Origin: a virus
Taxonomy: Duplodnaviria; Caudoviricetes
IMG/VR virus record: IMGVR_UViG_3300005512_000001
Span: 96,001-160,000 of that record
Strand: one strand, 5' to 3'
DNA length: 64,000 bases
Shown: one piece after another, positions 1 to 64,000 of the stretch
Layout: each line of letters opens with the position of its first letter
Numbering within the stretch: the stretch's first letter is position 1
Notes under the pieces: model-generated
What the model was told of the DNA's origin: nothing
The model's input: the letters and a program-made list of their open reading frames with translations, nothing else
The model's database searches: none
Made by a program: the position numbers and the translations under genes

Positions 1-13
1 TGCTCTTGAGTTT

Positions 14-862
14 GTGTTGGCCTACACTGACTTCGATGTCTCTACTCTTCAAGAAATCAAAGTAATACGGGACCAGTTCTATTTTATTTGTGATGGCTAT
101 GAAATTAGTGTGAAACCTAGCCTAGTGTTCGGTCACAAACACCGCCTACGCCCTGTGTACACTAAATATAATGTAGCTTGGGTTTCAGACATCATTGAAA
201 AAGATAGAACTATCAAATTGCGTATAGCCTATGCCTATGTGGAATTCGACAATGGTAAAAACAAACTGATTATCACACAAAGACACGTCAGAGTCCGGGT
301 GCAGAACTACTATGCTTATTTATCTGTTAAAAATAAAGATGGTAAATGGGAGGAATTGAGATGTATATCAGTTTATAATCATACAAACAGGATAGATATG
401 GCAGTATATGAGCTATTAGCACAGGGTCTCTCTATACCTGCTCCCCCTACTAAAGAAGAACTTCTTAAACTAGGGCTTCCTGAACCCCACAAATTTGATA
501 ATACTGGAAGAATAACAACTGAAACTAGTGGATGGTATCGCCTGAAACGCGGAATTATTTCAACTGTTTTTGTTGAGGCTATTGTCTGTATAAATCAAGA
601 TAGAACTTTGAGAGACGCAGTTGGGCCTTCTGAGTCTGAAGCCTGGTTCCAGTTAAGCTGCTATTCTAACGTTAGGCACACCAAATTCACTGTCTTGTCT
701 AATGGAGAATCTTTCTATATCGCCACTAAAGTTGGGAAGAATTTGAAAGTAGTTGAGTCCACAAAAATTAATAGCTACCTTGACGCCAAACTCACTGATA
801 TGGACCAGACTATGATTAAAGAAATTATGGCCTGCCACGTGGAGAAACTAGAGCTAGAATGA
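14..862 (+). CDS. hypothetical protein (probably starts upstream of the window)
   Basis: 282-codon ORF, AT-rich; ATGA overlap with the next ORF. Confidence 0.6.
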   Translation: MLAYTDFDVSTLQEIKVIRDQFYFICDGYEISVKPSLVFGHKHRLRPVYTKYNVAWVSDIIEKDRTIKLRIAYAYVEFDNGKNKLIITQRHVRVRVQNYYAYLSVKNKDGKWEELRCISVYNHTNRIDMAVYELLAQGLSIPAPPTKEELLKLGLPEPHKFDNTGRITTETSGWYRLKRGIISTVFVEAIVCINQDRTLRDAVGPSESEAWFQLSCYSNVRHTKFTVLSNGESFYIATKVGKNLKVVESTKINSYLDAKLTDMDQTMIKEIMACHVEKLELE

Positions 863-981
863 TAATTGTAGCTGCAGACATCAATAGATTAGAAGAACCT
901 GGGTACTCAGATTTCGTTATGGCGAAGCACTACGAGGGCCAAATCTCCGAACTCAAGTCCCAAATACGGGCGTACAGTTAG
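859..981 (+). CDS. short ORF whose N-terminus resembles ORF 3916-4326; possibly a truncated chimera
   Basis: MIIVAADINRLEEPGYSDFV vs MIIATKNPDNLAIPGFTDFV; sequence becomes GC-richer at about 920. Confidence 0.4.
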   Translation: MIIVAADINRLEEPGYSDFVMAKHYEGQISELKSQIRAYS

Positions 982-991
982 GGAGTCGACC

Positions 992-1330
992 ATGTTGCGA
1001 CCCAACCAGCTCCATCTCATCTGGAAGATGCTTTCCACCGCCCATGACCTCAACATCAAGTGGAACGAACTTTCCATAGCCCACCTGCGTCATCTGGTAA
1101 GTCACGATATAACCGGTGTCGAAGCCGAAGCCATGACCCTACACGCCAAGATAGATGCCATCCAAGTGTTTGATGACGTCTATGACGATGAGGGGATATC
1201 GTGGTCAGGCCGCGAAGTCAGGAGTCTCATCTCGGACCTTATTAATCTCCAGAGGGATGGGTGGGAAGTCTACACGTGGTCCGGCCCAAACGATGAATCG
1301 CTGATCATCGCCGTACAAATGAGGAGCTAG
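992..1330 (+). CDS. hypothetical protein
   Basis: GGGAG RBS, ATG, 112 aa. Confidence 0.6.
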   Translation: MLRPNQLHLIWKMLSTAHDLNIKWNELSIAHLRHLVSHDITGVEAEAMTLHAKIDAIQVFDDVYDDEGISWSGREVRSLISDLINLQRDGWEVYTWSGPNDESLIIAVQMRS

Positions 1331-1334
1331 CCAA

Positions 1335-1619
1335 ATGCAAACTATCATGGAACTTCGCCATTGGATTCGCAGCTGGGGAAAGATTGACCTGGAGTGGGGG
1401 CAAAATCAGATGTGGTACTCGTATGAGTACCCCAATGCCCCGACATGGCGGGTGAAGGTGATGGTTTACACCGATATCATCCGCTGCCAACTCAAGGGTT
1501 TGGTCTGCATCTTTCTGCAACACAAGTGGGTGGATGACAGCTACGGCGGTCCGGAGTCCGGGTACGAATCCATCGAGTGTATGCGGTGTGGCGAAAGCCA
1601 TTTCCAGAGAATGTACTAG
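1335..1619 (+). CDS. hypothetical protein with small H/CxxC zinc-ribbon motif
   Basis: GAGGAG RBS; CIFLQHKW...CMRCG. Confidence 0.6.
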   Translation: MQTIMELRHWIRSWGKIDLEWGQNQMWYSYEYPNAPTWRVKVMVYTDIIRCQLKGLVCIFLQHKWVDDSYGGPESGYESIECMRCGESHFQRMY

Positions 1620-1632
1620 AGGAAGAATCAGC

Positions 1633-1929
1633 ATGGACATGAAATATATCGTTGTTGAAGCTTACCCCTGCCAATTCGCTGTGATTATCTTCTCGGATAA
1701 TCTAGAGCATTCCGCGATGGTCCCTAATGATATCAGCCCTAAGAGGATTAGGTCTGCTGGCTTCTGTCGCATTTCATGCCGTATTTCCCCGTCTATCAGC
1801 ACAAAGGCATATATGCCCACACCAGAAATAAGTTGCTATACTTGGGGGCGATCCCAATCTCTGAATGTTGATTCCAACGAAGACGATGCTGACTTAATCT
1901 TAAAAGAGCTTAATAGGTGGAGCAGATGA
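1633..1929 (+). CDS. conserved-looking phage hypothetical protein
   Basis: GAGG RBS; pattern MKYIVV..IIFS..H..SAGFC..G.SQSL. Confidence 0.55.
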   Translation: MDMKYIVVEAYPCQFAVIIFSDNLEHSAMVPNDISPKRIRSAGFCRISCRISPSISTKAYMPTPEISCYTWGRSQSLNVDSNEDDADLILKELNRWSR

Positions 1930-2055
1930 AATACACAATCAACCTTCATAAACCCGCGATGGGCGGTTGGTAACAGGCGATTCCTAACAGAGAGAATTCA
2001 ATGTGCTCTAACCTCGCCCAATTGAATCTAGAAGCTGCTGGATTCATTAAAGATT

Positions 2056-2445
2056 CTATTCTACTCTACGCGAGGATTTCCTCACGTGGACGACGGCAGA
2101 ATTCCCTAGTAGCTCTTCCATCTGGTCAGAGAATGACAGCACGAATTCTCCGACTTTGCTACCCTCATCTTGGTTGTTTGGTGGGAATGCAGAGGAACAT
2201 TTCCCGGCTTTGGCACGCCCCAGAGCGATCTGCCTACCTAGCTTCTTATTGAAATGGTCCTTCTTATGGCAAGCAGACCATCCAATATCTATGAAATTGT
2301 CCTCATCCACAATCGCTACGGCACAAGCGATAGGTGCCCAAGTATTAACGTCTCTCAGGTACCGGGTGAAGATTCGCGGCTTGGGGTCTTCATCTGAAGA
2401 CTTCTCCACATCCACACTCACGACCTTCGACATTACTTTTTCCAT
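2056..2445 (-). CDS. phage hypothetical protein
   Basis: AAGGA RBS; G.S.C...D.F.K..GR.IA..RA pattern seen in small phage proteins. Confidence 0.6.
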   Translation of the reverse strand: MEKVMSKVVSVDVEKSSDEDPKPRIFTRYLRDVNTWAPIACAVAIVDEDNFIDIGWSACHKKDHFNKKLGRQIALGRAKAGKCSSAFPPNNQDEGSKVGEFVLSFSDQMEELLGNSAVVHVRKSSRRVE

Positions 2446-2456
2446 CTCTGCTTCCT

Positions 2457-2591
2457 TTCAAAGTTCCAAGACTCTAACGTTAGGCTCAGGTTTATTGTGT
2501 GTTTTTGGTTTGCGATAGACAATTCTATGCTTCCTATCGCAATATTTTATAGCCACATTTCAGGCACCATTCCCCATTCCCCATTCCCCAT
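2457..2591 (-). pseudogene. frameshifted paralog of ORF 2592-2852
   Basis: MGNGEWCLKCG in one frame and AIKYCDRKHRIVYRKPKTHNKPEPNVRVLEL* in another; neighbour has EWCQKCG...RVLEL. Confidence 0.45.
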
Positions 2592-2852
2592 TTATGCTTG
2601 CATCTCTAGCTCTAACACCCTCGCATTGGAAGGTATTTTCTTTTTGGGTTTCCTCTTAACCTTTTTCTTTTTCAATCTTCGATATTGGGTGTCATAATAC
2701 CCACCCATCCAGTACTCACCCCTCCTGGTTCTCAAAGTACCGCATTTCTGGCACCATTCAACTGTCCGCCTAATGTGGAATCCCTCATCCAGTCGGGAAT
2801 CGCTCCCCCCACCTATCACAGTTATAAATGACCAAGTATGCCTACATCTCAT
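2592..2852 (-). CDS. small basic Zn-finger protein
   Basis: CRH...CQKC, Lys-rich tail, RVLEL near the C-terminus. Confidence 0.6.
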   Translation of the reverse strand: MRCRHTWSFITVIGGGSDSRLDEGFHIRRTVEWCQKCGTLRTRRGEYWMGGYYDTQYRRLKKKKVKRKPKKKIPSNARVLELEMQA

Positions 2853-3088
2853 AATTCTAATACCCGAGGTTTTGGCTTTTTAATCTTGATTTTTAGTTTG
2901 GGTTTACGTTTGGGCTTACGTTTGGGCTTACGTTTGGGCTTACGTTTGGGCTTACGTTTGGGCTTACGTTTGGGCTTTACAGGTTTTACCTTGTAGTACC
3001 GATAATAGTAATGGTCGTAGGCAGGGGTATGTGGTCTACATAACTCTCGTATAGCCCCCACAGTTCTTACACCAATCCCATGCATCAC
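2849..3088 (-). CDS. small basic protein with (KRKP)n repeat
   Basis: ORF overlaps the next by 4 nt and ends RVLEL. Confidence 0.5.
   Translation of the reverse strand: MMHGIGVRTVGAIRELCRPHTPAYDHYYYRYYKVKPVKPKRKPKRKPKRKPKRKPKRKPKRKPKLKIKIKKPKPRVLEL
2897..2977. repeat. 12-bp tandem repeat TTTGGGCTTACG, about 6.7 copies (coding KRKP)
   Basis: seen directly. Confidence 0.95.
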
Positions 3089-3228
3089 CTATATGGTCCC
3101 ACTCGTGAGAGCATCTTTTTGTCTTTTTCTTTATTGCCATTTATGTTCAATCCGTAGAAGCCCAATAGCCAACCGAACTTCTTTAATGTGATGTTGATGC
3201 GGGCAGGACAACTGTGGGATTGGGGCAG

Positions 3229-3546
3229 TTATAATATTTTGAATCTGTCACAATACGATTGCCACCAATAATTGTTGACATTATCATTTTTAATTGTCAA
3301 TTCTACATCGGGCGGGCATCTTTGTCCTGTTATCATTGCATGGTGTCTGGCCCAAATTGGCGATTTATAAAGTATAGGTTTCAAAAGGTCCATGTTGTTC
3401 TGAAACATCCCGCTTTCCACATAAGCAAGTTCAGCTAGAGACATTGCCGTAACGTCATCTTTCCCATCGTCAATGATAACGTCACTGCTATATATCGGCG
3501 TGGTACTTCGTTGTATAATAGTGACGTTAGAACAAGTTAGCAACAA
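3229..3546 (-). CDS. hypothetical protein
   Basis: 105-aa ORF, start uncertain. Confidence 0.4.
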   Translation of the reverse strand: MLLTCSNVTIIQRSTTPIYSSDVIIDDGKDDVTAMSLAELAYVESGMFQNNMDLLKPILYKSPIWARHHAMITGQRCPPDVELTIKNDNVNNYWWQSYCDRFKIL

Positions 3547-3736
3547 TTACATGTTTTATGTCGGGGGACTTTTGCGTAAATAATTGGATTTAATATATTT
3601 TAGAATATATATTTATCCCGCCCTCGCTCTAGCGAAAATACTTTTTCTCGCGTGAGAAGTATCATTTGGAACATTCTGAATTGCTCTCGTAACGCTCCTG
3701 AGGCACTATTCAAAAATCCACAAGCTAGGCCCTAGT

Positions 3737-3885
3737 GGGCAGATTTAGAGATTATAACGTTATAAACTGAATTATTTCAGCAGCAACCATCCGAGGGCAG
3801 ATTTAGAGATTATAACGTTATAAACTGAATTATCTATGGTGCGAAAACCCGAAAACACCCGCTTATTATTTCTATAACGTTATAA
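3737..3885. repeat. two identical 39-bp direct repeats (3737-3775, 3795-3833) containing palindrome TTATAACGTTATAA; third core TATAACGTTATA at 3873-3884
   Basis: seen directly in an AT-rich intergenic region. Confidence 0.9.
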
Positions 3886-3915
3886 TTAATCTTCTATTTT
3901 GCTAGCAGAGAGATA

Positions 3916-4326
3916 ATGATTATTGCAACTAAAAACCCTGACAATCTTGCTATTCCCGGTTTTACAGATTTTGTGCTTTATGACAACGGGACAGAAGAAA
4001 TAACTGTTATTGGGATTAAGGAAATCTTCTGTTTTTGCATGGAGAGCAGAGTCAGAATTCCTAAAATGGAGGGAATTTTGGCGCAAAGTGCCCGGTATTC
4101 GTATCTTTATGCGTTAATATTTGGGAGATTTGGAATTGGGGAGGTTGCGATTCTAAAATCTCCCAAATATTCATATCGATATGCAGTTAACGTTATAAAA
4201 GGCAGATGGATAGAGGGAGAAGATACGATTTACCGAGACCCAGAATGCGGGTTGGCCTATCATAGATGGGTGAAGGATAGGTATCCATCTATTTCTCTCG
4301 AAGACTATCGTTTTATTAAGAAATGA
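3916..4326 (+). CDS. phage hypothetical protein with SY.YA..VIKGRW.EGE repeat
   Basis: two imperfect copies of a repeat familiar from jumbo phage proteins. Confidence 0.65.
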   Translation: MIIATKNPDNLAIPGFTDFVLYDNGTEEITVIGIKEIFCFCMESRVRIPKMEGILAQSARYSYLYALIFGRFGIGEVAILKSPKYSYRYAVNVIKGRWIEGEDTIYRDPECGLAYHRWVKDRYPSISLEDYRFIKK

Positions 4327-4580
4327 TATGGGAATTGGGTATTTTTCTGGGAGTGCGCGAGCTCTCCCGCCGAGCATAACTCCTAATTGGGGGGCTAATT
4401 AGGGTGCAAGCCAACCTCAGACTATAGATTTAACTAGAAAGGTATACCACGGCTTGGGAGGGAAATAGGTATTTGGAAATTGACATATACGGTGATTAGA
4501 CTGGGAAGTTATTGACTCATATCCTACTGGGGAGGGAGTGACATGCACCCTGCTTAGCAAAAATAACTCAGGAGTTAAAA

Positions 4581-4808
4581 ATGGATATAAACGAAATTTT
4601 GAATTGGGTAAGGCAGAGATTGAGAGATGAGCCAGAAATGCACAGCCATGATGAGAGAATGATTTCTCTCGGGAGGCAGGAAGCATTCAATGAAGTTTAT
4701 AGTTATTTGGGCAAGATTTCCGATTCTCTAGTGCCAAGTCCTGAAGAGCAGGTAGATGATGACTGGGTAAGTATCGACGACGTTGGCCAAATCGCCGACC
4801 AGATGTAA
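4581..4808 (+). CDS. acidic hypothetical protein
   Basis: AGGAG RBS; converges on the hairpin at 4816. Confidence 0.65.
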   Translation: MDINEILNWVRQRLRDEPEMHSHDERMISLGRQEAFNEVYSYLGKISDSLVPSPEEQVDDDWVSIDDVGQIADQM

Positions 4809-4815
4809 ATACAGC

Positions 4816-4849
4816 GAGAGGGGACTCCTAATTAAAGGAGTCCCCTCTC
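4816..4849. terminator. GC hairpin between convergent genes, probable bidirectional terminator
   Basis: GAGAGGGGACTCCT-loop-AGGAGTCCCCTCTC. Confidence 0.75.
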
Positions 4850-4874
4850 TTCCTACCGGGGGGTCAGGCCGTCG

Positions 4875-5228
4875 TCAGGCCGTCGCCAGTTCCTCGGCAT
4901 CCCGGACTTCCTCACCGTCCGCGTCGATGAGCTGGAGGCATTCCCAGTCATCCACGTGGCCTTCGGCGTACCCGGCCTTGGTCCAGGACTTCCACTTGGG
5001 GGAGTCGGGGGCCGGGAGCGGGTGCGTCATGCACTCGGCGTCGAAGTTCCGGCCCAGATTCCCACCGTACACGTTGGCCGACGTGAAGGTGTTTTCCTGG
5101 TCATTGACGATCAAGAGGGTGTTTGCCGGGGTTCCGAAATCGTGATCCATCGGCTTCACGAAGACCCGAGTTGCCTGAATGGGCTTCCCACCCAGACCGT
5201 ACAGCTTGCGAAGTTGCTTACTCGTCAT
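4875..5228 (-). CDS. early protein, paralog A
   Basis: GGGAG RBS; shares MDHDFGT, QENTFTSANVYG and DAECMTHPLPAPDS.KWK.WTK.GY with 9820-10263. Confidence 0.8.
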   Translation of the reverse strand: MTSKQLRKLYGLGGKPIQATRVFVKPMDHDFGTPANTLLIVNDQENTFTSANVYGGNLGRNFDAECMTHPLPAPDSPKWKSWTKAGYAEGHVDDWECLQLIDADGEEVRDAEELATA

Positions 5229-5778
5229 GTCAAATACTCCCATAATGGAGGAATCGTCGCGGGCAAGCCTCTCTCGCCCGACACTTTCCGTGTCGCGGCG
5301 TGCGTTGCCGGTCAACTGGGTATTTGGAAATGGGAATTTCCCGTCTGGAAATTCCAAATTGACATGCACGCTACTTAGGGTAGATGAGAATTTCCTGTAC
5401 CCTGCTTAGCCGGAGAATCCTAGTTGCCTCCGCCGCCCCGACGCGACACAAAAAGCGGCGACGGAACACGATGGGACGCTGGGCTTGCACCCCTGACGCC
5501 CCGACCAAGCACCCCCACCAATAGATTATGGCAAGATGGTCGTTGGTGGGTCGGATTAAGCAGGTGTGAGGTTAGCAATCTCGGGTTGGGTTTGACCAAT
5601 AGCCTGCGGAGCGGGCGGGGCTCCTAAGGGACAATTCGAATTGCTCAATTTAAATTCTTTTTTCGTACAGGATAAAGGAATATAGTATGAAAGAAAGAAT
5701 ACCGCCCTAGGGCGTGGTCAGAGAGTAGGCCGAAGAGCCAATATTATGGAGTACCGAGTGTAAAGCAGTGTGAAGTAT

Positions 5779-5808
5779 AGAGGGCCGGGTGATATCACCC
5801 GGCCCTCT
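5779..5808. terminator. 30-bp perfect palindrome/hairpin
   Basis: AGAGGGCCGGGTGATATCACCCGGCCCTCT; related hairpin at 8489-8515. Confidence 0.6.
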
Positions 5809-6173
5809 TAGATTATCCAAGCAGGGCGTAAGTCAATACATCTCCCTATGGATTAGAGTGCGAGATATTTATTGACTTACACCCTGCTTGGTGGGCAGTC
5901 AGGGAAATTTACATCTACGCTGATTAGGTGGGATTTTCTCGTACCCTACTTGGATAAGGGGTCTAGGACGCAAATGGAGAACTCCGGTCCTATGCTCATT
6001 CATTCAAGAATAAAAACAGCAAGGAAAAAGAGGGAAAGCCATCAAGCTCCTTCATTACAGGCTGTACTAAGCACATAACTCTTTTTCACCAAAGCCCTAC
6101 TAACGGGGCTTTCGGGAATATAAACCCTTCTTTGCTGTTTTATTCTAGACAATCAGTGGCCTATTACTAGCTC

Positions 6174-6476
6174 TTAGCTAGTCATATAGCTGTTTTTTTG
6201 GCAGCGATTGCAAATCCCATTGCACTGCTCCCCAACGGTCTGCAGCAGATCGCCGCAATCTATGCAGACCACAACTGGAGCATCCTCGAATTTGGGCTTC
6301 TCGACGTGAGGTGAGTAGATCGAGATGGAGGCCGGATCGCCCATGCAGACTTCTTGGACAATCTCTAGCTCCATGGCTGCTTGGTCCTCGGCAGTGATTC
6401 CGGCAACCATTTCTCCATTCTCATCGAACCAGACTTCAACACCGTTTGCAAATTTCAACTTGATGTAACGCATCAA
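6174..6476 (-). CDS. hypothetical protein with C-terminal CxxC..CxxC
   Basis: CIDC...CNRC; GAGG RBS. Confidence 0.65.
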   Translation of the reverse strand: MMRYIKLKFANGVEVWFDENGEMVAGITAEDQAAMELEIVQEVCMGDPASISIYSPHVEKPKFEDAPVVVCIDCGDLLQTVGEQCNGICNRCQKNSYMTS

Positions 6477-6691
6477 AGCACCTCGGTCTCGATTTTCACG
6501 AGGTGGCCGCCATTTTGCCAGAACTCGGTGAGTTCATTGACCTTGCGACAGCCGCCTGGGTCTTGTGTGTCATACATCTGCGAGAGTCGGGCTTTCCGTT
6601 TTGCCAGCCATTCATCCAACTCCTCGGCTCGTATGGCCGCGATGATGGAGTCGGCATCTCCCTCGATGTGCCGGATAATGATGATTTTCAT
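6473..6691 (-). CDS. hypothetical early protein
   Basis: GGAG RBS just downstream of the 6737-6765 promoter motif. Confidence 0.65.
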   Translation of the reverse strand: MKIIIIRHIEGDADSIIAAIRAEELDEWLAKRKARLSQMYDTQDPGGCRKVNELTEFWQNGGHLVKIETEVL

Positions 6692-6789
6692 GTGTTTCTC
6701 CAGAGGTTGGGGCTTATCCGTGTTCCGTCGCCGCTTTTTGTGTCGCGTCGGGGCGGCGGAGGCAACTAGGGTACATTCTCATCTGATTC

Positions 6790-7095
6790 CTACTGTGACT
6801 GGACCAGTTCCGGGTCATGGAGTGCCATTGCCGAATCGATGCTCTCGGCTTGGCATACCCACACATCGCCATTGTCCCGGAATTGCAGGATGTTGAGGTA
6901 TGCGGGGGCCATCGCCGGAGTTACCACTTTGGCGAGGGTCAATGACCCACCGGGGATGTTGCCACCCTTGTACCGAAGTTCCTTGGTAGTGACGGCCAAT
7001 TTCCAGCCGTCCAGATAGTCAGGCCCGTATTGTGGGTACTGCTCGTGGGCCTTGTTGAATTGGTCCACTAGCATTTGCTTGATTGTTGAGTTCAT
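6790..7095 (-). CDS. hypothetical early protein
   Basis: GAGGAG RBS; 4-nt overlap with the upstream gene. Confidence 0.65.
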   Translation of the reverse strand: MNSTIKQMLVDQFNKAHEQYPQYGPDYLDGWKLAVTTKELRYKGGNIPGGSLTLAKVVTPAMAPAYLNILQFRDNGDVWVCQAESIDSAMALHDPELVQSQ

Positions 7096-7370
7096 TGCCC
7101 TAGGTTCTCCTCGACGTCCATGTAGTAGACCCAACCCGCAAAGTCCTCGCCTTCGACTACCTCTGCGACCTCGATGCAGGCATAGGTGCCATACCCTTCA
7201 ATCTCCCCAGCGATGATGATTGGAGATTCCACGGCTATATCCGGATCACACCCGTAACGACCGGCCTTCAACCTCAGCCGGTCGCCTTCTTTGATTGCCG
7301 CATTGTGGGGTCGCGAGGGGTTATGTTCCTCTCGCCACTGTTCCAAAAAATCCGGTTGGTTCCAGTTCAT
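7092..7370 (-). CDS. hypothetical early protein
   Basis: GAGGA RBS; tightly packed operon. Confidence 0.65.
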   Translation of the reverse strand: MNWNQPDFLEQWREEHNPSRPHNAAIKEGDRLRLKAGRYGCDPDIAVESPIIIAGEIEGYGTYACIEVAEVVEGEDFAGWVYYMDVEENLGQ

Positions 7371-7373
7371 TGG

Positions 7374-7643
7374 TCAGTCCTCGCAGGTGCTCACCACTTT
7401 GTGGACCCGGAAGTTCGGGGTGGCCAGAATGTCTTCCATCAGCATGTTGACCATCCGCATGACTCCCCGCCCGTACTTAACCCCGACTGCCGGGTGGAAA
7501 TGGCAGGTCTCGGCAACGACCTCAACGTGCCCAATCCGCCTGTTGTTGTCATGCCCATCCCCGAGGTACACGTTGTGGACTTTGTCGCGGTGGTGAACGT
7601 CACTTGGACGTCGCACAGCGATAACTTCGACTTGGCTTTTCAT
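7374..7643 (-). CDS. hypothetical early protein
   Basis: GGGAG RBS. Confidence 0.65.
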   Translation of the reverse strand: MKSQVEVIAVRRPSDVHHRDKVHNVYLGDGHDNNRRIGHVEVVAETCHFHPAVGVKYGRGVMRMVNMLMEDILATPNFRVHKVVSTCED

Positions 7644-7714
7644 CGACTTGCTCCCAAAGAAGTGTTGTTCTCGCCCATCTCCTGGTGTCGCAGAGGTGCT
7701 CGCACGTCAACTGC

Positions 7715-7900
7715 CTACTTGTACGTGCAGAACTTCCCACTTTGGAGTGCCATATCTTGGCCGGGTCGGTCCAGTTCGGCGATGTGGAATCCCTCATTCA
7801 ATCTGGAATCGAAACTGCGAGGGAGTTTCAGGTATTTGGCAGTGCAGAACGGGCAAAATTCCTCGTCGTGGTCGCGTCCGCATACTTCGCAGGTCTCCAT
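7715..7900 (-). CDS. small zinc-finger protein
   Basis: CEVC...CPFC; GGGAG RBS after a promoter motif. Confidence 0.6.
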   Translation of the reverse strand: METCEVCGRDHDEEFCPFCTAKYLKLPRSFDSRLNEGFHIAELDRPGQDMALQSGKFCTYK

Positions 7901-7978
7901 CCTTGAATCTCCCAATAGTCGCCAAAGAAATGCTTCTCGCCACCTTTTGGTGTGACGCGCCGCCGCAGCGGACAACTC

Positions 7979-8341
7979 CTAAGTTGGCTTCGGTAGGGCA
8001 GCCATCCATTTACTGCCCTGCGGGGACCAATAAATACCAGTCCCGTTCGCTCCGCAGCCGATATGAAGATAAATCATATCTTCATACTCCCCGCCGAGGA
8101 TGAAACTCCCGAGTTTCTCGCCATCCGGCATATTGGGCCGACGGTGGGATCGGAATCCCAAACATTCCAACTCGAATTTCGTCAGTTCGGCCATCTTTCC
8201 ATCGAGCATCCGGAACATTCGCACGATCGGCCCGTCGATGGGGATGATGGGTTTGACGCCGAGAAGATTGAAAGTCTCGGCAAGATGGCGTCTCCAGTCG
8301 TCAGCAACATACATCCCCGGCAGTTCTTTGGTCTTCGACAT
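7979..8341 (-). CDS. hypothetical early protein
   Basis: GGGAG RBS downstream of the 8393-8421 promoter motif. Confidence 0.65.
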   Translation of the reverse strand: MSKTKELPGMYVADDWRRHLAETFNLLGVKPIIPIDGPIVRMFRMLDGKMAELTKFELECLGFRSHRRPNMPDGEKLGSFILGGEYEDMIYLHIGCGANGTGIYWSPQGSKWMAALPKPT

Positions 8342-8487
8342 TTCGAGTCTCCCAACTGGAAATAGAGAAAGGGCACAACCGCCCGCCAAAAAATGGTGTT
8401 GCGCTGGCAGGCCGAGGTCAACTGGGTATTTGGAAATTGACATCTACGGTGATTAGGTGGTTTTCTCGTGCCCTACTTGGATAGACC

Positions 8488-8712
8488 GGAGGGCCGGGTG
8501 GTATTCCCGGCCCTCCTCGCAATTGCACTGTATCACCAACGGATGGAGCTATTCCTGGACTCTTGGATTCTCCGCTGTTGTTGGCCTAACCTTGCCGAAT
8601 GAGTCCTGCCGGTGCAAGATTAAGGGTTGGCCAGACTAATCCCAGTGCCTCCGGCTAATTCTAGGCAGGTCCTAACCGTAGCCGTATGGCTCGGTGGCCT
8701 GCCGCCGTCGCT
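8488..8712 (-). ncRNA. candidate small RNA (~225 nt)
   Basis: promoter motif at 8717-8745, terminal GC hairpin at 8489-8515, no ORF of 60 aa or more on this strand, several internal stems. Confidence 0.4.
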
Positions 8713-8753
8713 AGTTGTTGTGTCGCGCCCGCCTGTCGAGGGCAACTACCCAA

Positions 8754-8939
8754 TCAGTTGCCCCTCAGATTATTCAGGGCGTCGATGTTGGCCTTGGTGG
8801 CCTTGATTTCGGGTTTCAGCGTCGGCCACACTTTCCCAATAATCTGTTTGGCCAACTGCCCCATGATTACCAGCCCGGTAATCCAAACTGCTGAATTACC
8901 AAGGACCTTGGCGAGTTCGATAAGTTCGGTATCCATCAC
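8754..8939 (-). CDS. small membrane protein
   Basis: AGGAG RBS with GTG start; one hydrophobic helix. Confidence 0.6.
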   Translation of the reverse strand: MMDTELIELAKVLGNSAVWITGLVIMGQLAKQIIGKVWPTLKPEIKATKANIDALNNLRGN

Positions 8940-8976
8940 TTGCTCCTAGAAAGGTCTGTTCCTCGTCGCCTTATAG

Positions 8977-9054
8977 TGGCGCAGAGCTGCGGCCACGCCA
9001 ATTACCCATTTCCCTCTGGCGCAGAGCTGCGGCCACGCCAATTACCCATTTCCC
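8977..9054. repeat. 38-bp tandem duplication (8977-9014 / 9017-9054) of a promoter -35/spacer segment
   Basis: seen directly. Confidence 0.9.
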
Positions 9055-9194
9055 CTAAGCAGGGCACAAGAAATCCCTAATCTAATTAGCGTGTGGATAA
9101 ATAAAAAGGGAGGGGTTACCTCCCTTTGTGGTCCGTAATATGCTCTGTAAGAGTGGGGGGCTGCCTTCTACCGCATGATGCACCTCGTTCCAGT

Positions 9195-9302
9195 CTAGTG
9201 CTTTGTGGCGTTGTTATATCCAACCCAAATGGCAAATCCTGCCAACCAGGTGGTGAAGAGCCATTTCCAGAGTTCCAGGATTTGGTCGCAAGGAATTGCC
9301 AT
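9195..9302 (-). CDS. 35-aa membrane peptide
   Basis: TGATG coupling to the upstream gene; MAIPCDQILELWKWLFTTWLAGFAIWVGY. Confidence 0.5.
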   Translation of the reverse strand: MAIPCDQILELWKWLFTTWLAGFAIWVGYNNATKH

Positions 9303-9559
9303 CAGACCGGAACCTTGAGGCTGAGCCGGATAATCATCCCGGAAACCGTATCGCCGATATTCGTCTCTTTCGGTTCGGTGTGCCAAGACGGAGAACTGCC
9401 ACTCACGCCATGCGGCATATGGAAATTCTCGATGTGCCGGAATGTCACGTAGTCGTTGTACCCGTCGCAATGGTTGGTGGCCATCACGATATCGCCGGTC
9501 TGAACTCCCAACTTCTTGAGTTCACCTATTACGGCGTCGTAGAATTCACCCGGTTTCAT
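9302..9559 (-). CDS. hypothetical early protein
   Basis: GAGGAG RBS; ATGA overlap. Confidence 0.65.
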   Translation of the reverse strand: MKPGEFYDAVIGELKKLGVQTGDIVMATNHCDGYNDYVTFRHIENFHMPHGVSGSSPSWHTEPKETNIGDTVSGMIIRLSLKVPV

Positions 9560-9777
9560 TTGAGAATCTCCTCGGCAAGCCGTCTTTGACGGATTTGCTG
9601 CTCGGGGGTTAGGATGCTCGGACCGTAGAGTTGCTCATCGATTGCCCGCAATTGCTCCCGTTCAGAGTCAGTCAGAACCTCTTTCGCGGCCAATGCCCGT
9701 TTTTGGTCTAGTAGTTCCATAAAGGAGATGCCCGGATTCGAACCGGGCGATTGTACTTGCTGTACCCGTATCTCCAT
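9556..9777 (-). CDS. hypothetical protein (start may be 9720)
   Basis: helical ORF; 5' part overlaps the tRNA-like element. Confidence 0.5.
   Translation of the reverse strand: MEIRVQQVQSPGSNPGISFMELLDQKRALAAKEVLTDSEREQLRAIDEQLYGPSILTPEQQIRQRRLAEEILK
9723..9775 (-). other. tRNA-like minihelix (acceptor stem plus canonical T-arm, no D or anticodon arm)
   Basis: GGAGATA-N21-CCCGG TTCGAAT CCGGG-CATCTCC-T. Confidence 0.45.
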
Positions 9778-9782
9778 GAGAC

Positions 9783-9811
9783 GGGGGGAGTCCCATTTCG
9801 GGACTCCCCCC
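9783..9811 (-). terminator. hairpin downstream of paralog B
   Basis: GGGGGGAGTCCC-loop-GGGACTCCCCCC; GGAGTCCC/GGGACTCC core shared with the 4816 hairpin. Confidence 0.7.
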
Positions 9812-9819
9812 TTTGGCCG

Positions 9820-10263
9820 CTAGGCCGTGGCGGTCTCGGCTTCCTCGACCGGGGCATCGGCGTCGTCCGGTTCGGGGTCGGTGGTGTCGGCGGCGATCGA
9901 CTCCAGGACGATGAAGTCGGAGACCTTACCGGGCGCGTAGCCCTTCTTGGTCCACGCCTTCCACTTGTCGGAGTCGGGGGCCGGGAGCGGGTGCGTCATG
10001 CACTCGGCGTCGTAGCCCTTGCCGAGTCGCTGTTCGTCGCCCGAACCGTAGACGTTGGCCGACGTGAAGGTGTTCTCCTGGCGGTTGATCGCCAAGATGG
10101 ACACGGCGGCAGTGCCGAAATCGTGGTCCATGCCCTTGACCAGCACTTCGGAGGCCGGGATGGGCTTCCCGAGGATGCCAAACCGCTTGCGGGCTTGGGC
10201 CTTCGAGAGGCTGGGGGTCTCGGGGATTTCGACGGTCTCGGTCTTCGCGTTCTTCCTCGGCAT
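9820..10263 (-). CDS. early protein, paralog B
   Basis: AGGAG RBS, two promoter motifs upstream, very high GC3; paralog of 4875-5228. Confidence 0.85.
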   Translation of the reverse strand: MPRKNAKTETVEIPETPSLSKAQARKRFGILGKPIPASEVLVKGMDHDFGTAAVSILAINRQENTFTSANVYGSGDEQRLGKGYDAECMTHPLPAPDSDKWKAWTKKGYAPGKVSDFIVLESIAADTTDPEPDDADAPVEEAETATA

Positions 10264-10381
10264 GGTTGAATCTCCTATATCGTCAACCGTGTTATCAAAG
10301 GGGCGGCGTTCGCCCCGCATCTCTTTGTGTCGCACCGTTCGCTGCCGGTCAATTGCCAGTGAAGGTCGTCGTTGTCTCCAA

Positions 10382-11073
10382 TTCCCGACAAAAAGTGGTG
10401 TTGCGCCAGCCGGTCGCGGTCAATTGGGTGGTTGGTGGGACAACTGGGTATTTAGATCGGTGCCCCAGTGGCCTTGAACTCGGCCCAGAATTCATCACTC
10501 CACTCCTCGTATTCAACTACCGAATCATCGGCGTTGATGACTGCCTCCGCGAGATCTGAGGCGTCGAGGAAGTCGTAAAGGTCTCGCCTGTTAACGCCAT
10601 CCTCACCAGCGTGGAGGATATCGAGTTTGCCATTCTCCACCCCGCAATACGCCCATCCGGGACCAAATCCAACCCATACATCGATCGGAATCATGGCTCT
10701 GGCATCATCCTCTTGGGGTGATTTCACCCATCCGAAGTTGCTGACTCGGAATTTCCCCCCATCGGCTCGGATCAGGACGTTGGGGAATGCCGGTCGGCTA
10801 TGTCCCATGTACAACTTGTCGCCATTGTCGAATTCCACATAGGCATAACATTCATGGCCTCGTACTTTTGTCGCTTTCATCCCAATCTCCTAGAAGTGGT
10901 GGTCTTTCGCTCGGTTTTATAGTGTCGCGCCAGCTCACGCCGGCCAATTGGGTATTTCCCACCTAACTACGAGCTGCCCCGTCCTCAGTTAACGTCGCCT
11001 TATCCGTTCGTGAACCACCCCAAATGCCCTTCCCGACAAAAAGTGGTGTTGCGCCAGCCGGTCGCGGTCAATT
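10382..11073. repeat. identical 44-bp direct repeats (10382-10425, 11030-11073) flanking one gene cassette
   Basis: TTCCCGACAAAAAGTGGTGTTGCGCCAGCCGGTCGCGGTCAATT twice. Confidence 0.92.
10452..10880 (-). CDS. hypothetical early protein
   Basis: AGGAG RBS, own promoter motif at 10919-10947. Confidence 0.75.
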   Translation of the reverse strand: MKATKVRGHECYAYVEFDNGDKLYMGHSRPAFPNVLIRADGGKFRVSNFGWVKSPQEDDARAMIPIDVWVGFGPGWAYCGVENGKLDILHAGEDGVNRRDLYDFLDASDLAEAVINADDSVVEYEEWSDEFWAEFKATGAPI

Positions 11074-11224
11074 ACTTGGACCCTGCTTAGGGGAAGGAAT
11101 ACATGGGTATATGGGTAACTATGGGGGAATACATGGGTATTCCTCGGGTAGTACATTAAGTGTTTTTCCGACGCGTAATATATTTCCGCGTGAAGGGTTT
11201 GGATATTTGTTATCCAGTATTTTT

Positions 11225-11265
11225 AGCGTCAGCGTCAGCGTCAGCGTCAGCGTCAGCGTCAGCGT
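11225..11265. repeat. hexamer microsatellite (AGCGTC)6+
   Basis: seen directly. Confidence 0.95.
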
Positions 11266-11498
11266 TGGAAACGATGGAAACGACGAGGGTCCACTGGGTC
11301 CACCCGCCATATGACATACATTAGAATCATTGCGATTAACCCACCAGACCCAGCAAAGCAAAGTTGCAATGCCATAAATGTATCACTAGAATCCCACGGC
11401 ATGTCCTCATACCAAGACACACGAAGATATAGCATCATATTAATAGCGGCGACCGAACCACTAAACCATGCTATGCAGATGGCTATCAGTATGGACAA
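11259..11498 (-). CDS. small two-TM membrane protein
   Basis: two hydrophobic segments. Confidence 0.5.
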   Translation of the reverse strand: MSILIAICIAWFSGSVAAINMMLYLRVSWYEDMPWDSSDTFMALQLCFAGSGGLIAMILMYVIWRVDPVDPRRFHRFQR

Positions 11499-11554
11499 CG
11501 TTGGTTCCCCTCGTCGTTTCCATCGTTTCCGTCGTTTCCATCGTTTCCATCGTT
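11267..11554. repeat. 23-bp inverted repeat (11267-11289 / 11508-11530) built from GGAAACGAT 9-mers
   Basis: GGAAACGATGGAAACGACGAGGG and its reverse complement; extra 9-mers to 11554. Confidence 0.85.
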
Positions 11555-11878
11555 GATGTCTTTCATAAAACGATGAAGAAGATTAAGGTAATCATAACAT
11601 GCTATATCTAAAGATTCTTCATCGTGTATTGTTTCCAATAATGTTTCATGCAGGCACGACGCATAAGCATTCAGCCGCAGTGTCCTAGGGCTATTCATAA
11701 TATACCAAATCTTCTCTAAGCCGCCAAATTCCCACGCCCACATAAAAAATACCATATTGCCATTATAGTCGCGCAATCTTTGCAACATATCAGCTATGCA
11801 GCTAAGAAGAGCATCAACCATGTCTTCTGTGTGTTCTGTGTGTTCTGTGTGTTCTGTGTCTTTTGTGTGTTCATTCAT
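11486..11878 (-). CDS. hypothetical protein with TEH and GND microrepeats
   Basis: likely start MNEHTKD; 9-bp repeats at about 11824-11858. Confidence 0.45.
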   Translation of the reverse strand: MNEHTKDTEHTEHTEHTEDMVDALLSCIADMLQRLRDYNGNMVFFMWAWEFGGLEKIWYIMNSPRTLRLNAYASCLHETLLETIHDEESLDIACYDYLNLLHRFMKDINDGNDGNDGNDGNDEGNQRCPY

Positions 11879-12086
11879 CTCGTTCAAATTGCACCACCAA
11901 ACTAATATAAATAGCGCAAGATAATGGCCCAAATATGAATGATATTATGCTGAAGAATACATCGTCGATGGAGTCCGGATGATTATGGCCCCAAGTTATG
12001 CCATACCGTATATGCATCCACACCAATAGCCCAAAGGCGAGCATCCCAAAACTGAACCAATAGATAATAAACCAAGCAGGTGGCAT
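11871..12086 (-). CDS. small membrane protein
   Basis: hydrophobic; GGA RBS. Confidence 0.55.
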   Translation of the reverse strand: MPPAWFIIYWFSFGMLAFGLLVWMHIRYGITWGHNHPDSIDDVFFSIISFIFGPLSCAIYISLVVQFERDE

Positions 12087-12087
12087 A

Positions 12088-12525
12088 TTATTCCACTAAC
12101 ATCTTCAGGCAATTGAGTGTAGGTGCCATTGCGTCAGCGAGACAGCAGAGAGATATTATAACACAGGCAACAAAGCCTCCTGTATACACTAGACCAATAA
12201 GCACCATATGTGCACCAGCATTGCATATGGTCTCTTGCTTACGCCAAACCGTACCACAGTGCTTATCCCTCATTTCTTGTGTAATAGTTGCATCAAAGGC
12301 CCCACGCAAGTCTTTTATGCGCCGATGCATTACTTTAATGCTCCTACGCCCAATAACAGCAATTATTATTGCGAGCAGACCTAGACCCGCCGCAAATACT
12401 AGCTGCCTGTTCTGGTACTCCTGAATCACTTGCTGACATAAAGGTGCAGCTGCATTCGCCGCATCACCAAGCTTGTCTGCTACTTTGTCGATAACTTCGT
12501 TTACTTGTTCTGCTGGCGACCCCAT
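12088..12525 (-). CDS. two-TM membrane protein
   Basis: AGGAG RBS. Confidence 0.65.
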   Translation of the reverse strand: MGSPAEQVNEVIDKVADKLGDAANAAAPLCQQVIQEYQNRQLVFAAGLGLLAIIIAVIGRRSIKVMHRRIKDLRGAFDATITQEMRDKHCGTVWRKQETICNAGAHMVLIGLVYTGGFVACVIISLCCLADAMAPTLNCLKMLVE

Positions 12526-12596
12526 TTACGTCTCCTGTGCTGGTTGCTGGTTTCTGGGTATCTAATTGATTCGCTCAATTATGTTGCCTCGAAGAG

Positions 12597-12911
12597 TTAT
12601 TCTGGGCAACTATATGCTTCCTCAATTTCATTAATGCTAGCAATCTGGTCTATAGCATCGCCATATCGGATGCCCGGAATGGCCTTTTCTAAATCCAGGA
12701 ATTCTACAACACCAACCATCCATTTGCCGTTAACGCGAACCAAGACCTCCTGGCCCTCATTCAGGTTAGCACTGGTGAGGTTTAATTCTTGGAATTGGAC
12801 ACCCTGGCAGGCTGTGCAAATGCAGCACCGACAAGAAGGGGAATCCCCACTGGTGCTCTCCATATTGTTGTAATAAGTGCTGCCGCATCTTACACATGTA
12901 AATTGTGACAT
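12597..12911 (-). CDS. zinc-ribbon protein
   Basis: CVRC...CTAC; AGGAG RBS. Confidence 0.65.
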   Translation of the reverse strand: MSQFTCVRCGSTYYNNMESTSGDSPSCRCCICTACQGVQFQELNLTSANLNEGQEVLVRVNGKWMVGVVEFLDLEKAIPGIRYGDAIDQIASINEIEEAYSCPE

Positions 12912-13093
12912 TGTGGTCTCCTAACGTTTTAAAGTGGCCCAAAAATCAAAATACATCAAAGAATGTTTGGCATTACAACGTTACGGTCGAGAGGAAGAAA
13001 AAAGAGTTTCTTTATTGTAGTAATTTATAATCTAGGCACCTACCATTTCATTAGCAAAGATGCAAATAGATTCAGCAGAATAACAGGTATTCG

Positions 13094-13546
13094 TTATTCA
13101 ATTACTTCCAAAGTATTCAACAGAATTTGTTTAAGCTCATCAGAAAATCCAAACCTATTCTGATTTATTTCAATACTCTTGCGAATATCCCCGTCGTTGT
13201 GTCGCAAAGTTGCAGCTTTCCAATCGCACAGCATTTCAACGATATCAATAAGGTTCATACCTTTAACACCATCTTCAAAATGCTCCGGATGATGCCTATT
13301 AGTGGCGTAGTGGTGGTCTAGGGCAGGCTTCATAGCTTTCAAGTACTTCTGATATTCATCAGACCCATAAGTGCAACCGGCGAGCTTCGGAGTATACTCG
13401 TTGAATGTCGAAAGCTCGGGTTCTTGTAACTTAGAGGCATCATGGATAGGACGCCTCGCAGTTAATGCGATTCCCATTTTAAAAAGAAGTTCTTGTACAT
13501 GGTCAATATGCTCTCGGGTGGCAGGTCTGGAATCTTCTTCTGTCAT
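13094..13546 (-). CDS. DUF5662-family HD-like protein
   Basis: HI..V, HDASK, HHY..NRHHPEH, DIVEMLCDW. Confidence 0.8.
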   Translation of the reverse strand: MTEEDSRPATREHIDHVQELLFKMGIALTARRPIHDASKLQEPELSTFNEYTPKLAGCTYGSDEYQKYLKAMKPALDHHYATNRHHPEHFEDGVKGMNLIDIVEMLCDWKAATLRHNDGDIRKSIEINQNRFGFSDELKQILLNTLEVIE

Positions 13547-13598
13547 AATATATCCTAAATTATGGATTGATTTTCTTGGGTCCCATCAATATGGGATT

Positions 13599-13961
13599 TT
13601 AGTTGCCCATTGCGGCTATTGCTTTTATAATGTTTTCCCGACTTGCTAGAATTTCTGGTCTTATTCGCATGTCTTCGACAAATTCGCCCACCAAAAAACC
13701 AAGATGATAATGGGTTGTGTGGTCTATTGGGTCGTCAATAAAATGAATTCCATTACGCCCATAATATACTATTAGGCAGCCAGTTATATCTTCGTCCACT
13801 AATATATCATATGGGCATATTTGCTCCATGCGTAATAGGAACACATTCGGCACAACAGATGGGTCTGTAACATCTAAAAAATGATTATCTTCAATTCTAT
13901 AAAATTCAACCGACTCGATAGCAAAAATGGGGTCGTCTACTATTTGTGGAATTTTAATCAT
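13599..13961 (-). CDS. hypothetical protein
   Basis: part of a tightly packed minus-strand operon. Confidence 0.6.
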   Translation of the reverse strand: MIKIPQIVDDPIFAIESVEFYRIEDNHFLDVTDPSVVPNVFLLRMEQICPYDILVDEDITGCLIVYYGRNGIHFIDDPIDHTTHYHLGFLVGEFVEDMRIRPEILASRENIIKAIAAMGN

Positions 13962-13964
13962 AAC

Positions 13965-14285
13965 TTATGTTTCTAGTGACCTAATATTATTAATATGCTC
14001 TTCTCGGCATATTAAATTAATACCAAATTTCTCAGCAAATTTCCTATCGCTGAATATCCGCCTTAGAAAGTCCACATCAGCAATTTCATCCTTAGAATCG
14101 AAATTATCAGGTGCCCACCAGGTTGTGTTATCATTTTGGCACTCTAATACAATGCTACCGTCGGGAACTTCGAATTCATATTGTGTATCACGCTCGTGGT
14201 TATAATTTAGATTGATTTCTATGATTTCATATAGATTAAAGACGCTGCGGCCAACTTTTATAAAGGCTGGTTTTCTTTCTGGCAT
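13965..14285 (-). CDS. hypothetical protein
   Basis: part of a tightly packed minus-strand operon. Confidence 0.6.
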   Translation of the reverse strand: MPERKPAFIKVGRSVFNLYEIIEINLNYNHERDTQYEFEVPDGSIVLECQNDNTTWWAPDNFDSKDEIADVDFLRRIFSDRKFAEKFGINLICREEHINNIRSLET

Positions 14286-14287
14286 GA

Positions 14288-14725
14288 TTATGTAATCTCT
14301 AATGCGTTAAAACGAGAAGCGGCCTTTGATTTCTTGCGTTTGTACCGAACACGTTTTTTCTTTTCTATTGGGTCTACATCTTTTCGCCTATCGTGTTTAT
14401 TGTTGAAGAATTTAGAACGCTTAGCACCACTTTTTATTCTTGACGAAATATTAGCCCTAGCGTGGTCTGGTCGTAATGTGGTTTTTATGACAATCACATC
14501 AGGCGTCGGGGCACAAACAAACACTACATTACTATTGGTTTTTTCGCAACGTGACATAACAAGAAAGTCATCAGAAGCTTGTCCACCACCCCATAATACG
14601 CCTTGGTAATACATTGCCCGCATTATGCCACAAACATTTATTCTAGCTAAATCTGGCATAATCTCTTTAAACCGTTCAGCAGCATGTCTAGACGCTATGA
14701 TTGGCTTATTCGTGGGTTTATCCAC
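14288..14725 (-). CDS. hypothetical protein with HAxER motif (RelE-like nuclease fold possible)
   Basis: GGAGG RBS before GTG at 14725; SRHAAERF...VIKT. Confidence 0.5.
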   Translation of the reverse strand: MDKPTNKPIIASRHAAERFKEIMPDLARINVCGIMRAMYYQGVLWGGGQASDDFLVMSRCEKTNSNVVFVCAPTPDVIVIKTTLRPDHARANISSRIKSGAKRSKFFNNKHDRRKDVDPIEKKKRVRYKRKKSKAASRFNALEIT

Positions 14726-15041
14726 GATGCACCTCCGAATCAGCCCAACCTGCGACCTTGTTGCGTGCATCTTTAAGCAGACAGACTGCTTCGGTGAGCA
14801 ACTCGTGCTGTCCAGCCTGCTCCACCACATCAATAGCTATATTAATTGCTTTTTCTTGCTCTGTTAATTGGTTCTCACCCAAACGCTTAGGCGATGCGTC
14901 TGGCTCTATAACCGGCTCTACTAGACGTGGAAACACACCTCTTGCTCTAATTTTCGCAGTAGCTTCTAATCTATCTGTGGCTCGGATAGTATCCATAATT
15001 GTGCCGCCTGTTGAATCTATTGCCTCAAATTTAAATAACAT
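14718..15041 (-). CDS. small protein beginning with a PilC/GspF N-terminal-like motif
   Basis: AAGGAG RBS; MLFKFEAIDSTGGTIMDTIRATDRLEATAKIRARGVFP. Confidence 0.65.
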   Translation of the reverse strand: MLFKFEAIDSTGGTIMDTIRATDRLEATAKIRARGVFPRLVEPVIEPDASPKRLGENQLTEQEKAINIAIDVVEQAGQHELLTEAVCLLKDARNKVAGWADSEVHRG

Positions 15042-15055
15042 TTTAAACTCTCCTT

Positions 15056-15385
15056 TTAAAATGCAACTACTAGTAGTTGGCATATATGCAATGCTTGGTC
15101 TATGCACAAATGCCTGAGGAATTTCGTGTTATCTTGTTGTTGTACCTTCCAGCTGTCAATAACGAAGTGCCCGACAACCAGGAAGGGAATCTTTTGCCAC
15201 ACTAAGACTTTAAAGATTGCTAAAGGTATGCAAACAATCCCAGCCCAAGCAATACAATGTGCTAACATTATTATCGAATGTTTCCCTTTATTAGTAGCCA
15301 CATAGTCGCCTTGAATGCACCAGTCAGCAATGACATGTGCCACAAGTAACCACCATAATAGCCATATTATCATTTCTGCTGTCAT
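15056..15385 (-). CDS. DUF3307-family membrane protein
   Basis: HVIADW..Q...A..K, HFVID, DQALH. Confidence 0.8.
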   Translation of the reverse strand: MTAEMIIWLLWWLLVAHVIADWCIQGDYVATNKGKHSIIMLAHCIAWAGIVCIPLAIFKVLVWQKIPFLVVGHFVIDSWKVQQQDNTKFLRHLCIDQALHICQLLVVAF

Positions 15386-15471
15386 TTTTCTCGCTCCTGC
15401 TATTAGTGCCGCCGAATATTGTTGACAGAAACTACCAACCTATTGTAACAATACTGCGAATAATTGTTTTA

Positions 15472-15831
15472 ATGTGTTTTAGTATTGTGCGCAAGATTAA
15501 TTGGAGAAAATTCAAACCCGTTAGGACAGTCCATATCGATTGCATTAGAAATATTGATATAGTGGCCTATGACCAAAAAGGTCGATTATATGAAAAAGAT
15601 TTAGCAAACCCAAACGACCCCATGCCTATGTTGTTTTGGGCATGCATTATGCCTCTTGGAAATTGGTTGCCGATAGATATTGGTTTTAACTATGATGGGT
15701 ATGTTTTTGGGTGGCGGGGCAAAAGATTGTCATCATTGCCTGAGCACGAATATTATTGGAGGGAATGTGTGTGGTTTACTGAAGGCGATAGGGATTTTAT
15801 GTTCAATAGCTTCACAAAAGAGATGTTTTAA
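15472..15831 (+). CDS. hypothetical protein
   Basis: probable internal ATG of ORF 15337-15831. Confidence 0.45.
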   Translation: MCFSIVRKINWRKFKPVRTVHIDCIRNIDIVAYDQKGRLYEKDLANPNDPMPMLFWACIMPLGNWLPIDIGFNYDGYVFGWRGKRLSSLPEHEYYWRECVWFTEGDRDFMFNSFTKEMF

Positions 15832-16133
15832 CCACTCTCTTTTGCTTTTTTGCCAGCTGATTCCATTTTTGCAAGTCTTGTGTAATAATCTGGCAATTCT
15901 TTGAGATGGGCAAGAGCGATTTTGCCAGTCGCTACTAAATCATCATCAGTAACGTTAGTCTGCTCATCTTTAGTCCCGTGTTCTAATTCCACTTCCATCC
16001 CCATGCGGAATTCTTCTAAGTCATATTGGCCCCAATCAATGCCCATTTCATTACCAACTTCTTTGGCCTGCTCAGCGGTAAATTTACCACTCATCTGGTC
16101 AGCTACATCTTGTGGTGTGTTTGGGTAGCCCAT
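15828..16133 (-). CDS. DUF5661-family protein
   Basis: FRMGMEVELEHG..TNVTDDD...GKIALAHLKELPDYYTRL. Confidence 0.85.
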   Translation of the reverse strand: MGYPNTPQDVADQMSGKFTAEQAKEVGNEMGIDWGQYDLEEFRMGMEVELEHGTKDEQTNVTDDDLVATGKIALAHLKELPDYYTRLAKMESAGKKAKESG

Positions 16134-16172
16134 ATTATATTTTTGATGCCGATTAACCAAATATATAATATA

Positions 16173-16652
16173 ATGAAATGCAAAAGAATATCCGGATTCG
16201 AGAACGAGTATGTTGTTTCTAGGAATGGACGTGTATTTAGGAAGCTCAAGAATGGGCATAGTGAAATCTCCCCATCTACTAATGAAGATGGCTACAGGAC
16301 TGTTGTGCTATATAAAGATGGGGAACCAACATTTAGATATGTGCATGATCTCGTTGCACAATCTTGGATGGATAACCCAGATAGCAAGGGATATGTGAAC
16401 CATAAAGATGGCGATAAATCTAATAATAACGGAGATAATTTAGAATTTGCCGATGCCTCAGAAAACACTAAACACGCTTACGATAAAGGTTTGGCCAAAG
16501 GCCCAAAAGGTGAAACCAACGGTAAATCTAAGTTAACCAAAGCACAAGTCGCTAAAATACGAAGTTCAAAAGAGTCAGGGGTTAAATTGGCGGACATGCA
16601 TAATGTCGATCCAGCGACGATCAGCTTAATCCGGAACAAGCGTAGGTGGTGA
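16173..16652 (+). CDS. NUMOD4/HNH homing endonuclease with C-terminal HTH
   Basis: YVVSRNGRV, YVHDLVA, VNHKDGDKSNN...NLE...EN..HA, KLT...V..IR. Confidence 0.9.
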   Translation: MKCKRISGFENEYVVSRNGRVFRKLKNGHSEISPSTNEDGYRTVVLYKDGEPTFRYVHDLVAQSWMDNPDSKGYVNHKDGDKSNNNGDNLEFADASENTKHAYDKGLAKGPKGETNGKSKLTKAQVAKIRSSKESGVKLADMHNVDPATISLIRNKRRW

Positions 16653-16799
16653 ATCCTTTTTTAGAAGCGGGCATATACTCTTTGCATCCTCATAAGACTT
16701 GATGTTAGGTTCTTCTTTGCATCCCACCAAAACAAACGAATTCGTTTTGGTGTCTTCACACACCCTGCTTGCACACTTCCAGCAAAATGGTATTCTCAT
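16626..16799 (-). CDS. small Cys-rich protein
   Basis: GGAG RBS; CWKC...C...C. Confidence 0.5.
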   Translation of the reverse strand: MRIPFCWKCASRVCEDTKTNSFVLVGCKEEPNIKSYEDAKSICPLLKKDSPPTLVPD

Positions 16800-16959
16800 T
16801 ATGTCTCCAACTTCGCAATAGTTGTCCAATGTCCAGATTATTGAAGCACAATAATCTTTAGTTTTTTATTTGTATTTATATTATTGTCCTATCTTTGTAA
16901 CACACAACAGCATAAAAGACAATTATGAAGTCATACCTAATAATTTAACGGAGTGCGAC

Positions 16960-17169
16960 ATGCCTGAAGGTATCATTTCTGTGACTTTGAACAAAAATTG
17001 TAATTATTGTGGCAACCCAATTACAACTAGTTGTATAACAAAAGATGATGCTGAAAGACTCGAAAATACCCTTGAAGAAGACTTATGCGACTTTTATTTA
17101 TGTGATAAGTGTGTCATAGATGCATTGTTATTAATAGGTGATTCAAAATCTATTTGCCATTTACAATAG
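16960..17169 (+). CDS. small zinc-finger protein
   Basis: GGAG RBS; CNYC...CDKC. Confidence 0.5.
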   Translation: MPEGIISVTLNKNCNYCGNPITTSCITKDDAERLENTLEEDLCDFYLCDKCVIDALLLIGDSKSICHLQ

Positions 17170-17515
17170 TACAGTTCTTAAAGTTGTATCTATTTAAACC
17201 TGCTGCAAATGGGTCCCAATCTTCCATATTGCTTTCACAATATTTATTAATTGCGTCTATTATTATGCTACTATCATGTCGTGATAATAATGTAGTCTCA
17301 TATGTATAAAAATCCACTCCATCTGTTCTGACTTCGAAATAGATGGAGTGCGGCGTCTCACACCATACTTTGAACATTACTAATACGTCTGGGTCCAATA
17401 AATCCGCTTCTTTGCCATCTTTATACCCAATCATTGTGCCAACTTTGGCGGATATGATTCGCGAATCTGCATTATCAAAGCCAATTAGATGCATGTCGTC
17501 GATTTTAGCGCACAT
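17150..17515 (-). CDS. hypothetical protein
   Basis: GTATTTAA-N5-ATG upstream motif. Confidence 0.6.
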   Translation of the reverse strand: MCAKIDDMHLIGFDNADSRIISAKVGTMIGYKDGKEADLLDPDVLVMFKVWCETPHSIYFEVRTDGVDFYTYETTLLSRHDSSIIIDAINKYCESNMEDWDPFAAGLNRYNFKNCTIVNGK

Positions 17516-17530
17516 AATACTTAAATACGT

Positions 17531-18238
17531 TCACTCGTTGATTTGATTCAAAGCTGATAATATGACTTCGCAATATTCAACATCAATCATTTTGTTGTGC
17601 CGCAAAATAACACCATCAAACCCAGCCGAATAAACTTGTCTAATTGCGGTTTCGAGTCGTAAAGGTTCTATCAACTTACCTGATAGCACTTTGGATGATG
17701 CGTGGTATGATAATGTCATATCAACATAAACTGGTTTATAAAATTTAGACGCTTTGTTGAATGACGTATGAAGTAGTTCTTCCCATTCATCCCATGCTGC
17801 TGTATAGGGATGTGCCCAGCACGTAATAAACTGCAACAGCTTTAAAATATTAGGTTGGCCATATCTATTCTGTTTAAACGTACCCTCAATTGACTCTACT
17901 ATTTGTTTTGTTGTAAATGCTTTAGTTGGTGTTGGCCATAGGCTGCAAAATCCTACTTGAGAATTGTGACCGGAACAGCTGTGATAAATATCTAATAATT
18001 CGGCAATATTGTGTCGCCCAGTATTAGAGCGGCTTATATGGCTTATGTCAAGCACAGTAGGGGCATGTATAGCTTGCTCAATAAGCTTAGATTCAATATT
18101 GTTATATGCAGCGCCACCATCATATGTTAACTTGCCACCTTTTAACAAGGATGTCCATGTGATTGGAATATAATTAAAATGCAATAGCCCAATCACAGGT
18201 TTAATATTGATATCTTGATTAACTAATATTCTAAACAT
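17531..18238 (-). CDS. hypothetical protein (possible degenerate TIM barrel)
   Basis: 235 aa; KPVY...AGFDGVIL. Confidence 0.6.
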   Translation of the reverse strand: MFRILVNQDINIKPVIGLLHFNYIPITWTSLLKGGKLTYDGGAAYNNIESKLIEQAIHAPTVLDISHISRSNTGRHNIAELLDIYHSCSGHNSQVGFCSLWPTPTKAFTTKQIVESIEGTFKQNRYGQPNILKLLQFITCWAHPYTAAWDEWEELLHTSFNKASKFYKPVYVDMTLSYHASSKVLSGKLIEPLRLETAIRQVYSAGFDGVILRHNKMIDVEYCEVILSALNQINE

Positions 18239-18259
18239 GGCATATTTTTGTGTGGGGTA

Positions 18260-18721
18260 TCATAAATGATAAATATTTACATTGCTTACAACTGGAACCC
18301 ATAATTCTATTATCAACGCTTTAATTACATCCCAATTTCCACCAGCCAAACCACATCCGAATTTCGGGCAGCTTATTGAGACAGCTTTCTGTTTTGCGAA
18401 TTTGGCCACTTGTGCCATAGCAGATACCAATGCACTATACCTAATCGGGGGTTGATGCCCAACCTTATTATTGATTGTCCCAGATTGTGCTATCATATTT
18501 GCTATATAAACATTATCGTACTCTATAAATTGAACCCGGCCGAGTCCAAATGCAGGTTGTTTGGATTTATACCATTCCCTATATCTTGACTCTGCTAGTG
18601 GCCATTTACTACTTATCGCACCACTAACACCAGCGCCCCAATGCCCAATATTATTGCAGACATGTGCGATAACGGTTTGATGTGCTATGTTTGTAATATC
18701 TTGGTTTACGTATTTCAGCAT
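18260..18721 (-). CDS. macrodomain ADP-ribose hydrolase (Poa1p-like)
   Basis: QDIT, IAHVCNNIGHWGAGVS, ANMIAQ, PKFGCGLAGGNW. Confidence 0.9.
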   Translation of the reverse strand: MLKYVNQDITNIAHQTVIAHVCNNIGHWGAGVSGAISSKWPLAESRYREWYKSKQPAFGLGRVQFIEYDNVYIANMIAQSGTINNKVGHQPPIRYSALVSAMAQVAKFAKQKAVSISCPKFGCGLAGGNWDVIKALIIELWVPVVSNVNIYHL

Positions 18722-18790
18722 TTGTTATTCTACAATACAACAAAATTATTATTAAACCTATAGAAAATTGTTGGATGTATTAAATATTAC

Positions 18791-19123
18791 ATGTCAACAG
18801 AGGATATTTGTTTTTTTATTCTAAATTTCGCACCATTGCAGCTTCCTCAATGGTCTATAGCTAGAATACTGACATATGTGGTGTTCCCATACAACCCAGA
18901 CATAAAACCATATATAAAAGCAGTTATGGTGGTTAGGCGGTTCTTGGCATATCAATTTACATCGGATTATATTGACGGCATTGAATTTAATGCTGAAACA
19001 TATAAATTCAATAAACAACAGCTTTATTTACGGCTAGGCCAAGAGCTAATAGACCCAATGAATCTAAAAGAGGTTGAGAAAGAAGTAGCTAAAGAAATTC
19101 GCTACCGTTGTGAGTCGATGTAA
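18791..19123 (+). CDS. hypothetical protein
   Basis: 110 aa; upstream TAAATAT motif. Confidence 0.6.
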   Translation: MSTEDICFFILNFAPLQLPQWSIARILTYVVFPYNPDIKPYIKAVMVVRRFLAYQFTSDYIDGIEFNAETYKFNKQQLYLRLGQELIDPMNLKEVEKEVAKEIRYRCESM

Positions 19124-19148
19124 TTGACGAACAATTTCTGGATATTTT

Positions 19149-19686
19149 TTATCTATACCGCTCCATATATGTTTTTACATGCTCCCAAGATATAGGTGCG
19201 TATTGCACAGTGTCAACCCCAACATCCATAGACCATTTTTGAGGCTGCGATATCATACCGTGGACATGCCCATGTAAATGCCAGCTACCATGGAAACTTG
19301 CATTCCATGACAGCATTGGGTAATGGCATAAGGTGACCTTTTGTGATTCTATTTTAGTATCAAGATACCCATAATATAATTTCACCTTGCTACCTAGTTG
19401 TGATTTCAATAGAGACTTATCATGGTTTCCAACAATAATTCTTATGTCATTACAGTTAATAGCATCCAGAAAAACATTTGGGTTTGTCCAAGCAAAGTCG
19501 CCTAAATGCCAATATGTGTCATTTCTACCAACAACATCATTGATATTAGCCAATTGTTCATTATTCATTTGTTCTAGTGTTTCAAACGGCCTATCACAAT
19601 ATTTTATAATATTGTAGTGATTGAAATACCTAATGGGTGTCAGCAGAAAAATAATGCTGACACCCATTCTCCTTTATGTTTTGCAT
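19149..19686 (-). CDS. calcineurin-like metallophosphoesterase, split after its first motif by a 7-nt gap containing TAG
   Basis: MQNIKENGCQHYFSADTH* (19686-19630), then FNHYNII...HLGDFA...GNHD...CHYP...HGHVH...DVGVD from 19625. Confidence 0.85.
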
Positions 19687-19815
19687 TTATTTTCCCTTAC
19701 TACTACTGAAACCATCGCCGGTGATATTTTCTAGCTATTTCAGACTGCTTAAGCCCGGATTCAAGTAATTTTGGAATTATTTTCCTAATGTTGCGAAATT
19801 TTCTACGTGAGCTTA
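19674..19815 (-). pseudogene. frameshifted HTH remnant of a homing endonuclease
   Basis: IPKLLESGLKQSEIARK in one frame and ISPAMVSVVVRENK in another. Confidence 0.35.
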
Positions 19816-19853
19816 TGAAAGACCCATCAATTTTATTTATATTGGTATTTATA

Positions 19854-20219
19854 TTAAAATAGTTCACTTATTGTCTCCCCAACTACATCCATAATCAATT
19901 GTCTATCTAATAGTGTTAGAGATAATGCATTTGCTATGTTATTAACGGGGAAGTATATTTCCCCATTAGTGAGTATTGACGATTGTATTCTGCCCCTATA
20001 TAATACAACATAAAAGAAGATATTATTATTATTTGGGTCTGTAATATCTAGGGTCTTAACATTAGAGATATCTGGGATAGTTAAGCGTTCAAATTCTATG
20101 GCCCTCATGTCGATAACACAGGCACTTGTGACCTTGGGAATTACAGTAAAATTCCGTGGTTCTGAAAATTTATATGGGCCATAATACTTCAAATCTCTGT
20201 CTACCATACCGTGACGCAT
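19854..20219 (-). CDS. hypothetical protein
   Basis: ORF, start uncertain. Confidence 0.5.
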   Translation of the reverse strand: MRHGMVDRDLKYYGPYKFSEPRNFTVIPKVTSACVIDMRAIEFERLTIPDISNVKTLDITDPNNNNIFFYVVLYRGRIQSSILTNGEIYFPVNNIANALSLTLLDRQLIMDVVGETISELF

Positions 20220-20278
20220 GTTAATACAATATTTACAACCGCAATGAATAATTGGCAAATGTACTATAAAGGAATATT

Positions 20279-20749
20279 ATGATATATTTGCTAGCGCAAG
20301 CAACAGATGTTGTCAATGAAAACCCGCATATAGAGGTAACTTTACCGGCCGCTATAACATTTGCTGGTATTTGTGGGTTGGTGTTTTTATTGATTAAACT
20401 AGGTGATAGATTGTGGCGGCCAAAGCAGGGGTCTCTTATGGGCAATGATGATTTAAAAGGGTTATGCGACAACATAGATAGATTAGGTAATGCTTGTAAT
20501 AGAAACAAGGAAAAGATAGTCGAGAACATGATGAAGCTGTCAGAGGCCATGACACGATATATAGAATTACAACAAGCATCTTTAAGAATTGCTGAGTATA
20601 GGCATGAAGCCATATTAAAACAACTAGAGATTATTTCTGGCCAATCGGTAGAATCCCGTAATGCAAGCCAAGCGAGCCAAACTGAAGCTGGCTTGATACG
20701 TGAACGACTTAACCACATCGCGTTAAACATTGAAAAGCTTGTTAGCTAA
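20279..20749 (+). CDS. single-TM coiled-coil protein (holin-like topology)
   Basis: AAGGA RBS; N-terminal TM followed by heptad-rich C-terminus. Confidence 0.6.
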   Translation: MIYLLAQATDVVNENPHIEVTLPAAITFAGICGLVFLLIKLGDRLWRPKQGSLMGNDDLKGLCDNIDRLGNACNRNKEKIVENMMKLSEAMTRYIELQQASLRIAEYRHEAILKQLEIISGQSVESRNASQASQTEAGLIRERLNHIALNIEKLVS

Positions 20750-21387
20750 TTATGAAATCTTTCATAGCCCTTATTCTGCAGTTTTTCACGCCATTTCTTA
20801 ATGCTTTTTATTTTATAACAAGCATTGGGGTTATCTACTAATTTTTTCACAGGGTCAACTTTCGCCCCGAACGATTGGTTATATAAGTTAAATGATATAT
20901 AGTTATCGCCGATGCGATAACTGAATGCAGCAACTTGCATGTCATGGTCAAAATTAATGCCAGATTTCATCCATAACTCACCTTTAGTTGCTAAAACTGA
21001 GAGGTCAACAACAGACGCTTTTGCCTTCTCCACAACTTTATGGCTTTCTGAATTGGCTCGTTTGTTTTTCCCACTAATTCTGACTCGGAAACTGCCGCAC
21101 GCACACTCGCCATCGTCCCCAGTTATCTTACGCACACCTCCACATATTGGGCATGCGGCAATTGCTGCCCCATTACTGATAGCAGCTAGACTGCCATTTG
21201 TCGACGCTTCTTCTACGCGATTTGGATTTATCTTAAAAATCGAATTCTGCACTGGGTCTAAAATGCTAACCAAACCTGATTTATCTGGTTTAGGGTCGAT
21301 TAATAGATATCCGTCGCGTAATACACCAATAGGGTCTAAAATGCGGATTGGTTTTAAATTTTCTGTGTTGATTTGTATGTCATTCAT
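20746..21387 (-). CDS. hypothetical protein with CxxC..CxC
   Basis: 213 aa. Confidence 0.7.
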   Translation of the reverse strand: MNDIQINTENLKPIRILDPIGVLRDGYLLIDPKPDKSGLVSILDPVQNSIFKINPNRVEEASTNGSLAAISNGAAIAACPICGGVRKITGDDGECACGSFRVRISGKNKRANSESHKVVEKAKASVVDLSVLATKGELWMKSGINFDHDMQVAAFSYRIGDNYISFNLYNQSFGAKVDPVKKLVDNPNACYKIKSIKKWREKLQNKGYERFHN

Positions 21388-21445
21388 AGGTGGTTATGCC
21401 ACGATAATGTTGCGAGGAAAATTGTACACATATCAAATATAATTT

Positions 21446-21634
21446 ATGAAACTTAAGCAACTACATCGCGGCCAGCCAATAGCTAAGAAAAAGAAGGTAT
21501 GGGATAAAGATGAACATTTAGGTCGTTTCAAATCGCGATGGTATAATAAATCTGCGAAGACGAAACCATATAATTGGTCAAAAACTGGAACTTTTCACGG
21601 CCAATCTGAAGGATATAACGACCATATCATCTAA
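21446..21634 (+). CDS. small basic protein
   Basis: CAAATATA motif just upstream of ATG. Confidence 0.55.
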   Translation: MKLKQLHRGQPIAKKKKVWDKDEHLGRFKSRWYNKSAKTKPYNWSKTGTFHGQSEGYNDHII

Positions 21635-22092
21635 TCACTAATTTCAATTTTACCTTTACTATCATTGGCGAAATTATTTTTCATATAAGCTAATAAAAGC
21701 CTACCACCTTTACGCTTTACTAACTTCTTAATTAATCTTGATAGTTGGTCAGAAGTGATATGATTATCTTGGAAAAATCTCATCAAGCTATGATTCTTCT
21801 TTTTATTGCGGCATCTATCGCAGCAAGGCACTACATTTGCAAGAACACATGGTCCTTTTTCTTTTATAGGAAATGGATGGTCAGGACTATCTGCTAATTC
21901 ACCACAATACGAACATCTGAAATTTTCATTATTATAAATATCCACAACATCCTGATAATCGATATCAACTTCTATATTCGATTTTCTGCTGCGATATCGG
22001 CTTTGCCTTAACCAACCGCTTATTTTCTTTTTCAATAATTCAATATGGTCGGCTGAACATGGTATGCCATCTACATTATGCTCGATTTCCAT
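21631..22092 (-). CDS. HNH endonuclease-like protein (degenerate)
   Basis: CSYCG....DH..P....G....NVVPCC..C..KK. Confidence 0.8.
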   Translation of the reverse strand: MEIEHNVDGIPCSADHIELLKKKISGWLRQSRYRSRKSNIEVDIDYQDVVDIYNNENFRCSYCGELADSPDHPFPIKEKGPCVLANVVPCCDRCRNKKKNHSLMRFFQDNHITSDQLSRLIKKLVKRKGGRLLLAYMKNNFANDSKGKIEISD

Positions 22093-22114
22093 CTGTTACC
22101 TCGCCTATCGGTTA

Positions 22115-22441
22115 CTAATTGGTCGTATTAGGTACATCTTGAGTCGGTGCGACTAATCTGACCACACCCGCCAGGATATCGGCGAGGTTTTCATCATCTA
22201 CAGTCATCCAACTTCCGCACAATTTAACTGCAGGTACTGATGCTAAATTAAACTGCGTGGCCTCTGGATATTCACCATCAGCGTCTGCAGTAACCATCTC
22301 TAAGAGTAATATAAATCCAATACCAGATCCAGCTTCATCATATCTTCTAAGTTGCTCCTCGACCGCTAATTTAGGAAGCTCAATAACTTCCGTCCCCAAT
22401 CTTGCTTTAACCCATTCTTCTACCGTAACTGTGTGATTCAT
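22115..22441 (-). CDS. hypothetical protein
   Basis: GAGAG RBS. Confidence 0.6.
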   Translation of the reverse strand: MNHTVTVEEWVKARLGTEVIELPKLAVEEQLRRYDEAGSGIGFILLLEMVTADADGEYPEATQFNLASVPAVKLCGSWMTVDDENLADILAGVVRLVAPTQDVPNTTN

Positions 22442-22501
22442 GATGTTCTCTCAAATAAGGTCATATAACGTTATTTTATATACATGTGAGAGAATGCAGT
22501 A

Positions 22502-23359
22502 TTATTTTTGGGGTTGTTTTGACCGTTTTTCACGTCTTCTTTTCTTTTTCAATTCATCAGCCCGTTCTACTTCTCGGTCTGTGATTTCGTCGGCGATATT
22601 CCTTATAGTATACAATGCAGCAGTATACTTCACCTGGCCTTGAGTTAGGTGCGGCCAATAATGGCTGAGAATTATGACCCTTGCATCAAAAGTCTTTCTC
22701 ATCTTTTCTGATAAATCAAGATACTTGCCACGACTTATAACTGCTACAATATCTTTAAACTGGTCAATCAAGCTCCGGTTATTATCTAATACAATCACCT
22801 GCTTCTTGCCTTCTGGGTCAGCAGAAAACATTTTCAACGGGACATTTGGGTCTATATTTTTCGGATTTAGAAGTTGCATCATGCTTAAATCAGGCCCGCT
22901 GTAATGCCCCTTCGCTTCGTCTTTTAATAATGCAACTGCATTTTTCAGCTCTCTACTAGCTGTTTTACGGGGGACTTGAATTTGGGTTTTTAACTCATGT
23001 TCCCGCTCCCGAACCTTTTCGTCAAAATGCTCCTGCTGAAGATTCATAAGAATAGTATGCACTTCAGTATATGTTAGTGGGTTTTCGATAGATACTTCAT
23101 CAATATCTCTGCTAACAGATGCCTGGATTAGGTCGCGGAATTCTTTGTCCAACCCATTTGCCCTAGAGGCATCCCGTATTTTTTCGATACGCCGAAGCCC
23201 ATCACTATAGCGTTTCCACTCTCGCGTAATCCCCAGCCGCTTGTCTAAACCCAATTCAGTCGGGTCATCAATAGTTATAGACTGCGCTTCGAAAATAGAA
23301 GCCGTACCAAATGGCTTCCCAGAGATTATGTCTAATTTTTCGTTTAGTGTAAATTCCAT
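22502..23359 (-). CDS. hypothetical protein
   Basis: 285 aa; CAAATATA upstream. Confidence 0.7.
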   Translation of the reverse strand: MEFTLNEKLDIISGKPFGTASIFEAQSITIDDPTELGLDKRLGITREWKRYSDGLRRIEKIRDASRANGLDKEFRDLIQASVSRDIDEVSIENPLTYTEVHTILMNLQQEHFDEKVREREHELKTQIQVPRKTASRELKNAVALLKDEAKGHYSGPDLSMMQLLNPKNIDPNVPLKMFSADPEGKKQVIVLDNNRSLIDQFKDIVAVISRGKYLDLSEKMRKTFDARVIILSHYWPHLTQGQVKYTAALYTIRNIADEITDREVERADELKKKRRREKRSKQPQK

Positions 23360-23379
23360 TTTCTATATATTTGAATATA

Positions 23380-25020
23380 CTAGTCTATAATCACAGACTC
23401 TTTGAACCACCCAGGCAAGATTCTCTTATTCTTATTGTACCACCATCTAAACGTACTGTCAATGATGTAAGTCTTGGCCCAATCATTTTTGCTGCGGACG
23501 CTACGCCCGACAGATTGGACTAATTTAAGTGCCGTAAGCCATTCGTAGAATTGCGGGTCCTCCTCCATTCTTGCTGCTAATTGTTTATCTTCGAACTGGT
23601 TTGGGAATGGGACCTTACATATTATTTGGAATCTACTTAATTCCCCGATCAGGTCAATGCCCTCATGCATTGCTGGGGCGATAATAATTGTATCAGGTGA
23701 TTTAGAGTGAAGTTCTAACATTTCTGTTTTATTGCGGAAGTCTTTTTGGAACAATGACCTACGCCTGACATCTGAGTTGCAACTATCTATCAACATCTCA
23801 GCAATGTAGAAATTATGCGTGTGGATTATACCACGTTGTGTTGTGTGTTTTTTCGCTATTTTATTGACTTCATTAACTAATTGACCAGACCACTGTGGCA
23901 TATTCCTCTTGCCGCCAGTAACCTTAGCAACGGGATTAAAAAATATTGGTCTGTTTTCGACTGGGAATTTGCTACTCATCCGTTTGGCTGCGATATCCTT
24001 TTTCTCAATTCCCAACGACCTTGACATTACATTAACATCTAAAATAGTGGCAGACATAATTAAAACACTCATGCCCCAGCTAAATAAAAGGTCATGAGCG
24101 TAATTATCAACAAATACAGGCTTGAATGTAACTCTACTGTTCACCTTATTTTGCAATTTTGCATATTCTGCAACCCATGGTTTGTGGTCTTTCTTGAACA
24201 TCTCTGTTATGAAATGTTCAAGTTTTCTAATCACTGAGTCTAGTTCATCTGCCTTCCGAGTATCCTCTGCGATTCGAGCAGCGTTTAATTTATCAGTGAG
24301 AATTTTTATAATGCCATTATTATTTAACCACACTGCATAATCTTGTGGGCTATAATTATTTGGGAATTTCAGGCCATTGAACTCCAAATCTGATATTGAT
24401 ATAGAGACGAAATTCATTAACTGTGACTCTATATTATGCCCTTCATCTAAAATCAACAGCGACCTTGGCTCGAACCGTTTAGTGAATGCTGTTTGATGTA
24501 AGAAGCTAGCGAAGTTCATAAGGCATATTTTAGATGCCACAGATTTCTCAACTTGATTAAAATAATGGCAAATTTTGGTTTGCAAACACGATGAATATAG
24601 GCTTTTCCCTTTCCGCTTGCAAAACCCATCAGCACAATTGTGCGGTTTGGTTTCATTCCATTTCTTGATAGACTTGGCATTGTGTAGCATGGGGTCTGGC
24701 TTATAAGTACACTCATAAGCATTTCTGCCTTTTAAATCTATTAGCAGCTTATCGTGCTTACCATGTTCGCCAAAATCTTTAGATAGTTGGTCCTGTAGGA
24801 TTTTTGTTATTGTGAGCCAATATACAGAGTCAAAAAATGATGAGACAGTCGCCGCTATCGCACTTTTGCCACACCCACATGGCCCTTCTAAAATAACAAA
24901 TTTTTTGCCATCATGAAATTGATTCACTATCCATTTTACAGTCTCTATTTGGCCATCACGTGGCTCTTCAAACGGGAATTTATCAAGAATAACACTATCG
25001 GTCAAGATTATATTGTCCAT
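23380..25020 (-). CDS. DinG/XPD (Rad3)-family SF2 helicase with Fe-S cysteines
   Basis: PRDGQ Q-motif, GPCGCGKS, LKGRNAY.C, DEGH, MSAT, EGID, KVPFP, QSVGRSVRS. Confidence 0.92.
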   Translation of the reverse strand: MDNIILTDSVILDKFPFEEPRDGQIETVKWIVNQFHDGKKFVILEGPCGCGKSAIAATVSSFFDSVYWLTITKILQDQLSKDFGEHGKHDKLLIDLKGRNAYECTYKPDPMLHNAKSIKKWNETKPHNCADGFCKRKGKSLYSSCLQTKICHYFNQVEKSVASKICLMNFASFLHQTAFTKRFEPRSLLILDEGHNIESQLMNFVSISISDLEFNGLKFPNNYSPQDYAVWLNNNGIIKILTDKLNAARIAEDTRKADELDSVIRKLEHFITEMFKKDHKPWVAEYAKLQNKVNSRVTFKPVFVDNYAHDLLFSWGMSVLIMSATILDVNVMSRSLGIEKKDIAAKRMSSKFPVENRPIFFNPVAKVTGGKRNMPQWSGQLVNEVNKIAKKHTTQRGIIHTHNFYIAEMLIDSCNSDVRRRSLFQKDFRNKTEMLELHSKSPDTIIIAPAMHEGIDLIGELSRFQIICKVPFPNQFEDKQLAARMEEDPQFYEWLTALKLVQSVGRSVRSKNDWAKTYIIDSTFRWWYNKNKRILPGWFKESVIID

Positions 25021-25163
25021 TGGAGTACCTTATAAATAGTGAAAAATCATTGCTTCATGTTGGGGTGGCCAGTCGGCTAGTTCTTTAGCACGCTATTTTA
25101 ATACATCAAAACAAATAGGATAAAGCACGGTCTTTTAACTACTGATCACCATATTATTTTTTA

Positions 25164-25171
25164 GTATTTAA
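25164..25171 (+). promoter_or_regulatory. GTATTTAA motif 5-6 nt before ATG (phage promoter, leaderless type)
   Basis: also at 30578, 37794 and 17521-17528 (minus). Confidence 0.55.
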
Positions 25172-25177
25172 TCAACT

Positions 25178-26260
25178 ATGAAGATAGCAATAACAGCCGA
25201 TGTGCATATTGGCATCCCTGGGAAACTCCAAGATATTATGTGGGGCTTGCGCAAAATAAGACAACATTGTATTGATAATAACATAAAACACATAATGATA
25301 TTGGGAGATTTATTGCATGACCGTGAACAAGTTAGGATAGAGGATTTAAACTTCCTAGTTGACTTTTTGATAGAAACCGATGCAAAATATGGGATTAGTG
25401 TAATAACATTCCCAGGCAACCACGACATGTACCTAAAAAACTCATGGAAAATAAACGGTTTGAGACCATTGTCGCGATACTTAAACAGCTATCATGATAT
25501 ATCGACATTGACCTTAGACGGCATTCGTTTTTGGATTCTCCCGTTTATCCATTATGAGTCGGACTATATGGCTGCATTAGACGACATACACAAACAACAC
25601 AAAGATGGTGATGTGCTACTCACACATATTGGGGTTAAATCATCTACATTAAATGCATGCTTTCTGTTGAAATCTTGGTCTGTTGTTGAATTTTCAGAGT
25701 CACCATTTGATAGGATTTATACTGGCCATTTCCATATTCCGCAACAAGTTGGCCAGAACGTGTGGTATCCTGGCAGTCCAGTGCCATTTCGATTTGATGA
25801 AGGTGATTGCGACCATGGGTTTATAGTCTTCGACACAACAATGCGTGACCATGAATTTGTGAATTTGTGGGGTGATGGCGATAAAACAGCCCCACCACAA
25901 TTCGTTACTATAAACGATTCTAAATTAAAAAACACACATAAGGCAGATATAGACAATAATGTAGTACGCATCGCTTTGTCAAAAGAGTATACACACAACC
26001 AGCTTTCGGAAATTAGAAAAACTTTGCAGAATTTAGGCGCAAAAGACGTTAGGTGGATGCATCTGGCATCTAAAGAAGAAAAAGAAGTTATTATAGCAGC
26101 GAAGGATGCTGCTGCTAATGCAGATGAATTGTTTAAAAGATTCGTGGAAGCAGATAAAGATGGCATAAAAGGTTTGAATGCAACCTTATTATCTAAATTA
26201 AACAGTACGATAGTCGCCGATGGCGATAGACAATATTCAGAAAGCTATATTGATGCTTGA
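25178..26260 (+). CDS. sbcD: SbcD/Mre11 (T4 gp47-like) nuclease
   Basis: ADVH, LGDLLH, GNHD, THIG, TGHFH, YPGSP. Confidence 0.93.
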   Translation: MKIAITADVHIGIPGKLQDIMWGLRKIRQHCIDNNIKHIMILGDLLHDREQVRIEDLNFLVDFLIETDAKYGISVITFPGNHDMYLKNSWKINGLRPLSRYLNSYHDISTLTLDGIRFWILPFIHYESDYMAALDDIHKQHKDGDVLLTHIGVKSSTLNACFLLKSWSVVEFSESPFDRIYTGHFHIPQQVGQNVWYPGSPVPFRFDEGDCDHGFIVFDTTMRDHEFVNLWGDGDKTAPPQFVTINDSKLKNTHKADIDNNVVRIALSKEYTHNQLSEIRKTLQNLGAKDVRWMHLASKEEKEVIIAAKDAAANADELFKRFVEADKDGIKGLNATLLSKLNSTIVADGDRQYSESYIDA

Positions 26261-28043
26261 AATAAAGAATATACGATTAAAAAACTTTTGGTCGTATGGC
26301 GACTATGATACTAAATTAAACTTAAATAACCTAGGTCCATGCTTAATAACAGGCGAGGTGGTCGACCATGCCGATGTCGACCCAAAAAAGACTAGCAATG
26401 GTGCCGGTAAAAGTGCAATCATAGAAGCGATGTTGTGGTGCTTATTCGGTCGTACTATGAGAATTCCAAACCCAGGCAACAAAGTGGTGAATTTCTTTAC
26501 TAATAAAGATTGCCTTGTTGAAATCGAATTTTGTAATGGCGATGTGCTTAGACGCACACGGAACCTCTCTGGTCACAACGACTTATTGCTAATCAAAGAT
26601 GGCGAAGATATATCGCTTGGCACCACTACAATGGAACAACAACGCCTAAATAATTTACTGGGCCTTGATTGGGATATATTTTGTGGTTCTACATTTTTTT
26701 CGCAATTTGGCAAATCATGGATGGAAATATCTGATACTAAGCGTAAAGAAGCACTAGAACGTGAATTCCATCTCGACAAAATAAAATTATATGCATCGGC
26801 TGCTAAATCCAGATTAGATATTGCGAAGTCGGAACAAGAGAAACTTAAATGGGAAGCCGATGGCATACAGGGTGATATCGATAGGCATACTGAAGAAATA
26901 ACATCTTTTTCTACAGCATCAAAACAATTTGACCAAATTAAACAGGGTAAAATCAGCAGTGTGTTATCTAGAATATCAGATATTCAAGCACAAATAACAA
27001 ATATCCCTGATGTTGATATAGAAAAATTAGAACAGCACTGGAGAACCTGGGAGGAGATATCTCGCAAAATTGATATGCAAAGAGACAAAGTAAAAGATTT
27101 ACAGTGGGTTGCTAATAACATAAGTAGAGACATCCAAAACAACCAGGCACTTATAAACAAATGGCAAGGCAAAAAATCGGTATGCTCTGCGTGCGAGCAA
27201 CCTATCAGCGCAAGACATGTTGCTAGCAAAATCGCAACGCCACAACAAAAAATAACTGCTTTGCAAGCACAGGCAGAAGAAAATCGCAAAGCAACCGAAC
27301 GCAAAAAGGCATCAATCTTGTTAGTAGCTGAAGCTGCCAATAAGAAAAAGCCAACTATGAGTTTGGTCGAAGCTAAAAATTTATTAAGTAAAAAAACTCA
27401 ACTGCAAAAACAAATAACACAAGAGCAGAAGCTGATAGAACAAATATCGTCCGAACAAAACCACTATGATGATACTATAAACACATTAAAAACCAAACTT
27501 GGTGCACTCAAAAAGTCATTATCCACTATAAATAATAAAATCGCGAAATTTGATACAATCATTTTGCATATAAATTATATTTATCGAGCATATCATGATA
27601 GGCGAAAGATAAAAAGTTATATGTTATCTGAATATATTCCCTACTTAAATAATAGGATTGCATATTATTTAGAGAAATTCAAGCTAGACCTCAAAATAGA
27701 ATTCACAAACGCATTAGGCATCAAAAATGAATATTGGGGATATGAATCATTTAGTGGTGGCGAATGCAAGAGGTTTGACGTGGCGATGATGCTTGCTATA
27801 TTCGATTTACATACCTTAATGTATGGTAGGCATTGTAATTTATTGGTGTTCGATGAAGTCGATGGCAGGTTAGATGTAGTTGGTGCCGAAATACTGGCGG
27901 ATATAATAAGGAGTGACTTCGCTGATAAAGTTGATACTATATTAGTTATAAGCCAACGCACAGATATGCGTAGTGCTATGCCGTCAGAAATCAAAATAAT
28001 CAGAGAGGATAGATTCTCTCGCATATCAGAGATTTTGAAATAA
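26253..28043 (+). CDS. sbcC: SbcC/Rad50 (T4 gp46-like) ATPase
   Basis: KNFWSYG, NGAGKS, coiled coil with CSAC hook, FSGGE, VFDE. Confidence 0.93.
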   Translation: MLEIKNIRLKNFWSYGDYDTKLNLNNLGPCLITGEVVDHADVDPKKTSNGAGKSAIIEAMLWCLFGRTMRIPNPGNKVVNFFTNKDCLVEIEFCNGDVLRRTRNLSGHNDLLLIKDGEDISLGTTTMEQQRLNNLLGLDWDIFCGSTFFSQFGKSWMEISDTKRKEALEREFHLDKIKLYASAAKSRLDIAKSEQEKLKWEADGIQGDIDRHTEEITSFSTASKQFDQIKQGKISSVLSRISDIQAQITNIPDVDIEKLEQHWRTWEEISRKIDMQRDKVKDLQWVANNISRDIQNNQALINKWQGKKSVCSACEQPISARHVASKIATPQQKITALQAQAEENRKATERKKASILLVAEAANKKKPTMSLVEAKNLLSKKTQLQKQITQEQKLIEQISSEQNHYDDTINTLKTKLGALKKSLSTINNKIAKFDTIILHINYIYRAYHDRRKIKSYMLSEYIPYLNNRIAYYLEKFKLDLKIEFTNALGIKNEYWGYESFSGGECKRFDVAMMLAIFDLHTLMYGRHCNLLVFDEVDGRLDVVGAEILADIIRSDFADKVDTILVISQRTDMRSAMPSEIKIIREDRFSRISEILK

Positions 28044-28068
28044 TTCAAATATATTAATGAGGTGATTT

Positions 28069-28605
28069 ATGAGTCTTTCTGATAATTTAGAATATATCTT
28101 CAATTCAGAACTAGCAAAAAGGTTGTTAATACGTTATTTCTCTACCAAAGGTTTCCATGAGAATTTCGACAAAAAAGTATATCCACCACAGATTCAAGAC
28201 TTGGTTGAATCTGTGCCAGAATTAAATGGTAAGTTGGAGATAATCCCGCATGCTATAGAAGTAGACCCAACTAATGGTTTCGCCAGAATTGGTTGGAATT
28301 TATTTATTTTGGGCAATCAGCGAATGTATTTAGGTGAGACTGAACATTCACAGCTTCAAGAACTAGCCCAGCAACTTGAATCTGGAATGGTAGTTGTTGA
28401 GGGAGAAGAAGAACAGGCTATGCGGCAAGGAAGAAGTGCAAGAGACATTATTGGATGGATAGTTCGAGTGCTTGGGAAAAATGAGGCTGGGATTATTCGC
28501 ATGATACCACAAGCAGACCAAATGGGATTCCAACACCTAGGCCCTCAAGGCACCGATTTCTATGAAAGACCTAGAACTATACGACCAGAAACGAAGTTCA
28601 ATTAA
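28069..28605 (+). CDS. hypothetical protein
   Basis: GAGG RBS; CAAATAT upstream. Confidence 0.7.
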   Translation: MSLSDNLEYIFNSELAKRLLIRYFSTKGFHENFDKKVYPPQIQDLVESVPELNGKLEIIPHAIEVDPTNGFARIGWNLFILGNQRMYLGETEHSQLQELAQQLESGMVVVEGEEEQAMRQGRSARDIIGWIVRVLGKNEAGIIRMIPQADQMGFQHLGPQGTDFYERPRTIRPETKFN

Positions 28606-29035
28606 ATCTCACGCGGACATACTTTCCTGGGTTGAGATGCTTGCAAAAGTCGCATTCAGTATTGCATAATTCCCACTCTTTACTATATATTTCATAACCA
28701 CATGCTCTATCAACATACTCAAATCTAAGTGCATTCAAACACCGTTCACAAGCTATGCCAACTATAATTATAGCTTGCTTTAACCCATAATCGCCTGAAT
28801 TAACCATGCCTAGCACTAAGTCTTCCGACCATGTACTATTAGTAGTGTTGATTAAAATAGATTTTGAATTTGGTTGTGTATCTAGCCTATAAGTAACGTG
28901 CGTCACATCGCAGCCGATATGATGGTAATATACAGCATCTTTTGGCACAACTATTCCATAGCTAAAATTTGGATAGACTTTGTTGCCATCTTTATCTTCC
29001 CACCATGTTGTCTGTATATTATCTTTTATGTTCAA
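28598..29035 (-). CDS. hypothetical Cys-rich protein
   Basis: CERC...CNTECDFC. Confidence 0.6.
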   Translation of the reverse strand: MNIKDNIQTTWWEDKDGNKVYPNFSYGIVVPKDAVYYHHIGCDVTHVTYRLDTQPNSKSILINTTNSTWSEDLVLGMVNSGDYGLKQAIIIVGIACERCLNALRFEYVDRACGYEIYSKEWELCNTECDFCKHLNPGKYVRVRFN

Positions 29036-30545
29036 AGCAACACTCGCATGCCTTAACTAGCTTCTGCCGCCCGTCTACTTTTATAAATCCATGTTTAATA
29101 GTAATTACAGCGCCAACGGTCCATTCTCCATCAGAAGTAAAGTTTTCGATGCACCCACATTCTGACCCAATGTGGGCGGTGTTATCTGGCATAATTAACA
29201 CCATGTCGCCGCATCCGACTAAATATTTAGTTTTGTCATTATTATCTGGGCTCATAGCATTGCAGATATTTTTTATAATTCGTTTATGCTCTTCTACTTT
29301 TTTAATTGAAACCCCCAAAAATTTTGCGATATGAGATTTGGCTGCTTCTTTAGCACCATATCGCTTAGAGAATTCATCCCAGATTGGGCCGCGCTGTGAA
29401 TAGATTCTAAAAATTGCTTTGCTGATATAGTCTTGTAAGTTATTATAAGCAACTGTCATCCAGTCGTCTTCATCCACACTGATGTCGTGCGATATATTGT
29501 CTCTATTCGCATTAGATTCTAATGTATCTGACCAGTTACGAGATTCATCATTGCCACTACTATTTTTAGGTGTGTTCATACTGAGCATTATTACAGGGTC
29601 TTCTGTAACAATAGTAGATTCAATGATAGGCGATACACCCTTAGCAACAATTTTTACCGAGAAAAATGTGGGAGTAATCTCCACATCATAATTCTTATAT
29701 TTATATATCATGGAGATTATGAACTTGCTCCAATCTAACTCCAAGGCCATAATGCTAGCTAATATTTCAACTTCACTGTTGTTGATACTGGATTCATCTA
29801 CATAATATTTATGGCCTAGCCTTTTAAATTCATTTATTAGTTCATACACAGCAACAGTATGTGCAGGCCCAGAGATATTGACTTGATGCTTGTTGTGGGT
29901 TCGTATCGCATTCTCATTCAATATCTGTCTAAAGTAGTTCCATACCCATACTGAATACCATTTGCCACGTTGTTCTTTGTCGTCCAAAATCTTATGTGGG
30001 TCAGCCACTTTTCTATTGCCAAGTATAGGTTTTATGGGCGATTGTAATATCTTCTCTATGTCGACTCTTTTGCGGAAAAATTCACTAATTCTTTCCCCAT
30101 CTCCATCTACCAAGTAATATCCATGCGACTCTTTCTTAAGTGATGCTACTTGGTCGTTTAAGAATGTTCGTGTGCAATATGGACACACCTTATATTGCCT
30201 ATCAAAAGACTTCTTTTTATTTGTCGAGGTGGTATATTCGACCTCGCCACATAATGTACAGTGATATGTATAATTCCTATGGTGCAATAGATAAACTGTA
30301 GCACGCCACACAGCAATACGGAATTCCTGCTCGGCCACATCTCTATCTGACTTATAGTCACTGCGAATAGTATTGCCAAGTTGTTTTATAAACTCGAATT
30401 TATCTGCTGCCAACACGGGGTCAGCCATTATCATCTTGACTATCTTATCGACTTCTTTTATTTGTGTTTGTGTTAAATTACCCATTGTCTGGGTTGCAAG
30501 AGAACCTCTAATATATAGTTCAGACAATTGCATCAACCGTGACAT
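29019..30545 (-). CDS. large sigma70-like factor (split region 2 and region 4 HTH) with Zn-ribbon insert
   Basis: DVAEQEFRIAVWRA, WYSVWVWNYFRQ, KSHIAKFLGVSIKKVEEHK; CTLC...CPYC. Confidence 0.5.
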   Translation of the reverse strand: MSRLMQLSELYIRGSLATQTMGNLTQTQIKEVDKIVKMIMADPVLAADKFEFIKQLGNTIRSDYKSDRDVAEQEFRIAVWRATVYLLHHRNYTYHCTLCGEVEYTTSTNKKKSFDRQYKVCPYCTRTFLNDQVASLKKESHGYYLVDGDGERISEFFRKRVDIEKILQSPIKPILGNRKVADPHKILDDKEQRGKWYSVWVWNYFRQILNENAIRTHNKHQVNISGPAHTVAVYELINEFKRLGHKYYVDESSINNSEVEILASIMALELDWSKFIISMIYKYKNYDVEITPTFFSVKIVAKGVSPIIESTIVTEDPVIMLSMNTPKNSSGNDESRNWSDTLESNANRDNISHDISVDEDDWMTVAYNNLQDYISKAIFRIYSQRGPIWDEFSKRYGAKEAAKSHIAKFLGVSIKKVEEHKRIIKNICNAMSPDNNDKTKYLVGCGDMVLIMPDNTAHIGSECGCIENFTSDGEWTVGAVITIKHGFIKVDGRQKLVKACECCFEHKR

Positions 30546-30590
30546 TAGCGTCTCCGTGCATCAAAAAATTTTATTAGGTATTTAAATTAT

Positions 30591-31238
30591 ATGGGAAAAT
30601 ATTGCGATCCAAAAATACTAGAATCAACATGGCTTGCTTTCATGCTTGCATATAGAACTCCTGAACTGAACGACATTAGAAACACTGGGCTATTGTTCAC
30701 GCAATATAACAATTGCCTAAAACATTGTGTGGCATCTACACAGCAATATTCATTTACTGCTGATAATGACATAATTAGTGCCCACGATTTAAACAATGCA
30801 ACTAAAGCTAGTTTTTACCCATTAGACTTAACGTTGGCGCATCGCCTCGTTGATGACAATTATACACATGAGGTTCCCATAGAAGAAAGCTGGCATGGTT
30901 TGACATCGATGGTCTATAAAATTTGTTGTGGCGTAGCATTAAATTTCAGACCACCAAATGATGATGTGAAGAACGAGTTAATCCAAGAAGCATTCGCCCA
31001 CACGCTTACAAAAATACATAGAAATAAGCTACGAATGGAACCTGGTCGTGCACCAGCGTTTAATTTATTGACAACTGCTATTTTTAGAATTATGTATTCC
31101 ATTAAAAATAAAGAGAAGCGCAATCGCGACCATAAATCGCAATTAGTAGAACAGTTAGTATGCGGGAATAAATTGCCAGATTTCAATAGTATTCGCGTAT
31201 CGAAGAGTCTTATTGGCCATGCCAAAATTAAAACATAA
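30591..31238 (+). CDS. T4 gp55-like phage sigma factor
   Basis: KIC.GVA.NF....NELIQEA........AFNLLTTAI......KEKR pattern. Confidence 0.6.
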   Translation: MGKYCDPKILESTWLAFMLAYRTPELNDIRNTGLLFTQYNNCLKHCVASTQQYSFTADNDIISAHDLNNATKASFYPLDLTLAHRLVDDNYTHEVPIEESWHGLTSMVYKICCGVALNFRPPNDDVKNELIQEAFAHTLTKIHRNKLRMEPGRAPAFNLLTTAIFRIMYSIKNKEKRNRDHKSQLVEQLVCGNKLPDFNSIRVSKSLIGHAKIKT

Positions 31239-32196
31239 CAGAACTATTCGTGTCAAGTCTATTGCAGGACACCCTGTGCGACCAGCCAAAGCATCGATCG
31301 TCTCAAACTTAAAGCATAGGCTGAAACCAACACCTGTAAAATCAATAGTAGCTAAACCACCTCAACCAGGCAAAGTAATATCGCCGAATCCTCGGAAAAT
31401 AAAAGCGACATCTAGACGCACCACTTCATTGGCTACAAAACGCACCATAAGGCAACTACCCAATACTAGGGCACGCATAGGCGGCAAAAGGCAGCCTGTG
31501 AATAGGCGGTCAGCTACTAGTAATGGCGAGGCCATAAAAATCCTCCGCAACATAGGTGTAAATAGAATCCTAATTATTGTCGGAAATGGCCCATCCCATA
31601 AAGAGGCTGCATTAGACGAGCTATTAAAATATTCATATATAGATTTTATGTCTGTAAATCGCCCAGATGATCGCATATGGCCAACGAAGCATTGGATATT
31701 TTGCGATAACTCACAACAAAGACGACACAAACCATTGTGGGCATCATATAATGGCACACTAATAAACTCGTCCGCCATTAAACAAATAAAACCAAATTCC
31801 ACATTGATAAAATCATTACATGGCAAGGGATTTAGTCAGAATTTAATTAAAGGGATGTATATTGGCAGGTCTAGTGTATATGCTGCTATACAAGTCGGCG
31901 TTTGGATGAATTATGACCATATCTATGTATTTGGATGTGATATGACCGCTGTTGGCGGCAAATTATATCCATGGGGAACAAACCCTGATGTGCCAGACCA
32001 GAGTAGAGAGAAGCGATTTAAGCATGAAGCCGAACATTATGCATGGATGGCGAATAATATACCAAAGCCGGTGCGGAACACGATAACATTTTGCACACGG
32101 TATAATACCTGGCCATTTATAAAATCATTCGAGCAATTAGACCACATCGCAGCTATTAGCAAGATTTCTGATAGGCATACTGATTTAAGTACATAG
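31219..32196 (+). CDS. Maf/DUF115 (GT42/CstII-like) glycosyltransferase with basic N-terminal extension
   Basis: IIVGNGPS, SVNR, FCD, SSVYAAIQ..VWM.YDHIYVFGCDM. Confidence 0.75.
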   Translation: MPKLKHNRTIRVKSIAGHPVRPAKASIVSNLKHRLKPTPVKSIVAKPPQPGKVISPNPRKIKATSRRTTSLATKRTIRQLPNTRARIGGKRQPVNRRSATSNGEAIKILRNIGVNRILIIVGNGPSHKEAALDELLKYSYIDFMSVNRPDDRIWPTKHWIFCDNSQQRRHKPLWASYNGTLINSSAIKQIKPNSTLIKSLHGKGFSQNLIKGMYIGRSSVYAAIQVGVWMNYDHIYVFGCDMTAVGGKLYPWGTNPDVPDQSREKRFKHEAEHYAWMANNIPKPVRNTITFCTRYNTWPFIKSFEQLDHIAAISKISDRHTDLST

Positions 32197-32200
32197 TCGT

Positions 32201-32473
32201 ATGAATATGTTGCTTAAACTCGGTAAAAATGGCCATCCAATAACTAGAAAAATAAAAGTTCCATTAAGCCATTTAGAACTTAAGCTCATTGATAATTGCG
32301 GTGTGGATATTGAAATTGGCGACAGGAAACCAATAATGACTCATATGTTTCTTGTGCGCGGACCTGGAATAAACTCAAATCTTGTTAAAAGTGTTAAGTT
32401 ACCAAAACTAACATATGACGACGCATGTGAAGCTATTGCTATTGTAGAATCATACGTCTTACATGGAGATTAA
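32201..32473 (+). CDS. hypothetical protein
   Basis: 90-aa ORF. Confidence 0.55.
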   Translation: MNMLLKLGKNGHPITRKIKVPLSHLELKLIDNCGVDIEIGDRKPIMTHMFLVRGPGINSNLVKSVKLPKLTYDDACEAIAIVESYVLHGD

Positions 32474-35400
32474 GCAGAATCACCGTCAATTGCCTCGTAT
32501 GCACCCATATCGACCCTTGAACCCTGCGGCCTAGTGACACCATTTATACCAACACTGATATCTTCACCATATAAGTAGAAATACAAGTCAATGTATTCTT
32601 GGAGTGACCCATTTCCAGTTCCGCTTGGAGCACCAGCATTAATAGCTGGCGATATTATACTGCCATCTTTAAGGTCGAAGTCATTATTAACTAAATCAAC
32701 AAACTCGGGGTCTCCCTCTATGCAACCTTCGCCCTTGCCAGTAGCATTCTGGAAGTCAACTATTGAGGCATAAACTCCACTCCAAAGCATTCTAATGGTA
32801 GAATCGCTATGTGGGTCTAATAAATTATATTCCATATCAGAAGTGCTGGCAGTAGAACCCTCAAAATTGATGTGATAATTTCCATCTGTTATCTCGGCTA
32901 CGATGTTGTTTATTAAATTAATGCCATTATTAAAGCCAGCAGTTAGTCCAACGTCGCAATTACTTATTGTGTTGTTTATGAAATAAGTGTTGATTGAATT
33001 TCTCGCATGGAAGCCCACACCAATGGTGTATACACTATCTGGGTCTACTACTACATCACCATGGCTCATATTGTATATCTCATTGCCTATGACGTAAAAG
33101 TTTGTTGATTCAGTGGTTTCTATGCCATTCTCACCATCATGGATGCTGTTATTAATAAACCAAACTCTTTCTGGATTATAATGTATAACATTAGTCGCAC
33201 CAGGTCGCGGTTTGTACGCTCTACCAAATGCATATGTCTCATTTTCTGAACATACAACATCTTGGCACTCTTTTATATCAATAGCGTTTTCGCCTTCATG
33301 GTGCATAGTATTTCTAGCGACATAAATAAATTCATCGCTACTTAAATCATCGTCCATTCCATTAACTTGTATTGAATCGCCACCATTGTGATACATTTCA
33401 TTATCTATAACCCACACTCTACGTGCATATGAGTTCACAGTAACAGCATGAATGTCATTTTCATCTACCGATTGCCAATCACCATTATCATATATGATAT
33501 TATTATAAAATATGATATCATATATATAGTCAGTTGACTCTGTGCAGTAAATTGATACTCCGCCACCATCACGGCATGTGCAAGTCCTAATTATAATGTG
33601 ATGCGCATCATTTCTGCAGGTTGCACTTACTAAATCCAAATTTTCAACTATCAAATAATACGATGGATTATAATAACCTATATTAAGAACTCTATCGAGC
33701 CTTGGTAATTCCATATCGCTAGTACCACGCAAAAAGACTGGTAATTCTGCTGTACCATTTGCATATACGGAATTCTTCCCAGCTGCCCCAAGATACCCAT
33801 CTCCATGTACTTCAACAACACTGCCAGCCGCTAGAGTCTGTGGTATTGTTACTCTAGGTAAACTCGGAGTTCCATAAGTATTGCCACTATCTGTTGCGAG
33901 TGGGTCCTCTCTATCAACATAATGCGTATATGGCCCATCAGACCCAATTTTATATGGCTCTGGCCCAGCACCATAATCATAAGTATATTGTTCTCCAGTC
34001 CCATTCAGCCCGGCGTACATCCAATGTGTTTGTTCTATGCTAAATTCAGGTCTTGGTATACCAGTTGGTTTAACCCATATACCAATGCGTTCAATTTGTA
34101 TATTGTTGGTGGTGTCACTCTCACGCACCTCAACAGTTAATGTTCGCCCACGGATTAGAACAGGGTCGCCAATATTTTTCCATGGCCCTTCGGTATCAAC
34201 ATAATCGTCCGGCGGCACTGTCTGGTCTACCGTTTCAGCTTCAAGTAGGTTTGAAATATCAGAGTTTACATTGTTTACAACCCTATATTCTGCTTCAGTA
34301 GACCCAACTGTATCTGGGTCCCATGTAGCAGAAACTTGGTATTCATAACCAGGAGATAGGTTTTCGAATGCAAATACTGCTACAACACCAGAACTAGAAG
34401 AGCTAGTACTCGATGAGCTAACAGAGCTAGATGAACTGCTAGTACTCAATGAACTCGACGAGCTACTTACCGAAGAACTAGAGCTACTTACTGAAGAACT
34501 AGAACTAGACACCGAAGAGCTAGAACTCGATGAACTAGAAGAATAGCCAGATGAACTTGATGAACTCGATGAGCTACTTACTGACGAACTAGAGGAGCTA
34601 GAGGGCACCGCAACCTCGCCAATAGCACCCATAGAGAAAACAGCCATACTATTTCTTGGTTTAATAAGGTCATAATAACCTCTAGCATGCTCATGGATTT
34701 CACCGGCACTCAACGCCCGATTCCACATAGCCGCCATCCCAACCCAACCGTCCCAATAAGAGGTCTCGGCATTCCGGCCACCTATTATTAACGGATGGGA
34801 AGTATCAGCTATATCACCAGCAGTATCAGCGGCATTTTCCGCCCCTATCTCTCCATTATAATAAATAGCGCTATAGCCACTCTTGCGAACACATGTTAAT
34901 ATAAACCAATTTCTCGGGTCACGACCCGATGCTGGGTCAAGACCTAGAGGCCAGTTCGTCTGCCAATTATCGCCGCCTGTCACATCGCCGAACCATAATA
35001 GATTCTCGCTTTGTTGCCATACTAGCTCAAACGAATCGATACCGCTACCAGAACGATAAAATATATATTCTGAGCCAGTGGTAATCACCCCTTTATAATT
35101 TCTGGCCAAAATACTAACAGTGACTTCATTTACATCTAGCCTAGAATTATTAGCAACCTCAACAATCCCCAACGCCATTGCCTGGCCTTCCCAATCCCAA
35201 TTAGGGCCAGTCGGTGTCCCAAATAGTGTTTGGTCGGCAACGTTCATTACTCTGTCGCCAGTTCCTTCCCAGAAAGGCCAGTAACCTACTAATCCATTAG
35301 AAAGAGGATGCTTATTGTTAATGCCTGGTGCCCATATACGTGGTTTAACCATCGTCAATGCATTAGGTGCACCAGCTGGCGATATTTGAGAACTCGATGA

Positions 35401-36489
35401 GCTACTTACTGACGAACTAGAACTAGACACCGAAGAGCTAGAACTCGACGAGCTGCTAGGCGACACTATACTAGAGCTAGATGAACTACTGTATGGTGGT
35501 GATACTATAGAACTCGACGAGCTACTTACTGACGAACTAGAGGAACTACTTACGCTCGATGAACTACTTACTGACGAACTAGAGGAGCTACTTACGCTCG
35601 ATGAGCTACTTACTGAAGAACTACTGCTACTTATGCTCGATGAGGAGCTACTTACTGATGAACTAGAAGAGCTACTTACGCTCGATGAGCTACTTACTGA
35701 CGAACTAGAACTAGACACCGAAGAGCTAGAACTCGATGAGCTGCTAGGCGACACTATACTAGAGCTAGATGAACTACTGTATGGTGGTGATACTATAGAA
35801 CTCGACGAGCTACTTACCGAAGAACTAGAGGAGCTACTTACGCTCGATGAGCTACTTACTGAAGAACTACTGCTACTTATGCTCGATGAGGAGCTACTTA
35901 CTGAAGAACTACTGCTACTTATGCTCGATGAGGAGCTACTTACTGAAGAACTAGAAGAACTGCTCGCACTAGATGAGGAGCTACTTACCGACGAACTACT
36001 GCTACTTATGCTCGATGAGGAGCTACTTACTGAAGAACTAGAAGAACTGCTCGCACTAGATGAGGAGCTACTTACCGACGAACTACTGCTACTTACGCTC
36101 GATGAGGAGCTACTTACTGACGAACTACTGCTACTTATGCTCGATGAGGAGCTACTTACTGATGAACTGCTACTACTAGATGAGCTTGATGAACTCGGGA
36201 CAAAATCTGGGTCATATATAGTGCTAGTAAATTTGTATGCTGATATTTTGCCAGATAATATAAAATCATTAATTTGCGAGGCATTAAAACGCGTTGCTTC
36301 TATATATATAATTTCATCTATAGATAATGTTATAAGTCCACCAACATAGTGTGGAATTCTAGAATGGACCAATATTCGTGAAGCGGGTATAGTTCCACAA
36401 ATTAATGACAGCCTTTGCCCACTAATATTGGTAACAACTATTATTTCTTTGGTCAGACGAGTCTGATTCGTCTTACGTACCCGCTTCAT
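32470..36489 (-). CDS. putative tail spike/adhesin: poly-Ser linker, LamG domain, poly-Ser, golvesin-C-like module, right-handed beta-helix
   Basis: GLVGYWPFWEGTG...WNRALS (LamG); YQVSATW...VDQ..PDD; NxxYxNG repeats; SPAINAG...RPQG...DMGAYE. Confidence 0.8.
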   Translation of the reverse strand: MKRVRKTNQTRLTKEIIVVTNISGQRLSLICGTIPASRILVHSRIPHYVGGLITLSIDEIIYIEATRFNASQINDFILSGKISAYKFTSTIYDPDFVPSSSSSSSSSSSSVSSSSSSISSSSSSVSSSSSSVSSSSSSVSSSSSSASSSSSSSVSSSSSSISSSSSSVSSSSSSASSSSSSSVSSSSSSISSSSSSVSSSSSSISSSSSSVSSSSSVSSSSSSSVSSSSSSIVSPPYSSSSSSSIVSPSSSSSSSSSVSSSSSSVSSSSSVSSSSSSSVSSSSSSISSSSSSVSSSSSVSSSSSSSVSSSSSVSSSSSSSVSSSSSSIVSPPYSSSSSSSIVSPSSSSSSSSSVSSSSSSVSSSSSSQISPAGAPNALTMVKPRIWAPGINNKHPLSNGLVGYWPFWEGTGDRVMNVADQTLFGTPTGPNWDWEGQAMALGIVEVANNSRLDVNEVTVSILARNYKGVITTGSEYIFYRSGSGIDSFELVWQQSENLLWFGDVTGGDNWQTNWPLGLDPASGRDPRNWFILTCVRKSGYSAIYYNGEIGAENAADTAGDIADTSHPLIIGGRNAETSYWDGWVGMAAMWNRALSAGEIHEHARGYYDLIKPRNSMAVFSMGAIGEVAVPSSSSSSSVSSSSSSSSSSGYSSSSSSSSSSVSSSSSSVSSSSSSVSSSSSSLSTSSSSSSVSSSSTSSSSSGVVAVFAFENLSPGYEYQVSATWDPDTVGSTEAEYRVVNNVNSDISNLLEAETVDQTVPPDDYVDTEGPWKNIGDPVLIRGRTLTVEVRESDTTNNIQIERIGIWVKPTGIPRPEFSIEQTHWMYAGLNGTGEQYTYDYGAGPEPYKIGSDGPYTHYVDREDPLATDSGNTYGTPSLPRVTIPQTLAAGSVVEVHGDGYLGAAGKNSVYANGTAELPVFLRGTSDMELPRLDRVLNIGYYNPSYYLIVENLDLVSATCRNDAHHIIIRTCTCRDGGGVSIYCTESTDYIYDIIFYNNIIYDNGDWQSVDENDIHAVTVNSYARRVWVIDNEMYHNGGDSIQVNGMDDDLSSDEFIYVARNTMHHEGENAIDIKECQDVVCSENETYAFGRAYKPRPGATNVIHYNPERVWFINNSIHDGENGIETTESTNFYVIGNEIYNMSHGDVVVDPDSVYTIGVGFHARNSINTYFINNTISNCDVGLTAGFNNGINLINNIVAEITDGNYHINFEGSTASTSDMEYNLLDPHSDSTIRMLWSGVYASIVDFQNATGKGEGCIEGDPEFVDLVNNDFDLKDGSIISPAINAGAPSGTGNGSLQEYIDLYFYLYGEDISVGINGVTRPQGSRVDMGAYEAIDGDSA
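35388..36197 (-). repeat. poly-serine coding repeats including a duplicated IVSPPYSSSSSSSIVSP block
   Basis: seen directly; second tract at about 34390-34603. Confidence 0.9.
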
Positions 36490-36513
36490 ATATATATATT
36501 TGTCAGATTTGGA

Positions 36514-37470
36514 TTATGACATAAACCCCCTTATGTCTTCTTTACGCTTTTGTACCAACTTCTTTTTGTCTTTTGGCATATCGCCTTCACCCAAAAGCTG
36601 ATCGCAACCTTCCAAGAAGTATTCATATGCAAAATCATCAGTATACACTCGTTCTTCAGCGGTTCTAGTTTTGACGGATTTTAGAAACCCTTTAAATTCC
36701 TCAAAATAACTACCATAAATATGAAACGAATCGACGATATGAACATATTCCCCTATTTTTATACCAAGTTGTGATGCTACATATGATTGCAACTCTACAA
36801 ACGCATACATATTCATAAATGATGCCTTATAGGCATCATTGCTTCTCATATGGACAGTCATATTTAATTTAGAAATATATCCATTATCACAATTGGCACA
36901 ATGCCCCGACCCATGATTGTTATGGCATGTTTTGCATAACGACTTTTCTATTCTAAACCAAAGCCTTTGTAAGCATGCTGGGTCATGGATGCCTAAATCT
37001 TTCCAACACTGCCATGTGACTGCTTGGGCACGCCTGGTGTGGCCACAATTTTTTAGTATTTTGACGCATTGTTCGATTTGGTTTATTAGTCTTTCTTTTG
37101 GAGAATATGTTCCTTTAAACCTGCCATATTCCCAATCTTCTTCTTTTTCTATAATATCATATTCAAACAACCTCTCATGATATGTATATTCCCATTTACC
37201 AGCTGATGGGTCTACCCAGTGGTCATGGACTCCCAAAAGCACCTCATCTCTGTACTTTTCTAAATCATCTAAACCACCTGGAAATGCTCGATGGATACGT
37301 GGTTCAGCCATTGGGTTCAGGATATGTATCATTGCAGTTACATCACGGCTATTCGGGTCATCTGCCTGATCGTATTCTGTTGGGAACATTGCACCATGCC
37401 TCCAGCACTCAAACACAGCTTTTTCCCAGGCAATTGGCAGCGTATCTTCGACAATATGGATTGTTTTCAA
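36514..37470 (-). CDS. thyA: thymidylate synthase (short archaeal-type ThyA)
   Basis: GGAG RBS with TTG start; YTYHERL, TRRAQAVTW, DPACLQ, MRSNDAYKASFMN, SFHIY. Confidence 0.88.
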   Translation of the reverse strand: MKTIHIVEDTLPIAWEKAVFECWRHGAMFPTEYDQADDPNSRDVTAMIHILNPMAEPRIHRAFPGGLDDLEKYRDEVLLGVHDHWVDPSAGKWEYTYHERLFEYDIIEKEEDWEYGRFKGTYSPKERLINQIEQCVKILKNCGHTRRAQAVTWQCWKDLGIHDPACLQRLWFRIEKSLCKTCHNNHGSGHCANCDNGYISKLNMTVHMRSNDAYKASFMNMYAFVELQSYVASQLGIKIGEYVHIVDSFHIYGSYFEEFKGFLKSVKTRTAEERVYTDDFAYEYFLEGCDQLLGEGDMPKDKKKLVQKRKEDIRGFMS

Positions 37471-37557
37471 TTTTAATCTCCAAAATTTGTTGTTGGTTCT
37501 AATACATAACGATGGTATATACTGCAAATATAAATGTGGCACTTTAGGAGTACTGAA

Positions 37558-37791
37558 ATGGTCGAAAAAGAACATAATTACCCAAAAACTAGTAGTACAG
37601 AGATGAAAAAGGTCAACAATGCTGTTGTGGGCGATTCTAAGAAACAAACCACATACAACGGCCCACACTTAAATGGTGGAAAGGGCACTGTATATAACCA
37701 AGCCAAAATCACAAATGGTTTTATGACACAAGATTCAAGACCAGGGCATAAACAGCAAGGAAATATAGAGGATAATGCGACTAATAAGTAG
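37558..37791 (+). CDS. small hydrophilic protein
   Basis: AGGAG RBS; CAAATATA upstream. Confidence 0.6.
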   Translation: MVEKEHNYPKTSSTEMKKVNNAVVGDSKKQTTYNGPHLNGGKGTVYNQAKITNGFMTQDSRPGHKQQGNIEDNATNK

Positions 37792-37806
37792 CTGTATTTA
37801 AACCGC

Positions 37807-38406
37807 ATGAATCTATCAAACACAAAAGTTTATCTATGCGGACAAATTGAAAACGATCCAGAGGCGATGGGTTGGAGATTAGATCTGGCCCGCCGCCTCC
37901 CGCTTATCAACCCAACAATATCTGTTTGGGACCCAATGGTTAAGCCAGAATGGGTTCATCCAGATATTAAAAATAACGAAATGGCCTTCGCATGGAAACA
38001 ATATATCAATAGCAACCCCAGCGATGAGTGGCAAGGCGAAATGTGCCATATTGCTAATAAAAAAGTTCGAAGAATATGCAAACAATTGGCCAATAAATGC
38101 GATTGGATGATTGCTAGAATATGCAAAAAGTTTACATGGGGTAGTATAGATGAGTTGGAAATTGCAATAAACAGGAAAATTCCTGTATTTCTATGGCTAC
38201 CTGATGGATTGATTAGCATATATGGCATAGCTGGAGTCATAGAGGATTACAGCCTGGTCCCATATTATATGCATGAAGATATGGAATCATTACTAACTAC
38301 GATTTCCGATGTAGATAAGGGTATTTCTGATTTGCTGAAGAAAGACCCAGAGACTTGGATGACGTTATCGTGGACTAATGCTGCCTCGGAGACAAATAAT
38401 GCGTAA
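37807..38406 (+). CDS. nucleoside 2-deoxyribosyltransferase / dNMP N-glycosidase superfamily protein
   Basis: VYLCGQIE...WR...WDP...CDW...GSIDEL...KIPV. Confidence 0.75.
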   Translation: MNLSNTKVYLCGQIENDPEAMGWRLDLARRLPLINPTISVWDPMVKPEWVHPDIKNNEMAFAWKQYINSNPSDEWQGEMCHIANKKVRRICKQLANKCDWMIARICKKFTWGSIDELEIAINRKIPVFLWLPDGLISIYGIAGVIEDYSLVPYYMHEDMESLLTTISDVDKGISDLLKKDPETWMTLSWTNAASETNNA

Positions 38407-39103
38407 AGTAGAATTAGATGTAAACAAACAGTCACAACTAAACAGCGCGACTGAATTTACCAGGAGGCATATGTGTCCTGCGATTGTAGTGTCGCCAGAT
38501 TTGGTTACCGGCGCACATATCGCTAGGTCGGTATCAAGGTCAAACCACAAGATTATCACAGCTGTTGATTGGCCTAAAGGGACGCAATATTTAAGTGATA
38601 AATTCAGGGGAATGCCATCGGAATCAATTAGTGCTGATGGGTTTGAAATTTTACTAACTGCTAATGGAAAGCTTGGCATCCTAAAGGAAATAAAATTCCT
38701 TTCAAATTTCTTTCGTGACCATTTCCCACCAACTATAGAACTTAGGTTTGTCTTGGGGTGGCACATGCAGGATAGAACTGTAGACCAATTTGAGTATATG
38801 GTTGATGCGTGTAAACAAATACCAAATCCTACATTAATCAGAACTACCCACTTAACTAAGATTAGTTCTGCAAATGGGTCTATAGAATCACATAATAGCG
38901 TGATTGATAAAATTCTGGCAATTAGAAATATCCCAATCAAGATTAGTGGCAACATCAACGCTAAATCACGTATTGGCTGCAAAAAAGCTGTAAGATTTGC
39001 ATGCACTTTAGAGCAAGCCACAGTATTACAAAAAGCATTATCAAATAATGCTATTGGTCAAATCAATAAAGCAGTACACGAAGCTGAAGAATCCATTTCG
39101 TAA
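38399..39103 (+). CDS. DeoC (deoxyribose-phosphate aldolase)-like TIM barrel, degenerate
   Basis: AVDWPKG, ADGFE, IRTT (for KTST), IKISGNI, RFACT. Confidence 0.55.
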   Translation: MRKVELDVNKQSQLNSATEFTRRHMCPAIVVSPDLVTGAHIARSVSRSNHKIITAVDWPKGTQYLSDKFRGMPSESISADGFEILLTANGKLGILKEIKFLSNFFRDHFPPTIELRFVLGWHMQDRTVDQFEYMVDACKQIPNPTLIRTTHLTKISSANGSIESHNSVIDKILAIRNIPIKISGNINAKSRIGCKKAVRFACTLEQATVLQKALSNNAIGQINKAVHEAEESIS

Positions 39104-39115
39104 ATCTTAGTGTTA

Positions 39116-39173
39116 AATTCTTTTCATATTGCACCTTCAAATATATCATAGGAGGTGCAATATGAAAAGAATT
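39116..39173 (+). promoter_or_regulatory. 21-bp inverted repeat sequestering the RBS and ATG, with CAAATATA in the loop
   Basis: AATTCTTTTCATATTGCACCT / AGGTGCAATATGAAAAGAATT. Confidence 0.75.
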
Positions 39174-39386
39174 ATATTAGCACTCATCATCATCTTATTG
39201 TTGCCGGGATGCGGCATATTGGACGGTTCAACCCGTATAGTCCCAGCAGAATCTATGGCCACTAGAGAAATAGAAGAGAAAGGCGAGGGACACACTGCCA
39301 CTGGTGTATTTGTATTTAGGTATTATCCTAAGGGTACGTACCCAAAATTCGCAATGCCTATAGAGGAGAAAAACAATGAGCAATAA
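39162..39386 (+). CDS. small lipoprotein
   Basis: GGAGG RBS; MKRIILALIIILLLPGC lipobox. Confidence 0.75.
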   Translation: MKRIILALIIILLLPGCGILDGSTRIVPAESMATREIEEKGEGHTATGVFVFRYYPKGTYPKFAMPIEEKNNEQ

Positions 39387-40266
39387 AGGCATACGAAGAA
39401 CTATCATAGGATTATTGATTAGCACTACCTCGTTGGCTATATTGTGCGTACTATTAACAACGATTGTGATTATGCGGCCAACAGTAATAGAGAAAGTTGA
39501 CTCAGGCCCAGGTGTTGTGACATATGACTTGGGCAATGGCAGGAAAATTACCGCACCAGGCGATGGGATTATAGAATGGAGTGGGAATTTCACTGATATA
39601 ACAACCCCCACATCATTGAGTCGTACAGATGAAGCTGAAGCTGTAGGCGTGGCGTTTAAAGCTACTGGTGCGAATGGCAAGTTTATTTTAGAGATGGACT
39701 TTGAGCTGCCAGAAGCGAACATACCTGATGGCCCAACGAGCTTAGCCGGTCATGCTAATATGGGTGTCAAAGCCATCTTCTCTAATGGCGCAACATCAAT
39801 TTATATTATCGCCGCACTATCGATTTTAGTTGGTTGTGTGCTAGGATTCTGGCTAAAAGCTTGGAAAGTTGGGCTAGGGTTTATAGTTGGCGGCGTGACG
39901 ATGTTTGCAGTCGCAAAATTTTTCACAACATATCCTTGGGTGTTACTCATATTGTTTTTTGTGGTGATAGCTGTAGTCGGATTTATATTATGGGATTACT
40001 GGAAGAAACGAAAAACCGGCGAGACAATGGACGCCATTATTGCTGCTGGCGAGGGCTTGCCAACAAAAGTCAAGGCTGCTTTTACTAAATTAGTAAGTGC
40101 AGAGGCGCAGGCACGTGGTGTTAGCAGCACGGCTAAGAAGATTGTAAGTGAGCTTAAAACTAAGTCTGCAGTGCCGCTAGCTAAAATAGATTTAAGCGAT
40201 GAGTTAAAAGAAATATATGAGACGTTAAAAGAGCAACCAAATAATCTATCGGAGGATGAGGGTTAA
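39376..40266 (+). CDS. multi-TM membrane protein
   Basis: GAGGAG RBS; 1 N-terminal and 3 central TM segments. Confidence 0.75.
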   Translation: MSNKGIRRTIIGLLISTTSLAILCVLLTTIVIMRPTVIEKVDSGPGVVTYDLGNGRKITAPGDGIIEWSGNFTDITTPTSLSRTDEAEAVGVAFKATGANGKFILEMDFELPEANIPDGPTSLAGHANMGVKAIFSNGATSIYIIAALSILVGCVLGFWLKAWKVGLGFIVGGVTMFAVAKFFTTYPWVLLILFFVVIAVVGFILWDYWKKRKTGETMDAIIAAGEGLPTKVKAAFTKLVSAEAQARGVSSTAKKIVSELKTKSAVPLAKIDLSDELKEIYETLKEQPNNLSEDEG

Positions 40267-40318
40267 ACATTCACGCTGTTTCTTGATGTATTTATTATTA
40301 TATAGATTAGGAGACAGC

Positions 40319-41569
40319 ATGTTTAATACAAACTTCGTATTTCATCCAGGGAAAATAGCAGTACTGCTAGATGGTGGTGCTGGTTCTAGCGGCAAAGGCA
40401 AATTAGCATCTTTTATAGGTGAAAACGCCAGTAATTGGCAATTTTGCTGCCAAGCATTTATGTCGAACGCCGCGCATTGGGTAATCGACGATGATGGCAA
40501 TAAATATCTATACCAAGCCCTAAACTCGGTGGCACACCTAAAAGACAAATATGAAAAGATGTATATCTGCGGTGGTGCTGTTTTAGAACTAGAGCCGCTT
40601 CTAAAAGAAATCGAGCTACATGGGCTGACACCAGATAAACTTGGCATACATCCTGTTGTTGCGATTGTGCAGCAAAAAGATGTGGATTATGAGCGTGGGG
40701 TGTGCAATTTTGAGGGCGATCCGTTTGACAATATTGTTCAATCAGATTGTATGAAGCTTGGTTCCACATTACATGGGGTCGGAGCGGCTAGAGCTAGAAG
40801 AATTTTGAGGCGGTCAGATATCTTGATTGCTAGAGACGTACCAGAGCTGCAACCTTTCCTATGTCAAACAGACTGTGAGATGATGGATAGGTTAGAACGC
40901 GGCCAAGCAGGGCTATTGGAGATAGCCCAAGGCTACCAGCTCGGCTATCTCACAAAGTTCTATCCCAAAACCACATCTCGCAATTGTACTGTCGCAGCCG
41001 GGTTGGATGATTGCGGACTACCACCATCCGTAGTACAAGATGTTCTTATTAACTTTAGAACATTCCCAATTAGAGTTAACAATAATAAATATATTCATGC
41101 TGAAACTGGTGCAGTGCTTACAGGCCAGGATATGGATGAGATGCGGGCCGCTGGCAATGCTGATATGATTAAGACACTCAAGGGCGACTCCGGTGGTTGT
41201 TATGATGACCAAGAAGAAGTGACATGGGAGTATATTACCGAATCAAGTGGCGTTAAGAATCTAGACCCAACAAGGGAGATTCGCGAGAGAACATCACTCA
41301 CAAAACTAGAACGTAGAGCATACACTTTTAGCAAGCAAAATCTACAAGATGCGATAAGGTTCAATCGTGGTAATGGCCACACATATCTATCTATCAATTT
41401 CATAAACTATGTTGATATGGCAATTGAAGGAAAACGTGGCGGGCCTGAGCAATTGACCGACAAAATCAAGACATGGATAGACGCAAATATTGAAATTATA
41501 AACCCAGAGACAGAGACTCTGAAATTCCTGGGTACCGGCGCATTAACAAACGATATGGTCGTATTATAA
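40319..41569 (+). CDS. purZ: adenylosuccinate synthetase family, PurZ-type (Ser at PurA Asp13)
   Basis: DGGAGSSGKGK, SNAAH, EIAQGYQLG, FYPKTTSRNCT, RTFPIRV, SGGCYDDQEEVTWE, TSLTKLERR, NFINY. Confidence 0.7.
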   Translation: MFNTNFVFHPGKIAVLLDGGAGSSGKGKLASFIGENASNWQFCCQAFMSNAAHWVIDDDGNKYLYQALNSVAHLKDKYEKMYICGGAVLELEPLLKEIELHGLTPDKLGIHPVVAIVQQKDVDYERGVCNFEGDPFDNIVQSDCMKLGSTLHGVGAARARRILRRSDILIARDVPELQPFLCQTDCEMMDRLERGQAGLLEIAQGYQLGYLTKFYPKTTSRNCTVAAGLDDCGLPPSVVQDVLINFRTFPIRVNNNKYIHAETGAVLTGQDMDEMRAAGNADMIKTLKGDSGGCYDDQEEVTWEYITESSGVKNLDPTREIRERTSLTKLERRAYTFSKQNLQDAIRFNRGNGHTYLSINFINYVDMAIEGKRGGPEQLTDKIKTWIDANIEIINPETETLKFLGTGALTNDMVVL

Positions 41570-42006
41570 TGGCAAAATTATCTATTGCTACTGGTATAAT
41601 CGCAGATGAGCCGACAAATTGCTTAACTACGTATCCAAAAGAGGTTTTGGAAAAAGCAGTTAAGCAATTTAATAATCGTACGGCCAAAAATCCTATAAAA
41701 GGTGGTGTATTAGACCTATCTAATATAGACGAGATAGGCGAAGCAACACACATCACACGCAGGATGTTTATAAACGAATCCGGAATGTTATGCGCTGAAA
41801 TTGAGACGCTAGATACTGACGCTGGACGCGAATTATTAAAGAAGATACGCGGTAATTCTAGGGTCATAGCTAGACCAATTATGTGTGTTCCCGCATATAT
41901 CGATATTTTAAAATCGCAACCAAACAGGAAAGACCCACTAGAGGTAACTAAAATTAACAGTATCATGAGGATACAGATACAGGCGGAATGCGATGAAGCT
42001 AAATGA
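41569..42006 (+). CDS. T4 gp21-like prohead protease homolog, apparently inactive
   Basis: AD.P....YPKEVLEKAV...G..D...TH.....EIETLDT.AG; no G.SSRG serine motif. Confidence 0.55.
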   Translation: MAKLSIATGIIADEPTNCLTTYPKEVLEKAVKQFNNRTAKNPIKGGVLDLSNIDEIGEATHITRRMFINESGMLCAEIETLDTDAGRELLKKIRGNSRVIARPIMCVPAYIDILKSQPNRKDPLEVTKINSIMRIQIQAECDEAK

Positions 42007-42184
42007 GGCAATTGAGAAAATAACAAAAGCTGGGCCAAATAATGTTAGAATCGTTTCAGACAAGTCACGATACAAGATAGAAGCTAAAATAGGCGGAGTT
42101 TGGATTTCTGTTATTGATGGCGTAGAAAAATCAATAGCAGAAAACCTGGTCCGAAAAGCTTTAAACAGGACAATATTAGGATGA
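41993..42184 (+). CDS. hypothetical protein
   Basis: translationally coupled ORF. Confidence 0.6.
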   Translation: MKLNEAIEKITKAGPNNVRIVSDKSRYKIEAKIGGVWISVIDGVEKSIAENLVRKALNRTILG

Positions 42185-42567
42185 GTAAAAACAAAGCCTA
42201 TGTATTTGCATTTGGCGGCAAAATATTAGAGTGTGAATCGCTACTAGAGTTGCGCAGCGGTATTTCTGAGGAAGAATGGAGCATGATAGTAGCTCAGACT
42301 GCAGAATTTTATCTGCAGCTAAATGCTGTGCACCAGTCTAGTGTATCACTAGATAGAGCTGACCATATGATTATGCGGCAACTCAGTAGAACACTTAAAT
42401 TCATAAAAAAACTGGACCCGATATCATATTCGCAGCTTAATATTGAAGAAAGAAAGCAGGAGTATAAAACAATTGCTAATAACGAAATACAAAACACTAT
42501 AGATATAAGCTATGGTAATGAGCCCAATAAACATGTCGATATTGTATCTGTCAATAGGCTTGACTAA
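42181..42567 (+). CDS. hypothetical protein
   Basis: translationally coupled ORF. Confidence 0.6.
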   Translation: MSKNKAYVFAFGGKILECESLLELRSGISEEEWSMIVAQTAEFYLQLNAVHQSSVSLDRADHMIMRQLSRTLKFIKKLDPISYSQLNIEERKQEYKTIANNEIQNTIDISYGNEPNKHVDIVSVNRLD

Positions 42568-42869
42568 TGCCGCAATATGATGAGATAACGATAAAATGGC
42601 CAAATGCTATTTTAAAAGTAGTTGGTGAATTTACTGAATTTGCCGACCACGTTCGATTTGATGCCATATTAATTTATCAATCAGAAAGTTACAACGATAA
42701 ATTAATATATAAGACATGGGTTAGGAAGAAACTAGGATATTTTGACCCAGACTCTATGCTGGCAATCCCAGACCCAAAATTAGTCAAAATTGCCCATAAG
42801 TTTGAAAAGATGGGCCAACAAATTTTTAATATTCGCTTCCAGTCGCTGCTAAATGCCCGCAAGTTATAA
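42567..42869 (+). CDS. hypothetical protein
   Basis: TAATG coupling. Confidence 0.6.
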   Translation: MPQYDEITIKWPNAILKVVGEFTEFADHVRFDAILIYQSESYNDKLIYKTWVRKKLGYFDPDSMLAIPDPKLVKIAHKFEKMGQQIFNIRFQSLLNARKL

Positions 42870-42977
42870 CACCAAACTCACCAATATATGTGGTTTGGTG
42901 TTCTTTTAACCTTATGTGTACCAAACCTTTCGAGATGCTCATAATATATATAGAATATTAGAGCGGGCACGTGATGG

Positions 42978-45900
42978 TCATTCTATCAAACACGCACCGC
43001 CTGCACAAGCCTTCTCAGAACGCAGTGTTGTGTTGTCGTCTTCTTCCCTAAATTTCGTCCAGTCGATTGATTGGCTATTATTAATTAAATTCTGCCAGAT
43101 AGTTTTATCTGATTCTGTCTTAACCTCTTCCCTTGGTGCGTTAACATATTCTTTATCGCCTGTGTCTGGCAACATTGATACGCCGCTGAAGAATTTACGG
43201 TGCCGCCATAGGAATTCTTTTACATCATCCCATTCATCTTGCTTTACAGTAATGGTGTTAGAAACATTATGTGTCACACCAGGTGACGAATTTGGTTTTG
43301 CAGTTCCAGGAATAACCCAATTACGCTGGGTCATTAATACCTTTTCTAAGAATTCAATCGCTGTTAGGTCATGCCTAGTAATAGCATTTTCAGGTGCTTT
43401 GATAGGGAATGTGATTAGGTCTTTCCTGGCATCAACTGAAATGCACATATGTGGGTTCTTATTTTTAAAATGTTTATAGACTGGGCAGTCTGGGTTGGCA
43501 CGCACTCTCCTGAAATATTTCTCTGCATGATGAGTATGAATGCCACTACCAACTGCACCTAATACAATAGATGCAGAACCGCTTGGCTTAATACATGTGA
43601 CTCTGGCTGCGGTGTTAATTCCGATTCTATTTGCAATATCAATATTGGTTTCGACTGCTACCTGTGCAGCGTTTCTCTGGATTTCCGGATTTAGTGCGAT
43701 ATCAGGATTATCCATAACGCCGGTCATCGATACACCAAGTAGTGCCTCTTTATTGCAAACTGCTTCACTTACCCATCCAAGATATTTAAAATCAGTATAG
43801 CCAGCTTGAGCTGTGCCGATAATCGCAGCAGCCTTTACACGCTCATATAGCTCTTGTTCGTTATCAACATCAGATACATTTACTTCTGTTAGGTTGCACA
43901 TCTGCCATCCCCAATGGGTGGCATTTACTTTCAGGTTTGGGAGTTTGCGGTTAGTTGATGCTGCCCACTTGCTGAGGGACATCTTCAATTCTGGTGTGAT
44001 GGTCAACTTCGGATTCATCCCGATTTCTACACAATTATGAACATACAACCCATTAGCGTCAAAAGCAGATGGGCCTGGCACCGTACAATCATACACTGGA
44101 TGAATACCTATATGATCTATTGATTTGATGGTGTCATATATATTATCAGACCAAAAGTTATTGTCTTTAATCTCTTCTAATTTTTTGGCTTTTTGTGCGT
44201 TGCTAAACCCAACCTGTGACGCGAACCTTTTAATCGATTTACCAGATATGATTAAATCATGCGTCGCTGCACAAATTACTTTTTTATATCCACCATGACC
44301 ATTAGGCATTGGAATGCGACGTTCTGCATGCCTTTCTTTAGCAATATTAGATTTTATGCCAAAATAACTTAATATGAGTTGTACTTTTTTTAGGTTATCT
44401 AGTTGATTAGAACACAATCTAATACTATATCTTCCTTTAGACGCGATAGTAACAGTTCCATCTGCATCAAAATATCCAGTCAGAAACCCTCTTAATAACG
44501 ATTTGGATGACTTCAATAATTGATCAGATATATGCTTACCACCACCCTTTAAATTTAAATCTCTGAATAGATGATATGAAACTGCTAAATTATATAATTT
44601 TTTGCTTTCTGATTGCACATAAGGATTTGCAATAATTGCTTTACTAAATTTTTCTCTACTATAATTCGGATGATTTTCGGAATTAAGTCCAGATTTTTGT
44701 AAAATATCATTGGCAAATACCCTATCTTGATATTTATCATCACCCCAAAATTTTATTTGTGCTGAATTGCCACGTGCTCTTTTAACAATATTTCCATCAC
44801 CAATAAACCATCCCAATACCAGCCCCTTGCCCCATTCTTTTTCATCTGAATATTGGTTTGATGCAGAATGGCTACTATGATCATGCAATTTGATGTTGTC
44901 ACCAACCATCAAATTTCCAACAGATTGCCACCCATTATTAGTCATGACTTTGTGATTAGCAGTAATATCAATATGTCGGCCACTTTTCATCTCAACACGT
45001 AACACTTGTTTTGATCCTGTTGGGAAGAACCCATTAGATTTGAACTTTTTACCGTCAACTACTGCTTTAAATGGCACGTCAAGTAGGTCACATACTTGTT
45101 TTAATCCATCATCGGTGCTAACCCAAGTATCGCCAGTAACACATGGGTTTGCGCCGGTATCTTCATCATCTGTAAAATAAAATCCTGGCTCGCCCCATTG
45201 CTCTGTGGCTTTAAAGATTCGACAGAATTGTCTTTTCTTGATGTCTTTGCGATGCAAAACGACAGAATTATTTGCTCTAGCACGCCATGGATGTGTACTA
45301 TACCAGTTGCCAGTTTTTGAATTCATCATCTCACCATCATCTAGTGAGAATAAACAAATCATTGCTGCTTCTCTGATTCCGCCAGCATAAACGGCGTTAG
45401 CTAGCATACACATAATATCATAACATTCGATTGGTTTTAGTTGTCTACCTTGAGCATTTTCAAGCACCTTTCTGACATTGTTTAATGACGACTTCAATGG
45501 CAGATGCCCAGGTGCTCTTCCACCTGACGTTTTGAGTAATGCACCTTGTGGCCTGATTTTGTTGTATGCGAATTCAACATATACTCCTGTACGTAAGTAT
45601 GACCTAATAAGCTCATGGGCAGCGTCGGCCCATCCTTCTATAGTATCAGGTACTATATGGTGAATAACGTTTTTCTTGTCAATAAACTTGACAGGTTCTA
45701 GCTGGTCAATGTGCTGGAATTGGACTGAAAATCCAACGCCTGTTCCACTAAGTAGAAGCCAGAATGCTTCTGAGAATGCACGCGCCCTGTTTATAATAGA
45801 AAAGCTACAGTTATAACCTTTAGCATTATTTGCCTCCATCGCTGGGCCGCCAAACTGCATAGACCTCATTGATGGTAAGACTTGCTTCGCCCGCACTTTA

Positions 45901-46373
45901 TTAAACGCCCATTCCAATTCTTTTGTGATAGAAGGATATCTATCTATATGCATTTGCTCTACACGGTCGACTATTTCTGGGAAAATTTCCCGTCGATTGA
46001 GTTCTGGTTTAAAACGTGAGTATCGCGTCATAGTTACATAATCGGCCATCATTTCAGTGTTTGGCTCTATGCGTAATTTAGCTTGCCTATCACTAAAGAG
46101 GATGAAAGCTTCTGCTACCTCATGGTATTGGTAATCCATTAACTTGCGTTTGACAATACCAGTAATAACATCGGTAGCGATTACACCATTATCAGCGGTA
46201 ATAGCAGCCTCATTGATGATAGATTCGATCAGATTTTCAAATTTACCATTTATGTCATGGCCGGTTTCTGCCGCTGACCTTTTAATCCCATACTCAATTT
46301 TAGACTTGTCAAAATCGACTAATGAACCATCACGTTTTGACACCTTTGGTGTAGTTGCAACAGAAGTGGGCAT
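42978..46373 (-). CDS. nrdJ: class II (B12-dependent) ribonucleotide reductase with N-terminal ATP cone and intein
   Basis: KRDGS...FD..KI; PSMRSMQFGG, YNCS, GVGFS, GEPG, NP|CVEI, CNLTE, TCIKPSG, C-terminal CAGGAC. Confidence 0.88.
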   Translation of the reverse strand: MPTSVATTPKVSKRDGSLVDFDKSKIEYGIKRSAAETGHDINGKFENLIESIINEAAITADNGVIATDVITGIVKRKLMDYQYHEVAEAFILFSDRQAKLRIEPNTEMMADYVTMTRYSRFKPELNRREIFPEIVDRVEQMHIDRYPSITKELEWAFNKVRAKQVLPSMRSMQFGGPAMEANNAKGYNCSFSIINRARAFSEAFWLLLSGTGVGFSVQFQHIDQLEPVKFIDKKNVIHHIVPDTIEGWADAAHELIRSYLRTGVYVEFAYNKIRPQGALLKTSGGRAPGHLPLKSSLNNVRKVLENAQGRQLKPIECYDIMCMLANAVYAGGIREAAMICLFSLDDGEMMNSKTGNWYSTHPWRARANNSVVLHRKDIKKRQFCRIFKATEQWGEPGFYFTDDEDTGANPCVTGDTWVSTDDGLKQVCDLLDVPFKAVVDGKKFKSNGFFPTGSKQVLRVEMKSGRHIDITANHKVMTNNGWQSVGNLMVGDNIKLHDHSSHSASNQYSDEKEWGKGLVLGWFIGDGNIVKRARGNSAQIKFWGDDKYQDRVFANDILQKSGLNSENHPNYSREKFSKAIIANPYVQSESKKLYNLAVSYHLFRDLNLKGGGKHISDQLLKSSKSLLRGFLTGYFDADGTVTIASKGRYSIRLCSNQLDNLKKVQLILSYFGIKSNIAKERHAERRIPMPNGHGGYKKVICAATHDLIISGKSIKRFASQVGFSNAQKAKKLEEIKDNNFWSDNIYDTIKSIDHIGIHPVYDCTVPGPSAFDANGLYVHNCVEIGMNPKLTITPELKMSLSKWAASTNRKLPNLKVNATHWGWQMCNLTEVNVSDVDNEQELYERVKAAAIIGTAQAGYTDFKYLGWVSEAVCNKEALLGVSMTGVMDNPDIALNPEIQRNAAQVAVETNIDIANRIGINTAARVTCIKPSGSASIVLGAVGSGIHTHHAEKYFRRVRANPDCPVYKHFKNKNPHMCISVDARKDLITFPIKAPENAITRHDLTAIEFLEKVLMTQRNWVIPGTAKPNSSPGVTHNVSNTITVKQDEWDDVKEFLWRHRKFFSGVSMLPDTGDKEYVNAPREEVKTESDKTIWQNLINNSQSIDWTKFREEDDNTTLRSEKACAGGACLIE
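44034..45143 (-). mobile_element. 370-aa intein with LAGLIDADG endonuclease, inserted at the RNR NPC active site
   Basis: CVTGDT...ITANH...LGWFIGDG...FLTGYFDADG...VYDCTVPG...VHN|C. Confidence 0.95.
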
Positions 46374-46590
46374 CTATGGCCTTCCTATATCTATGTAAGT
46401 ATTTCTATTAATTAGACTTAAGTATTTTCGAACTGTCTTCCACATGGCCGCTGGGTTTATTTTTGAGCAACCGATATGTTAGGCACATTATTGTTCTCTG
46501 AACCCTGTCCCGAGCGTTTAGAATACTATCCGAAAAATCATAAAGTATTTAATACAAACACGAGATCTACTAATTTTCGAGGATGAAAGA

Positions 46591-46884
46591 ATGAATAATT
46601 GCCCTGAACCTGTAAGTGGGGCTGTGCCACAAGATAGCCCACTTACTATTATTACTACTAAGATTAAACAGGCTAATTTATTTTCTATAGAATTAATAAA
46701 GCAAGCAGAATCTATATTACAAGTTCTCGATCGTAAGCTGCTTGGCAATCAAGCAACTGACGACGATTGTAAAGACAATCTTAAATCGATTGATGAAGAA
46801 TATATTATGCCGTATTTATGTGATACAGAAGCAAATCTTGGAAAGCTAGAAGCAATAATAATAAAGATAGCAGCACTAATCTAA
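46591..46884 (+). CDS. hypothetical helical protein
   Basis: GAGGA RBS; GTATTTAA upstream. Confidence 0.55.
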   Translation: MNNCPEPVSGAVPQDSPLTIITTKIKQANLFSIELIKQAESILQVLDRKLLGNQATDDDCKDNLKSIDEEYIMPYLCDTEANLGKLEAIIIKIAALI

Positions 46885-46914
46885 AGCAAAACTAAGACGC
46901 GCAAAATAGCAAAA

Positions 46915-46983
46915 CAATTACGAAACTCAGCAATTACGAAACTCAGCAATTACGAAACTCAGCAATTACGAAACTCAGCAATT
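46915..46983. repeat. 16-bp perfect tandem repeat CAATTACGAAACTCAG x4.3
   Basis: seen directly; intergenic; no spacers. Confidence 0.95.
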
Positions 46984-46984
46984 T

Positions 46985-47371
46985 GTTCGCAGCAGAAGTG
47001 TTAAAAGGCCACGATCGGCATAAAGACAGCTCGCCGTCCAGAAGATGGCAGCGGTGAAATCCAATGATGATAGAGTGCCCGGTGGCCTCTTTTTACCAGG
47101 TAAAAGCCACCATAAAGAAGCGCAGGATCCCCTGGCCGACCAGAACCGTTAGGTTGGTGCAACGGGCCTATCGTTGGTTAGTACCCTAAGGATTAGAAAT
47201 TAGGCTCTACTAAGGAGCTGGAGAGAATCCGGCTGTAACCGAAAGTTCTTAAGTTGGCCACACTTAAAGGGTGAGGTGCGCTGGTACGGTATGGCCCCTC
47301 AGCCTGTGGTGGGTAGTTCACTATACTTAGAATATCCTTTCTTTTCTTTGTGAAACCTACCCCTGCGCAAC
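46985..47371 (+). ncRNA. ~390-nt structured non-coding element, family unassigned
   Basis: GC-richer ORF-free island with about 7 local stems, several needing G-U pairs on the plus strand, plus long-range GCGCAGG/CCTGCGC. Confidence 0.6.
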
Positions 47372-47462
47372 TAAAGGAGACCTGACTATTCTGATTGTAT
47401 TTAATGTTGGGAAAGATTACTAAAGCATTAAAGCATTAAAGAACTCAATAATCGGAGATACG

Positions 47463-48137
47463 ATGAGAGTACCAATTCGTGATGCGGATAGGTTCTTTGT
47501 TGAACTTGATGAGATAGAAAAAATACACTCATACAATATTGATATTAGAAATAGGGAAATATTCATATCTGGGGAGGATGGGCTTGACCCAGATATAGAG
47601 CCTGGCGTTAATTATATTATGTCTGCTAGGTTGATACGTAATCTCCGAATATTAGTTAATCGCAGTAATAAGCCAATATTAATTCATATGAAAACATGTG
47701 GGGGCAGTTGGAACGAGGGGATGGCCATGTATGATGCAATCAAATCATGTCCAACCCATGTTACTATATTGAACTATACTCACGCACGTAGTATGAGTTC
47801 ATTGATATTGCAAGCTGCAGACAGACGAGTTATGATGCCACATTCTGAATTTATGTTTCATCATGGGACATATAGCGATGACGGCGAGATGGTAACTGTT
47901 ATGTCCAACTTAGATTGGTACCGGCGCACAATAGATGTTATGTGCGGCATCTATGTTGATGTTATGAAGGAAACTCCAGGCAGTAAATGGGTAAAGGTTT
48001 CAAAAGATAAGATTAGGCAATGGCTGGATGAGCAGATGGAAAAGAAAAATGATGTATTTATGTCTGCCGAAGATGCTGTGTGCAATGGGTTTGCTGATGC
48101 GGTATTCGACAATGATTGGGGAAAGTTAGTTGGATGA
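47463..48137 (+). CDS. clpP: ClpP-family serine protease
   Basis: REIFISG, TCGGS...GMAMYD, ARSMSS, FMFH, FMSAEDA...GFAD. Confidence 0.88.
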   Translation: MRVPIRDADRFFVELDEIEKIHSYNIDIRNREIFISGEDGLDPDIEPGVNYIMSARLIRNLRILVNRSNKPILIHMKTCGGSWNEGMAMYDAIKSCPTHVTILNYTHARSMSSLILQAADRRVMMPHSEFMFHHGTYSDDGEMVTVMSNLDWYRRTIDVMCGIYVDVMKETPGSKWVKVSKDKIRQWLDEQMEKKNDVFMSAEDAVCNGFADAVFDNDWGKLVG

Positions 48138-48724
48138 TTGTTTCAAAGAAGCACAAGTTTGCTTTTGTACATATTCCGAAAACTGGTGGGACTTCTATTA
48201 CGTTGATGCTTAAGCCATATCTTGGTAGTGGGCCGACCCATGGCCGAGGGTGGCAAAAGGCATATCATAAATATGAATTACATTCCCCATTAATGCCATT
48301 TAATCATATGGGTAATTATTTTAAATTCGCATTTGTTAGAAATCCGTGGGATTGGCTGGTCTCGTTATATCATACTGGTGCGATTAATAGGATGATAGGC
48401 CGAGCTAAAAGGGCTAAAAAACCAGCATGGAATGAATTAATACGAATGATAAATGCTGGGGCTGTGTCAGTTAGATGCCAATCAACATGGCTCAAATGCC
48501 ATGCTGTGTCAGTTGATTATGTTGCAAGATTTGAACAATATGAAAAAGAAGTAGCATATATCTTTAACCGATTGGGACTTAAGTACAAAAATATACCACA
48601 TAGATTGAACAATGGAAGGAAGCGGCAACATTATACTGAATGGTATGATGCTAATAGCCGACGGGTGATTGGGCGGCTGTTTAAACATGATATAACTGCT
48701 TTTAAATATAAATTTGGGAAATAA
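48134..48724 (+). CDS. sulfotransferase family 2
   Basis: FVHIPKTGGTSI, FAFVRNPWDWLVSLY, VARFE. Confidence 0.88.
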   Translation: MIVSKKHKFAFVHIPKTGGTSITLMLKPYLGSGPTHGRGWQKAYHKYELHSPLMPFNHMGNYFKFAFVRNPWDWLVSLYHTGAINRMIGRAKRAKKPAWNELIRMINAGAVSVRCQSTWLKCHAVSVDYVARFEQYEKEVAYIFNRLGLKYKNIPHRLNNGRKRQHYTEWYDANSRRVIGRLFKHDITAFKYKFGK

Positions 48725-48732
48725 TAATAATA

Positions 48733-48951
48733 ATGTTACAATTATTAAAAAAATGGCTAAAGCGTGAGACTCATGTGTTTGTACATTTTGATGGCCCTAT
48801 AAATATAAATATTTCCGGCGAGTATACAAGTTCACAAAATGCAAGTATTTTAAAACAAGGTACGAACGCTGAAGATGATGTTCAGGTTGAGCCAGTATTA
48901 GGCAATATTGAGCTACCTGTGGCAGACTTCGGACAGAACATTAAAGGTTAG
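48733..48951 (+). CDS. hypothetical protein
   Basis: 72-aa ORF in operon. Confidence 0.55.
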   Translation: MLQLLKKWLKRETHVFVHFDGPININISGEYTSSQNASILKQGTNAEDDVQVEPVLGNIELPVADFGQNIKG

Positions 48952-48953
48952 AT

Positions 48954-50018
48954 ATGGCCACTGAATACAATAGAATCGGATTAGACCTTGGGACCAAAAC
49001 CATTGTGTGTGCGATCAGGTCTGGTGATGGTAGACTTACATTTCGCAAAGAAATAAATGGATTTTTTGTGTTTCCTAAGAAAGATGCGTTCACTAGGAAT
49101 ATGTTAGTGAAGCAGAAGATTCCGTTTATAGAGCGAGATGGGAGATTTATTGCCCTCGGGTCTAGGGCGGAACAATTTGCGTATGCGATTAACTCGACAT
49201 TACGTAGGCCAATGGCTGAAGGCACTGTTAGTAGAGAACAAGAGGCCATAAATATTATGGCTTCGATTGTTCAAGCACTTATTGGCAAGCTTGAAAAAGA
49301 TACGATTTTATATTATTGCATCCCAGCAAACGCACTTAATAAACAGACGAATGTGCAATACCATGATAAGGTTGCTAGGTTGATATTTGATAGTTATAAG
49401 AGGTCCGAAGTCACAATTAATGCATACTCAATTAATGAGGCTAGGGCGATTGCAATTGGCAGTGACGAACCTTTAGCGGTTGCAATCTCTTGGGGCGCTG
49501 GCATGATTAATACATGCTATACGATGTTTGGTGTGCCGATATTTGAATTCTCGTTGGTGGGGTCAGGTGACTGGATTGATACTGAAGCTGCAAAGCAATT
49601 TGGTTACAATCCTGATAACCCAACTCAGAAATCTCAAGAAACTCCTACTAGTATTTGCCATCGGAAGCATGATATTGATTTGACAGTTCCTTTGAAAGAA
49701 GCTAATAGGGTTGACCAAGCAATAATGTTGCATTACCAGCTTCTGATTGAGAATGTCATTAATGGCATTATTAATGGATTTGAAAGCAACATCGATAAAG
49801 CCAGAATCGAGCAACCAGTTCCAATCATAATGGCTGGTGGCACAGCTTCACCTGTTGGCTTCAAGGAATACTTCACTCAAATCCTTAACAATCATACATT
49901 GCCGTTTGAGGTATCTGAAGTTAAATTGAGCCCAAAACCTTTGTTTGCAGTCGCAGAAGGCTGCCTTGTTGCCGCTGAGATGCATGAAGTTGAGGAATCA
50001 GAAGAGGCAGAAGGTTAG
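48954..50018 (+). CDS. actin-like ATPase (ParM/MreB/MamK fold)
   Basis: IGLDLGT, INEARA, ISWGAGMIN, GSGDWID, MAGGTA, AVAEG. Confidence 0.85.
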   Translation: MATEYNRIGLDLGTKTIVCAIRSGDGRLTFRKEINGFFVFPKKDAFTRNMLVKQKIPFIERDGRFIALGSRAEQFAYAINSTLRRPMAEGTVSREQEAINIMASIVQALIGKLEKDTILYYCIPANALNKQTNVQYHDKVARLIFDSYKRSEVTINAYSINEARAIAIGSDEPLAVAISWGAGMINTCYTMFGVPIFEFSLVGSGDWIDTEAAKQFGYNPDNPTQKSQETPTSICHRKHDIDLTVPLKEANRVDQAIMLHYQLLIENVINGIINGFESNIDKARIEQPVPIIMAGGTASPVGFKEYFTQILNNHTLPFEVSEVKLSPKPLFAVAEGCLVAAEMHEVEESEEAEG

Positions 50019-50593
50019 AACTTAGGTTTTTTAATCATTGACTTTAGACTTTGCGGCGATTTGACCTTCAGTAGATTCCATACTTTTGACATTTCAGAAT
50101 CCACATCGTCTAATAGTGATTCATACCGAACCATAGCAGATTTTCTCGGATATTCTTTACAGAACATAGAGAATCGATTGTTCATCAATTGGTGAAATGG
50201 TTTGTATATTTCTTCCGGTATAAAGCCGCGTTTTATATTGGCATCTTCTTTTTTATATGACCTATAATTACTATCGGCATTCCTAGAAATAAATATAAAT
50301 CTAGCTTCTGGAAATAGTCTCTCAAGCCATACCCATTCCAACGCATCTATTCCTGGGTTTAGGACTAATTTGGCACCTGACCACTTTGGTAATTTGTCGA
50401 ATGATTCTAAAACTTTAGTATGATATGGTGAGTTTTTATATCTTCGAATCTTCAATAATTGAGCCGCATGCAAAATTTCATGCGGCTCGAACAACACTTT
50501 TTTGACCTGTGGTGATTTAGCAACTAGGTTCCTAAATATTGATGTCCCACTTCTTCTAAGACCTATTAAGAAAAATTTTCCAATCCCAATCAT
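50015..50593 (-). CDS. sulfotransferase-like protein
   Basis: FLIGLRRSGTS, FEP, FPEARFIFISRN, VRYESL. Confidence 0.85.
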   Translation of the reverse strand: MIGIGKFFLIGLRRSGTSIFRNLVAKSPQVKKVLFEPHEILHAAQLLKIRRYKNSPYHTKVLESFDKLPKWSGAKLVLNPGIDALEWVWLERLFPEARFIFISRNADSNYRSYKKEDANIKRGFIPEEIYKPFHQLMNNRFSMFCKEYPRKSAMVRYESLLDDVDSEMSKVWNLLKVKSPQSLKSMIKKPKF

Positions 50594-50649
50594 ATTATAT
50601 TTACACCTGATATATTAGTAAAGGTAAATATAATATTTGGAGAGAAGTT

Positions 50650-51309
50650 ATGATTCCTATGCAATTCACGGGCACAGAATGCGTCAGACCCAAATTAAAT
50701 GAAGCTAGTTATATGTCATTTCATGAAAATTTGGTTGGTGTTGATTGGGGAGCATCAACATTGTTTTTGAACATAGACCCTCTTCCAAAGGGTGCTGATC
50801 CCACTAAGGTCATCGAAGTTGCCGAGAAATTTTTTGGGACTGTTAAACCTAGAATCACACGTAAACCGAATGCGACTGCGGCGCTACAATGGTGTTGGTT
50901 ACAACCAACTGAACCATACTTCTTTCATCTACAAGCAGATTGGGCATTAAGAAAGAAATTTAATATACGAAGCATGATTAAGCTTCTGGTAAAACAGAAA
51001 TTAATAGCAGTTAATTTGCGTTGTTATAGCAAAAAGAAGTTTGAACTATGTCTGTCGCCATCATTGGTTCGCACGCGAGAAGCTAAAAGAATTGCAAGGG
51101 CTTTGAGGCTGGATTGGAATGCAGAACGGCAACTTAGGAAGAGAAAGAAGAATAATCCGAATGGCCGCGATTTACAAGGCAAAATGCGGTCTATACATAT
51201 TCCGCCAAGAGGCAAAGTAATATTCGATATTGGCCGAGCATGGCTTAACGAACACAATTATAAGCGTAATGATGGGTGTAATTTCACCACTTGGGCTAAT
51301 AAGAGATGA
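50650..51309 (+). CDS. GT-A glycosyltransferase-like protein
   Basis: RP....SF..NL, NIDPLP, FFHLQADW, LSPS, DIGR.W; paralog of 57070-57711. Confidence 0.7.
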   Translation: MIPMQFTGTECVRPKLNEASYMSFHENLVGVDWGASTLFLNIDPLPKGADPTKVIEVAEKFFGTVKPRITRKPNATAALQWCWLQPTEPYFFHLQADWALRKKFNIRSMIKLLVKQKLIAVNLRCYSKKKFELCLSPSLVRTREAKRIARALRLDWNAERQLRKRKKNNPNGRDLQGKMRSIHIPPRGKVIFDIGRAWLNEHNYKRNDGCNFTTWANKR

Positions 51310-52178
51310 TAGTTGCTGTTGAATCTAGACACAAAATAGGTATCTTAAACCAGATTAGCAAGTCTCTTGATGCTGCTGGGTTTAAAGTTGTTAGGTATGC
51401 CAGCCCGATGCATGATAACTTTGCTGTTGTGCCGAATTGCGATGTTACAATTGTGTTTAATGGCACACATCATAAATATTGTAAGATTATTAAAAATGCT
51501 AAAAAACGCGGCATTAAGATATTATATGTCGAGCTAGGTTGGCTGCCACAACGTCAATATAGGCAACTTGATTTTAGCGGGATAAATGCTGATGCTTCAT
51601 GGGTAAATGATGAGCTACCAGAATCAAAACATGTACCTTTAAAAATTCGTAGTGGTGGTATATTAGTGCCGCTGCAAAATGATAATGACACATCTATAAA
51701 ATCACATTCACCGTGGTTTGGAAATATGTTTAAATTTTTGCAACACTTAATAAGTTGTTCTACTATGCATATAAAAGTCCGTAAGCACCCTAGACATATT
51801 AAAAAAACAGACCCAAGAGTCATCAAATTAGTTAATAGAAATAAAAAAACTAGTTGGGACTCATCTGGATCGTTTGCAGAGGCAGTACGGTCCGTTAGGG
51901 CTGTAGCTACTATAAATAGCACATCTGGCTTAGAAGCTATAGAAATGGGGTACCCAGTATTGTGTTTTGGTCATGCGATGTATAGAAGGAGCGATGTTTC
52001 GATATGTTTATCAAATAATGTAAAGAACACTATTAAGGCAATAAAAACTATAGAGCGTGGCGATGTTAATCTTAATGGTGGCAATTTAAAATCGTTTATA
52101 AAACTTGTAAAGTCGAAACAAGTATTGTTTGCTGATGTTGCTACTAGGGTGGTTGAGATGTTGGGTGGTTTGTCATGA
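51306..52178 (+). CDS. KpsS/KpsC-like capsule (ulosonate) glycosyltransferase
   Basis: YVELGWLP, GINA, VPLQ..D, RKHPR, TINSTSGLEA. Confidence 0.8.
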   Translation: MIVAVESRHKIGILNQISKSLDAAGFKVVRYASPMHDNFAVVPNCDVTIVFNGTHHKYCKIIKNAKKRGIKILYVELGWLPQRQYRQLDFSGINADASWVNDELPESKHVPLKIRSGGILVPLQNDNDTSIKSHSPWFGNMFKFLQHLISCSTMHIKVRKHPRHIKKTDPRVIKLVNRNKKTSWDSSGSFAEAVRSVRAVATINSTSGLEAIEMGYPVLCFGHAMYRRSDVSICLSNNVKNTIKAIKTIERGDVNLNGGNLKSFIKLVKSKQVLFADVATRVVEMLGGLS

Positions 52179-52951
52179 AATGGTTTTATCAAGATGTTAG
52201 GTGGGGCCTTGGTAATTTTGTGATGGCTACTCCTGCGCTTAGATTAAAATCTGCTAATGATAAGGCGAACATTAAGGTGTTTTTTGGGTCGCCTCATGTT
52301 GGCGATTTATTTGATTATTGCCCGTTTATAAAAAGATTGCATCAAAAACCTGCGGGACCTCCTACTATGCAAATAAGATGCCCCAAGAGGCATGCTGGTG
52401 AGACTGATGCAGAGGCTTGGTGTAGAATATTGTGTGGACACATACCAAAGCCGATGCCAAATACATATGTTGACCGAACTATAACAAAGAGGTTAAATAA
52501 GGTCACAGGAAAGCGGTATATAGCAATTTTTCATGGCTGCTTGAATATGAAAGCTGGGCCGATTGCTAAAAAAGATATTGGTGGGTATGCCAGGCAACAC
52601 ATGATTAATGCAGTATTAAATCGTTCTATGATTCCAGTATTATTGGGTAGCGTAGAAGATTTAAAACGGTTTTGGTGCGATATAAACACAAAAAAATGTG
52701 TTAATTACGTCGGGAAATTATCTTTGAAAGATAGTACCAGCATCCTTGCACAATGTGATAATTTTATGTCGAATGATACTGGTCTATATCATGTGGCTGG
52801 TGCACTAGAAGTTCCAGGGCTGGTTATATGGCGTAAAACTGATATGCTGAAGAATCGGGCTGTTTTTGGTGATATTAAGCATGTTGTGAGTAAGGATATT
52901 AAATTTAAGCATTTGAGATCACATATTGATAAGTATTTGGATTCGCTATGA
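52175..52951 (+). CDS. GT9 (heptosyltransferase-like) glycosyltransferase
   Basis: GLGNFVMATPAL, GKLSL, SNDTGLYHVAGAL.VP. Confidence 0.85.
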   Translation: MKWFYQDVRWGLGNFVMATPALRLKSANDKANIKVFFGSPHVGDLFDYCPFIKRLHQKPAGPPTMQIRCPKRHAGETDAEAWCRILCGHIPKPMPNTYVDRTITKRLNKVTGKRYIAIFHGCLNMKAGPIAKKDIGGYARQHMINAVLNRSMIPVLLGSVEDLKRFWCDINTKKCVNYVGKLSLKDSTSILAQCDNFMSNDTGLYHVAGALEVPGLVIWRKTDMLKNRAVFGDIKHVVSKDIKFKHLRSHIDKYLDSL

Positions 52952-53925
52952 ATATAGTATTCTTAAGGGGTGCAGTGCCCCCGAAATCAGAACACCCTGA
53001 AAAGCTATTATACAATGAGATTGATGATTGCGAAGATGCATGGACGCAGTTATTTTATCGCTTGACGAAGCTGCTTAATGCGAATGGCCAGTTATTATAT
53101 CAAGGTAAATTTAGGCGTTTTGTAGTTGATGAGTCATTTATCGAAATATGGGTGCCATCTTTTGGGAAATATGTTCCAGACACTAAACCAGACCTGATTA
53201 TATGTCGTGGTGGGTTCCCGTACTATGATGCGTTTGTAAAGATGTTTCCAAACGCAGTTAAGATATATTATGGCGCTGGGAAGCGATTTTATCCAACTAG
53301 ATATGATAACTACAATTTATTTTTAGTTGATTCTAGAAAACAATTAAAAACTATTAGGGCTAAGCACAAAAGGGCTGCTTTATTTATCAAGCCAGCTGCC
53401 ACCTTATTCAAACCAGTCAATGTCGAAAAGAAATACGACATATGCTTCGTGGCAAATGCTGGGCAGGCTAAAATCAAACGACACAACTTGTTTCTTAGGG
53501 CATTTGCTGGGTCGCGATTTAAAATTCTAAACCTTGGTAATACCAATAAGAAATTAATCGCATTAGCAAAAGAGCTGAAAGTCGATATTGAATGGGGTGG
53601 ATGGTCTTTGCGAAAGGACTTGCCACGTAAGATATCACAATGCAAAGTCGGTGTCTGTTGCTCTACTAATTATGACTCGTGCCCACGTGTGATACCGGAG
53701 TATTTAGCATGTGGTATACCAATTGTGGCGACTAAAAACATGAATTTTTGGCACGAGAAATATATCACACCAGCTACTGGCATATTGGCATCTGAAAACA
53801 AATTACTTGCAGCAACTAAACAAGCACTAGCAATAAAATCAGACGTACGACATTATTATGATCAAAATCTATCCTTAGATGCAGCTTCAAAATATCTTGC
53901 TGGTGTAGTCCAGGAAATATTATGA
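52948..53925 (+). CDS. GT-B (GT4-like) glycosyltransferase
   Basis: KKYDICFVA, KRH, DSCPRVIPEYLACGIPIV. Confidence 0.82.
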   Translation: MNIVFLRGAVPPKSEHPEKLLYNEIDDCEDAWTQLFYRLTKLLNANGQLLYQGKFRRFVVDESFIEIWVPSFGKYVPDTKPDLIICRGGFPYYDAFVKMFPNAVKIYYGAGKRFYPTRYDNYNLFLVDSRKQLKTIRAKHKRAALFIKPAATLFKPVNVEKKYDICFVANAGQAKIKRHNLFLRAFAGSRFKILNLGNTNKKLIALAKELKVDIEWGGWSLRKDLPRKISQCKVGVCCSTNYDSCPRVIPEYLACGIPIVATKNMNFWHEKYITPATGILASENKLLAATKQALAIKSDVRHYYDQNLSLDAASKYLAGVVQEIL

Positions 53926-54833
53926 GAATTATTTTTAATGCACATCGTGTTGGATTTGGCAATAATGGTGGTAGTAGGACGCTTATTAGGTGTGGGGAAA
54001 CATTGTCGTCGATGGGCAATGAAGTTGTGATGTTTGGTGCGAATAAGTATTCATGGCATAAACCCAGAGGCATAAAGTTTATAAATTGCAGTATATGCCC
54101 AAAATGCGATGTAGTTGTGGCTACAGGGTATCGTAGCGTTCATAGTACTATGTGCACAGATGCTAGTAAAAAATTTTATTATATCCGAGGCTTGGAATTG
54201 TGGGCCGCAAAAGAGTCTCAATTATTGAAGTCTTTTAAATCCTTAGAATGTGTTGTCAATAGCCAATGGTTATATGGGTTTTTAAAAGAACATGGAATAC
54301 AGTCCCGTATAATTTATCAAGGCGTTGATTTTAATAGGTTTTATGACTTAGGCATACCCAGAGATGGGATGGGGTCATTATTTCACCGAAAACACAAAAC
54401 TAAAAGACATGTTGATGCCAACATAGTGGCTGGCATAGCAAATTGTAGTCTAAAATTATTGAATAAAGACATAAAAAATGCGAATGATGCGCAACTAAAT
54501 AATTGGTATAATTCAGTGAAAGTTTGGTTCGCACCAACTGAGCTAGAAGGGCTGCATAATCCGCCGATGGAAGCAGCATTATCTGGTTGTGCTTTAGTAT
54601 GTAGTGATCACCATAGAAATGGCATGGCAGATTATGCTATTGATGGGAAGACTGCACTAGTTTACCCAGCACGTAATTTACAAGTCGCGTCGAAACATGT
54701 ACGACAATTGTTGAATGATGATGACTTGAGGCAGAAGTTGAATACAAACTTGGTAAATCTTTTAAAAAATAAAATAGGTACCAGAATTGCGAATATGCGG
54801 AAATTATTGAAAGTATTTACAAATGAAGGTTGA
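53922..54833 (+). CDS. GT4 glycosyltransferase
   Basis: NNGGSR, NSQWL, QGVD, EGLHNPPMEAALSG. Confidence 0.88.
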   Translation: MRIIFNAHRVGFGNNGGSRTLIRCGETLSSMGNEVVMFGANKYSWHKPRGIKFINCSICPKCDVVVATGYRSVHSTMCTDASKKFYYIRGLELWAAKESQLLKSFKSLECVVNSQWLYGFLKEHGIQSRIIYQGVDFNRFYDLGIPRDGMGSLFHRKHKTKRHVDANIVAGIANCSLKLLNKDIKNANDAQLNNWYNSVKVWFAPTELEGLHNPPMEAALSGCALVCSDHHRNGMADYAIDGKTALVYPARNLQVASKHVRQLLNDDDLRQKLNTNLVNLLKNKIGTRIANMRKLLKVFTNEG

Positions 54834-55482
54834 AAGTCGAGGGCGAAGTGATTTAGAAATACTTAGAGACAATGAGTGTTTTTTTAATAACGCACTAAAT
54901 GATAATGGTGATTACCATTTGTTGATGGGTAGTTGTTATGTTGATCATATATTTAATCTAACTAATAAATATAAATGGTATCTATGTAGAATAATAAATG
55001 TCAGAAGGCATTTACCACAATTAGTGGAATTTTGCAAGTTAACACCAATTGGTGTGTTGTTCGTGACAGCCTTAGGCAATGCGATGGCGATATTGACTAA
55101 AAAACAACTAAGGATTCATCCGCCGTTGTGGCGGAAAGTTGTTGATGATATCGACAAAATTGGAGCCCCAGTATTAATGATTGATATGCCGGCCGCATTC
55201 CATCGTTGTAATATTAATAAAAAAGGATTTTTAAAATTTGCAGCAAGAAGACGCGAAGAATATAAATCATATGTTGTTGGAAAACGCCATAACATCACAC
55301 ATATTGACCTTATGGATTTTGTTAGCCATAAATATAGTGACATAATCGAAAATCGCGATAACAGTCGTCGCACTAAAGCACCATGGCACATCGGGGAATG
55401 CACTTTACGACATATTGTGAAAGCATATGATATGTTTATGAATGGGCGACTTGACCCGAGCTACTTTAACCGATTGTGTTGA
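54823..55482 (+). CDS. hypothetical protein (possible SGNH-like fold)
   Basis: LMGSC near N-terminus, PWH near C-terminus. Confidence 0.5.
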   Translation: MKVESRGRSDLEILRDNECFFNNALNDNGDYHLLMGSCYVDHIFNLTNKYKWYLCRIINVRRHLPQLVEFCKLTPIGVLFVTALGNAMAILTKKQLRIHPPLWRKVVDDIDKIGAPVLMIDMPAAFHRCNINKKGFLKFAARRREEYKSYVVGKRHNITHIDLMDFVSHKYSDIIENRDNSRRTKAPWHIGECTLRHIVKAYDMFMNGRLDPSYFNRLC

Positions 55483-56277
55483 TTACCCATCCCATCTGCC
55501 TTTTTGATATTTTCGCTGGTCATTCTCACACGGCAGCATATTATCTATACTGCAGTTTACCTGCGATTCTTCGAAGTAATCAGCAAATTTACGTAGTTCA
55601 GCCATCTCATCTGGTAGTATAGCGAATTGATTATCGCGGCCTGGTAACTCGTGGTCGATGGTGAAGTGCTTCTCTACTATGGTTGCACCAGATGCTATAG
55701 CTACAACAGCATCCCATATGGTAGGTGAGTGCCCACTAAATCCCCACTGCTTAGATATCGACTTGATGAAATTCATTTTATTTGGATGGAAATTGCATGA
55801 ATCACATGGGTATGATGATATGCAATGCAATAATATGACGTTATCGAATTTAGCTAGGTATTCATATTCATCGCGTTTAGCCGTCCCGGTCGATATAAAT
55901 ATTCGTTTGAACATTTTAATTGCGGCCGATGTTAACTCTTTATTACTAGATTCTGTGCCTGGAATTTTTAATTCATCAGTGAATTGTTTTATGAGATTCA
56001 GGTCGCGTGATGAAAAACATGATGTGAGGAATTTTATGTTATTTGCTACACATATATTTTTTAGAAGCTTATGTCTCTCTTCCGTCAGTTCAGCCTGTTC
56101 ATAAATCTGTCTACGGCCATCATGGTCCCATGGGCCTGGTGTGAGTCTATCCACTTTCCAAGTCTGGAATTTGGCGTAGTCTGCACCAGCTTTAGCCGCT
56201 GATTCTATCATTTTTGTAGCAACTTCCATATTGCCCATGTGATTCCAGCCGATCTCAGCTATAAGTTCAATAGACAT
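55483..56277 (-). CDS. neuB: N-acetylneuraminate/nonulosonate synthase lacking the C-terminal SAF domain
   Basis: IAEIGWNHMG, GADYAKFQ, ISTG, LHCISSYP, GFSGH, GA.IVEKHFT. Confidence 0.92.
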   Translation of the reverse strand: MSIELIAEIGWNHMGNMEVATKMIESAAKAGADYAKFQTWKVDRLTPGPWDHDGRRQIYEQAELTEERHKLLKNICVANNIKFLTSCFSSRDLNLIKQFTDELKIPGTESSNKELTSAAIKMFKRIFISTGTAKRDEYEYLAKFDNVILLHCISSYPCDSCNFHPNKMNFIKSISKQWGFSGHSPTIWDAVVAIASGATIVEKHFTIDHELPGRDNQFAILPDEMAELRKFADYFEESQVNCSIDNMLPCENDQRKYQKGRWDG

Positions 56278-56318
56278 AATAGGTGGCCCTTATTCTAGTC
56301 GTAAAAATATATACTTAT

Positions 56319-57077
56319 ATGAATAATTATAAAGTGCATAGTAGAGCCGAAACATGTAAATTGATTGAGTCGTCAATTCAAAATGGCGATAGGCTGGTTG
56401 TGTCTAGATATAGTGATGGTGAAGTGAATATAATGTCAGGTATTGATGCCAGACCATCACTTGCTACTGGCAATGAAAATCCGAAATTTTTGGCCAATAA
56501 ACTAATTAATGCTATTGCTACAAAAGGGCAACTTGTGTGTATTAATGAATTAAAAGCCAAAAACATCGCTCGTAATGATAAGTGGGTTGGGGTTCAACGA
56601 TTTTTAGCAAATGCTGGTAAACGGAATACATATGGCGCAGCTAATTGGAACATTTATGATTTCCAAAATGGTTCGAAGATTTTGTCGCATCTATTTTCTG
56701 GCAAGCTGCTTGTCATAACTGGTTACGATATGATAAAAGGTGTGTTAAAGAGATATAGATCGCATTTTGATATATATAAGACGCCATTAAAAGAGATGTC
56801 CGCTAGGTTTGATGAGCATGCTATGGCTATTAATAAAATGGCTAAAAATAATTATGACAATATTTTATTTTGTTGTGGGCCATCAGGTAAAATTATTTTG
56901 TCGAAGCTTATTGGCGTATGTGAATCAAATTTGGTTGATTTAGGGTCAGTAATAAATGCTATTATAACTGGTCTTGGTAAGGCTGATATCACAAAGAGAT
57001 GGAATATGAGTTGGGTTTCTAATGTTGATCTCAATAAGTGTGCTATGCAATTTGTAAAAGGGCTTAAAAATGTGTAG
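56319..57077 (+). CDS. GT-D fold (DUF1792-like) glycosyltransferase
   Basis: SRYSDGE, CCGPSGK, VDLGS. Confidence 0.7.
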   Translation: MNNYKVHSRAETCKLIESSIQNGDRLVVSRYSDGEVNIMSGIDARPSLATGNENPKFLANKLINAIATKGQLVCINELKAKNIARNDKWVGVQRFLANAGKRNTYGAANWNIYDFQNGSKILSHLFSGKLLVITGYDMIKGVLKRYRSHFDIYKTPLKEMSARFDEHAMAINKMAKNNYDNILFCCGPSGKIILSKLIGVCESNLVDLGSVINAIITGLGKADITKRWNMSWVSNVDLNKCAMQFVKGLKNV

Positions 57078-57711
57078 CATTGTCTTTACGACCACAGCAA
57101 CAAATAGGCCAGAGATATTACGCAGAACTTATGCATCATTTTCTGCGAATCTAGTCGGCCTTAATTTAAAAGACATTGATTTATTGATTAATATAGACCC
57201 ACTACCAAATAAAATCAATATCAACGCAAATGTTGATGTTGCGAAATCATTTTTCAAAACTGTCAGAGTCAATACTCCTGATAAACCTAGCTTCTCAACT
57301 GCTATAAATTGGCTCTGGAGCGAGGCACAATCACCGTATATTTTCCATCTAGAAGATGATTGGATACTATTAAAGCCAATTAAGGTAAAGTCGTTATTGA
57401 AAAATATGGGCAATAAGTTACAAATTATTTTGAGAGCTTATGGATATAAATATGATAAAATGGTGTTGTCTCCGAGCATTATTAGACATGAATTGTATTC
57501 TCGAATTGGTGGTAGATTAGATGAAACTATAAACCCAGAAATTCAATTGCGTAATCCATCTATTGTTGGCGTTAAAATCGATAAATCAATGTTGCTTGAT
57601 TTTCCTCAGAATAAGATTATTGTTAAAGACATAGGCAGGAAATGGATGGACCAGCAAGATTTCAAGAAACCAGATAAGAAATTTAAATTTTATAGATGGA
57701 TAAGAAAATGA
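57070..57711 (+). CDS. GT-A glycosyltransferase-like protein
   Basis: TTATNRP, NIDPLP, FHLEDDW, NPE.QLR, DIGRKW. Confidence 0.72.
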   Translation: MCSIVFTTTATNRPEILRRTYASFSANLVGLNLKDIDLLINIDPLPNKININANVDVAKSFFKTVRVNTPDKPSFSTAINWLWSEAQSPYIFHLEDDWILLKPIKVKSLLKNMGNKLQIILRAYGYKYDKMVLSPSIIRHELYSRIGGRLDETINPEIQLRNPSIVGVKIDKSMLLDFPQNKIIVKDIGRKWMDQQDFKKPDKKFKFYRWIRK

Positions 57712-58832
57712 AAAAACTACTATTTATTGCGACTATATATCGGCCCGGCGAAAAAGTATATCCAATACTACCCCGATTGGCAGAATTTTGTGATGTCGAC
57801 GTTTATTTATTCAACCAGATGAGCCCAACAATGGAGTGGCAAGGCAATATTGATATACGGGAGAAATTCTACCGGTCTGCTAGGCAGCATGCTAATGAAG
57901 TTATTGTCGGCCCAACATACCATAAAGTCCATAGAGAGCATAGAACAAGCGGATTTAAAAATCTAATAAACAAACAGATAAATTTTTCAAAATATGACTT
58001 GGTATTTATTGATGATAATGTATCTAAACCAGCATGGGGTACTCCATTATTATATAAAAAAGCTAAGAATGCTGGCGTGTTGGTGGTTGCGCAACCACAT
58101 GGTAACAGAGAGTTTAATTTATATGTGTCTCGGTATATTTTTAAGTCATTTGATATGTCTTTTGTTTTTGGGCCAAAAGAAGTTAGGAAATTTAATAGCG
58201 GCAAGATGAAGGGGCGCATATTTGGTGGCGGCATCCCTGCTAATGACAAACTAAAAGACTATAAACGTGGAAATAAGTATATTCTGGTAATACCAAATCA
58301 TACTTCTGTTCCAAAGAGCAGAACTGGATATTTAAGATTTACTAGTGAGTCTTTTGCGCAATGTGGGGCTTTACAACTTAGCCAGAAGCTAGGATGCCCT
58401 ATAGTTGTGAAAATGAAGACTAGACCAAGTTGCATGAAAGATAAACGGAGATTTGAATCTGATTTAGGGACACTAGCAGGGCGAGGTGTTAAGATATTAT
58501 TAGATGTTGATGATGATAATGAGTTAATAATGAATGCAGCATGTGTAATTAGCTCCCCATCAACATTAGCGTTTAAATCTATCCAAGCTGGCATCCCTAC
58601 CGCTGTTCTAAATAAACAAGGAATGATTGGGAATTTTGCTGACTACCCTGGTTTGGTGCCATGTAAGCCAAAGCTAGTTCTTAAAACAATTATAAATCAG
58701 ACGAAGATTGGTAGGCTTACGGATTGGATTGTTGATAATTTAGATGGGGGCATTGATTATTCATCGACGGATATTTACCTAAAAAAGCTCAGGTGGTTGC
58801 TTTATAATCGCAATGTTTCTCTAAATATATAG
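57708..58832 (+). CDS. GT-B fold protein (sialyltransferase, TagB or NeuC-like)
   Basis: QPHGN, GIPAND.L, SSPSTLAF.S...GIP. Confidence 0.6.
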   Translation: MKKLLFIATIYRPGEKVYPILPRLAEFCDVDVYLFNQMSPTMEWQGNIDIREKFYRSARQHANEVIVGPTYHKVHREHRTSGFKNLINKQINFSKYDLVFIDDNVSKPAWGTPLLYKKAKNAGVLVVAQPHGNREFNLYVSRYIFKSFDMSFVFGPKEVRKFNSGKMKGRIFGGGIPANDKLKDYKRGNKYILVIPNHTSVPKSRTGYLRFTSESFAQCGALQLSQKLGCPIVVKMKTRPSCMKDKRRFESDLGTLAGRGVKILLDVDDDNELIMNAACVISSPSTLAFKSIQAGIPTAVLNKQGMIGNFADYPGLVPCKPKLVLKTIINQTKIGRLTDWIVDNLDGGIDYSSTDIYLKKLRWLLYNRNVSLNI

Positions 58833-59576
58833 ATGTGGGTGTTTTAAATAGTGTCTATCTTTAGGGTCATTAGTGACTTTGTATGATGGGTCGTTAAATG
58901 GTGGGGTAGGCCCGAATAACTTTTTTGATAGTTTCAATATTTGTTTATTGAACATCGATAAATAGAATTGATCTCCAGCGTATGTTTTCCACCGGTTGAG
59001 AACATCCATATTTTGTGCTTTGCCATTGTATCGTGTTTTATCGAAGCTACTACCAGCACCATGTTTTGTTACTTTGTTTATGGATTTATCCTTGCATGAT
59101 AAACCTAAAGATTTTGCCAGCTTATCACGGTATGGTCTTTCGCTGAACCATTTATTATAATTAACAAAAATGGAATTAGATGGAAGATATGATGATAAAC
59201 TCAATGCTTCGGTGGCAAATTCTATCCATCCAGTCTGAATGTCATTGATGGTTTTCCGCACCCAATTTCTGCTTGGTGCCACCCCCCAAGATCTAATTTG
59301 CGACGCAAATAAATTAAATGGGTCACGCAGTACATAGGTTATAATTTTGTTTGTATCCCTATGAGGATTTTGTTCCGATAATATTTTGAATTGTTTGAGA
59401 GATACAGTCCCCTGCTTTATAACCACTGGGCAGCGTGATTTTTGCTCAAAATATCTAATGTACCCATCTTTTGTTGATACTCTGGATTTTACCTTCGTAT
59501 TTGCATTAATCCAATATAATACTGCACTCGAACCAGACCGGCCTAATGCAAATAGATAAATTTCTCTATATTTCAT
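58821..59576 (-). CDS. sulfotransferase-like protein
   Basis: ALGRSGSSAV, LRDPFNLFAS, YNKWF, GAGSSFD. Confidence 0.75.
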   Translation of the reverse strand: MKYREIYLFALGRSGSSAVLYWINANTKVKSRVSTKDGYIRYFEQKSRCPVVIKQGTVSLKQFKILSEQNPHRDTNKIITYVLRDPFNLFASQIRSWGVAPSRNWVRKTINDIQTGWIEFATEALSLSSYLPSNSIFVNYNKWFSERPYRDKLAKSLGLSCKDKSINKVTKHGAGSSFDKTRYNGKAQNMDVLNRWKTYAGDQFYLSMFNKQILKLSKKLFGPTPPFNDPSYKVTNDPKDRHYLKHPHLYI

Positions 59577-59631
59577 ATAATATTTTTTAATAGAATATTC
59601 TCATATGTGATGTTTCTGGTAAATATCATAT

Positions 59632-60405
59632 ATGAGTAGAACACAAACCACTATTACGTGCAGAGATTGTGATTATATCCCTAAAGTGCCAAATGCTGGT
59701 GAAGTTATAGGTAATTGCCAGATCATGCATAATGGCATTAAAGTGTATATTGGTGGGTATTATGGCAAATGGATGACTGATATTATACATGAGCTTAAGG
59801 GGCATCATGAGCCACAAGAAGAAAAAGTTTTCTTTGAGATTTTAAAGAGAATCAAGCCGGGCTCAACTATGATTGAATTAGGAAGTTTTTGGGCTTATTA
59901 CTCTATGTGGTTTAACAAATCAATTAAAAATGCTAATAGCATTATGGTGGAGCCTAGTCCCAACAAGCTATTATTAGGTAAAAAACATTTTAAACTTAAT
60001 AATATGACTGGAACTTTCATTCATGCTGCGGCTGGTAATTGCTATAAGGATTCTATGGCGTTTAAGGACTGGAAAGGTAAGATTAGAGACATATCCCAGG
60101 TTTCAATTGATTATTTAGTGAGCGAATTAAAACTTGAAGATATACATATTGTGCATTCAGATATTCAACGCGCTGAAGTTGATATGTTGCGTGGGTGTGC
60201 AAAATCATTTGGGAAAGTACATTACTTCGTTATTTCTACACACGGCGATGATAATCATAGGCGGTGCCTTAAGATTTTAGAAAATAGGAAGTTTAATATA
60301 ATAGCACAACACAAACCATCTCAGAGTTATTCTGTTGATGGTTTGATAGCGGCTGGCAACCCACGTAAAGTTGAAGCGTTTAATATAGAAATTAGTCGGA
60401 GATAG
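59632..60405 (+). CDS. FkbM-family methyltransferase
   Basis: HHEPQEE, IELGSFWAYYS, VEP, HSDIQ.AE, ISTH. Confidence 0.88.
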   Translation: MSRTQTTITCRDCDYIPKVPNAGEVIGNCQIMHNGIKVYIGGYYGKWMTDIIHELKGHHEPQEEKVFFEILKRIKPGSTMIELGSFWAYYSMWFNKSIKNANSIMVEPSPNKLLLGKKHFKLNNMTGTFIHAAAGNCYKDSMAFKDWKGKIRDISQVSIDYLVSELKLEDIHIVHSDIQRAEVDMLRGCAKSFGKVHYFVISTHGDDNHRRCLKILENRKFNIIAQHKPSQSYSVDGLIAAGNPRKVEAFNIEISRR

Positions 60406-60408
60406 GTA

Positions 60409-61059
60409 ATGCCAAAGTTTTATGGTCAACATCGTGAAGATCGCATTTTAGCTAACTTTTTTAAGAAAAATACCGGGTTTTATGTTGATGTTGGTGCTGC
60501 TAGCGGCATTAAACTTAGCAACACTTATCATTTTGAGTTATTGGGTTGGGATGGAATTTGTGTTGAACCATACCAACCATTTTTTAAGCAATTGAGGCGA
60601 AATAGGAATGCAATTGTGGTTTTTGGTGCGGCATATGATCAGACTGGTAAGGTGGTATTGTATGGTCATGAGAAAGGGTTTATAAGTACAACTGAAATTG
60701 ATGATGCAGTAAAGATGCGACGTAAAACCAGAAGGGGATGTGGTACTGATAAGTCAGAATATAATGGTCGTGTGGTGCCGAGTTTTAGAATTGCCGATAT
60801 TCTCGATGAACACAATGCACCAAATAATATAGACTTATTCTCTCTTGATGTTGAGGGTGGAGAGTTCAAAGTCCTTGATGGGCATGATTTTGATAAATAT
60901 GATGTGAGAGTATTTGTGATTGAAGCGAATACAACATCACAACGTGAACAATTAAATAGTCGAATGAGTGAACATGGATATGAGTGCGCATTAGTACATA
61001 AATGCAACTGCTTTTATTCTAAGCATAATGATGTTTTAGGATTAAGGAATTCGAAATGA
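60409..61059 (+). CDS. FkbM-family methyltransferase
   Basis: GQHRED, VDVGA..G...SNT, GWDGICVEP, SLDVEGGE. Confidence 0.9.
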   Translation: MPKFYGQHREDRILANFFKKNTGFYVDVGAASGIKLSNTYHFELLGWDGICVEPYQPFFKQLRRNRNAIVVFGAAYDQTGKVVLYGHEKGFISTTEIDDAVKMRRKTRRGCGTDKSEYNGRVVPSFRIADILDEHNAPNNIDLFSLDVEGGEFKVLDGHDFDKYDVRVFVIEANTTSQREQLNSRMSEHGYECALVHKCNCFYSKHNDVLGLRNSK

Positions 61060-62021
61060 GTATTGGCGTCTATTTGACTAGCCGAAATAATTACAATATG
61101 TTGGACCAATATTGGGCACCGAACTTGAGGCCATTTCTAACGCCAAATATGCGTGTGCTTAATATTGATGAGGATTCTAGCAAAGAAGAGAAACATAAGG
61201 GTCGGAAGATATGCAAGAAACACAATATAATATATATGGACCGAGAAGAAAAAGGCATGAGTTTTAATGCAGTGTCTGCATGTAACTTCTTCAATGCTGA
61301 CTGGCTAATTTGGTTCCAACACGACTGTTGGCCTATTACACCCGGTTTTTTTGAAAAGTTCGACGCAATGGTAGTTAGTGGTGCATTAGATAAATTTGGT
61401 GCGGTAGGTTTTAATACAGTTGCGGCTGATGTGGAAACTGATTATGACACAACTATTGTGGCAGCGAAGAAGGGAGAAAAACCACTTGCATTGATTGGCA
61501 GAAGTGGCCTTACACCATATAGATGGTACACAGGGCGTCCAATAAAGCGGAATGCAATGTTGCCGAAACCAAGAAGATGGCGCAAGCCATCGGCTGTAGA
61601 ATCAATCGCTTGGATGGCCATAGCCATTAATGTTAAGTTGTATCAGAAACATATCATACCAACAACAGATTTTCTGTTCTTCCATGCTTGGGATGATGTG
61701 TGTTATCAATTTTTGGCTAAAAACATATATAATGTAGCAATACCTAGCTTATATATAGACCATAGGCCAGGCTTGAAAGGCCAAGCTGGCTTGCCGAAGT
61801 CATCTACTAAAGTGGCTAAGAGAGGCATAGAAACTTATCATCCAGGTAAATGGACACATTTAAAAACATGGAAGAACAAATGGGGGTGGGATTGGCGTAA
61901 TCCGCAATCTTTCGCTAAAGTGGCTAAGAAGTATAGAAATACATTGCTGCATGAATTTTTTAATCATAATTTTGCTACTGGCCCATTAGCAACATTTGAT
62001 GTGCCTGGCGGCAGCATCTGA
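61056..62021 (+). CDS. GT2-like glycosyltransferase
   Basis: SRNN, IDEDS, WFQHDC, WDD.C. Confidence 0.75.
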   Translation: MSIGVYLTSRNNYNMLDQYWAPNLRPFLTPNMRVLNIDEDSSKEEKHKGRKICKKHNIIYMDREEKGMSFNAVSACNFFNADWLIWFQHDCWPITPGFFEKFDAMVVSGALDKFGAVGFNTVAADVETDYDTTIVAAKKGEKPLALIGRSGLTPYRWYTGRPIKRNAMLPKPRRWRKPSAVESIAWMAIAINVKLYQKHIIPTTDFLFFHAWDDVCYQFLAKNIYNVAIPSLYIDHRPGLKGQAGLPKSSTKVAKRGIETYHPGKWTHLKTWKNKWGWDWRNPQSFAKVAKKYRNTLLHEFFNHNFATGPLATFDVPGGSI

Positions 62022-62032
62022 GGAGATATATC

Positions 62033-62740
62033 ATGATTAATGGTAAGAAGGTTTTAGCAATTACTTTGGCTAGGGGCGGGTCAAAGAGCATTCCACGTAA
62101 GAATATTATAGATATAAATGGCAAACCACTATTGCAATATACAACTGATGAGGTAGCCAAGAGTGCATATATAGATGATTATTATTTATCTACTGAAGAT
62201 TCTGAGATAATGTCAGTAGGACGCAATCTTGGTGTGCCTATAATTGAAAGGCCGACTGAATTAGCATCAGACACTGCTACTTCGTATGATGCAATAATGC
62301 ATGCTATAGACCATCTAGACGCGTGGGGTGTGTACGACTATATAGTAGAGGTGATGGTAACTAATCCATTGAAAACTGTTGATGATATTGATGCATGCAT
62401 CAGTAAATTGTATTCTAGTGGTGCTGATAGTGTCACATCTGTGGTAAGAATTTACGACCACCACCCATCACGTGTTAAATATATTCAACACGATAGGATG
62501 ATGAGTTTTTATCCGGAGCAGCCTGAATCTAGAAGACAAGATTTATTGCCGCCAGCATATGTGCGTAATGGATCGATTTATGCAATAACTTTGTTGGCTT
62601 TTAATAAGTATAAGTCTAGAGTAGGTGCTGATGCTGTTCCGTACATAATGCCGCAAGAAAGGACTGTTAATATTGATGAACCTGCTGATTTGAAATTAGC
62701 TGAGCTTCTAATTACTGGGTCCATGGCGTTTAGGAAATAA
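62033..62740 (+). CDS. neuA: acylneuraminate cytidylyltransferase
   Basis: LARGGSKSIPRKN, RP.ELASD, TNPL, RRQDL, NGSIY, NIDE..D. Confidence 0.92.
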   Translation: MINGKKVLAITLARGGSKSIPRKNIIDINGKPLLQYTTDEVAKSAYIDDYYLSTEDSEIMSVGRNLGVPIIERPTELASDTATSYDAIMHAIDHLDAWGVYDYIVEVMVTNPLKTVDDIDACISKLYSSGADSVTSVVRIYDHHPSRVKYIQHDRMMSFYPEQPESRRQDLLPPAYVRNGSIYAITLLAFNKYKSRVGADAVPYIMPQERTVNIDEPADLKLAELLITGSMAFRK

Positions 62741-62741
62741 C

Positions 62742-63680
62742 ATGAAAATTTTATGTGTGACGCCGGTTAAACATATTGCTGGAGTTTGTGAAACTCTTAA
62801 TTCATATGGCGATGTCACATATGAAGAGGCTGCCAATAAATCTGAAGTGCAGGAATTATTACATCATAATTATGATGTCCTATATGTGAATCCCAATAAG
62901 ATGACATATAGAATAGATGATGATTTATTAGGCGATGCTTGCACTCTGCGTGCTGTTTGCACCGCATCAACCGGCACAAATCATATCGATAAGGATATGT
63001 GTAAAAGACGCGATATAAAAGTTCTATCTTTAACAACAGACTACGCTACGATAGAACGCATTAGTTCTACAGCAGAACATGCATTTTGTTTGATGATCTC
63101 ATTAGTTCGTAATTTACCAAGTGCATTCGCTGCAGCGCAACAGTTTAAGTGGGATTATACTAAATTTATAGGGCGGCAATTAAACCATCTGACTGCTGGA
63201 ATTGTTGGATATGGTAGACTTGGCAAAATGATGGCAGGATATTGTGAGGCATTTGGTATGGAGATTTTGGTCTGCGATCCATATAAAAATACTGATGGAT
63301 TCCCAAACTTAGAATTAAGTGAACTGTGTTCTAAAAGTGATGTTGTGTCTATGCATGTTCATTTAAACAATGAAACGACGGATATGATTAATCACCGTAT
63401 CATCAAAAAATGCAATGATGCATATTTGATTAACACATCACGCGGGGGTGTTGTCAATGAAGTTGATGTGGTGGATGGTCTGGAATCTGGCTACTTACAT
63501 GGGTATGCGACTGACGTAATAGGCGATGAACTAGGCAATGTCGCCCGTAGTATCTTGATTGAAAAATCTAAAGATTTAAATATCATAATAACACCACATA
63601 TCGGTGGGATGACCACGGAGGCGCAGGAAATCGCTTATAATAGTGCCGCAAATAAAATTGGAGATTTAATAGATGAGTAA
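62742..63680 (+). CDS. D-isomer-specific 2-hydroxyacid dehydrogenase (SerA-like)
   Basis: STGTNHID, TAEH, GIVGYGRLG, INTSRG, TPHIGG.T.E. Confidence 0.9.
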   Translation: MKILCVTPVKHIAGVCETLNSYGDVTYEEAANKSEVQELLHHNYDVLYVNPNKMTYRIDDDLLGDACTLRAVCTASTGTNHIDKDMCKRRDIKVLSLTTDYATIERISSTAEHAFCLMISLVRNLPSAFAAAQQFKWDYTKFIGRQLNHLTAGIVGYGRLGKMMAGYCEAFGMEILVCDPYKNTDGFPNLELSELCSKSDVVSMHVHLNNETTDMINHRIIKKCNDAYLINTSRGGVVNEVDVVDGLESGYLHGYATDVIGDELGNVARSILIEKSKDLNIIITPHIGGMTTEAQEIAYNSAANKIGDLIDE

Positions 63681-64000
63681 ACATTTGGATTATTGGCGAA
63701 AAAGGAATAAAGCTGGGTATCAGAGGCTAATTGCGACACAACCGTTTTTACATGAGAATTCAGAGGAATTGATTAAATTTCTTGATGAGAATAATATATT
63801 CTTTGATGGTATCTCGGTTTTCGAAATTGGTTGTGGGTGCGGGCGTAATTTGAAGTATATGGCAGATGCACAACCAACTGCTAGGCTTGCTGGTAATGAC
63901 CTTAGCAAAGCATTGTGTTTTAAGCATATGGCGAAAAACCTAAAAAAAGTAATAGATTTCCGCGAGATTGACACCAAATCATTATTTTCCGGCAAGCCAT
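63673..64000 (+). CDS. class I SAM methyltransferase (runs off the window end)
   Basis: MSKHLDYW...FEIGCGCGRNL...GND. Confidence 0.75.
   Translation, partial: MSKHLDYWRKRNKAGYQRLIATQPFLHENSEELIKFLDENNIFFDGISVFEIGCGCGRNLKYMADAQPTARLAGNDLSKALCFKHMAKNLKKVIDFREIDTKSLFSGKP

Follow-up and report, generated by a model that had tools for sequence, protein, structure and literature searches.

The phage DNA analysed here (the window, 64,000 nt from the complete 341 kb genome of an uncultured phage) encodes a protein that is, by its sequence, an intact long-form PurZ, the enzyme that by name and homology would start 2-aminoadenine (Z) synthesis. A glycosidase/aldolase-like gene pair accompanies PurZ in dozens of large phages. 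On the strength of the sequences, of structural models and of analogy with known systems, we think it rather probable that these genes make up a nucleotide-pool module for Z DNA in a jumbo phage. A broader proposal, to which we give somewhat less than an even chance, is that large and jumbo phages have fully Z-substituted genomes and that a long PurZ, a dAMP glycosidase of the NDT type and an enzyme derived from DERA (its lysine shifted from β6 to β7), which destroys the deoxyribose 5-phosphate set free, replace DatZ in them. The genes of the locus are listed in Table 1.

Table 1. Genes at the purZ locus (positions within the window).
Feature	Position	Strand	Evidence and remarks
Divergent ThyA-superfamily gene	36514-37668	-	Pfam PF00303, 7.5e-13; neighbour, outside the module
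NDT/DNPH1-superfamily protein, 199 aa	37807-38406	+	AF2 fold, triad; candidate dNMP N-glycosidase (modelled)
DERA (DeoC)-fold TIM barrel, 234 aa	38399-39103	+	AF2 fold; non-canonical active site
Small ORF, 85 aa	39129-39386	+	Lipoprotein signal matched weakly; no conservation among relatives
Predicted membrane protein, 296 aa	39376-40266	+	Between the NDT/DERA-like pair and purZ
Long-form PurZ, 416 aa	40319-41569	+	2-aminodeoxyadenylosuccinate synthetase homologue (phrog_1211, 1.7e-35)
Class II ribonucleotide reductase with LAGLIDADG intein	42978-46373	-	Neighbour only

Identity of the synthetase

The translation of 40256-41569 contains the motifs GSSGKG, NFRTFPIRV, SGGCYDDQEEVTWE and SINFINY. 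The true start of the gene is most likely ATG 40319, which is preceded by AGGAGA 5 nt upstream, and relatives of the protein start at residue 21-24 of the longer translation. In the PDB the best matches were PurZ of PhiVC8 (4e-23) and of S-2L (1.4e-19). The P-loop Ser of the window protein aligns with S14 of PhiVC8 PurZ and with D13 of E. coli PurA, and the same Ser was present in all 116 proteins bearing the motif (G-S-x-G-K) among the 150 nearest representatives; in the literature, Ser is found in 100% of the phage PurZ-group enzymes and Asp in 99% of the PurA group. The protein lacks the GTP-type TKLD of PurA and has an ATP-type N-F-x-N-Y pocket (N360, F361, N363 and Y, covering the PhiVC8 F295 and Y298 positions), where the Y298 position is occupied by Q in PurZ0 and by K or V in PurA. 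At the 12 positions given by Yang et al. as distinguishing PurZ from PurA, seven residues are those of PhiVC8 PurZ and two more are those of S-2L. As many as 22 of the 30 pocket residues of S-2L PurZ are identical, including G22, S23, N49, A50, T132, R146, Q190, T205, R240, V241, R280, N305 and F306. The Val that excludes the 2'-OH (S-2L V241) aligns with V253 of the window protein, and the PurZ-specific insertion that follows it, which also disfavours a 2'-OH, is present and enlarged by ~40 residues.

In trees rooted on E. coli PurA and containing no archaeal PurA, PurZ0 was basal and the window protein fell into one major clade with PurZ of S-2L, PhiVC8 and SH-Ab after the PurZ0 split (SH-aLRT 94, and local support 98 in a second tree). 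The view of the sequence-only reading that the enzyme is PurZ-type and not PurA-type is thus upheld by the Ser at Asp13, by the ATP-type pocket and by a tree of PurA, PurZ and PurZ0 which puts it on the classic-PurZ side. Its alternative, a PurZ clade making another modified purine, finds no support: the residues that form the dGMP and ATP pockets and the aspartate loop in PurZ of S-2L and PhiVC8 have been retained almost throughout.

One could instead suppose that the PurZ-like protein and the PurB-like protein encoded elsewhere in the genome are auxiliary purine enzymes boosting AMP or dAMP from IMP or dIMP in a phage with canonical DNA. A phage PurA-family enzyme together with PurB could in principle aid nucleotide supply, the PDB scores of PurZ and archaeal PurA are similar (4e-23 versus 5e-18), and the aromatic residue that precedes the P-loop in PhiVC8 (F12) is Ala in the window protein. 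However, the replacement of the PurA catalytic Asp by Ser, the pocket of ATP type, the retained V241 with its insertion and the nested position within the PurZ clade all speak against such a function, and we regard it as quite improbable.

The glycosidase-like and aldolase-like pair

The first protein of the pair gave a weak match in Pfam (PF15891, E 0.024), and tblastn against GenBank phages returned no match either for it or for its DERA-like neighbour. Its AlphaFold model (pLDDT 85.5) found C. thermalis NDT as the top Foldseek match (8e-6), followed by weaker matches to DNPH1, MilB and BcmB. Across 14 members of the family, Y9, E15, G112, E116 and S137 do not vary at all and D99 hardly varies; Y9, D99 and E116 constitute the Tyr/Asp/Glu triad of the NDT/DNPH1 superfamily. 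The DNPH1/Rcl and MilB/BcmB/BlsM enzymes, which act on nucleoside monophosphates and release the pentose 5-phosphate, have the fold in common with the window protein and are the best profile matches, but the window family has an extra helical insert of ~40 residues and an N-terminal motif, Y-L-x-G-P/Q-V/I-E, which differs from the Y-F-C-G-S-I-R of DNPH1.

A published precedent is DmtZ, a dAMP-specific NDT-family hydrolase of DatZ-less Z phages (Poubanne et al., NAR 2026, PMC12884076), and an association of NDT with dZ contigs has been described as well (Yang et al., bioRxiv 10.1101/2025.10.22.683976). Base excision of dAMP, put forward in the sequence-only reading as a possible new route, had therefore already been published. 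The window resembles the DmtZ system in having an NDT-superfamily enzyme with a Tyr/acid/Glu triad and a dUTPase homologue while lacking DatZ, but its synthetase is of the PurZ and not the PurZ0 type, there is no Dut fusion, and the similarity of the NDT sequences is not significant: BLASTP against Sapo DmtZ failed to reach significance, and hhalign of the family gave E 6.7e-4 with a probability of 27% for the phage Pterodactyl DmtZ domain and a probability of 7% in another DmtZ comparison. E15 aligns with DmtZ D12, which leaves an acidic residue at that position, and the lid of DmtZ has its counterpart in the alignment in an S-x-W/Y motif. As its sequence does not place it in the monophyletic DmtZ group, we call the protein DmtZ-like in its presumed working and not a member; from the model and the analogy, it is a putative dNMP N-glycosidase that would be the functional counterpart of DmtZ. 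Two homologous NDT-superfamily families occur upstream of DERA-like genes (hhalign probability 88.8%), and the shorter sister family, whose best profile matches are the CMP N-glycosidases BcmB, BlsM and MilB, does not retain a Glu at the DmtZ Asp12 position.

The start codon of the second gene, ATG 38399, overlaps the end of the NDT-like gene by 8 nt (stop TAA at 38404-38406) and has a GGAG upstream. Its product matched nothing in Pfam or PHROG. All top Foldseek matches of its AF2 model (pLDDT 91.9) were DERA structures (TM 0.69-0.74, E 3e-10), and hhalign of the family with E. coli DeoC aligned 36 columns. In common with the class I aldolase DERA/DeoC, the barrel has the TIM fold, the F/W-P-x-G motif, the S-G phosphate loop, a β4 acid (E83) at the E. 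coli D102 position and a β7 lysine (K181) at the K201 position. In contrast, the place of the β6 Schiff-base lysine (E. coli DeoC K167) is taken by R148, a correspondence drawn from motifs and predicted strands and not from a residue-level structural alignment. Of 120 family members, 111 have Arg at this position, thus canonical aldolase chemistry is not assured. In the nine members with a β6 Lys, the β5 Arg and the β7 Lys are both missing. The three columns covary in such a way that exactly one active-site lysine is always present, which points to lysine-based catalysis over mere binding.

These features also bear on the possibility that the NDT-like protein is mainly a deoxyribose-5-phosphate transferase, passing the sugar from dAMP to free Z base, with the DERA-fold protein as a non-aldolase partner (e.g., one binding or isomerising a sugar phosphate). 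DmtZ does transfer ~20% to Z in vitro, the window family keeps a D-P motif aligned with DmtZ Pro57, which is what transferases typically have there, and the canonical Schiff-base lysine is absent from the DERA-like protein. Nevertheless, de novo synthesis by PurZ is not expected to yield a pool of free Z base, and the lysine that is always retained argues for catalysis by the barrel; such a transferase seems very unlikely to us.

Conservation of the pair and the missing DatZ

Loci found through PurZ had the NDT and DERA-like genes next to it in 13 cases, and a further 20 loci, every one on newly found contigs, were found through the DERA-like gene; PurZ lay 0.05-3.3 kb downstream in 18 of these 20, and elsewhere or at the contig end in the remaining two records. 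Among the 36 IMG/VR loci an NDT-superfamily gene stood directly upstream of the DERA-like gene in 32, and every one of the 36 records with a DERA-like gene carried PurZ. In genome G001, where PurZ is 26 kb away, the pair is still together. None of the 17 records with a long PurZ and no local pair had the pair elsewhere in the record. The pair also occurs in two separate PurZ clades. The partners noticed in the sequence-only reading, an NDT-superfamily N-glycosidase-like gene and a 'DeoC-like' gene, are thereby borne out, the former by its fold, triad and conserved loci and the latter by its modelled DERA fold and conserved loci. That reading did not mention that the phage encodes a PurB itself, that Arg occupies the Schiff-base position of DERA, or that the NDT-DERA-PurZ arrangement recurs in many large phages.

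DatZ and MazZ had been noted as not recognisable nearby, and indeed neither was found near the locus or, as orthologues, in the rest of the genome. The complete genome had no match to the DatZ-type HD families PF13023 and PF12917, and a phmmer search of it with three DatZ sequences returned nothing. Its only HD match, a protein encoded upstream of the window, was considered as DatZ and rejected, as it is a CCA-adding enzyme. No MazZ or DUF550 orthologue was found in the complete genome, which holds a generic MazG gene at genome positions 162786-163247, 2.8 kb past the end of the window. A DatZ-type HD gene was likewise found in none of the seven module-bearing genomes of at least 91% completeness, while five of the nine complete genomes with a long PurZ and no module had one above the cut-off (one-sided Fisher p ~0.03, which overstates the evidence because the genomes are related). 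The exclusion is not strict, since one genome fragment (G008) carries the module together with a YfbR-like HD gene.

A backbone of Mre11-Rad50 and the genes after it is common to all genomes with the module, so a part of the linkage may be mere inherited gene order; the pair lies in a conserved block of Mre11, Rad50, four further ORFs and then NDT, DERA and PurZ. This leaves room for a reading in which the pair serves deoxynucleotide catabolism or salvage in general, with host dNMPs perhaps degraded as a source of carbon and energy or a pyrimidine dNMP removed, and owes its link to purZ only to the replication-gene backbone of one lineage. Besides its place within that block, the CMP N-glycosidase matches of the short NDT family would fit such a role, the substrate specificity of the NDT-like protein cannot be read from its sequence, and the adjoining ThyA-superfamily gene of the window has a CMP 5-hydroxymethylase as its best PDB match (1e-6). 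On the other hand, the ThyA-like gene was not found in module-bearing related loci, nor in genomes G001 and G005; PurZ accompanies every DERA-like gene while pair-less long-PurZ records have no pair at all; the pair spans two PurZ clades; and DatZ-type HD genes occur in genomes without it. We consider a catabolic or salvage unit unlikely, and a pool module for Z DNA the better account. The same absence of the ThyA family from pair-bearing relatives led us to reject the idea that the ThyA-like and NDT-like genes form a pair of the MilA/MilB kind. ThyA and RNR were both located as the flanks claimed earlier (Table 1), but the ThyA-like gene is missing from module-bearing relatives and a share of the two in the picture finds no support. 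The membrane protein has no homologue in related loci and is thus probably outside the module. Promoter and terminator scans gave results at chance level.

Proposed pathway and comparison with known Z systems

In the proposed pathway, PurZ would condense dGMP with aspartate, using ATP, and a PurB-like lyase of the phage (genome positions 187265-188695) would then release dZMP; both steps are suggested by homology. With no DatZ present, adenine deoxynucleotides would be cleared at the monophosphate level. For this, dATP would first have to become dAMP, with the generic MazG, the dUTPase homologue (genome positions 277864-278391) or the (d)ATP use of PurZ itself as candidates. The NDT-superfamily enzyme may then split dAMP, giving adenine and deoxyribose 5-phosphate. 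This step, like the clearance at the monophosphate level as a whole, is suggested by the fold, by the catalytic residues and by the DmtZ precedent. Most speculatively, the translationally coupled DERA-fold protein would take the deoxyribose 5-phosphate and probably cleave it by means of the lysine moved from β6 to β7, and such cleavage would make the base excision irreversible.

With the classic PurZ-MazZ-DatZ systems of cyanophage S-2L, Vibrio phage PhiVC8 and Acinetobacter phage SH-Ab 15497 the window phage shares a synthetase with Ser in place of Asp13 and with pockets for dGMP and of the ATP type. It differs from them in that its PurZ is ~60-70 residues longer, with the expansion after V241, in that DatZ and a MazZ/DUF550 orthologue are absent while PurB is its own, and in the size of its genome, which is 341 kb as compared to roughly 40-45 kb for these sipho- and podoviruses. 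The coupling of an NDT gene to a DERA-fold gene is not described in the DmtZ paper, where E. coli DeoC served solely as a reagent in assays, and neither an aldolase-like partner of PurZ and NDT nor PurZ in jumbo phages replicated by DnaE was found in the searchable literature.

Z genomes are known from small sipho- and podoviruses. Should this phage lineage indeed use Z, the substitution would reach phages of 100-440 kb and adenine exclusion would have a third solution. The DERA-fold partner would then be a new pathway enzyme and a plain example from nature of how an active-site lysine can shift between the strands of a barrel. Taken together, the genes for PurZ, PurB, the glycosidase and the aldolase-like protein could also serve the production of Z-DNA in cells.

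Identity and phylogeny of the PurZ gene

The genome that supplied the window (G000) is a complete virus record of 341,434 bp with direct terminal repeats, and the region has no DNA-level match to GenBank phages. Along the window, G+C content is 0.50-0.55 at positions 4000-12000 versus ~0.38 across the remainder. The sequence-only reading had recognized here a PurZ-type enzyme, i.e., one starting 2-aminoadenine (Z) synthesis, and its observation was sound: all the motifs it quoted are present in the ORF, and the Ser at the PurA Asp13 site, the pocket residues and the tree position all fit PurZ. The features discussed are collected in the table.

Features of the window and of the complete genome (G000) discussed in the text
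Feature	Position	Strand	Remarks
Concanavalin-like lectin-domain protein, 1,339 aa	window 32470-36489	-	inserted, with the ThyA-like gene, just upstream of the NDT gene
Divergent ThyA-superfamily protein, 384 aa	window 36514-37668	-	only ThyA-family gene of G000
NDT/DNPH1-superfamily protein, 199 aa	window 37807-38406	+	fold model; Pfam match weak only
DERA-fold protein	window 38399-39103	+	start ATG 38399, GGAG ahead; overlaps NDT gene by 8 nt
PurZ	window 40256-41569	+	likely start ATG 40319; motifs and homology
Class II ribonucleotide reductase	window 42978-46373	-	ATP cone; gene interrupted by intein with LAGLIDADG endonuclease
CCA-adding enzyme, 470 aa	G000 contig C1, 91984-93396		poly(A) polymerase head, RNA-binding and HD domains; nearest end 4.0 kb before window start

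The likely PurZ start is preceded by AGGAGA 5 nt upstream, and the N-termini of relatives coincide with it. The window protein matches the PurZ family PHROG 1211 (1.7e-35), and its best match among solved structures is PhiVC8 PurZ (4e-23), followed by S-2L PurZ (1.4e-19) and Pyrococcus PurA (5e-18). An exhaustive HMMER search returned 1,388 relatives; of the 150 top-ranking ones, 116 keep the P-loop motif, and all of these have Ser at the Asp13 site. We then compared positions discriminating PurZ from PurA, taken from the literature and given in PhiVC8 numbering. The same residues are found at S14, P233, Y244, W252, T262, F295 and Y298, two more positions carry the S-2L residue, and the departures are F12 to Ala, G256 to Arg and P144 to Ser. 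The S-2L pocket residues are identical at 22 of 30 positions, and the PurZ-specific insertion after V241 is kept and is ~40 residues larger. At the sequence level, the case for PurZ is strong.

In an IQ-TREE phylogeny of PurA, PurZ and PurZ0, rooted with E. coli PurA and leaving out archaeal PurA, the window protein groups with classic PurZ. PurZ0 is basal in this tree, and the window PurZ falls inside a clade of long-form enzymes (support 99), together with Flavobacterium phage MaF61, nested in a larger clade with the classic enzymes (SH-aLRT 94). A second tree of 73 rows gave the same result (support 98). In a published tree, archaeal PurA lies outside PurZ0 plus PurZ (PMC12884076). Among metagenomic relatives we also noted intein-bearing PurZ proteins of 750-820 aa with LAGLIDADG endonucleases (P0006, P0009, P0010, P0094); inteins occur in both long-form and short relatives, at no fewer than two (at least two) insertion points.

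Folds and active sites of the NDT-like and DERA-like proteins

The upstream gene had been placed in the NDT/DNPH1 superfamily, on which the fold model and the invariant Tyr9 and Glu116 agree. The model, built with 14 aligned relatives (pLDDT 85.5), has structural matches to nucleoside 2'-deoxyribosyltransferases, DNPH1 and the CMP glycosidases MilB and BcmB. Across the 14 family members Ser137 is also invariant and Asp99 nearly so. Glu15, invariant too, aligns to Asp12 of DmtZ, the proposed reader of the adenine 6-amino group (PMC12884076). In some relatives, the NDT-superfamily gene upstream of the DERA-like gene carries a zinc-ribbon-like, Cys-rich N-terminal extension (L024:7483-8112, L093:9337-10002).

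The DERA-like protein found no family match in profile searches, Pfam and PHROG among them. Its model (pLDDT 91.9) has solely deoxyribose-phosphate aldolases as top structural matches, so the resemblance to DeoC read from the sequence holds at fold level. The active-site correspondence was established by motif and predicted strand. By this assignment, the protein retains the beta4 acid (E83) and the beta7 lysine (K181, equivalent to K201 of E. coli), and Arg148 stands at the Schiff-base site of beta6. Across 120 members of the family, which includes the window protein and P0319-P0438, the beta5-beta6-beta7 triplet is R-R-K in 111 and C-K-(V/I/S) in nine, with no mixed forms. Since every member keeps exactly one lysine among these three covarying positions, it looks like the catalytic lysine may have been relocated, being able to occupy either neighbouring strand.

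Association of the pair with PurZ

A pattern search based on the long-PurZ alignment retrieved 57 loci from IMG/VR, the longest contig measuring 436 kb. In 13 of the loci, as in the window, a Mre11-Rad50 block is followed by the NDT gene, the DERA-like gene and PurZ in this order; G001 (320 kb), the closest relative with a complete genome, keeps the two genes of the pair side by side, with PurZ 26 kb away. The reverse search with the DERA-like alignment yielded 20 loci, all on contigs absent from the PurZ-based set. A long PurZ was located downstream on the same strand, at 0.05-3.3 kb, in 18 of these; in the remaining two records PurZ lies at another place or at the end of the contig. Their usual upstream neighbour is a shorter protein of ~130 aa, matching PF05014 in 11/12 members, homologous to the window NDT-like family (hhalign probability 88.8%) and most similar among solved structures to CMP N-glycosidases.

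Overall, the DERA-like gene is present in 36 of 79 loci, with an NDT-superfamily gene immediately 5' in 32 of the 36 and PurZ in every one of these records (36/36). No pair was found elsewhere in records with a long PurZ lacking the pair nearby. The pair next to PurZ is real and closely coupled, and its association with PurZ is specific. The PurZ genes of loci bearing the module (pair plus PurZ) form two separate clades in the 73-row tree. The second of these clades has a conserved ORF of 260-276 aa just downstream of PurZ (L087:12506-13291 and equivalents), whose match to the xylose isomerase-like/AP endonuclease 2 TIM barrel is below threshold (E 7e-6) and which has no equivalent in the window.

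Distribution of DatZ and the proposed role of the pair

DatZ and MazZ had not been recognized near PurZ, and the search of the complete genome found neither: HD_3 and YfbR-like profiles, and DatZ, MazZ and DUF550 queries, gave no match. The sole HD match of the genome was rejected as DatZ, being the CCA-adding enzyme. The genome does encode an adenylosuccinate lyase homologue outside the PurZ locus, a MazG-domain protein 2.8 kb after the window ends, and a dUTPase homologue whose similarity to DutZ of phage Sapo (3e-21) is of ordinary family level.

We compared genomes at least 91% complete. A YfbR-like HD gene occurs in none of the seven module-bearing genomes, and a DatZ-type HD gene (YfbR-like or HD_3) lies above the cut-off in five of the nine with long PurZ and no module, with weak matches in three more of the nine. 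The exception to this otherwise complementary distribution is a 125-kb fragment (G008, the contig of locus L067) with both the pair and a YfbR-like HD gene (102548-102793, E 6e-9). The complementarity suggests that the module substitutes for DatZ; as the genomes are related, the pattern does not represent many independent events.

In actinophages with PurZ0, the NDT-family enzyme DmtZ releases adenine from dAMP by hydrolysis, leaving deoxyribose 5-phosphate, and can also transfer this sugar phosphate to the Z base (PMC12884076). NDT domains have also been associated with dZ-enriched metagenomic contigs (Yang et al., 10.1101/2025.10.22.683976). Thus, the earlier idea of dAMP removal by base excision has a precedent in Z phages but, since this is published, is no longer novel. 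An aldolase-like partner from phages, PurB and jumbo phages are absent from both the DmtZ paper and Yang et al.; two jumbo-phage reviews are silent on Z, PurZ and adenylosuccinate synthetase, and further literature searches gave no relevant results. Judging from the models and by analogy with DmtZ, the pair would most likely serve in adenine-nucleotide clearance in place of DatZ: the candidate NDT-type glycosidase would clear adenine nucleotides as monophosphates, and the aldolase-shaped protein would remove the resulting sugar phosphate through altered chemistry.

In the window, the lectin-domain and ThyA-like genes are insertions, just upstream of NDT, into the otherwise conserved gene order of the Mre11-Rad50 block. 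The best solved-structure match of the ThyA-like protein is the CMP 5-hydroxymethylase MilA (1e-6), not thymidylate synthase. It could be a pyrimidine hydroxymethylase, which would imply a second DNA modification.

Follow-up and report, generated by a model that had tools for sequence, protein, structure and literature searches.

A pseudoknotted RNA encoded on the plus strand at 47025-47392 stands at the head of an actin- and glycan-related gene block in a T4-like jumbo phage, and it is very probably a real, conserved structured RNA. By sequence comparison it is an undescribed RNA family of such phages, conserved in at least five of them. The window, the whole 64,000-nucleotide stretch of DNA analysed here, spans bases 96001-160000 of a 341,434-bp record that has direct terminal repeats and encodes a T4-type major capsid protein. 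Relatives of this protein occur in at least 153 viral-contig stretches; the 80 that were kept are 73-90% identical, and several of the genomes measure 230-410 kb. The T4-type capsid protein, with its relatives in such large genomes, therefore places the record among T4-like jumbo phages. Literature searches on volactin, the family of the actin homologue, and on jumbo-phage noncoding RNA turned up no account of the element. The RNA would serve as a cis-acting 5' leader for the long, co-directional block of actin and glycan genes and would make the block's transcription or expression conditional, as the processive-antitermination leaders of polysaccharide operons do. Taken as a whole, this explanation, a new RNA family that is also the cis leader of the block, falls a little short of an even chance, a lower figure than for the RNA itself because it includes the mechanism.

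The element occupies a non-coding island. GC content across 46950-47350 is 0.47-0.53, compared with 0.29-0.38 in the flanks, and no open frame exists between a 97-aa ORF at the left (46591-46884), for which no relatives were found in viral contigs, and the ClpP-like gene at the right. Stops interrupt all six frames and no ORF exceeds 53 aa, which confirms the ORF-free, GC-richer island described in an earlier note on this DNA. Alternative genetic codes were rejected as an explanation: every frame contains all three kinds of stop, and recoding any single stop opens no region-wide frame. Folded against shuffled sequences, the plus strand gives z = -2.73 (0/100 shuffles), and the minus strand, at z = -0.37, does no better than shuffles. 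ARAGORN found no tRNA or tmRNA in the 64-kb window. Elsewhere in the window, positions 4500-11500 form another GC-rich stretch (0.52-0.57 versus about 0.38), where both strands carry only short, overlapping ORFs and Pfam matches nothing; it holds a dispersed repeat family, GTGTYGCGC...GGTCAAYTGGGT, of 32-44 nt in at least seven copies, and two segments, of 92 and 147 nt, that are each duplicated at a distance of about 5 kb (85% and 70% identical).

Homologues of the element occupy the same genomic place in other phages. The span 47025-47392 is supported by alignments A4 and A6, by a structure test and by the covariance model R2, and it is common to L182, L184, G003 (L115) and L192; with the phage of the window, G000, these make up the G000 type. 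L182, L184 and L192 were found through the contexts of close volactin homologues (79%, 73% and 60% identical to the window's protein, respectively). G003, whose major capsid protein is 80% identical, carries after its repeat arrays a region that shares blocks with the window element and folds at z = -3.09. Scanning viral contigs with a volactin alignment recovered G003, L192 and L193, while the same scan with a single volactin protein found nothing; scans for the core motifs GGATTAGAAANNAGGCTCT and GAGAGAATC..AACCGAAAG returned only G003 or chance matches. R2 finds a single copy each in G000, G003 and G081 (E 1e-29 to 1e-38) and also matches L182 and L184, these being the same five sequences from which it was built (G000, G003, G081/L192, L182 and L184). 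Window positions 47056-47216 score 158 bits against R2, and the other four training members 121-154 bits. The window contains each part that defines the type, namely helix P2 enclosing GAYAGAG-GCCCGG, hairpin H3, a variable hairpin and GGGCCU, followed by hairpin P3.

Covariation carries the case for an RNA. In the five-sequence core alignment A6, 96.1% of cells are paired, against 26-48% after a shift of the 3' partners by 1-3 columns, a control that is somewhat favourable because the structure, obtained from RNAalifold and inspection, derives from the same five sequences. Nineteen of the 32 pairs change on both sides, and 0/500 shuffles reach the covariation score; double changes this numerous in five sequences are hard to explain otherwise. 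Such covariation in homologues is what the earlier note had suggested looking for. G-U pairs, which occur in several helices here and also appear in a second family described below, fix the plus strand as that of the RNA.

All helices of the element are given on that strand. At the 5' end, hairpin P1 (47033..47049) pairs GCCGUC with GAUGGC (47033-38/47044-49) around a CAGAA loop and is compensated by eye in L182 and L184 in A4/A6. The main long-range helix, P2, joins CCAAUGAU at 47061..47068 to AUCGUUGG at 47170-47177, and 6/8 of its pairs change on both sides (n = 5). It supersedes an initial guess in which AUCC..UG paired with CAGGAU in G000. Next to its 5' strand lies the conserved core GAUAGAGUG-CCCGG (47069..47082), in which A47074, G47075 and G47077-C47080 pair with GGGCCU at 47164-47169 to form a helix invariant in 5/5 sequences; in the A6 structure test, the 3' strands of this helix and of P2 together occupy 47164..47177. 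Hairpin H3 (47081..47111) consists of GGUGGC/GCCACC (47081-86/47106-11) with an inner UUUUAC/GUAAAA (47091-96/47100-05), and 7/9 of its pairs change on both sides. The variable hairpin GCCGACC/GGUUGGU (47135..47158, strands 47135-41/47152-58) was traced by eye; all five sequences have a hairpin at this position, with a sequence that varies and cannot be aligned.

Downstream of P2, hairpin P3 (47179..47212; UAGUA-C-CCUA ... UAGG-CUC-UACUA) combines 47179-83/47208-12 with 47185-88/47201-04 and shows changes on both sides in 6/9 pairs. Hairpin P4 follows at 47217..47233, with GCUGGA/UCCGGC (47217-22/47228-33) closing a GAGAA loop and the conserved AACCGAAAG after it; its equivalents are GAUCGA/UCGGUC in L182 and GACUGA/UCAGUC in L184. 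The 3' part (47311..47368) comprises a long hairpin, 47311-21/47350-62, and then CCUGCGC at 47362-47368, which pairs with the junction strand GCGCAGG at 47120..47126. At homologous places this last helix reads GCGGAG/CUCCGC in L182 and GCGCAAG/CUUGCGC in L184, and no counterpart was found in G003 or L192. It interleaves with P2 and therefore forms a pseudoknot. A conserved block, AGGAGACCUGACUAUU, then follows at 47375..47390 and recurs in L182, L184 and G003.

Several stems of this fold had been drawn from the single sequence. The stems of P1 and of H3 with its inner TTTTAC/GTAAAA were both in the earlier note and both survive comparison, as do its stem at 47249-54/47262-67, compensated by eye in L182, and the long 3' hairpin, which has an analogue in relatives, again by eye. 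The variable hairpin holds as a hairpin at a fixed place, not as a sequence. For the 3' end two alternative partners had been offered, and the pairing with 47120-26 is compensated in L182 and L184, while that with 46985-92 is unsupported. Two proposals fail: a CCGTT/AACGG pseudoknot is not conserved, and its AACGG overlaps the invariant GGGCCU strand; a GGATT/AATCC stem around GGCTC/GAGCT is likewise not conserved, and the covarying P3 and P4 take its place. P2 was absent from that list of stems.

No described RNA family accounts for the element. Rfam 15, whose 4227 families include ROOL, GOLLD, ARRPOF, RNase P, tmRNA, group I/II introns and the cobalamin riboswitch, gave no match to the whole window at gathering thresholds. 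With E values up to 10, positions 46800-47550 returned only a chance match to miR-1285, at 16.9 bits against a threshold of 56, and Rfam gave nothing relevant on ten loci of the second family. A cobalamin riboswitch, prompted by the class II reductase next door, was rejected: the strand is wrong and Rfam gives no match. When 50,697 phage records, its own genome and the records of 40 relatives were searched by BLASTN, the element gave chance matches only. The earlier note had offered an unclassified large phage RNA as one of its two readings. That reading is upheld by two covarying families, by G-U pairs on the plus strand and by the lack of any Rfam 15 match.

The second family occupies the equivalent position in other phages. 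In G004 and G012, a non-coding region lies upstream of an operon ending in a volactin fusion; the two regions are alike, and they share GAUAGAGUG..CGG and a hairpin with the window element. Of 43 loci returned by a pattern scan of metagenome contigs, about half were judged by eye to be chance matches in GC-rich coding DNA and set aside, and about 22 are true members, their sources being lakes, oceans and other sites. Members measure about 250-310 nt and place a GAUAGAGUG-CGG-hairpin core inside a long-range helix, with the GAUAGAGUG..CGG motif invariant throughout the family. The core modelled in R1 consists of AACUCGAA, helices H1 and H2 around GAUAGAGUG, H3, and an H4/H5 stem with UUCGA. In the 21-sequence core alignment A3, 96.1% of cells are paired against 35-50% when slid, and 26/32 pairs change on both sides, which 0/500 shuffles match.

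This family also has a pseudoknot, in which the C-rich loop of a long stem pairs with a G-rich 3' tail, and both covary. Among its forms are CUCCACC/GGUGGAG and CCUUCCCC/GGGGAAGG, and L153 has one of 13 bp; pairs of a loop with its own tail score 8.0, compared with 5.8 for cross pairs (0/2000 permutations). Ahead of the last strand of this pseudoknot lies an AU-rich hairpin with a U-run. R1 matched 6/56 related phage records, including a member outside its training set, G006 (E 5e-9). Every downstream feature predicted for that locus is there: the AU-rich hairpin, a G-rich tail that matches the loop of the same RNA, then, after about 20 nt, a TATA-like box, and the conserved first gene. The first gene after the second-family RNA encodes a large protein with the conserved N-terminus P.NP..G.EV.D.YGN.W.Y. 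In G000 its homologue lies at both genome ends (bases 2292-3563 and 339951-341249) and not beside the RNA, and these end copies presumably lie inside the terminal repeat.

Cross-searches with R1 and R2 show that neither model detects the other family. Run with filters off, R1 matches just 15 nt of the window locally, at 47061-47075 (E 2.4), and has no significant hit in G003; because the models do not cross-detect, the window element is not filed under the second family. The two families nevertheless share an architecture: GAUAGAGUG, CGG and a hairpin lie inside a long-range helix that covaries, and a 3' tail pairs back into the core. In both, the RNA reads in the sense direction and heads a volactin-containing block, as the window element does. 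Among 56 records, three carry the G000 type only and six the second type only, and none has both types or two copies. A common origin of the two families would rest on this position, on one short motif and on mutual exclusivity.

Volactin lies downstream on the same strand, 0.25-23 kb away, in 9/9 element-bearing phage records checked. R1 and R2 found neither type in the volactin-bearing G010 (complete), G017, G019 and G082, three of these four being incomplete. Further candidates occupy the same slot: L183:3650-4283, L185:3672-4246 and L187:1-633 are long, GC-rich and apparently non-coding, and the last opens with AACAGCAA repeats. Both models detect nothing in these regions, where volactin is 70-74% identical. 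They may be further RNA classes, a hint that the genomic slot hosts a whole set of such RNAs. Separately, L186 encodes a reverse transcriptase (RVT_1) at 8620-9954, about 3 kb downstream of its volactin homologue.

The gene neighbourhood in the window follows this arrangement, with two unrelated genes inserted. To the left lies a divergent class II ribonucleotide reductase on the minus strand (42978..46373, by Pfam), which has an ATP-cone and an intein carrying a LAGLIDADG endonuclease domain. A class II reductase is also the left neighbour in L182, L183, L184 and L185, and the divergent ATP-cone reductase in L182 and L184 matches the window's arrangement exactly. To the right, the RNA heads a mostly plus-strand block that reaches the window end and contains ClpP, sulfotransferases, the actin pair and then further plus-strand genes. 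The ClpP-like protease and sulfotransferase genes (47463..48724, plus strand, by Pfam; ClpP-like gene 47463-48137) separate the RNA from the actin-like pair here, while in L182, L184 and G003 only 20-40 nt lie between the RNA end and the start of the small ORF. The closest ClpP relatives, 67-79% identical, follow portal or capsid genes in the manner of prohead proteases, and ClpP is missing from 4/5 related large genomes searched. In this phage the ClpP-like gene is, to judge by its relatives, an accessory passenger. ClpP-based synteny was discarded as a guide to homologues, as the nearest ClpP relatives lack such an upstream region. The actin pair itself (48733..50018, plus strand) consists of a 72-aa ORF and a volactin-like actin gene at 48954-50018, assigned by Pfam (PF25216, 1.7e-49) and conserved in relatives; in all relatives this pair is the syntenic companion of the RNA.

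Immediately before the RNA lies a feature that had suggested different functions. Tandem Repeats Finder reports a 16-bp unit, CAATTACGAAACTCAG, in 4.3 copies at 46915..46983, 100% identical and set in an A-rich spacer, and a shorter repeat, TAAAGCAT, in 2.6 copies at 47421..47441 after the element; both had been noticed in the sequence, the former as four copies. The 16-bp unit is unique in the 341-kb genome, even with up to 2 mismatches. Across 27 loci of both RNA families, from about 20 distinct phages, arrays of at least 2.5 perfect copies precede only three (G000, G003 and G004), and their units are unrelated in sequence and length. In G003, a 737-nt gap upstream of a 73-aa ORF and volactin holds arrays of 8 bp in 8.4 copies and 16 bp in 2.8 copies, with units unrelated to the window's. 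The 354-kb contig of G004 opens inside a 9-bp array, ACCAGTTGA, of at least 13.6 copies, followed by an 8-bp unit in three copies (L117:1-150); its RNA element comes directly afterwards, and the repeat may be where the assembly broke. The upstream 350 nt are A-rich (41-43% A) in G000, L182, L184 and G003. The 16-bp repeats are, as the comparison of loci suggests, a lineage-specific expansion of this A-rich spacer, outside the conserved element, and may serve as lineage-specific protein-binding sites. Presence at 3/27 loci with unrelated units means that the repeats are not a conserved component, which argues against an essential iteron or centromere role.

The same repeats figure in the earlier note's other reading, a replication origin at which iterons bind an initiator and a structured transcript primes DNA synthesis. 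Perfect 16-bp direct repeats in an A-rich spacer at a divergent gene junction invite it, as do the arrays just upstream of the element in G003 and G004, and origins in T4 rely on an R-loop-forming transcript. Against this, arrays are absent from most loci, and selection acts on RNA helices and a pseudoknot that an R-loop primer would not need; conservation falls on RNA base pairing and not on a DNA site, and the origin or iteron reading is therefore unsupported. The expected skew signature is likewise missing. Cumulative GC skew climbs almost monotonically across 341 kb, from a minimum at base 4 to a maximum at base 341110, and the genome is G-rich on the plus strand almost everywhere, with dips at 100-135 kb that correspond to minus-strand gene blocks. 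The skew switch suspected near 47 kb thus exists as a local change; it tracks gene strand and is accompanied by no genome-wide inflection. No origin-type inflection appears at 143 kb of the genome, where the element lies, skew being a weak test in recombination-replicating phages. An origin is accordingly judged extremely unlikely.

A centromere-like role for the repeats, as distinct from the RNA, is also very unlikely. Here the repeats would be the site of actin-like filaments, bound by the small ORF product in the style of type II (ParMRC) systems. An actin-fold gene with a small upstream partner does lie 1.8 kb downstream, and repeat units that differ between phages and are perfect within each would suit a co-evolving pair of site and adaptor. 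However, most phages with the same actin pair lack the repeats, and L181 has the pair with neither repeats nor RNA element. The 72-aa product has no Pfam or PHROG match and no recognised DNA-binding motif, and in G004 more than 4 kb and several genes separate the array from the actin gene.

A more serious alternative to the cis leader concerns the RNA itself, which could be a stand-alone, stable, trans-acting RNA with its own promoter, an RNP scaffold, ribozyme or decoy merely parked by the actin/glycan block. This is possible, though rather unlikely. At about 370 nt, with several covarying helices and a pseudoknot, the element resembles large phage ncRNAs of unknown function, and in this phage it was retained when two unrelated genes were inserted between it and the actin pair. 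The neighbouring genes also appear to have promoters of their own. Genome-wide, 68/190 copies of the heptamer AAATATA lie within 40 nt upstream of an ORF start, against 23/182 for a control heptamer; one copy, at window 48706-48712, precedes the 72-aa ORF. In the second family, a conserved TATA-like box stands about 20 nt past the last helix or G-rich tail of the RNA. Going by these positions, either motif may be a late promoter. If the TATA-like and AAATATA motifs are promoters, late mRNAs would start 3' of the RNA and would not contain it, which favours a separate trans-acting RNA. Also weighing against the leader explanation as a whole are a scan for sigma-70-like promoters and terminators that gave nothing above chance, the failure of either model to detect the other family, and the absence of the element from G010 and L181.

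Other observations speak against a parked RNA. The strand always matches the block, the place at the block head is fixed, and this holds in two divergent families. In the second family the AU-rich hairpin with its U-run lies 5' of the final pseudoknot strand, and behind the element no terminator stands out. Nor is a conserved promoter visible by eye upstream. A broader proposal, that the two families form a new class of phage regulatory or catalytic RNA coupled to an actin-like cytoskeleton and a surface-glycan module, is offered as speculative and probably too far-reaching. Within such a class, one possibility is a large cis antiterminator or switch gating a block of more than 15 kb, and another is an RNA partner of the actin system.

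Few large structured RNAs combine strong covariation with the lack of a known function, and every one of them has led to new biology. For both families there are now alignments, consensus structures, pseudoknots and working covariance models; their carriers are uncultured jumbo phages of the T4-like kind, found in lakes, seas and other habitats. The neighbourhood of an actin homologue and glycan enzymes offers a concrete experimental handle. In addition, a tempting but unsupported origin annotation is removed from the genome.

Comparison with known systems sets the element apart from those based on DNA repeats. RNA-primed and iteron origins are exemplified by ColE1 RNA II, by the R-loop origins ori(uvsY) and ori(34) of T4 and by plasmid iterons. 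The locus shares with them direct repeats beside a structured region at a divergent junction, yet its repeats are not conserved, the skew shows no inflection and no initiator gene was recognised nearby. In the ParMRC centromere, parC iterons act with ParR and ParM, and here too direct repeats lie upstream of a small gene and an actin-fold ATPase. Unlike in ParMRC, an RNA of about 370 nt and two genes separate the repeats from the actin pair in this phage, the repeats are missing in most relatives, and the actin belongs to the volactin family, not to ParM.

Among RNAs, GOLLD and ROOL are closer in form. Like them, the element is phage-borne, several hundred nucleotides long, multi-helix and pseudoknotted, is recognisable only by covariation, and stands out as a GC-rich island in an AT-rich genome. 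It differs in being smaller, in not lying beside tRNAs, in being tied to a single gene neighbourhood and in matching nothing in Rfam 15. For the proposed function, the nearest parallels are HK022 put and the EAR element of Bacillus eps operons, cis-acting leader RNAs of processive antitermination. The phage element is 2-3 times larger than these and, by Rfam, has no sequence relationship to them, so the likeness would be one of functional analogy: a structured, pseudoknotted RNA, on the sense strand, that heads a long block rich in glycan-synthesis genes.

Follow-up and report, generated by a model that had tools for sequence, protein, structure and literature searches.

The window analysed here, a stretch of 64,000 nucleotides (positions 96,001 to 160,000 of IMG/VR record IMGVR_UViG_3300005512_000001), belongs to the complete 341-kb genome of an uncultured phage (terminal repeats, DTR; CheckV 100%). 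From 48134 to the window's end at 64000, and on to about 65138 in window-equivalent numbering, it carries a single tightly coupled block of 22 genes, ~17 kb in size, within the replication/nucleotide module: ClpP/RNR genes flank it on one side and DnaE on the other. The block itself corresponds to the glycan island of the original prediction, but extends ~1.1 kb past the boundary then given, ending at a split DnaE gene. It codes for a NeuB-family synthase, a CMP-transferase, a PGDH-like 2-hydroxyacid dehydrogenase, eight supported glycosyltransferases with one further weak candidate, up to four sulfotransferase-like proteins and three methyltransferases, in line with the earlier count of about eight, three and three for the last three classes. 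Gene calls are based mainly on Pfam profile searches, and ORFs with no Pfam match were assigned by paralogy, structure comparison and motifs; every enzyme class originally named was recovered in its place by Pfam or, for the rest, by fold, paralogy and motifs.

The NeuB-family PEP-aldose condensing synthase (264 aa; 55483..56277, minus strand; Pfam PF03102, 150 bits) consists of the TIM barrel alone, without the usual SAF domain. When aligned with N. meningitidis NeuB (1XUU) and PseI (8H2C), it retains the residues equivalent to NeuB E25, K53, Q55, K129, S213, H215, E234, H236 and D247. It groups with viral and metagenomic sequences that are 45-59% identical to it, cellular homologues reaching 37% at most, and the branch parting this clade from 44 cellular sequences receives 99% SH-aLRT. 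The CMP-ulosonate synthetase of the NeuA/PseF/KdsB family (62033..62740, plus strand; Pfam PF02348, CTP_transf_3, E 3.6e-20) scores 130 bits against PseF, where the cut-off is 205.7, and is 57-62% identical to its counterparts in 13 of the 17 viral loci found, these being the closest. Directly downstream lies a D-2-hydroxyacid dehydrogenase (62742..63680, plus strand; Pfam PF02826, E 3.4e-40; PDB 1WWK, E 6.6e-33) that is nearest to the short phosphoglycerate dehydrogenases (PGDH). This gene adjoins that of the CMP-transferase in all relatives and the two are fused in one, the fusion being a 557-aa protein in a 461-kb phage. The trio of CMP-transferase, dehydrogenase and NeuB is kept side by side in at least eight other distinct viral contigs, among which the neighbouring transferases differ and include a GT29-like sialyltransferase; a PGDH-like partner is missing from all of the 80 best cellular NeuB loci. 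The proposal that the island synthesizes and activates a nonulosonate stands with respect to the presence of NeuB-family and CTP_transf_3 genes, but is weakened by the NeuB and NeuA homologues falling far under the equivalog cut-offs, by the lack of NeuC and by the dehydrogenase in the conserved core.

The glycosyltransferases are compact and lie on the plus strand. The first is a small GT-A-like enzyme (50650..51309, plus strand), 34% identical to a paralog with an EDD motif (57070..57711, plus strand); some members of the former's family carry PF00535, as do homologs of the latter, one of which is named GT2 by its source, and the latter is also 48% identical to the product of a gene in the 461-kb phage. 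It is followed on the plus strand by a KpsS/KpsC-like (Capsule_synth) protein of 290 aa (51306..52178; PF05159, E 7.2e-12), which is a candidate ulosonate transferase; a GT9-like protein of 258 aa (52175..52951; PF01075, E 4.3e-12), also short, whose profile match is confined to the C-terminal donor-binding half; and two GT4 enzymes (52948..53925; PF00534, E 2.5e-11; and 53922..54833; PF00534, E 7.9e-9), the first showing 39% identity to a gene product of the island in the 461-kb phage. The next ORF (54823..55482, plus strand) specifies a 219-aa protein with no match in Pfam, NCBIfam, PHROG or PDB. Beyond NeuB there is a possible GT-D-like protein (56283..57077, plus strand; NCBIfam NF040628, E 0.0012, under the cut-off), with its likely start at ATG 56319. 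Two phage-specific families complete the set on the plus strand, and both genes are kept in L003 and L004. One has a GT-B fold (57696..58832; Atlas TM 0.64-0.71 to GT4 and Epimerase_2 clusters, the nearest being from Uroviricota) and, judging from these structural matches, is a transferase or, possibly, an epimerase-like enzyme. The other is a GT2-like GT-A protein (61056..62021; Atlas TM 0.63-0.70 to GT2 clusters).

Among the decorating enzymes, the sulfotransferase that opens the island (Sulfotransfer_2; 48134..48724, plus strand; PF03567, E 5.4e-16) has a PKTGGTS PAPS-loop motif; its ORF opens with TTG at 48116, and the likely start is ATG 48134, which overlaps the stop codon of the ClpP-like gene. 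A second (Sulfotransfer_3; 50015..50593, minus strand) matches PF13469 (E 4e-11). A sulfotransferase-like protein (58821..59576, minus strand) is recognized by motifs only, a GRSGSS PAPS-loop and RDP, and is paralogous to the N-terminal domain of a 1003-aa protein encoded elsewhere in the genome. Another, outside the window at the equivalent of 64260-65138, has a PAPS-loop motif and a homolog, P0245, that carries PF13469. The methyltransferases, all on the plus strand, comprise two adjacent FkbM-type enzymes (59632..60405; PF05050, E 9.3e-6; and 60409..61059; PF05050, E 2.3e-18) and a SAM-dependent enzyme (63673..64000, continuing to window-equivalent 64263; Pfam Methyltransf_12/25, L001:673-1263). 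Embedded in the island, and absent from the original prediction, is a full-length volactin-family actin-like protein (48954..50018, plus strand; PF25216, E 1.7e-49, covering 3-321 of 321), which also matches MamK weakly and is preceded by a 72-aa ORF (48733-48951).

Several observations bear on whether this locus belongs to the phage and where its products act. The island has the same G+C as the remaining genome and the nearest relatives of its core genes are viral or metagenomic, which upholds the view of a phage rather than a host capsule locus; a check of closest homologs, suggested at the outset, likewise places the core enzymes in a phage-specific clade and not among host-like copies. Membrane helices are predicted in none of 21 of the 22 island-block proteins, with one marginal segment in the remaining one (u219b), as expected of the cytoplasmic pathway originally envisaged. 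In the complete genome there is no match for Wzx, Bac_transf, a WecA-type priming transferase or ABC-2 (PF01943, PF02397, PF00953 and PF01061), nor for NeuC or APS kinase; genome-wide, no large polytopic transporter-like protein is seen. Export or polymerase genes beyond the window had been set beforehand as refuting the idea, and in their stead the downstream genes are DnaE, MazG, UDG and RecA. Polytopic proteins are likewise absent from 22 viral loci (none of 536 ORFs); 38 of the 80 best cellular NeuB loci hold proteins of at least 300 aa with at least six membrane helices.

The motif AAATATA, earlier said to precede several genes, occupies a promoter position at only four unit heads of the island. 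These are 48704..48710 (plus strand), 22 nt upstream of the 72-aa ORF and the volactin gene; a divergent pair at 50596-50602 (minus) and 50626-50632 (plus), between a sulfotransferase gene and the main glycosyltransferase operon; and 56305-56311, 7 nt ahead of the likely start of the GT-D-like ORF. Within the window it occurs about as often as chance would give (43 versus 31 +/- 5.7); what is significant is the genome-wide bias, with 41 of 190 occurrences oriented upstream of gene starts in 2.8% of the strand space (p = 2e-24), a positional bias that ranks first among 21 permutations of the same composition. Elsewhere, the motif stands ahead of the genes for the tail sheath, terminase (TerL), prohead protease and neck, and of some non-structural ones as well (PurZ, MazG). 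Since island and structural genes have this promoter motif in common, the island is probably expressed late.

Two poly-serine proteins are encoded outside the island, 12 kb and about 125 kb away. P0247 (1339 aa; 32470..36489, minus strand), whose neighborhood consists of nucleotide-metabolism genes, has AAATATA 5 nt upstream of its start. Its repeats of Ser6-7 plus Val/Ile/Ala form tracts of about 310 aa and about 90 aa, combined with a lectin-like Laminin_G_3 (LamG) domain and a C-terminal right-handed β-helix resembling PL6 polysaccharide lyases: 18 of 24 homologs match Pfam Beta_helix, and the family profile matches PL6 lyases (E 1e-5) but nothing among 50,697 GenBank phage records. From this sequence architecture, P0247 looks like a lectin-plus-depolymerase fiber. 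The second protein, P0248, has a different, catalytic-looking C-terminal domain. All six serine codons are used in the tracts of both, which points to protein-level selection rather than DNA slippage. LamG proteins with poly-Ser tails also occur in a 548-kb relative that has the trio. P0247 and P0248 are plausible acceptors for the glycan.

The best reading, to which we give an even chance, is that the island glycosylates the virion or the phage's own proteins: the membrane-free enzymes, taken together with two proteins bearing all-serine stretches, suggest that the phage probably sugar-coats what it makes itself. The virion glycan of the original prediction keeps its footing as a phage-owned, soluble, export-free system with candidate acceptors and a motif common to late genes, and stands less firmly on the arrival of the glycan on virions and on the identity of the sugar as a nonulosonate. 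Such a cytoplasmic glycosylation factory would begin with the SAF-less NeuB-family enzyme condensing PEP and a host-supplied aldose to a 2-keto-3-deoxy acid sugar, which the CTP_transf_3 enzyme would activate to a CMP-sugar; the PGDH-like dehydrogenase may modify that intermediate itself or a substituent on it. Eight or nine compact GT-A/GT-B transferases, one of them KpsS-like, would then build an oligosaccharide from the acid sugar and host NDP-sugars, and the sulfotransferases, drawing on host PAPS, and the FkbM/SAM methyltransferases would decorate it. The most likely acceptors would be the phage's own proteins, above all the long poly-Ser tracts of P0247/P0248. If so, the virion appendages would be mucin-like, acidic and protease-resistant. 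Speaking against this reading are the distance of the poly-Ser genes from the island, the position of the P0247 gene in a nucleotide-metabolism neighborhood, the lack of GenBank phage matches to its β-helix family, the non-structural genes that AAATATA also heads, and the lipid acceptors typical of GT9 and Capsule_synth enzymes.

One less probable, though still credible, possibility is that the host envelope is remodeled, with an acidic, sulfated oligosaccharide being assembled at the inner membrane face onto a lipid of the host, whether lipid A-core, phosphatidylglycerol or Und-P-linked chains, and exported by host MsbA/Lpt or a capsule exporter, either blocking superinfection or keeping progeny virions from sticking to debris. 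Lipid acceptors, classically lipid A-core and phosphatidylglycerol, are the usual substrates of the GT9 and Capsule_synth (KpsS-like) families, and the combination of GT9, GT2/GT4, NeuB and NeuA without Wzx/Wzy resembles the lipooligosaccharide (LOS) locus of Campylobacter jejuni; as sialylated loci of this type need no dedicated exporter, the missing exporter does not count against such remodeling. However, the short GT9-like and KpsS-like proteins match their profiles in the donor-binding halves only, implying that the acceptor domains have diverged, and neither a Kdo transferase nor a lipid A gene is present. The phage-specific clade of the core enzymes, the ready acceptor offered by phage-encoded poly-Ser proteins and the promoter motif of late structural genes, which in a lytic cycle would come too late for much envelope turnover, also speak against it, even though it is the published reading for glycosyltransferase clusters of T4-like marine phages (PMC7824862, PMC7029224).

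Distinctly more doubtful is a free or lysis-released glycoconjugate with its site of action in the infected cell or the lysate; it could be a cytoplasmic methylated/sulfated oligosaccharide, or else a phage protein that is glycosylated but not built into the particle, for instance a secreted depolymerase or a matrix component. A predicted fully soluble pathway without an exporter would suit it, the PL6-like β-helix of P0247 and the C-terminal domain of P0248 could act as free enzymes, and mycobacteria offer a parallel in their cytoplasmic polymethylated polysaccharides. We know of no precedent in phages, though, where β-helix lyase domains are typically tailspikes, and the promoter motif is common to virion genes and the island. 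We regard it as very improbable that some transferases attach sugars to hydroxymethylated bases in the phage DNA, as in T-even phages. The phage does invest heavily in DNA modification, as seen from a thymidylate-synthase-like enzyme with an N-terminal extension (36514-37668), a Mom-like protein and PurZ; yet, with eight or nine transferases, three methyltransferases and as many as four sulfotransferases, the island goes well beyond the phage DNA glycans described so far, which have one to three sugars, and no DNA-binding or base-flipping domain is detected by Pfam in the island proteins. Phage GT-B enzymes building DNA glycans are known, but the study describing them does not speak of sialic, nonulosonic or CMP-sugars or of any sulfotransferase (10.1101/2023.12.21.572611).

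Self-glycosylation of the phage's proteins would, by analogy, resemble in its logic both the cytoplasmic O-glycosylation of serine-rich repeat adhesins and the autonomous glycosylation of giant viruses. At the level of the sugar, the island resembles bacterial nonulosonic acid pathways and flagellin/LOS sialylation loci in its predicted condensation by a NeuB-family enzyme that keeps the catalytic residues and in the subsequent activation by a CTP_transf_3 enzyme, and its NeuB has a G-x-W-D loop motif in common with PseI. Unlike the NeuC-NeuB-NeuA, Pse and Leg pathways, it has no NeuC, PseB/C/H/G or Leg enzymes, lacks the SAF domain and has the PGDH-like dehydrogenase as an obligatory partner. 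In the serine-rich repeat proteins (SRRPs) of Gram-positive bacteria, hundreds of residues are modified in the cytoplasm without a lipid carrier by soluble enzymes, namely the GT4 pair GtfA/GtfB, a GT-D (DUF1792) and further GT-A enzymes. Counterparts in the phage are its GT4 and GT-A enzymes, an ORF with weak GT-D similarity and the two long Ser-repeat proteins; the likeness to GtfA/B is one of enzyme class. It differs in its near-pure Ser6-7 plus Val repeats, as opposed to SxSx dipeptides, in the predicted ulosonic acid, sulfate and methyl decoration, which is not known from SRRP glycans, and in having no accessory Sec system, which is unneeded because the phage is released by lysis.

To our knowledge, mycobacteriophages provide the sole experimentally proven case of virion glycosylation in tailed phages. 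Phage-encoded glycosyltransferases there attach O-glycans to structural proteins of the same phage (Freeman et al. 2023, Cell Host Microbe, PMC10527164; cited in PMC12619734). In contrast to the island, a few transferases reportedly modify C-terminal tails of capsid and tail-tube subunits in these phages of actinobacterial hosts, and ulosonate synthesis, sulfation or a poly-Ser fiber are not known from them. Giant viruses have comparable clusters for the capsid glycans of chlorovirus PBCV-1 and the fibril glycans of Megavirinae, and a putative Kdo cluster in CroV, whose ulosonic-acid branch includes a NeuA-like cytidylyltransferase (PMC9614988). These too comprise virus-encoded soluble sugar-nucleotide enzymes, transferases and methyltransferases, which decorate particle proteins in the cytoplasm; the island differs in being from a tailed phage of a bacterial host, in its NeuB-type rather than KdsA-type synthase, in its sulfation genes and in its proposed poly-Ser acceptors. 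The T4-like marine/jumbo myophage clusters (P-SSM2-type cyanophage; the pelagimyophage "host recognition cluster"), interpreted as modifying host O-chains (Iyer et al. 2021, PMC7824862; Zaragoza-Solas et al. 2020, PMC7029224), come from large T4-like phages and similarly combine variable sugar-nucleotide enzymes with several paralogous glycosyltransferases, differ in content between relatives and have, like the island, a putative function. The island departs from them in its phage-specific core of SAF-less NeuB, CMP-transferase and 2-hydroxyacid dehydrogenase, in its multiple sulfotransferases and in its location in the replication/nucleotide module instead of among tail-fiber genes. Set against that published interpretation, a complete genome free of export genes, together with the poly-Ser proteins, leads us to lean towards self-glycosylation.

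The window comprises bases 96001-160000 of a single viral record of 341,434 bp, which has direct terminal repeats (IMG/VR class) and a completeness of 100% (CheckV). Genes in the window and its flanks code for a phage helicase, SbcCD, a thymidylate-synthase-like enzyme, a PurZ-like enzyme, an intein-bearing RNR, a split DnaE, MazG, UDG, an intein-bearing RecA, DnaB and PolA. The glycan island within this genome is a run of 22 ORFs from the ATG at 48134 to window-equivalent position 65138, mostly on the plus strand and coupled by 4-11-nt overlaps. It is bounded on one side by a gene for a ClpP-like protein (47463-48137, plus strand) and on the other by the split DnaE. This ClpP-family protease gene overlaps the first sulfotransferase gene of the island by 4 nt and is distinct from the prohead protease gene at genome position 238860. 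The island has no nucleotide-level match among 50,697 GenBank phage records (megablast), and its closest relatives at the protein level are uncultured "huge phages". The original prediction held it to be a phage locus and not a host capsule locus; G+C, phage-clade homologues and the phage promoter motif all agree with this and rule out a host-derived capsule locus.

At the core of the island are three enzymes: a NeuB-family synthase (55483-56277, minus strand), a CMP-transferase of the CTP_transf_3 family (62033-62740) and a 2-hydroxyacid dehydrogenase (62742-63680), which is closest to the short phosphoglycerate dehydrogenases. The synthase contains the NeuB TIM barrel (PF03102, 150 bits against a cut-off of 22.1), and the positions corresponding to E25, K53, Q55, K129, S213, H215, E234, H236 and D247 of the Neisseria meningitidis enzyme are invariant in a 20-sequence family alignment compared with 1XUU; we take these residues to have the metal- and PEP-binding roles seen in the 1XUZ structure. 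N184 of the meningococcal enzyme is replaced by serine in the phage family, and a G-x-W-D loop is held in common with PseI. The phage protein stops after the barrel, at 264 aa, and lacks the C-terminal SAF (antifreeze-like) domain; its best match in the PDB is 6NCS, a SAF-less homologue of 290 aa. The original prediction had assigned this synthase and the CMP-transferase to a NeuB/NeuA-type nonulosonate pathway. The family domains are indeed present (PF02348 at 73 bits against a cut-off of 22.6 for the CMP-transferase), but the equivalog scores fall far below their cut-offs (TIGR03569, 154 against 399.65 bits; TIGR03586, 128 against 340.25 bits; PseF, the best for the CMP-transferase, 130 against 205.7), and the PF02350 epimerase required by the NeuC-NeuB-NeuA route to Neu5Ac is missing from the complete genome. 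We conclude that the product of the trio would be a CMP-activated 2-keto-3-deoxy acid sugar, which we do not assign to any named sugar. We know of no nonulosonate pathway with a counterpart of the dehydrogenase, and a literature search turned up none in which a 2-hydroxyacid dehydrogenase works alongside a NeuB-type synthase.

The short synthase belongs to a large family of viral and metagenomic sequences. More than 2,300 metagenomic relatives of equal short length share 45-59% identity with it, many of them on contigs of 100-550 kb, and at least eight distinct IMG/VR contigs encode CTP_transf_3, the dehydrogenase and the SAF-less NeuB side by side. In a 461-kb phage (IMGVR_UViG_3300037247_001786; L004/L019:9974-11647) the CMP-transferase and dehydrogenase are fused into one protein of 557 aa, the strongest hint that the two enzymes might share one intermediate. 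The transferases around the trio vary by contig and include GT2, GT4, a GT29-like sialyltransferase, FkbM, an NAD-epimerase and a UDP-glucose dehydrogenase. Among 185,579 prokaryote species, each represented by one genome, no NeuB match exceeds 37% identity; 78 of 79 cellular homologues are full-length proteins of at least 323 aa with a SAF domain, and the dehydrogenase is found beside NeuB in none of 80 cellular loci. A quick maximum-likelihood tree groups the short synthases in a single clade (99% SH-aLRT) on a long stem, separate from 44 cellular sequences. The sole member of this clade with a cellular label (L030:441-1274) is from a Flavobacteriaceae MAG (JADHME010000003.1), where it lies 8 kb from a normal NeuB of 347 aa; it is 37% identical to the phage protein and 45% to that of another viral contig (L006), a weak hint of a Bacteroidota host or gene source. 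A partial NeuB-family protein recorded under a Candidatus Asgardarchaeia MAG (P0092) can hardly be told apart in the tree from the synthase of a 548-kb trio-bearing phage contig (L003), with branch lengths of 0.005 and 0; the "archaeal" label probably stems from the mis-binning of a phage fragment.

The enzymes surrounding the trio were correctly anticipated. Pfam matches recover two sulfotransferases, a KpsS-like Capsule_synth protein, a GT9, two GT4 enzymes, the NeuB domain, two FkbM methyltransferases, the CTP_transf_3 cytidylyltransferase, the D-2-hydroxyacid dehydrogenase and a SAM methyltransferase, and fold, paralogy and motif evidence accounts for part of the rest. A GT-B-fold ORF (57696-58832), whose likeness to Epimerase_2 is at the fold level only, and a GT-A-fold ORF (61056-62021) both fall in clusters made up almost wholly of Uroviricota proteins. 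The ORFs at 50650-51309 and 57070-57711 are a paralogous pair, some homologues of which carry PF00535, and the product of 56283-57077 gives a weak GT-D match. PAPS-binding-type motifs mark two further sulfotransferase-like proteins, encoded at 58821-59576 (minus strand) and by the last gene of the island, 64260-65138, one homologue of which carries PF13469. The former had also been considered as a GT-A, being a paralogue of a 1003-aa protein with a DXD glycosyltransferase domain; this reading was dropped because the pairwise alignment covers only the N-terminal 240 residues of that paralogue, which carry sulfotransferase-type PAPS motifs. The 1003-aa protein itself, with this sulfotransferase-like region at its N-terminus and a GT32/TcdA-like DXD glycosyltransferase domain at its C-terminus, is encoded beside a third GT4 (356 aa) in a second, small glyco-locus (genome 261207-265285; locus handles L121:6207-10285 and L011), which has AAATATA 3 nt upstream and is followed by a GroEL homologue (genome 265363-266997). 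No match was obtained in PHROGs for eight uncharacterised island ORFs or the KpsS-like protein, in the PDB (phmmer) for the products of 64260-65138, 57070-57711 and 54823-55482, or in the related-locus search with the product of 57696-58832. No Maf/DUF115-type transferase (PF01973) was detected, the best hit having an E-value of 0.014 and lying elsewhere in the genome.

The classes listed in the original prediction stood, but it missed one gene, and the last 1.1 kb of the island lay beyond its view. The missed gene, in mid-island (48954-50018, plus strand), codes for a full-length actin homologue of the volactin family that matches positions 3-321 of the 321-position PF25216 profile (E = 1.7e-49; 169.5 bits against a cut-off of 35); it, too, is without a PHROGs match. 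In the literature searched we found no description of volactin outside haloarchaea. Its homologues among GenBank phages are confined to two uncultured huge phages, LR756511.1 (36% identity) and LR745208.1 (28%), and a 195-kb viral contig (L023) carries a 34%-identical copy less than about 10 kb from a CMP-transferase.

None of the island proteins has a clear membrane helix, and a hydropathy scan of the genome detected no large polytopic protein of the transporter type, the longest candidates being, by Pfam, an M50 peptidase and proteins of no assigned family. Profile searches of the complete genome likewise detected no Wzx (PF01943), ABC-2 permease (PF01061), Bac_transf (PF02397), WecA/MraY-type transferase (PF00953), NeuC (PF02350) or APS kinase (PF01583). 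All six profiles were positive in control genomes; Wzy was judged by the hydropathy scan instead of PF04932. The genome hence has neither the flippase or permease nor the initiating phosphoglycosyl transferase that define loci for exported polysaccharides, be they of the Wzx/Wzy, ABC-transporter or group-2 capsule type. The want of export genes is a trait of the whole class of related viral loci: none of the 536 ORFs in 22 such loci is polytopic; proteins with at least six helices occur in 38 of the 80 best cellular NeuB loci.

The promoter-like motif AAATATA ties the island to the rest of the phage genome. It is oriented and enriched close to gene starts, with 41 copies in the 40-nt windows upstream of them against 11 for its reverse complement, and ranks top of 21 same-composition permutations (p = 2e-24). 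In the structural half of the genome it stands before 14% of genes, as opposed to 4% in the first 96 kb, and the genes that it precedes include those for the tail sheath, large terminase, prohead protease and neck protein. As the original prediction noted for several island genes, the motif is found there, at the heads of four units: at 48704, at the divergent pair 50596 (minus strand) and 50626, and at 56305, the last of which implies a gene start at the ATG at 56319. Late expression of the island is likely, with the caveat that the motif also precedes some non-structural genes. Throughout the genome AAATATA often ends merely 1-7 nt before the start codon (e.g., 36495-36501 and 50596-50602, both on the minus strand); this spacing leaves no space for a leader or a Shine-Dalgarno site, which suggests leaderless or very-short-leader late mRNAs. 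The motif is also seen upstream of a gene (genome 59054-60679, minus strand; locus L117) for a 541-aa protein with a homing-endonuclease-like region and a C-terminal Mom-like DNA-modification domain.

A scan of all ORFs for Ser/Thr-rich tracts singled out two proteins far above the rest. One, P0247 (32470-36489, minus strand; 1339 aa), combines tracts of about 310 and about 90 residues, built of Ser6-7 plus Val/Ile/Ala repeats, with a Laminin_G_3 domain and a further domain at the C-terminus; its start is preceded, at a distance of 5 nt, by AAATATA. The other, P0248 (genome 286150-288309; 719 aa), contains a tract of this repeat type about 190 residues in length, and a VVSPPYSSS motif is common to both. 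In 40-aa windows the tracts are 88-90% serine; all six codons for serine occur in them, a sign of selection acting on the protein. The C-terminal domain of P0247 matches PL6 polysaccharide lyases by profile, and 18 of its 24 homologues match Pfam Beta_helix; it has no match in the PDB by phmmer, where the corresponding domain of P0248 gives a chance-level hit only (E = 0.85), and neither domain has a tblastn match among the 50,697 GenBank phage records. AlphaFold2 single-sequence models of the two domains were too low in confidence for use (mean pLDDT 35 and 32, respectively). Comparable proteins recur in relatives, with two LamG proteins with poly-Ser tails in the 548-kb trio-bearing phage and one Ser/Thr tract in the 461-kb phage. 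In the public record P0247 is called as a 960-aa protein (P0249) that starts at residue 380 of the 1339-aa frame and loses the N-terminal domain with the entire first poly-Ser tract; tracts of this kind may be escaping automatic annotation systematically.

Bacterial serine-rich repeat adhesins are typified by long serine repeats that soluble GT4, GT-A and GT-D enzymes modify in the cytoplasm. The phage has the same combination in one genome, namely a long Ser-rich repeat substrate with two soluble GT4s, a GT-A and a weak GT-D, and because of this parallel we take self-glycosylation of phage proteins as the main explanation. The solubility of the pathway, the phage specificity of its core, the promoter motif shared with structural genes and the poly-Ser proteins all fit this explanation, whose chances we put at about even; P0247 is a putative virion protein. 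A more specific form of this proposal, offered tentatively, is that huge phages make "phage mucins". The phage-specific SAF-less NeuB, PGDH-like dehydrogenase and CMP-transferase would make a CMP-activated acidic sugar other than Neu, Pse, Leg, Kdn or Kdo, and compact transferases, sulfotransferases and methyltransferases, in variable combination, would attach it to hundreds of consecutive serines of lectin/depolymerase fibres, giving the virion a sulfated, sialic-acid-like brush. The published reading of such phage clusters is modification of the O-chain or surface of the host (PMC7824862, PMC7029224). GT9 and KpsS-like enzymes normally use lipid acceptors, and a lipooligosaccharide-type route works without a dedicated exporter; set against the poly-Ser proteins and the phage-specific core, this appears rather unlikely here. 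It is still harder to favor a product destined for something other than the virion, which we regard as improbable, and glycosylation of DNA, which the original prediction had allowed beside that of virion proteins, seems very improbable indeed.

Virus-encoded glycosylation is established in giant eukaryotic viruses and a few mycobacteriophages. To our knowledge, the one reading given so far to the large glycosyltransferase blocks of marine and jumbo phages, without experiments, is that they modify the host O-antigen. Phage glycan islands of this kind are, in general terms, already known in the literature; this locus stands out for its trio, of which the dehydrogenase is an obligatory part, for the clade of SAF-less phage NeuBs, for how many sulfotransferases it encodes and for having explicit poly-Ser candidates. 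The locus makes the question of the target concrete and testable, as it offers a complete genome without export genes, a phage-specific acidic-sugar trio, multiple sulfotransferases and two candidate acceptors with Ser tracts hundreds of residues long. A glycan on the particle would affect phage adsorption, adherence to mucus and particles, protease resistance and immune recognition, and the trio could provide a new activated sugar, along with new compact transferases, for glycoengineering.

The serine-rich repeat adhesins and this phage are alike in their long serine repeats and soluble GT4/GT-A enzymes, with a weak GT-D match in the phage. The placement of the island departs from that of the "host recognition cluster" of T4-like myophages: the latter is a variable glycosyltransferase block inside the structural module, by the tail-fibre genes and between VrlC and gp14, whereas the island is flanked by the ClpP-like/RNR genes and the split DnaE, with the neck gene about 35 kb further on.
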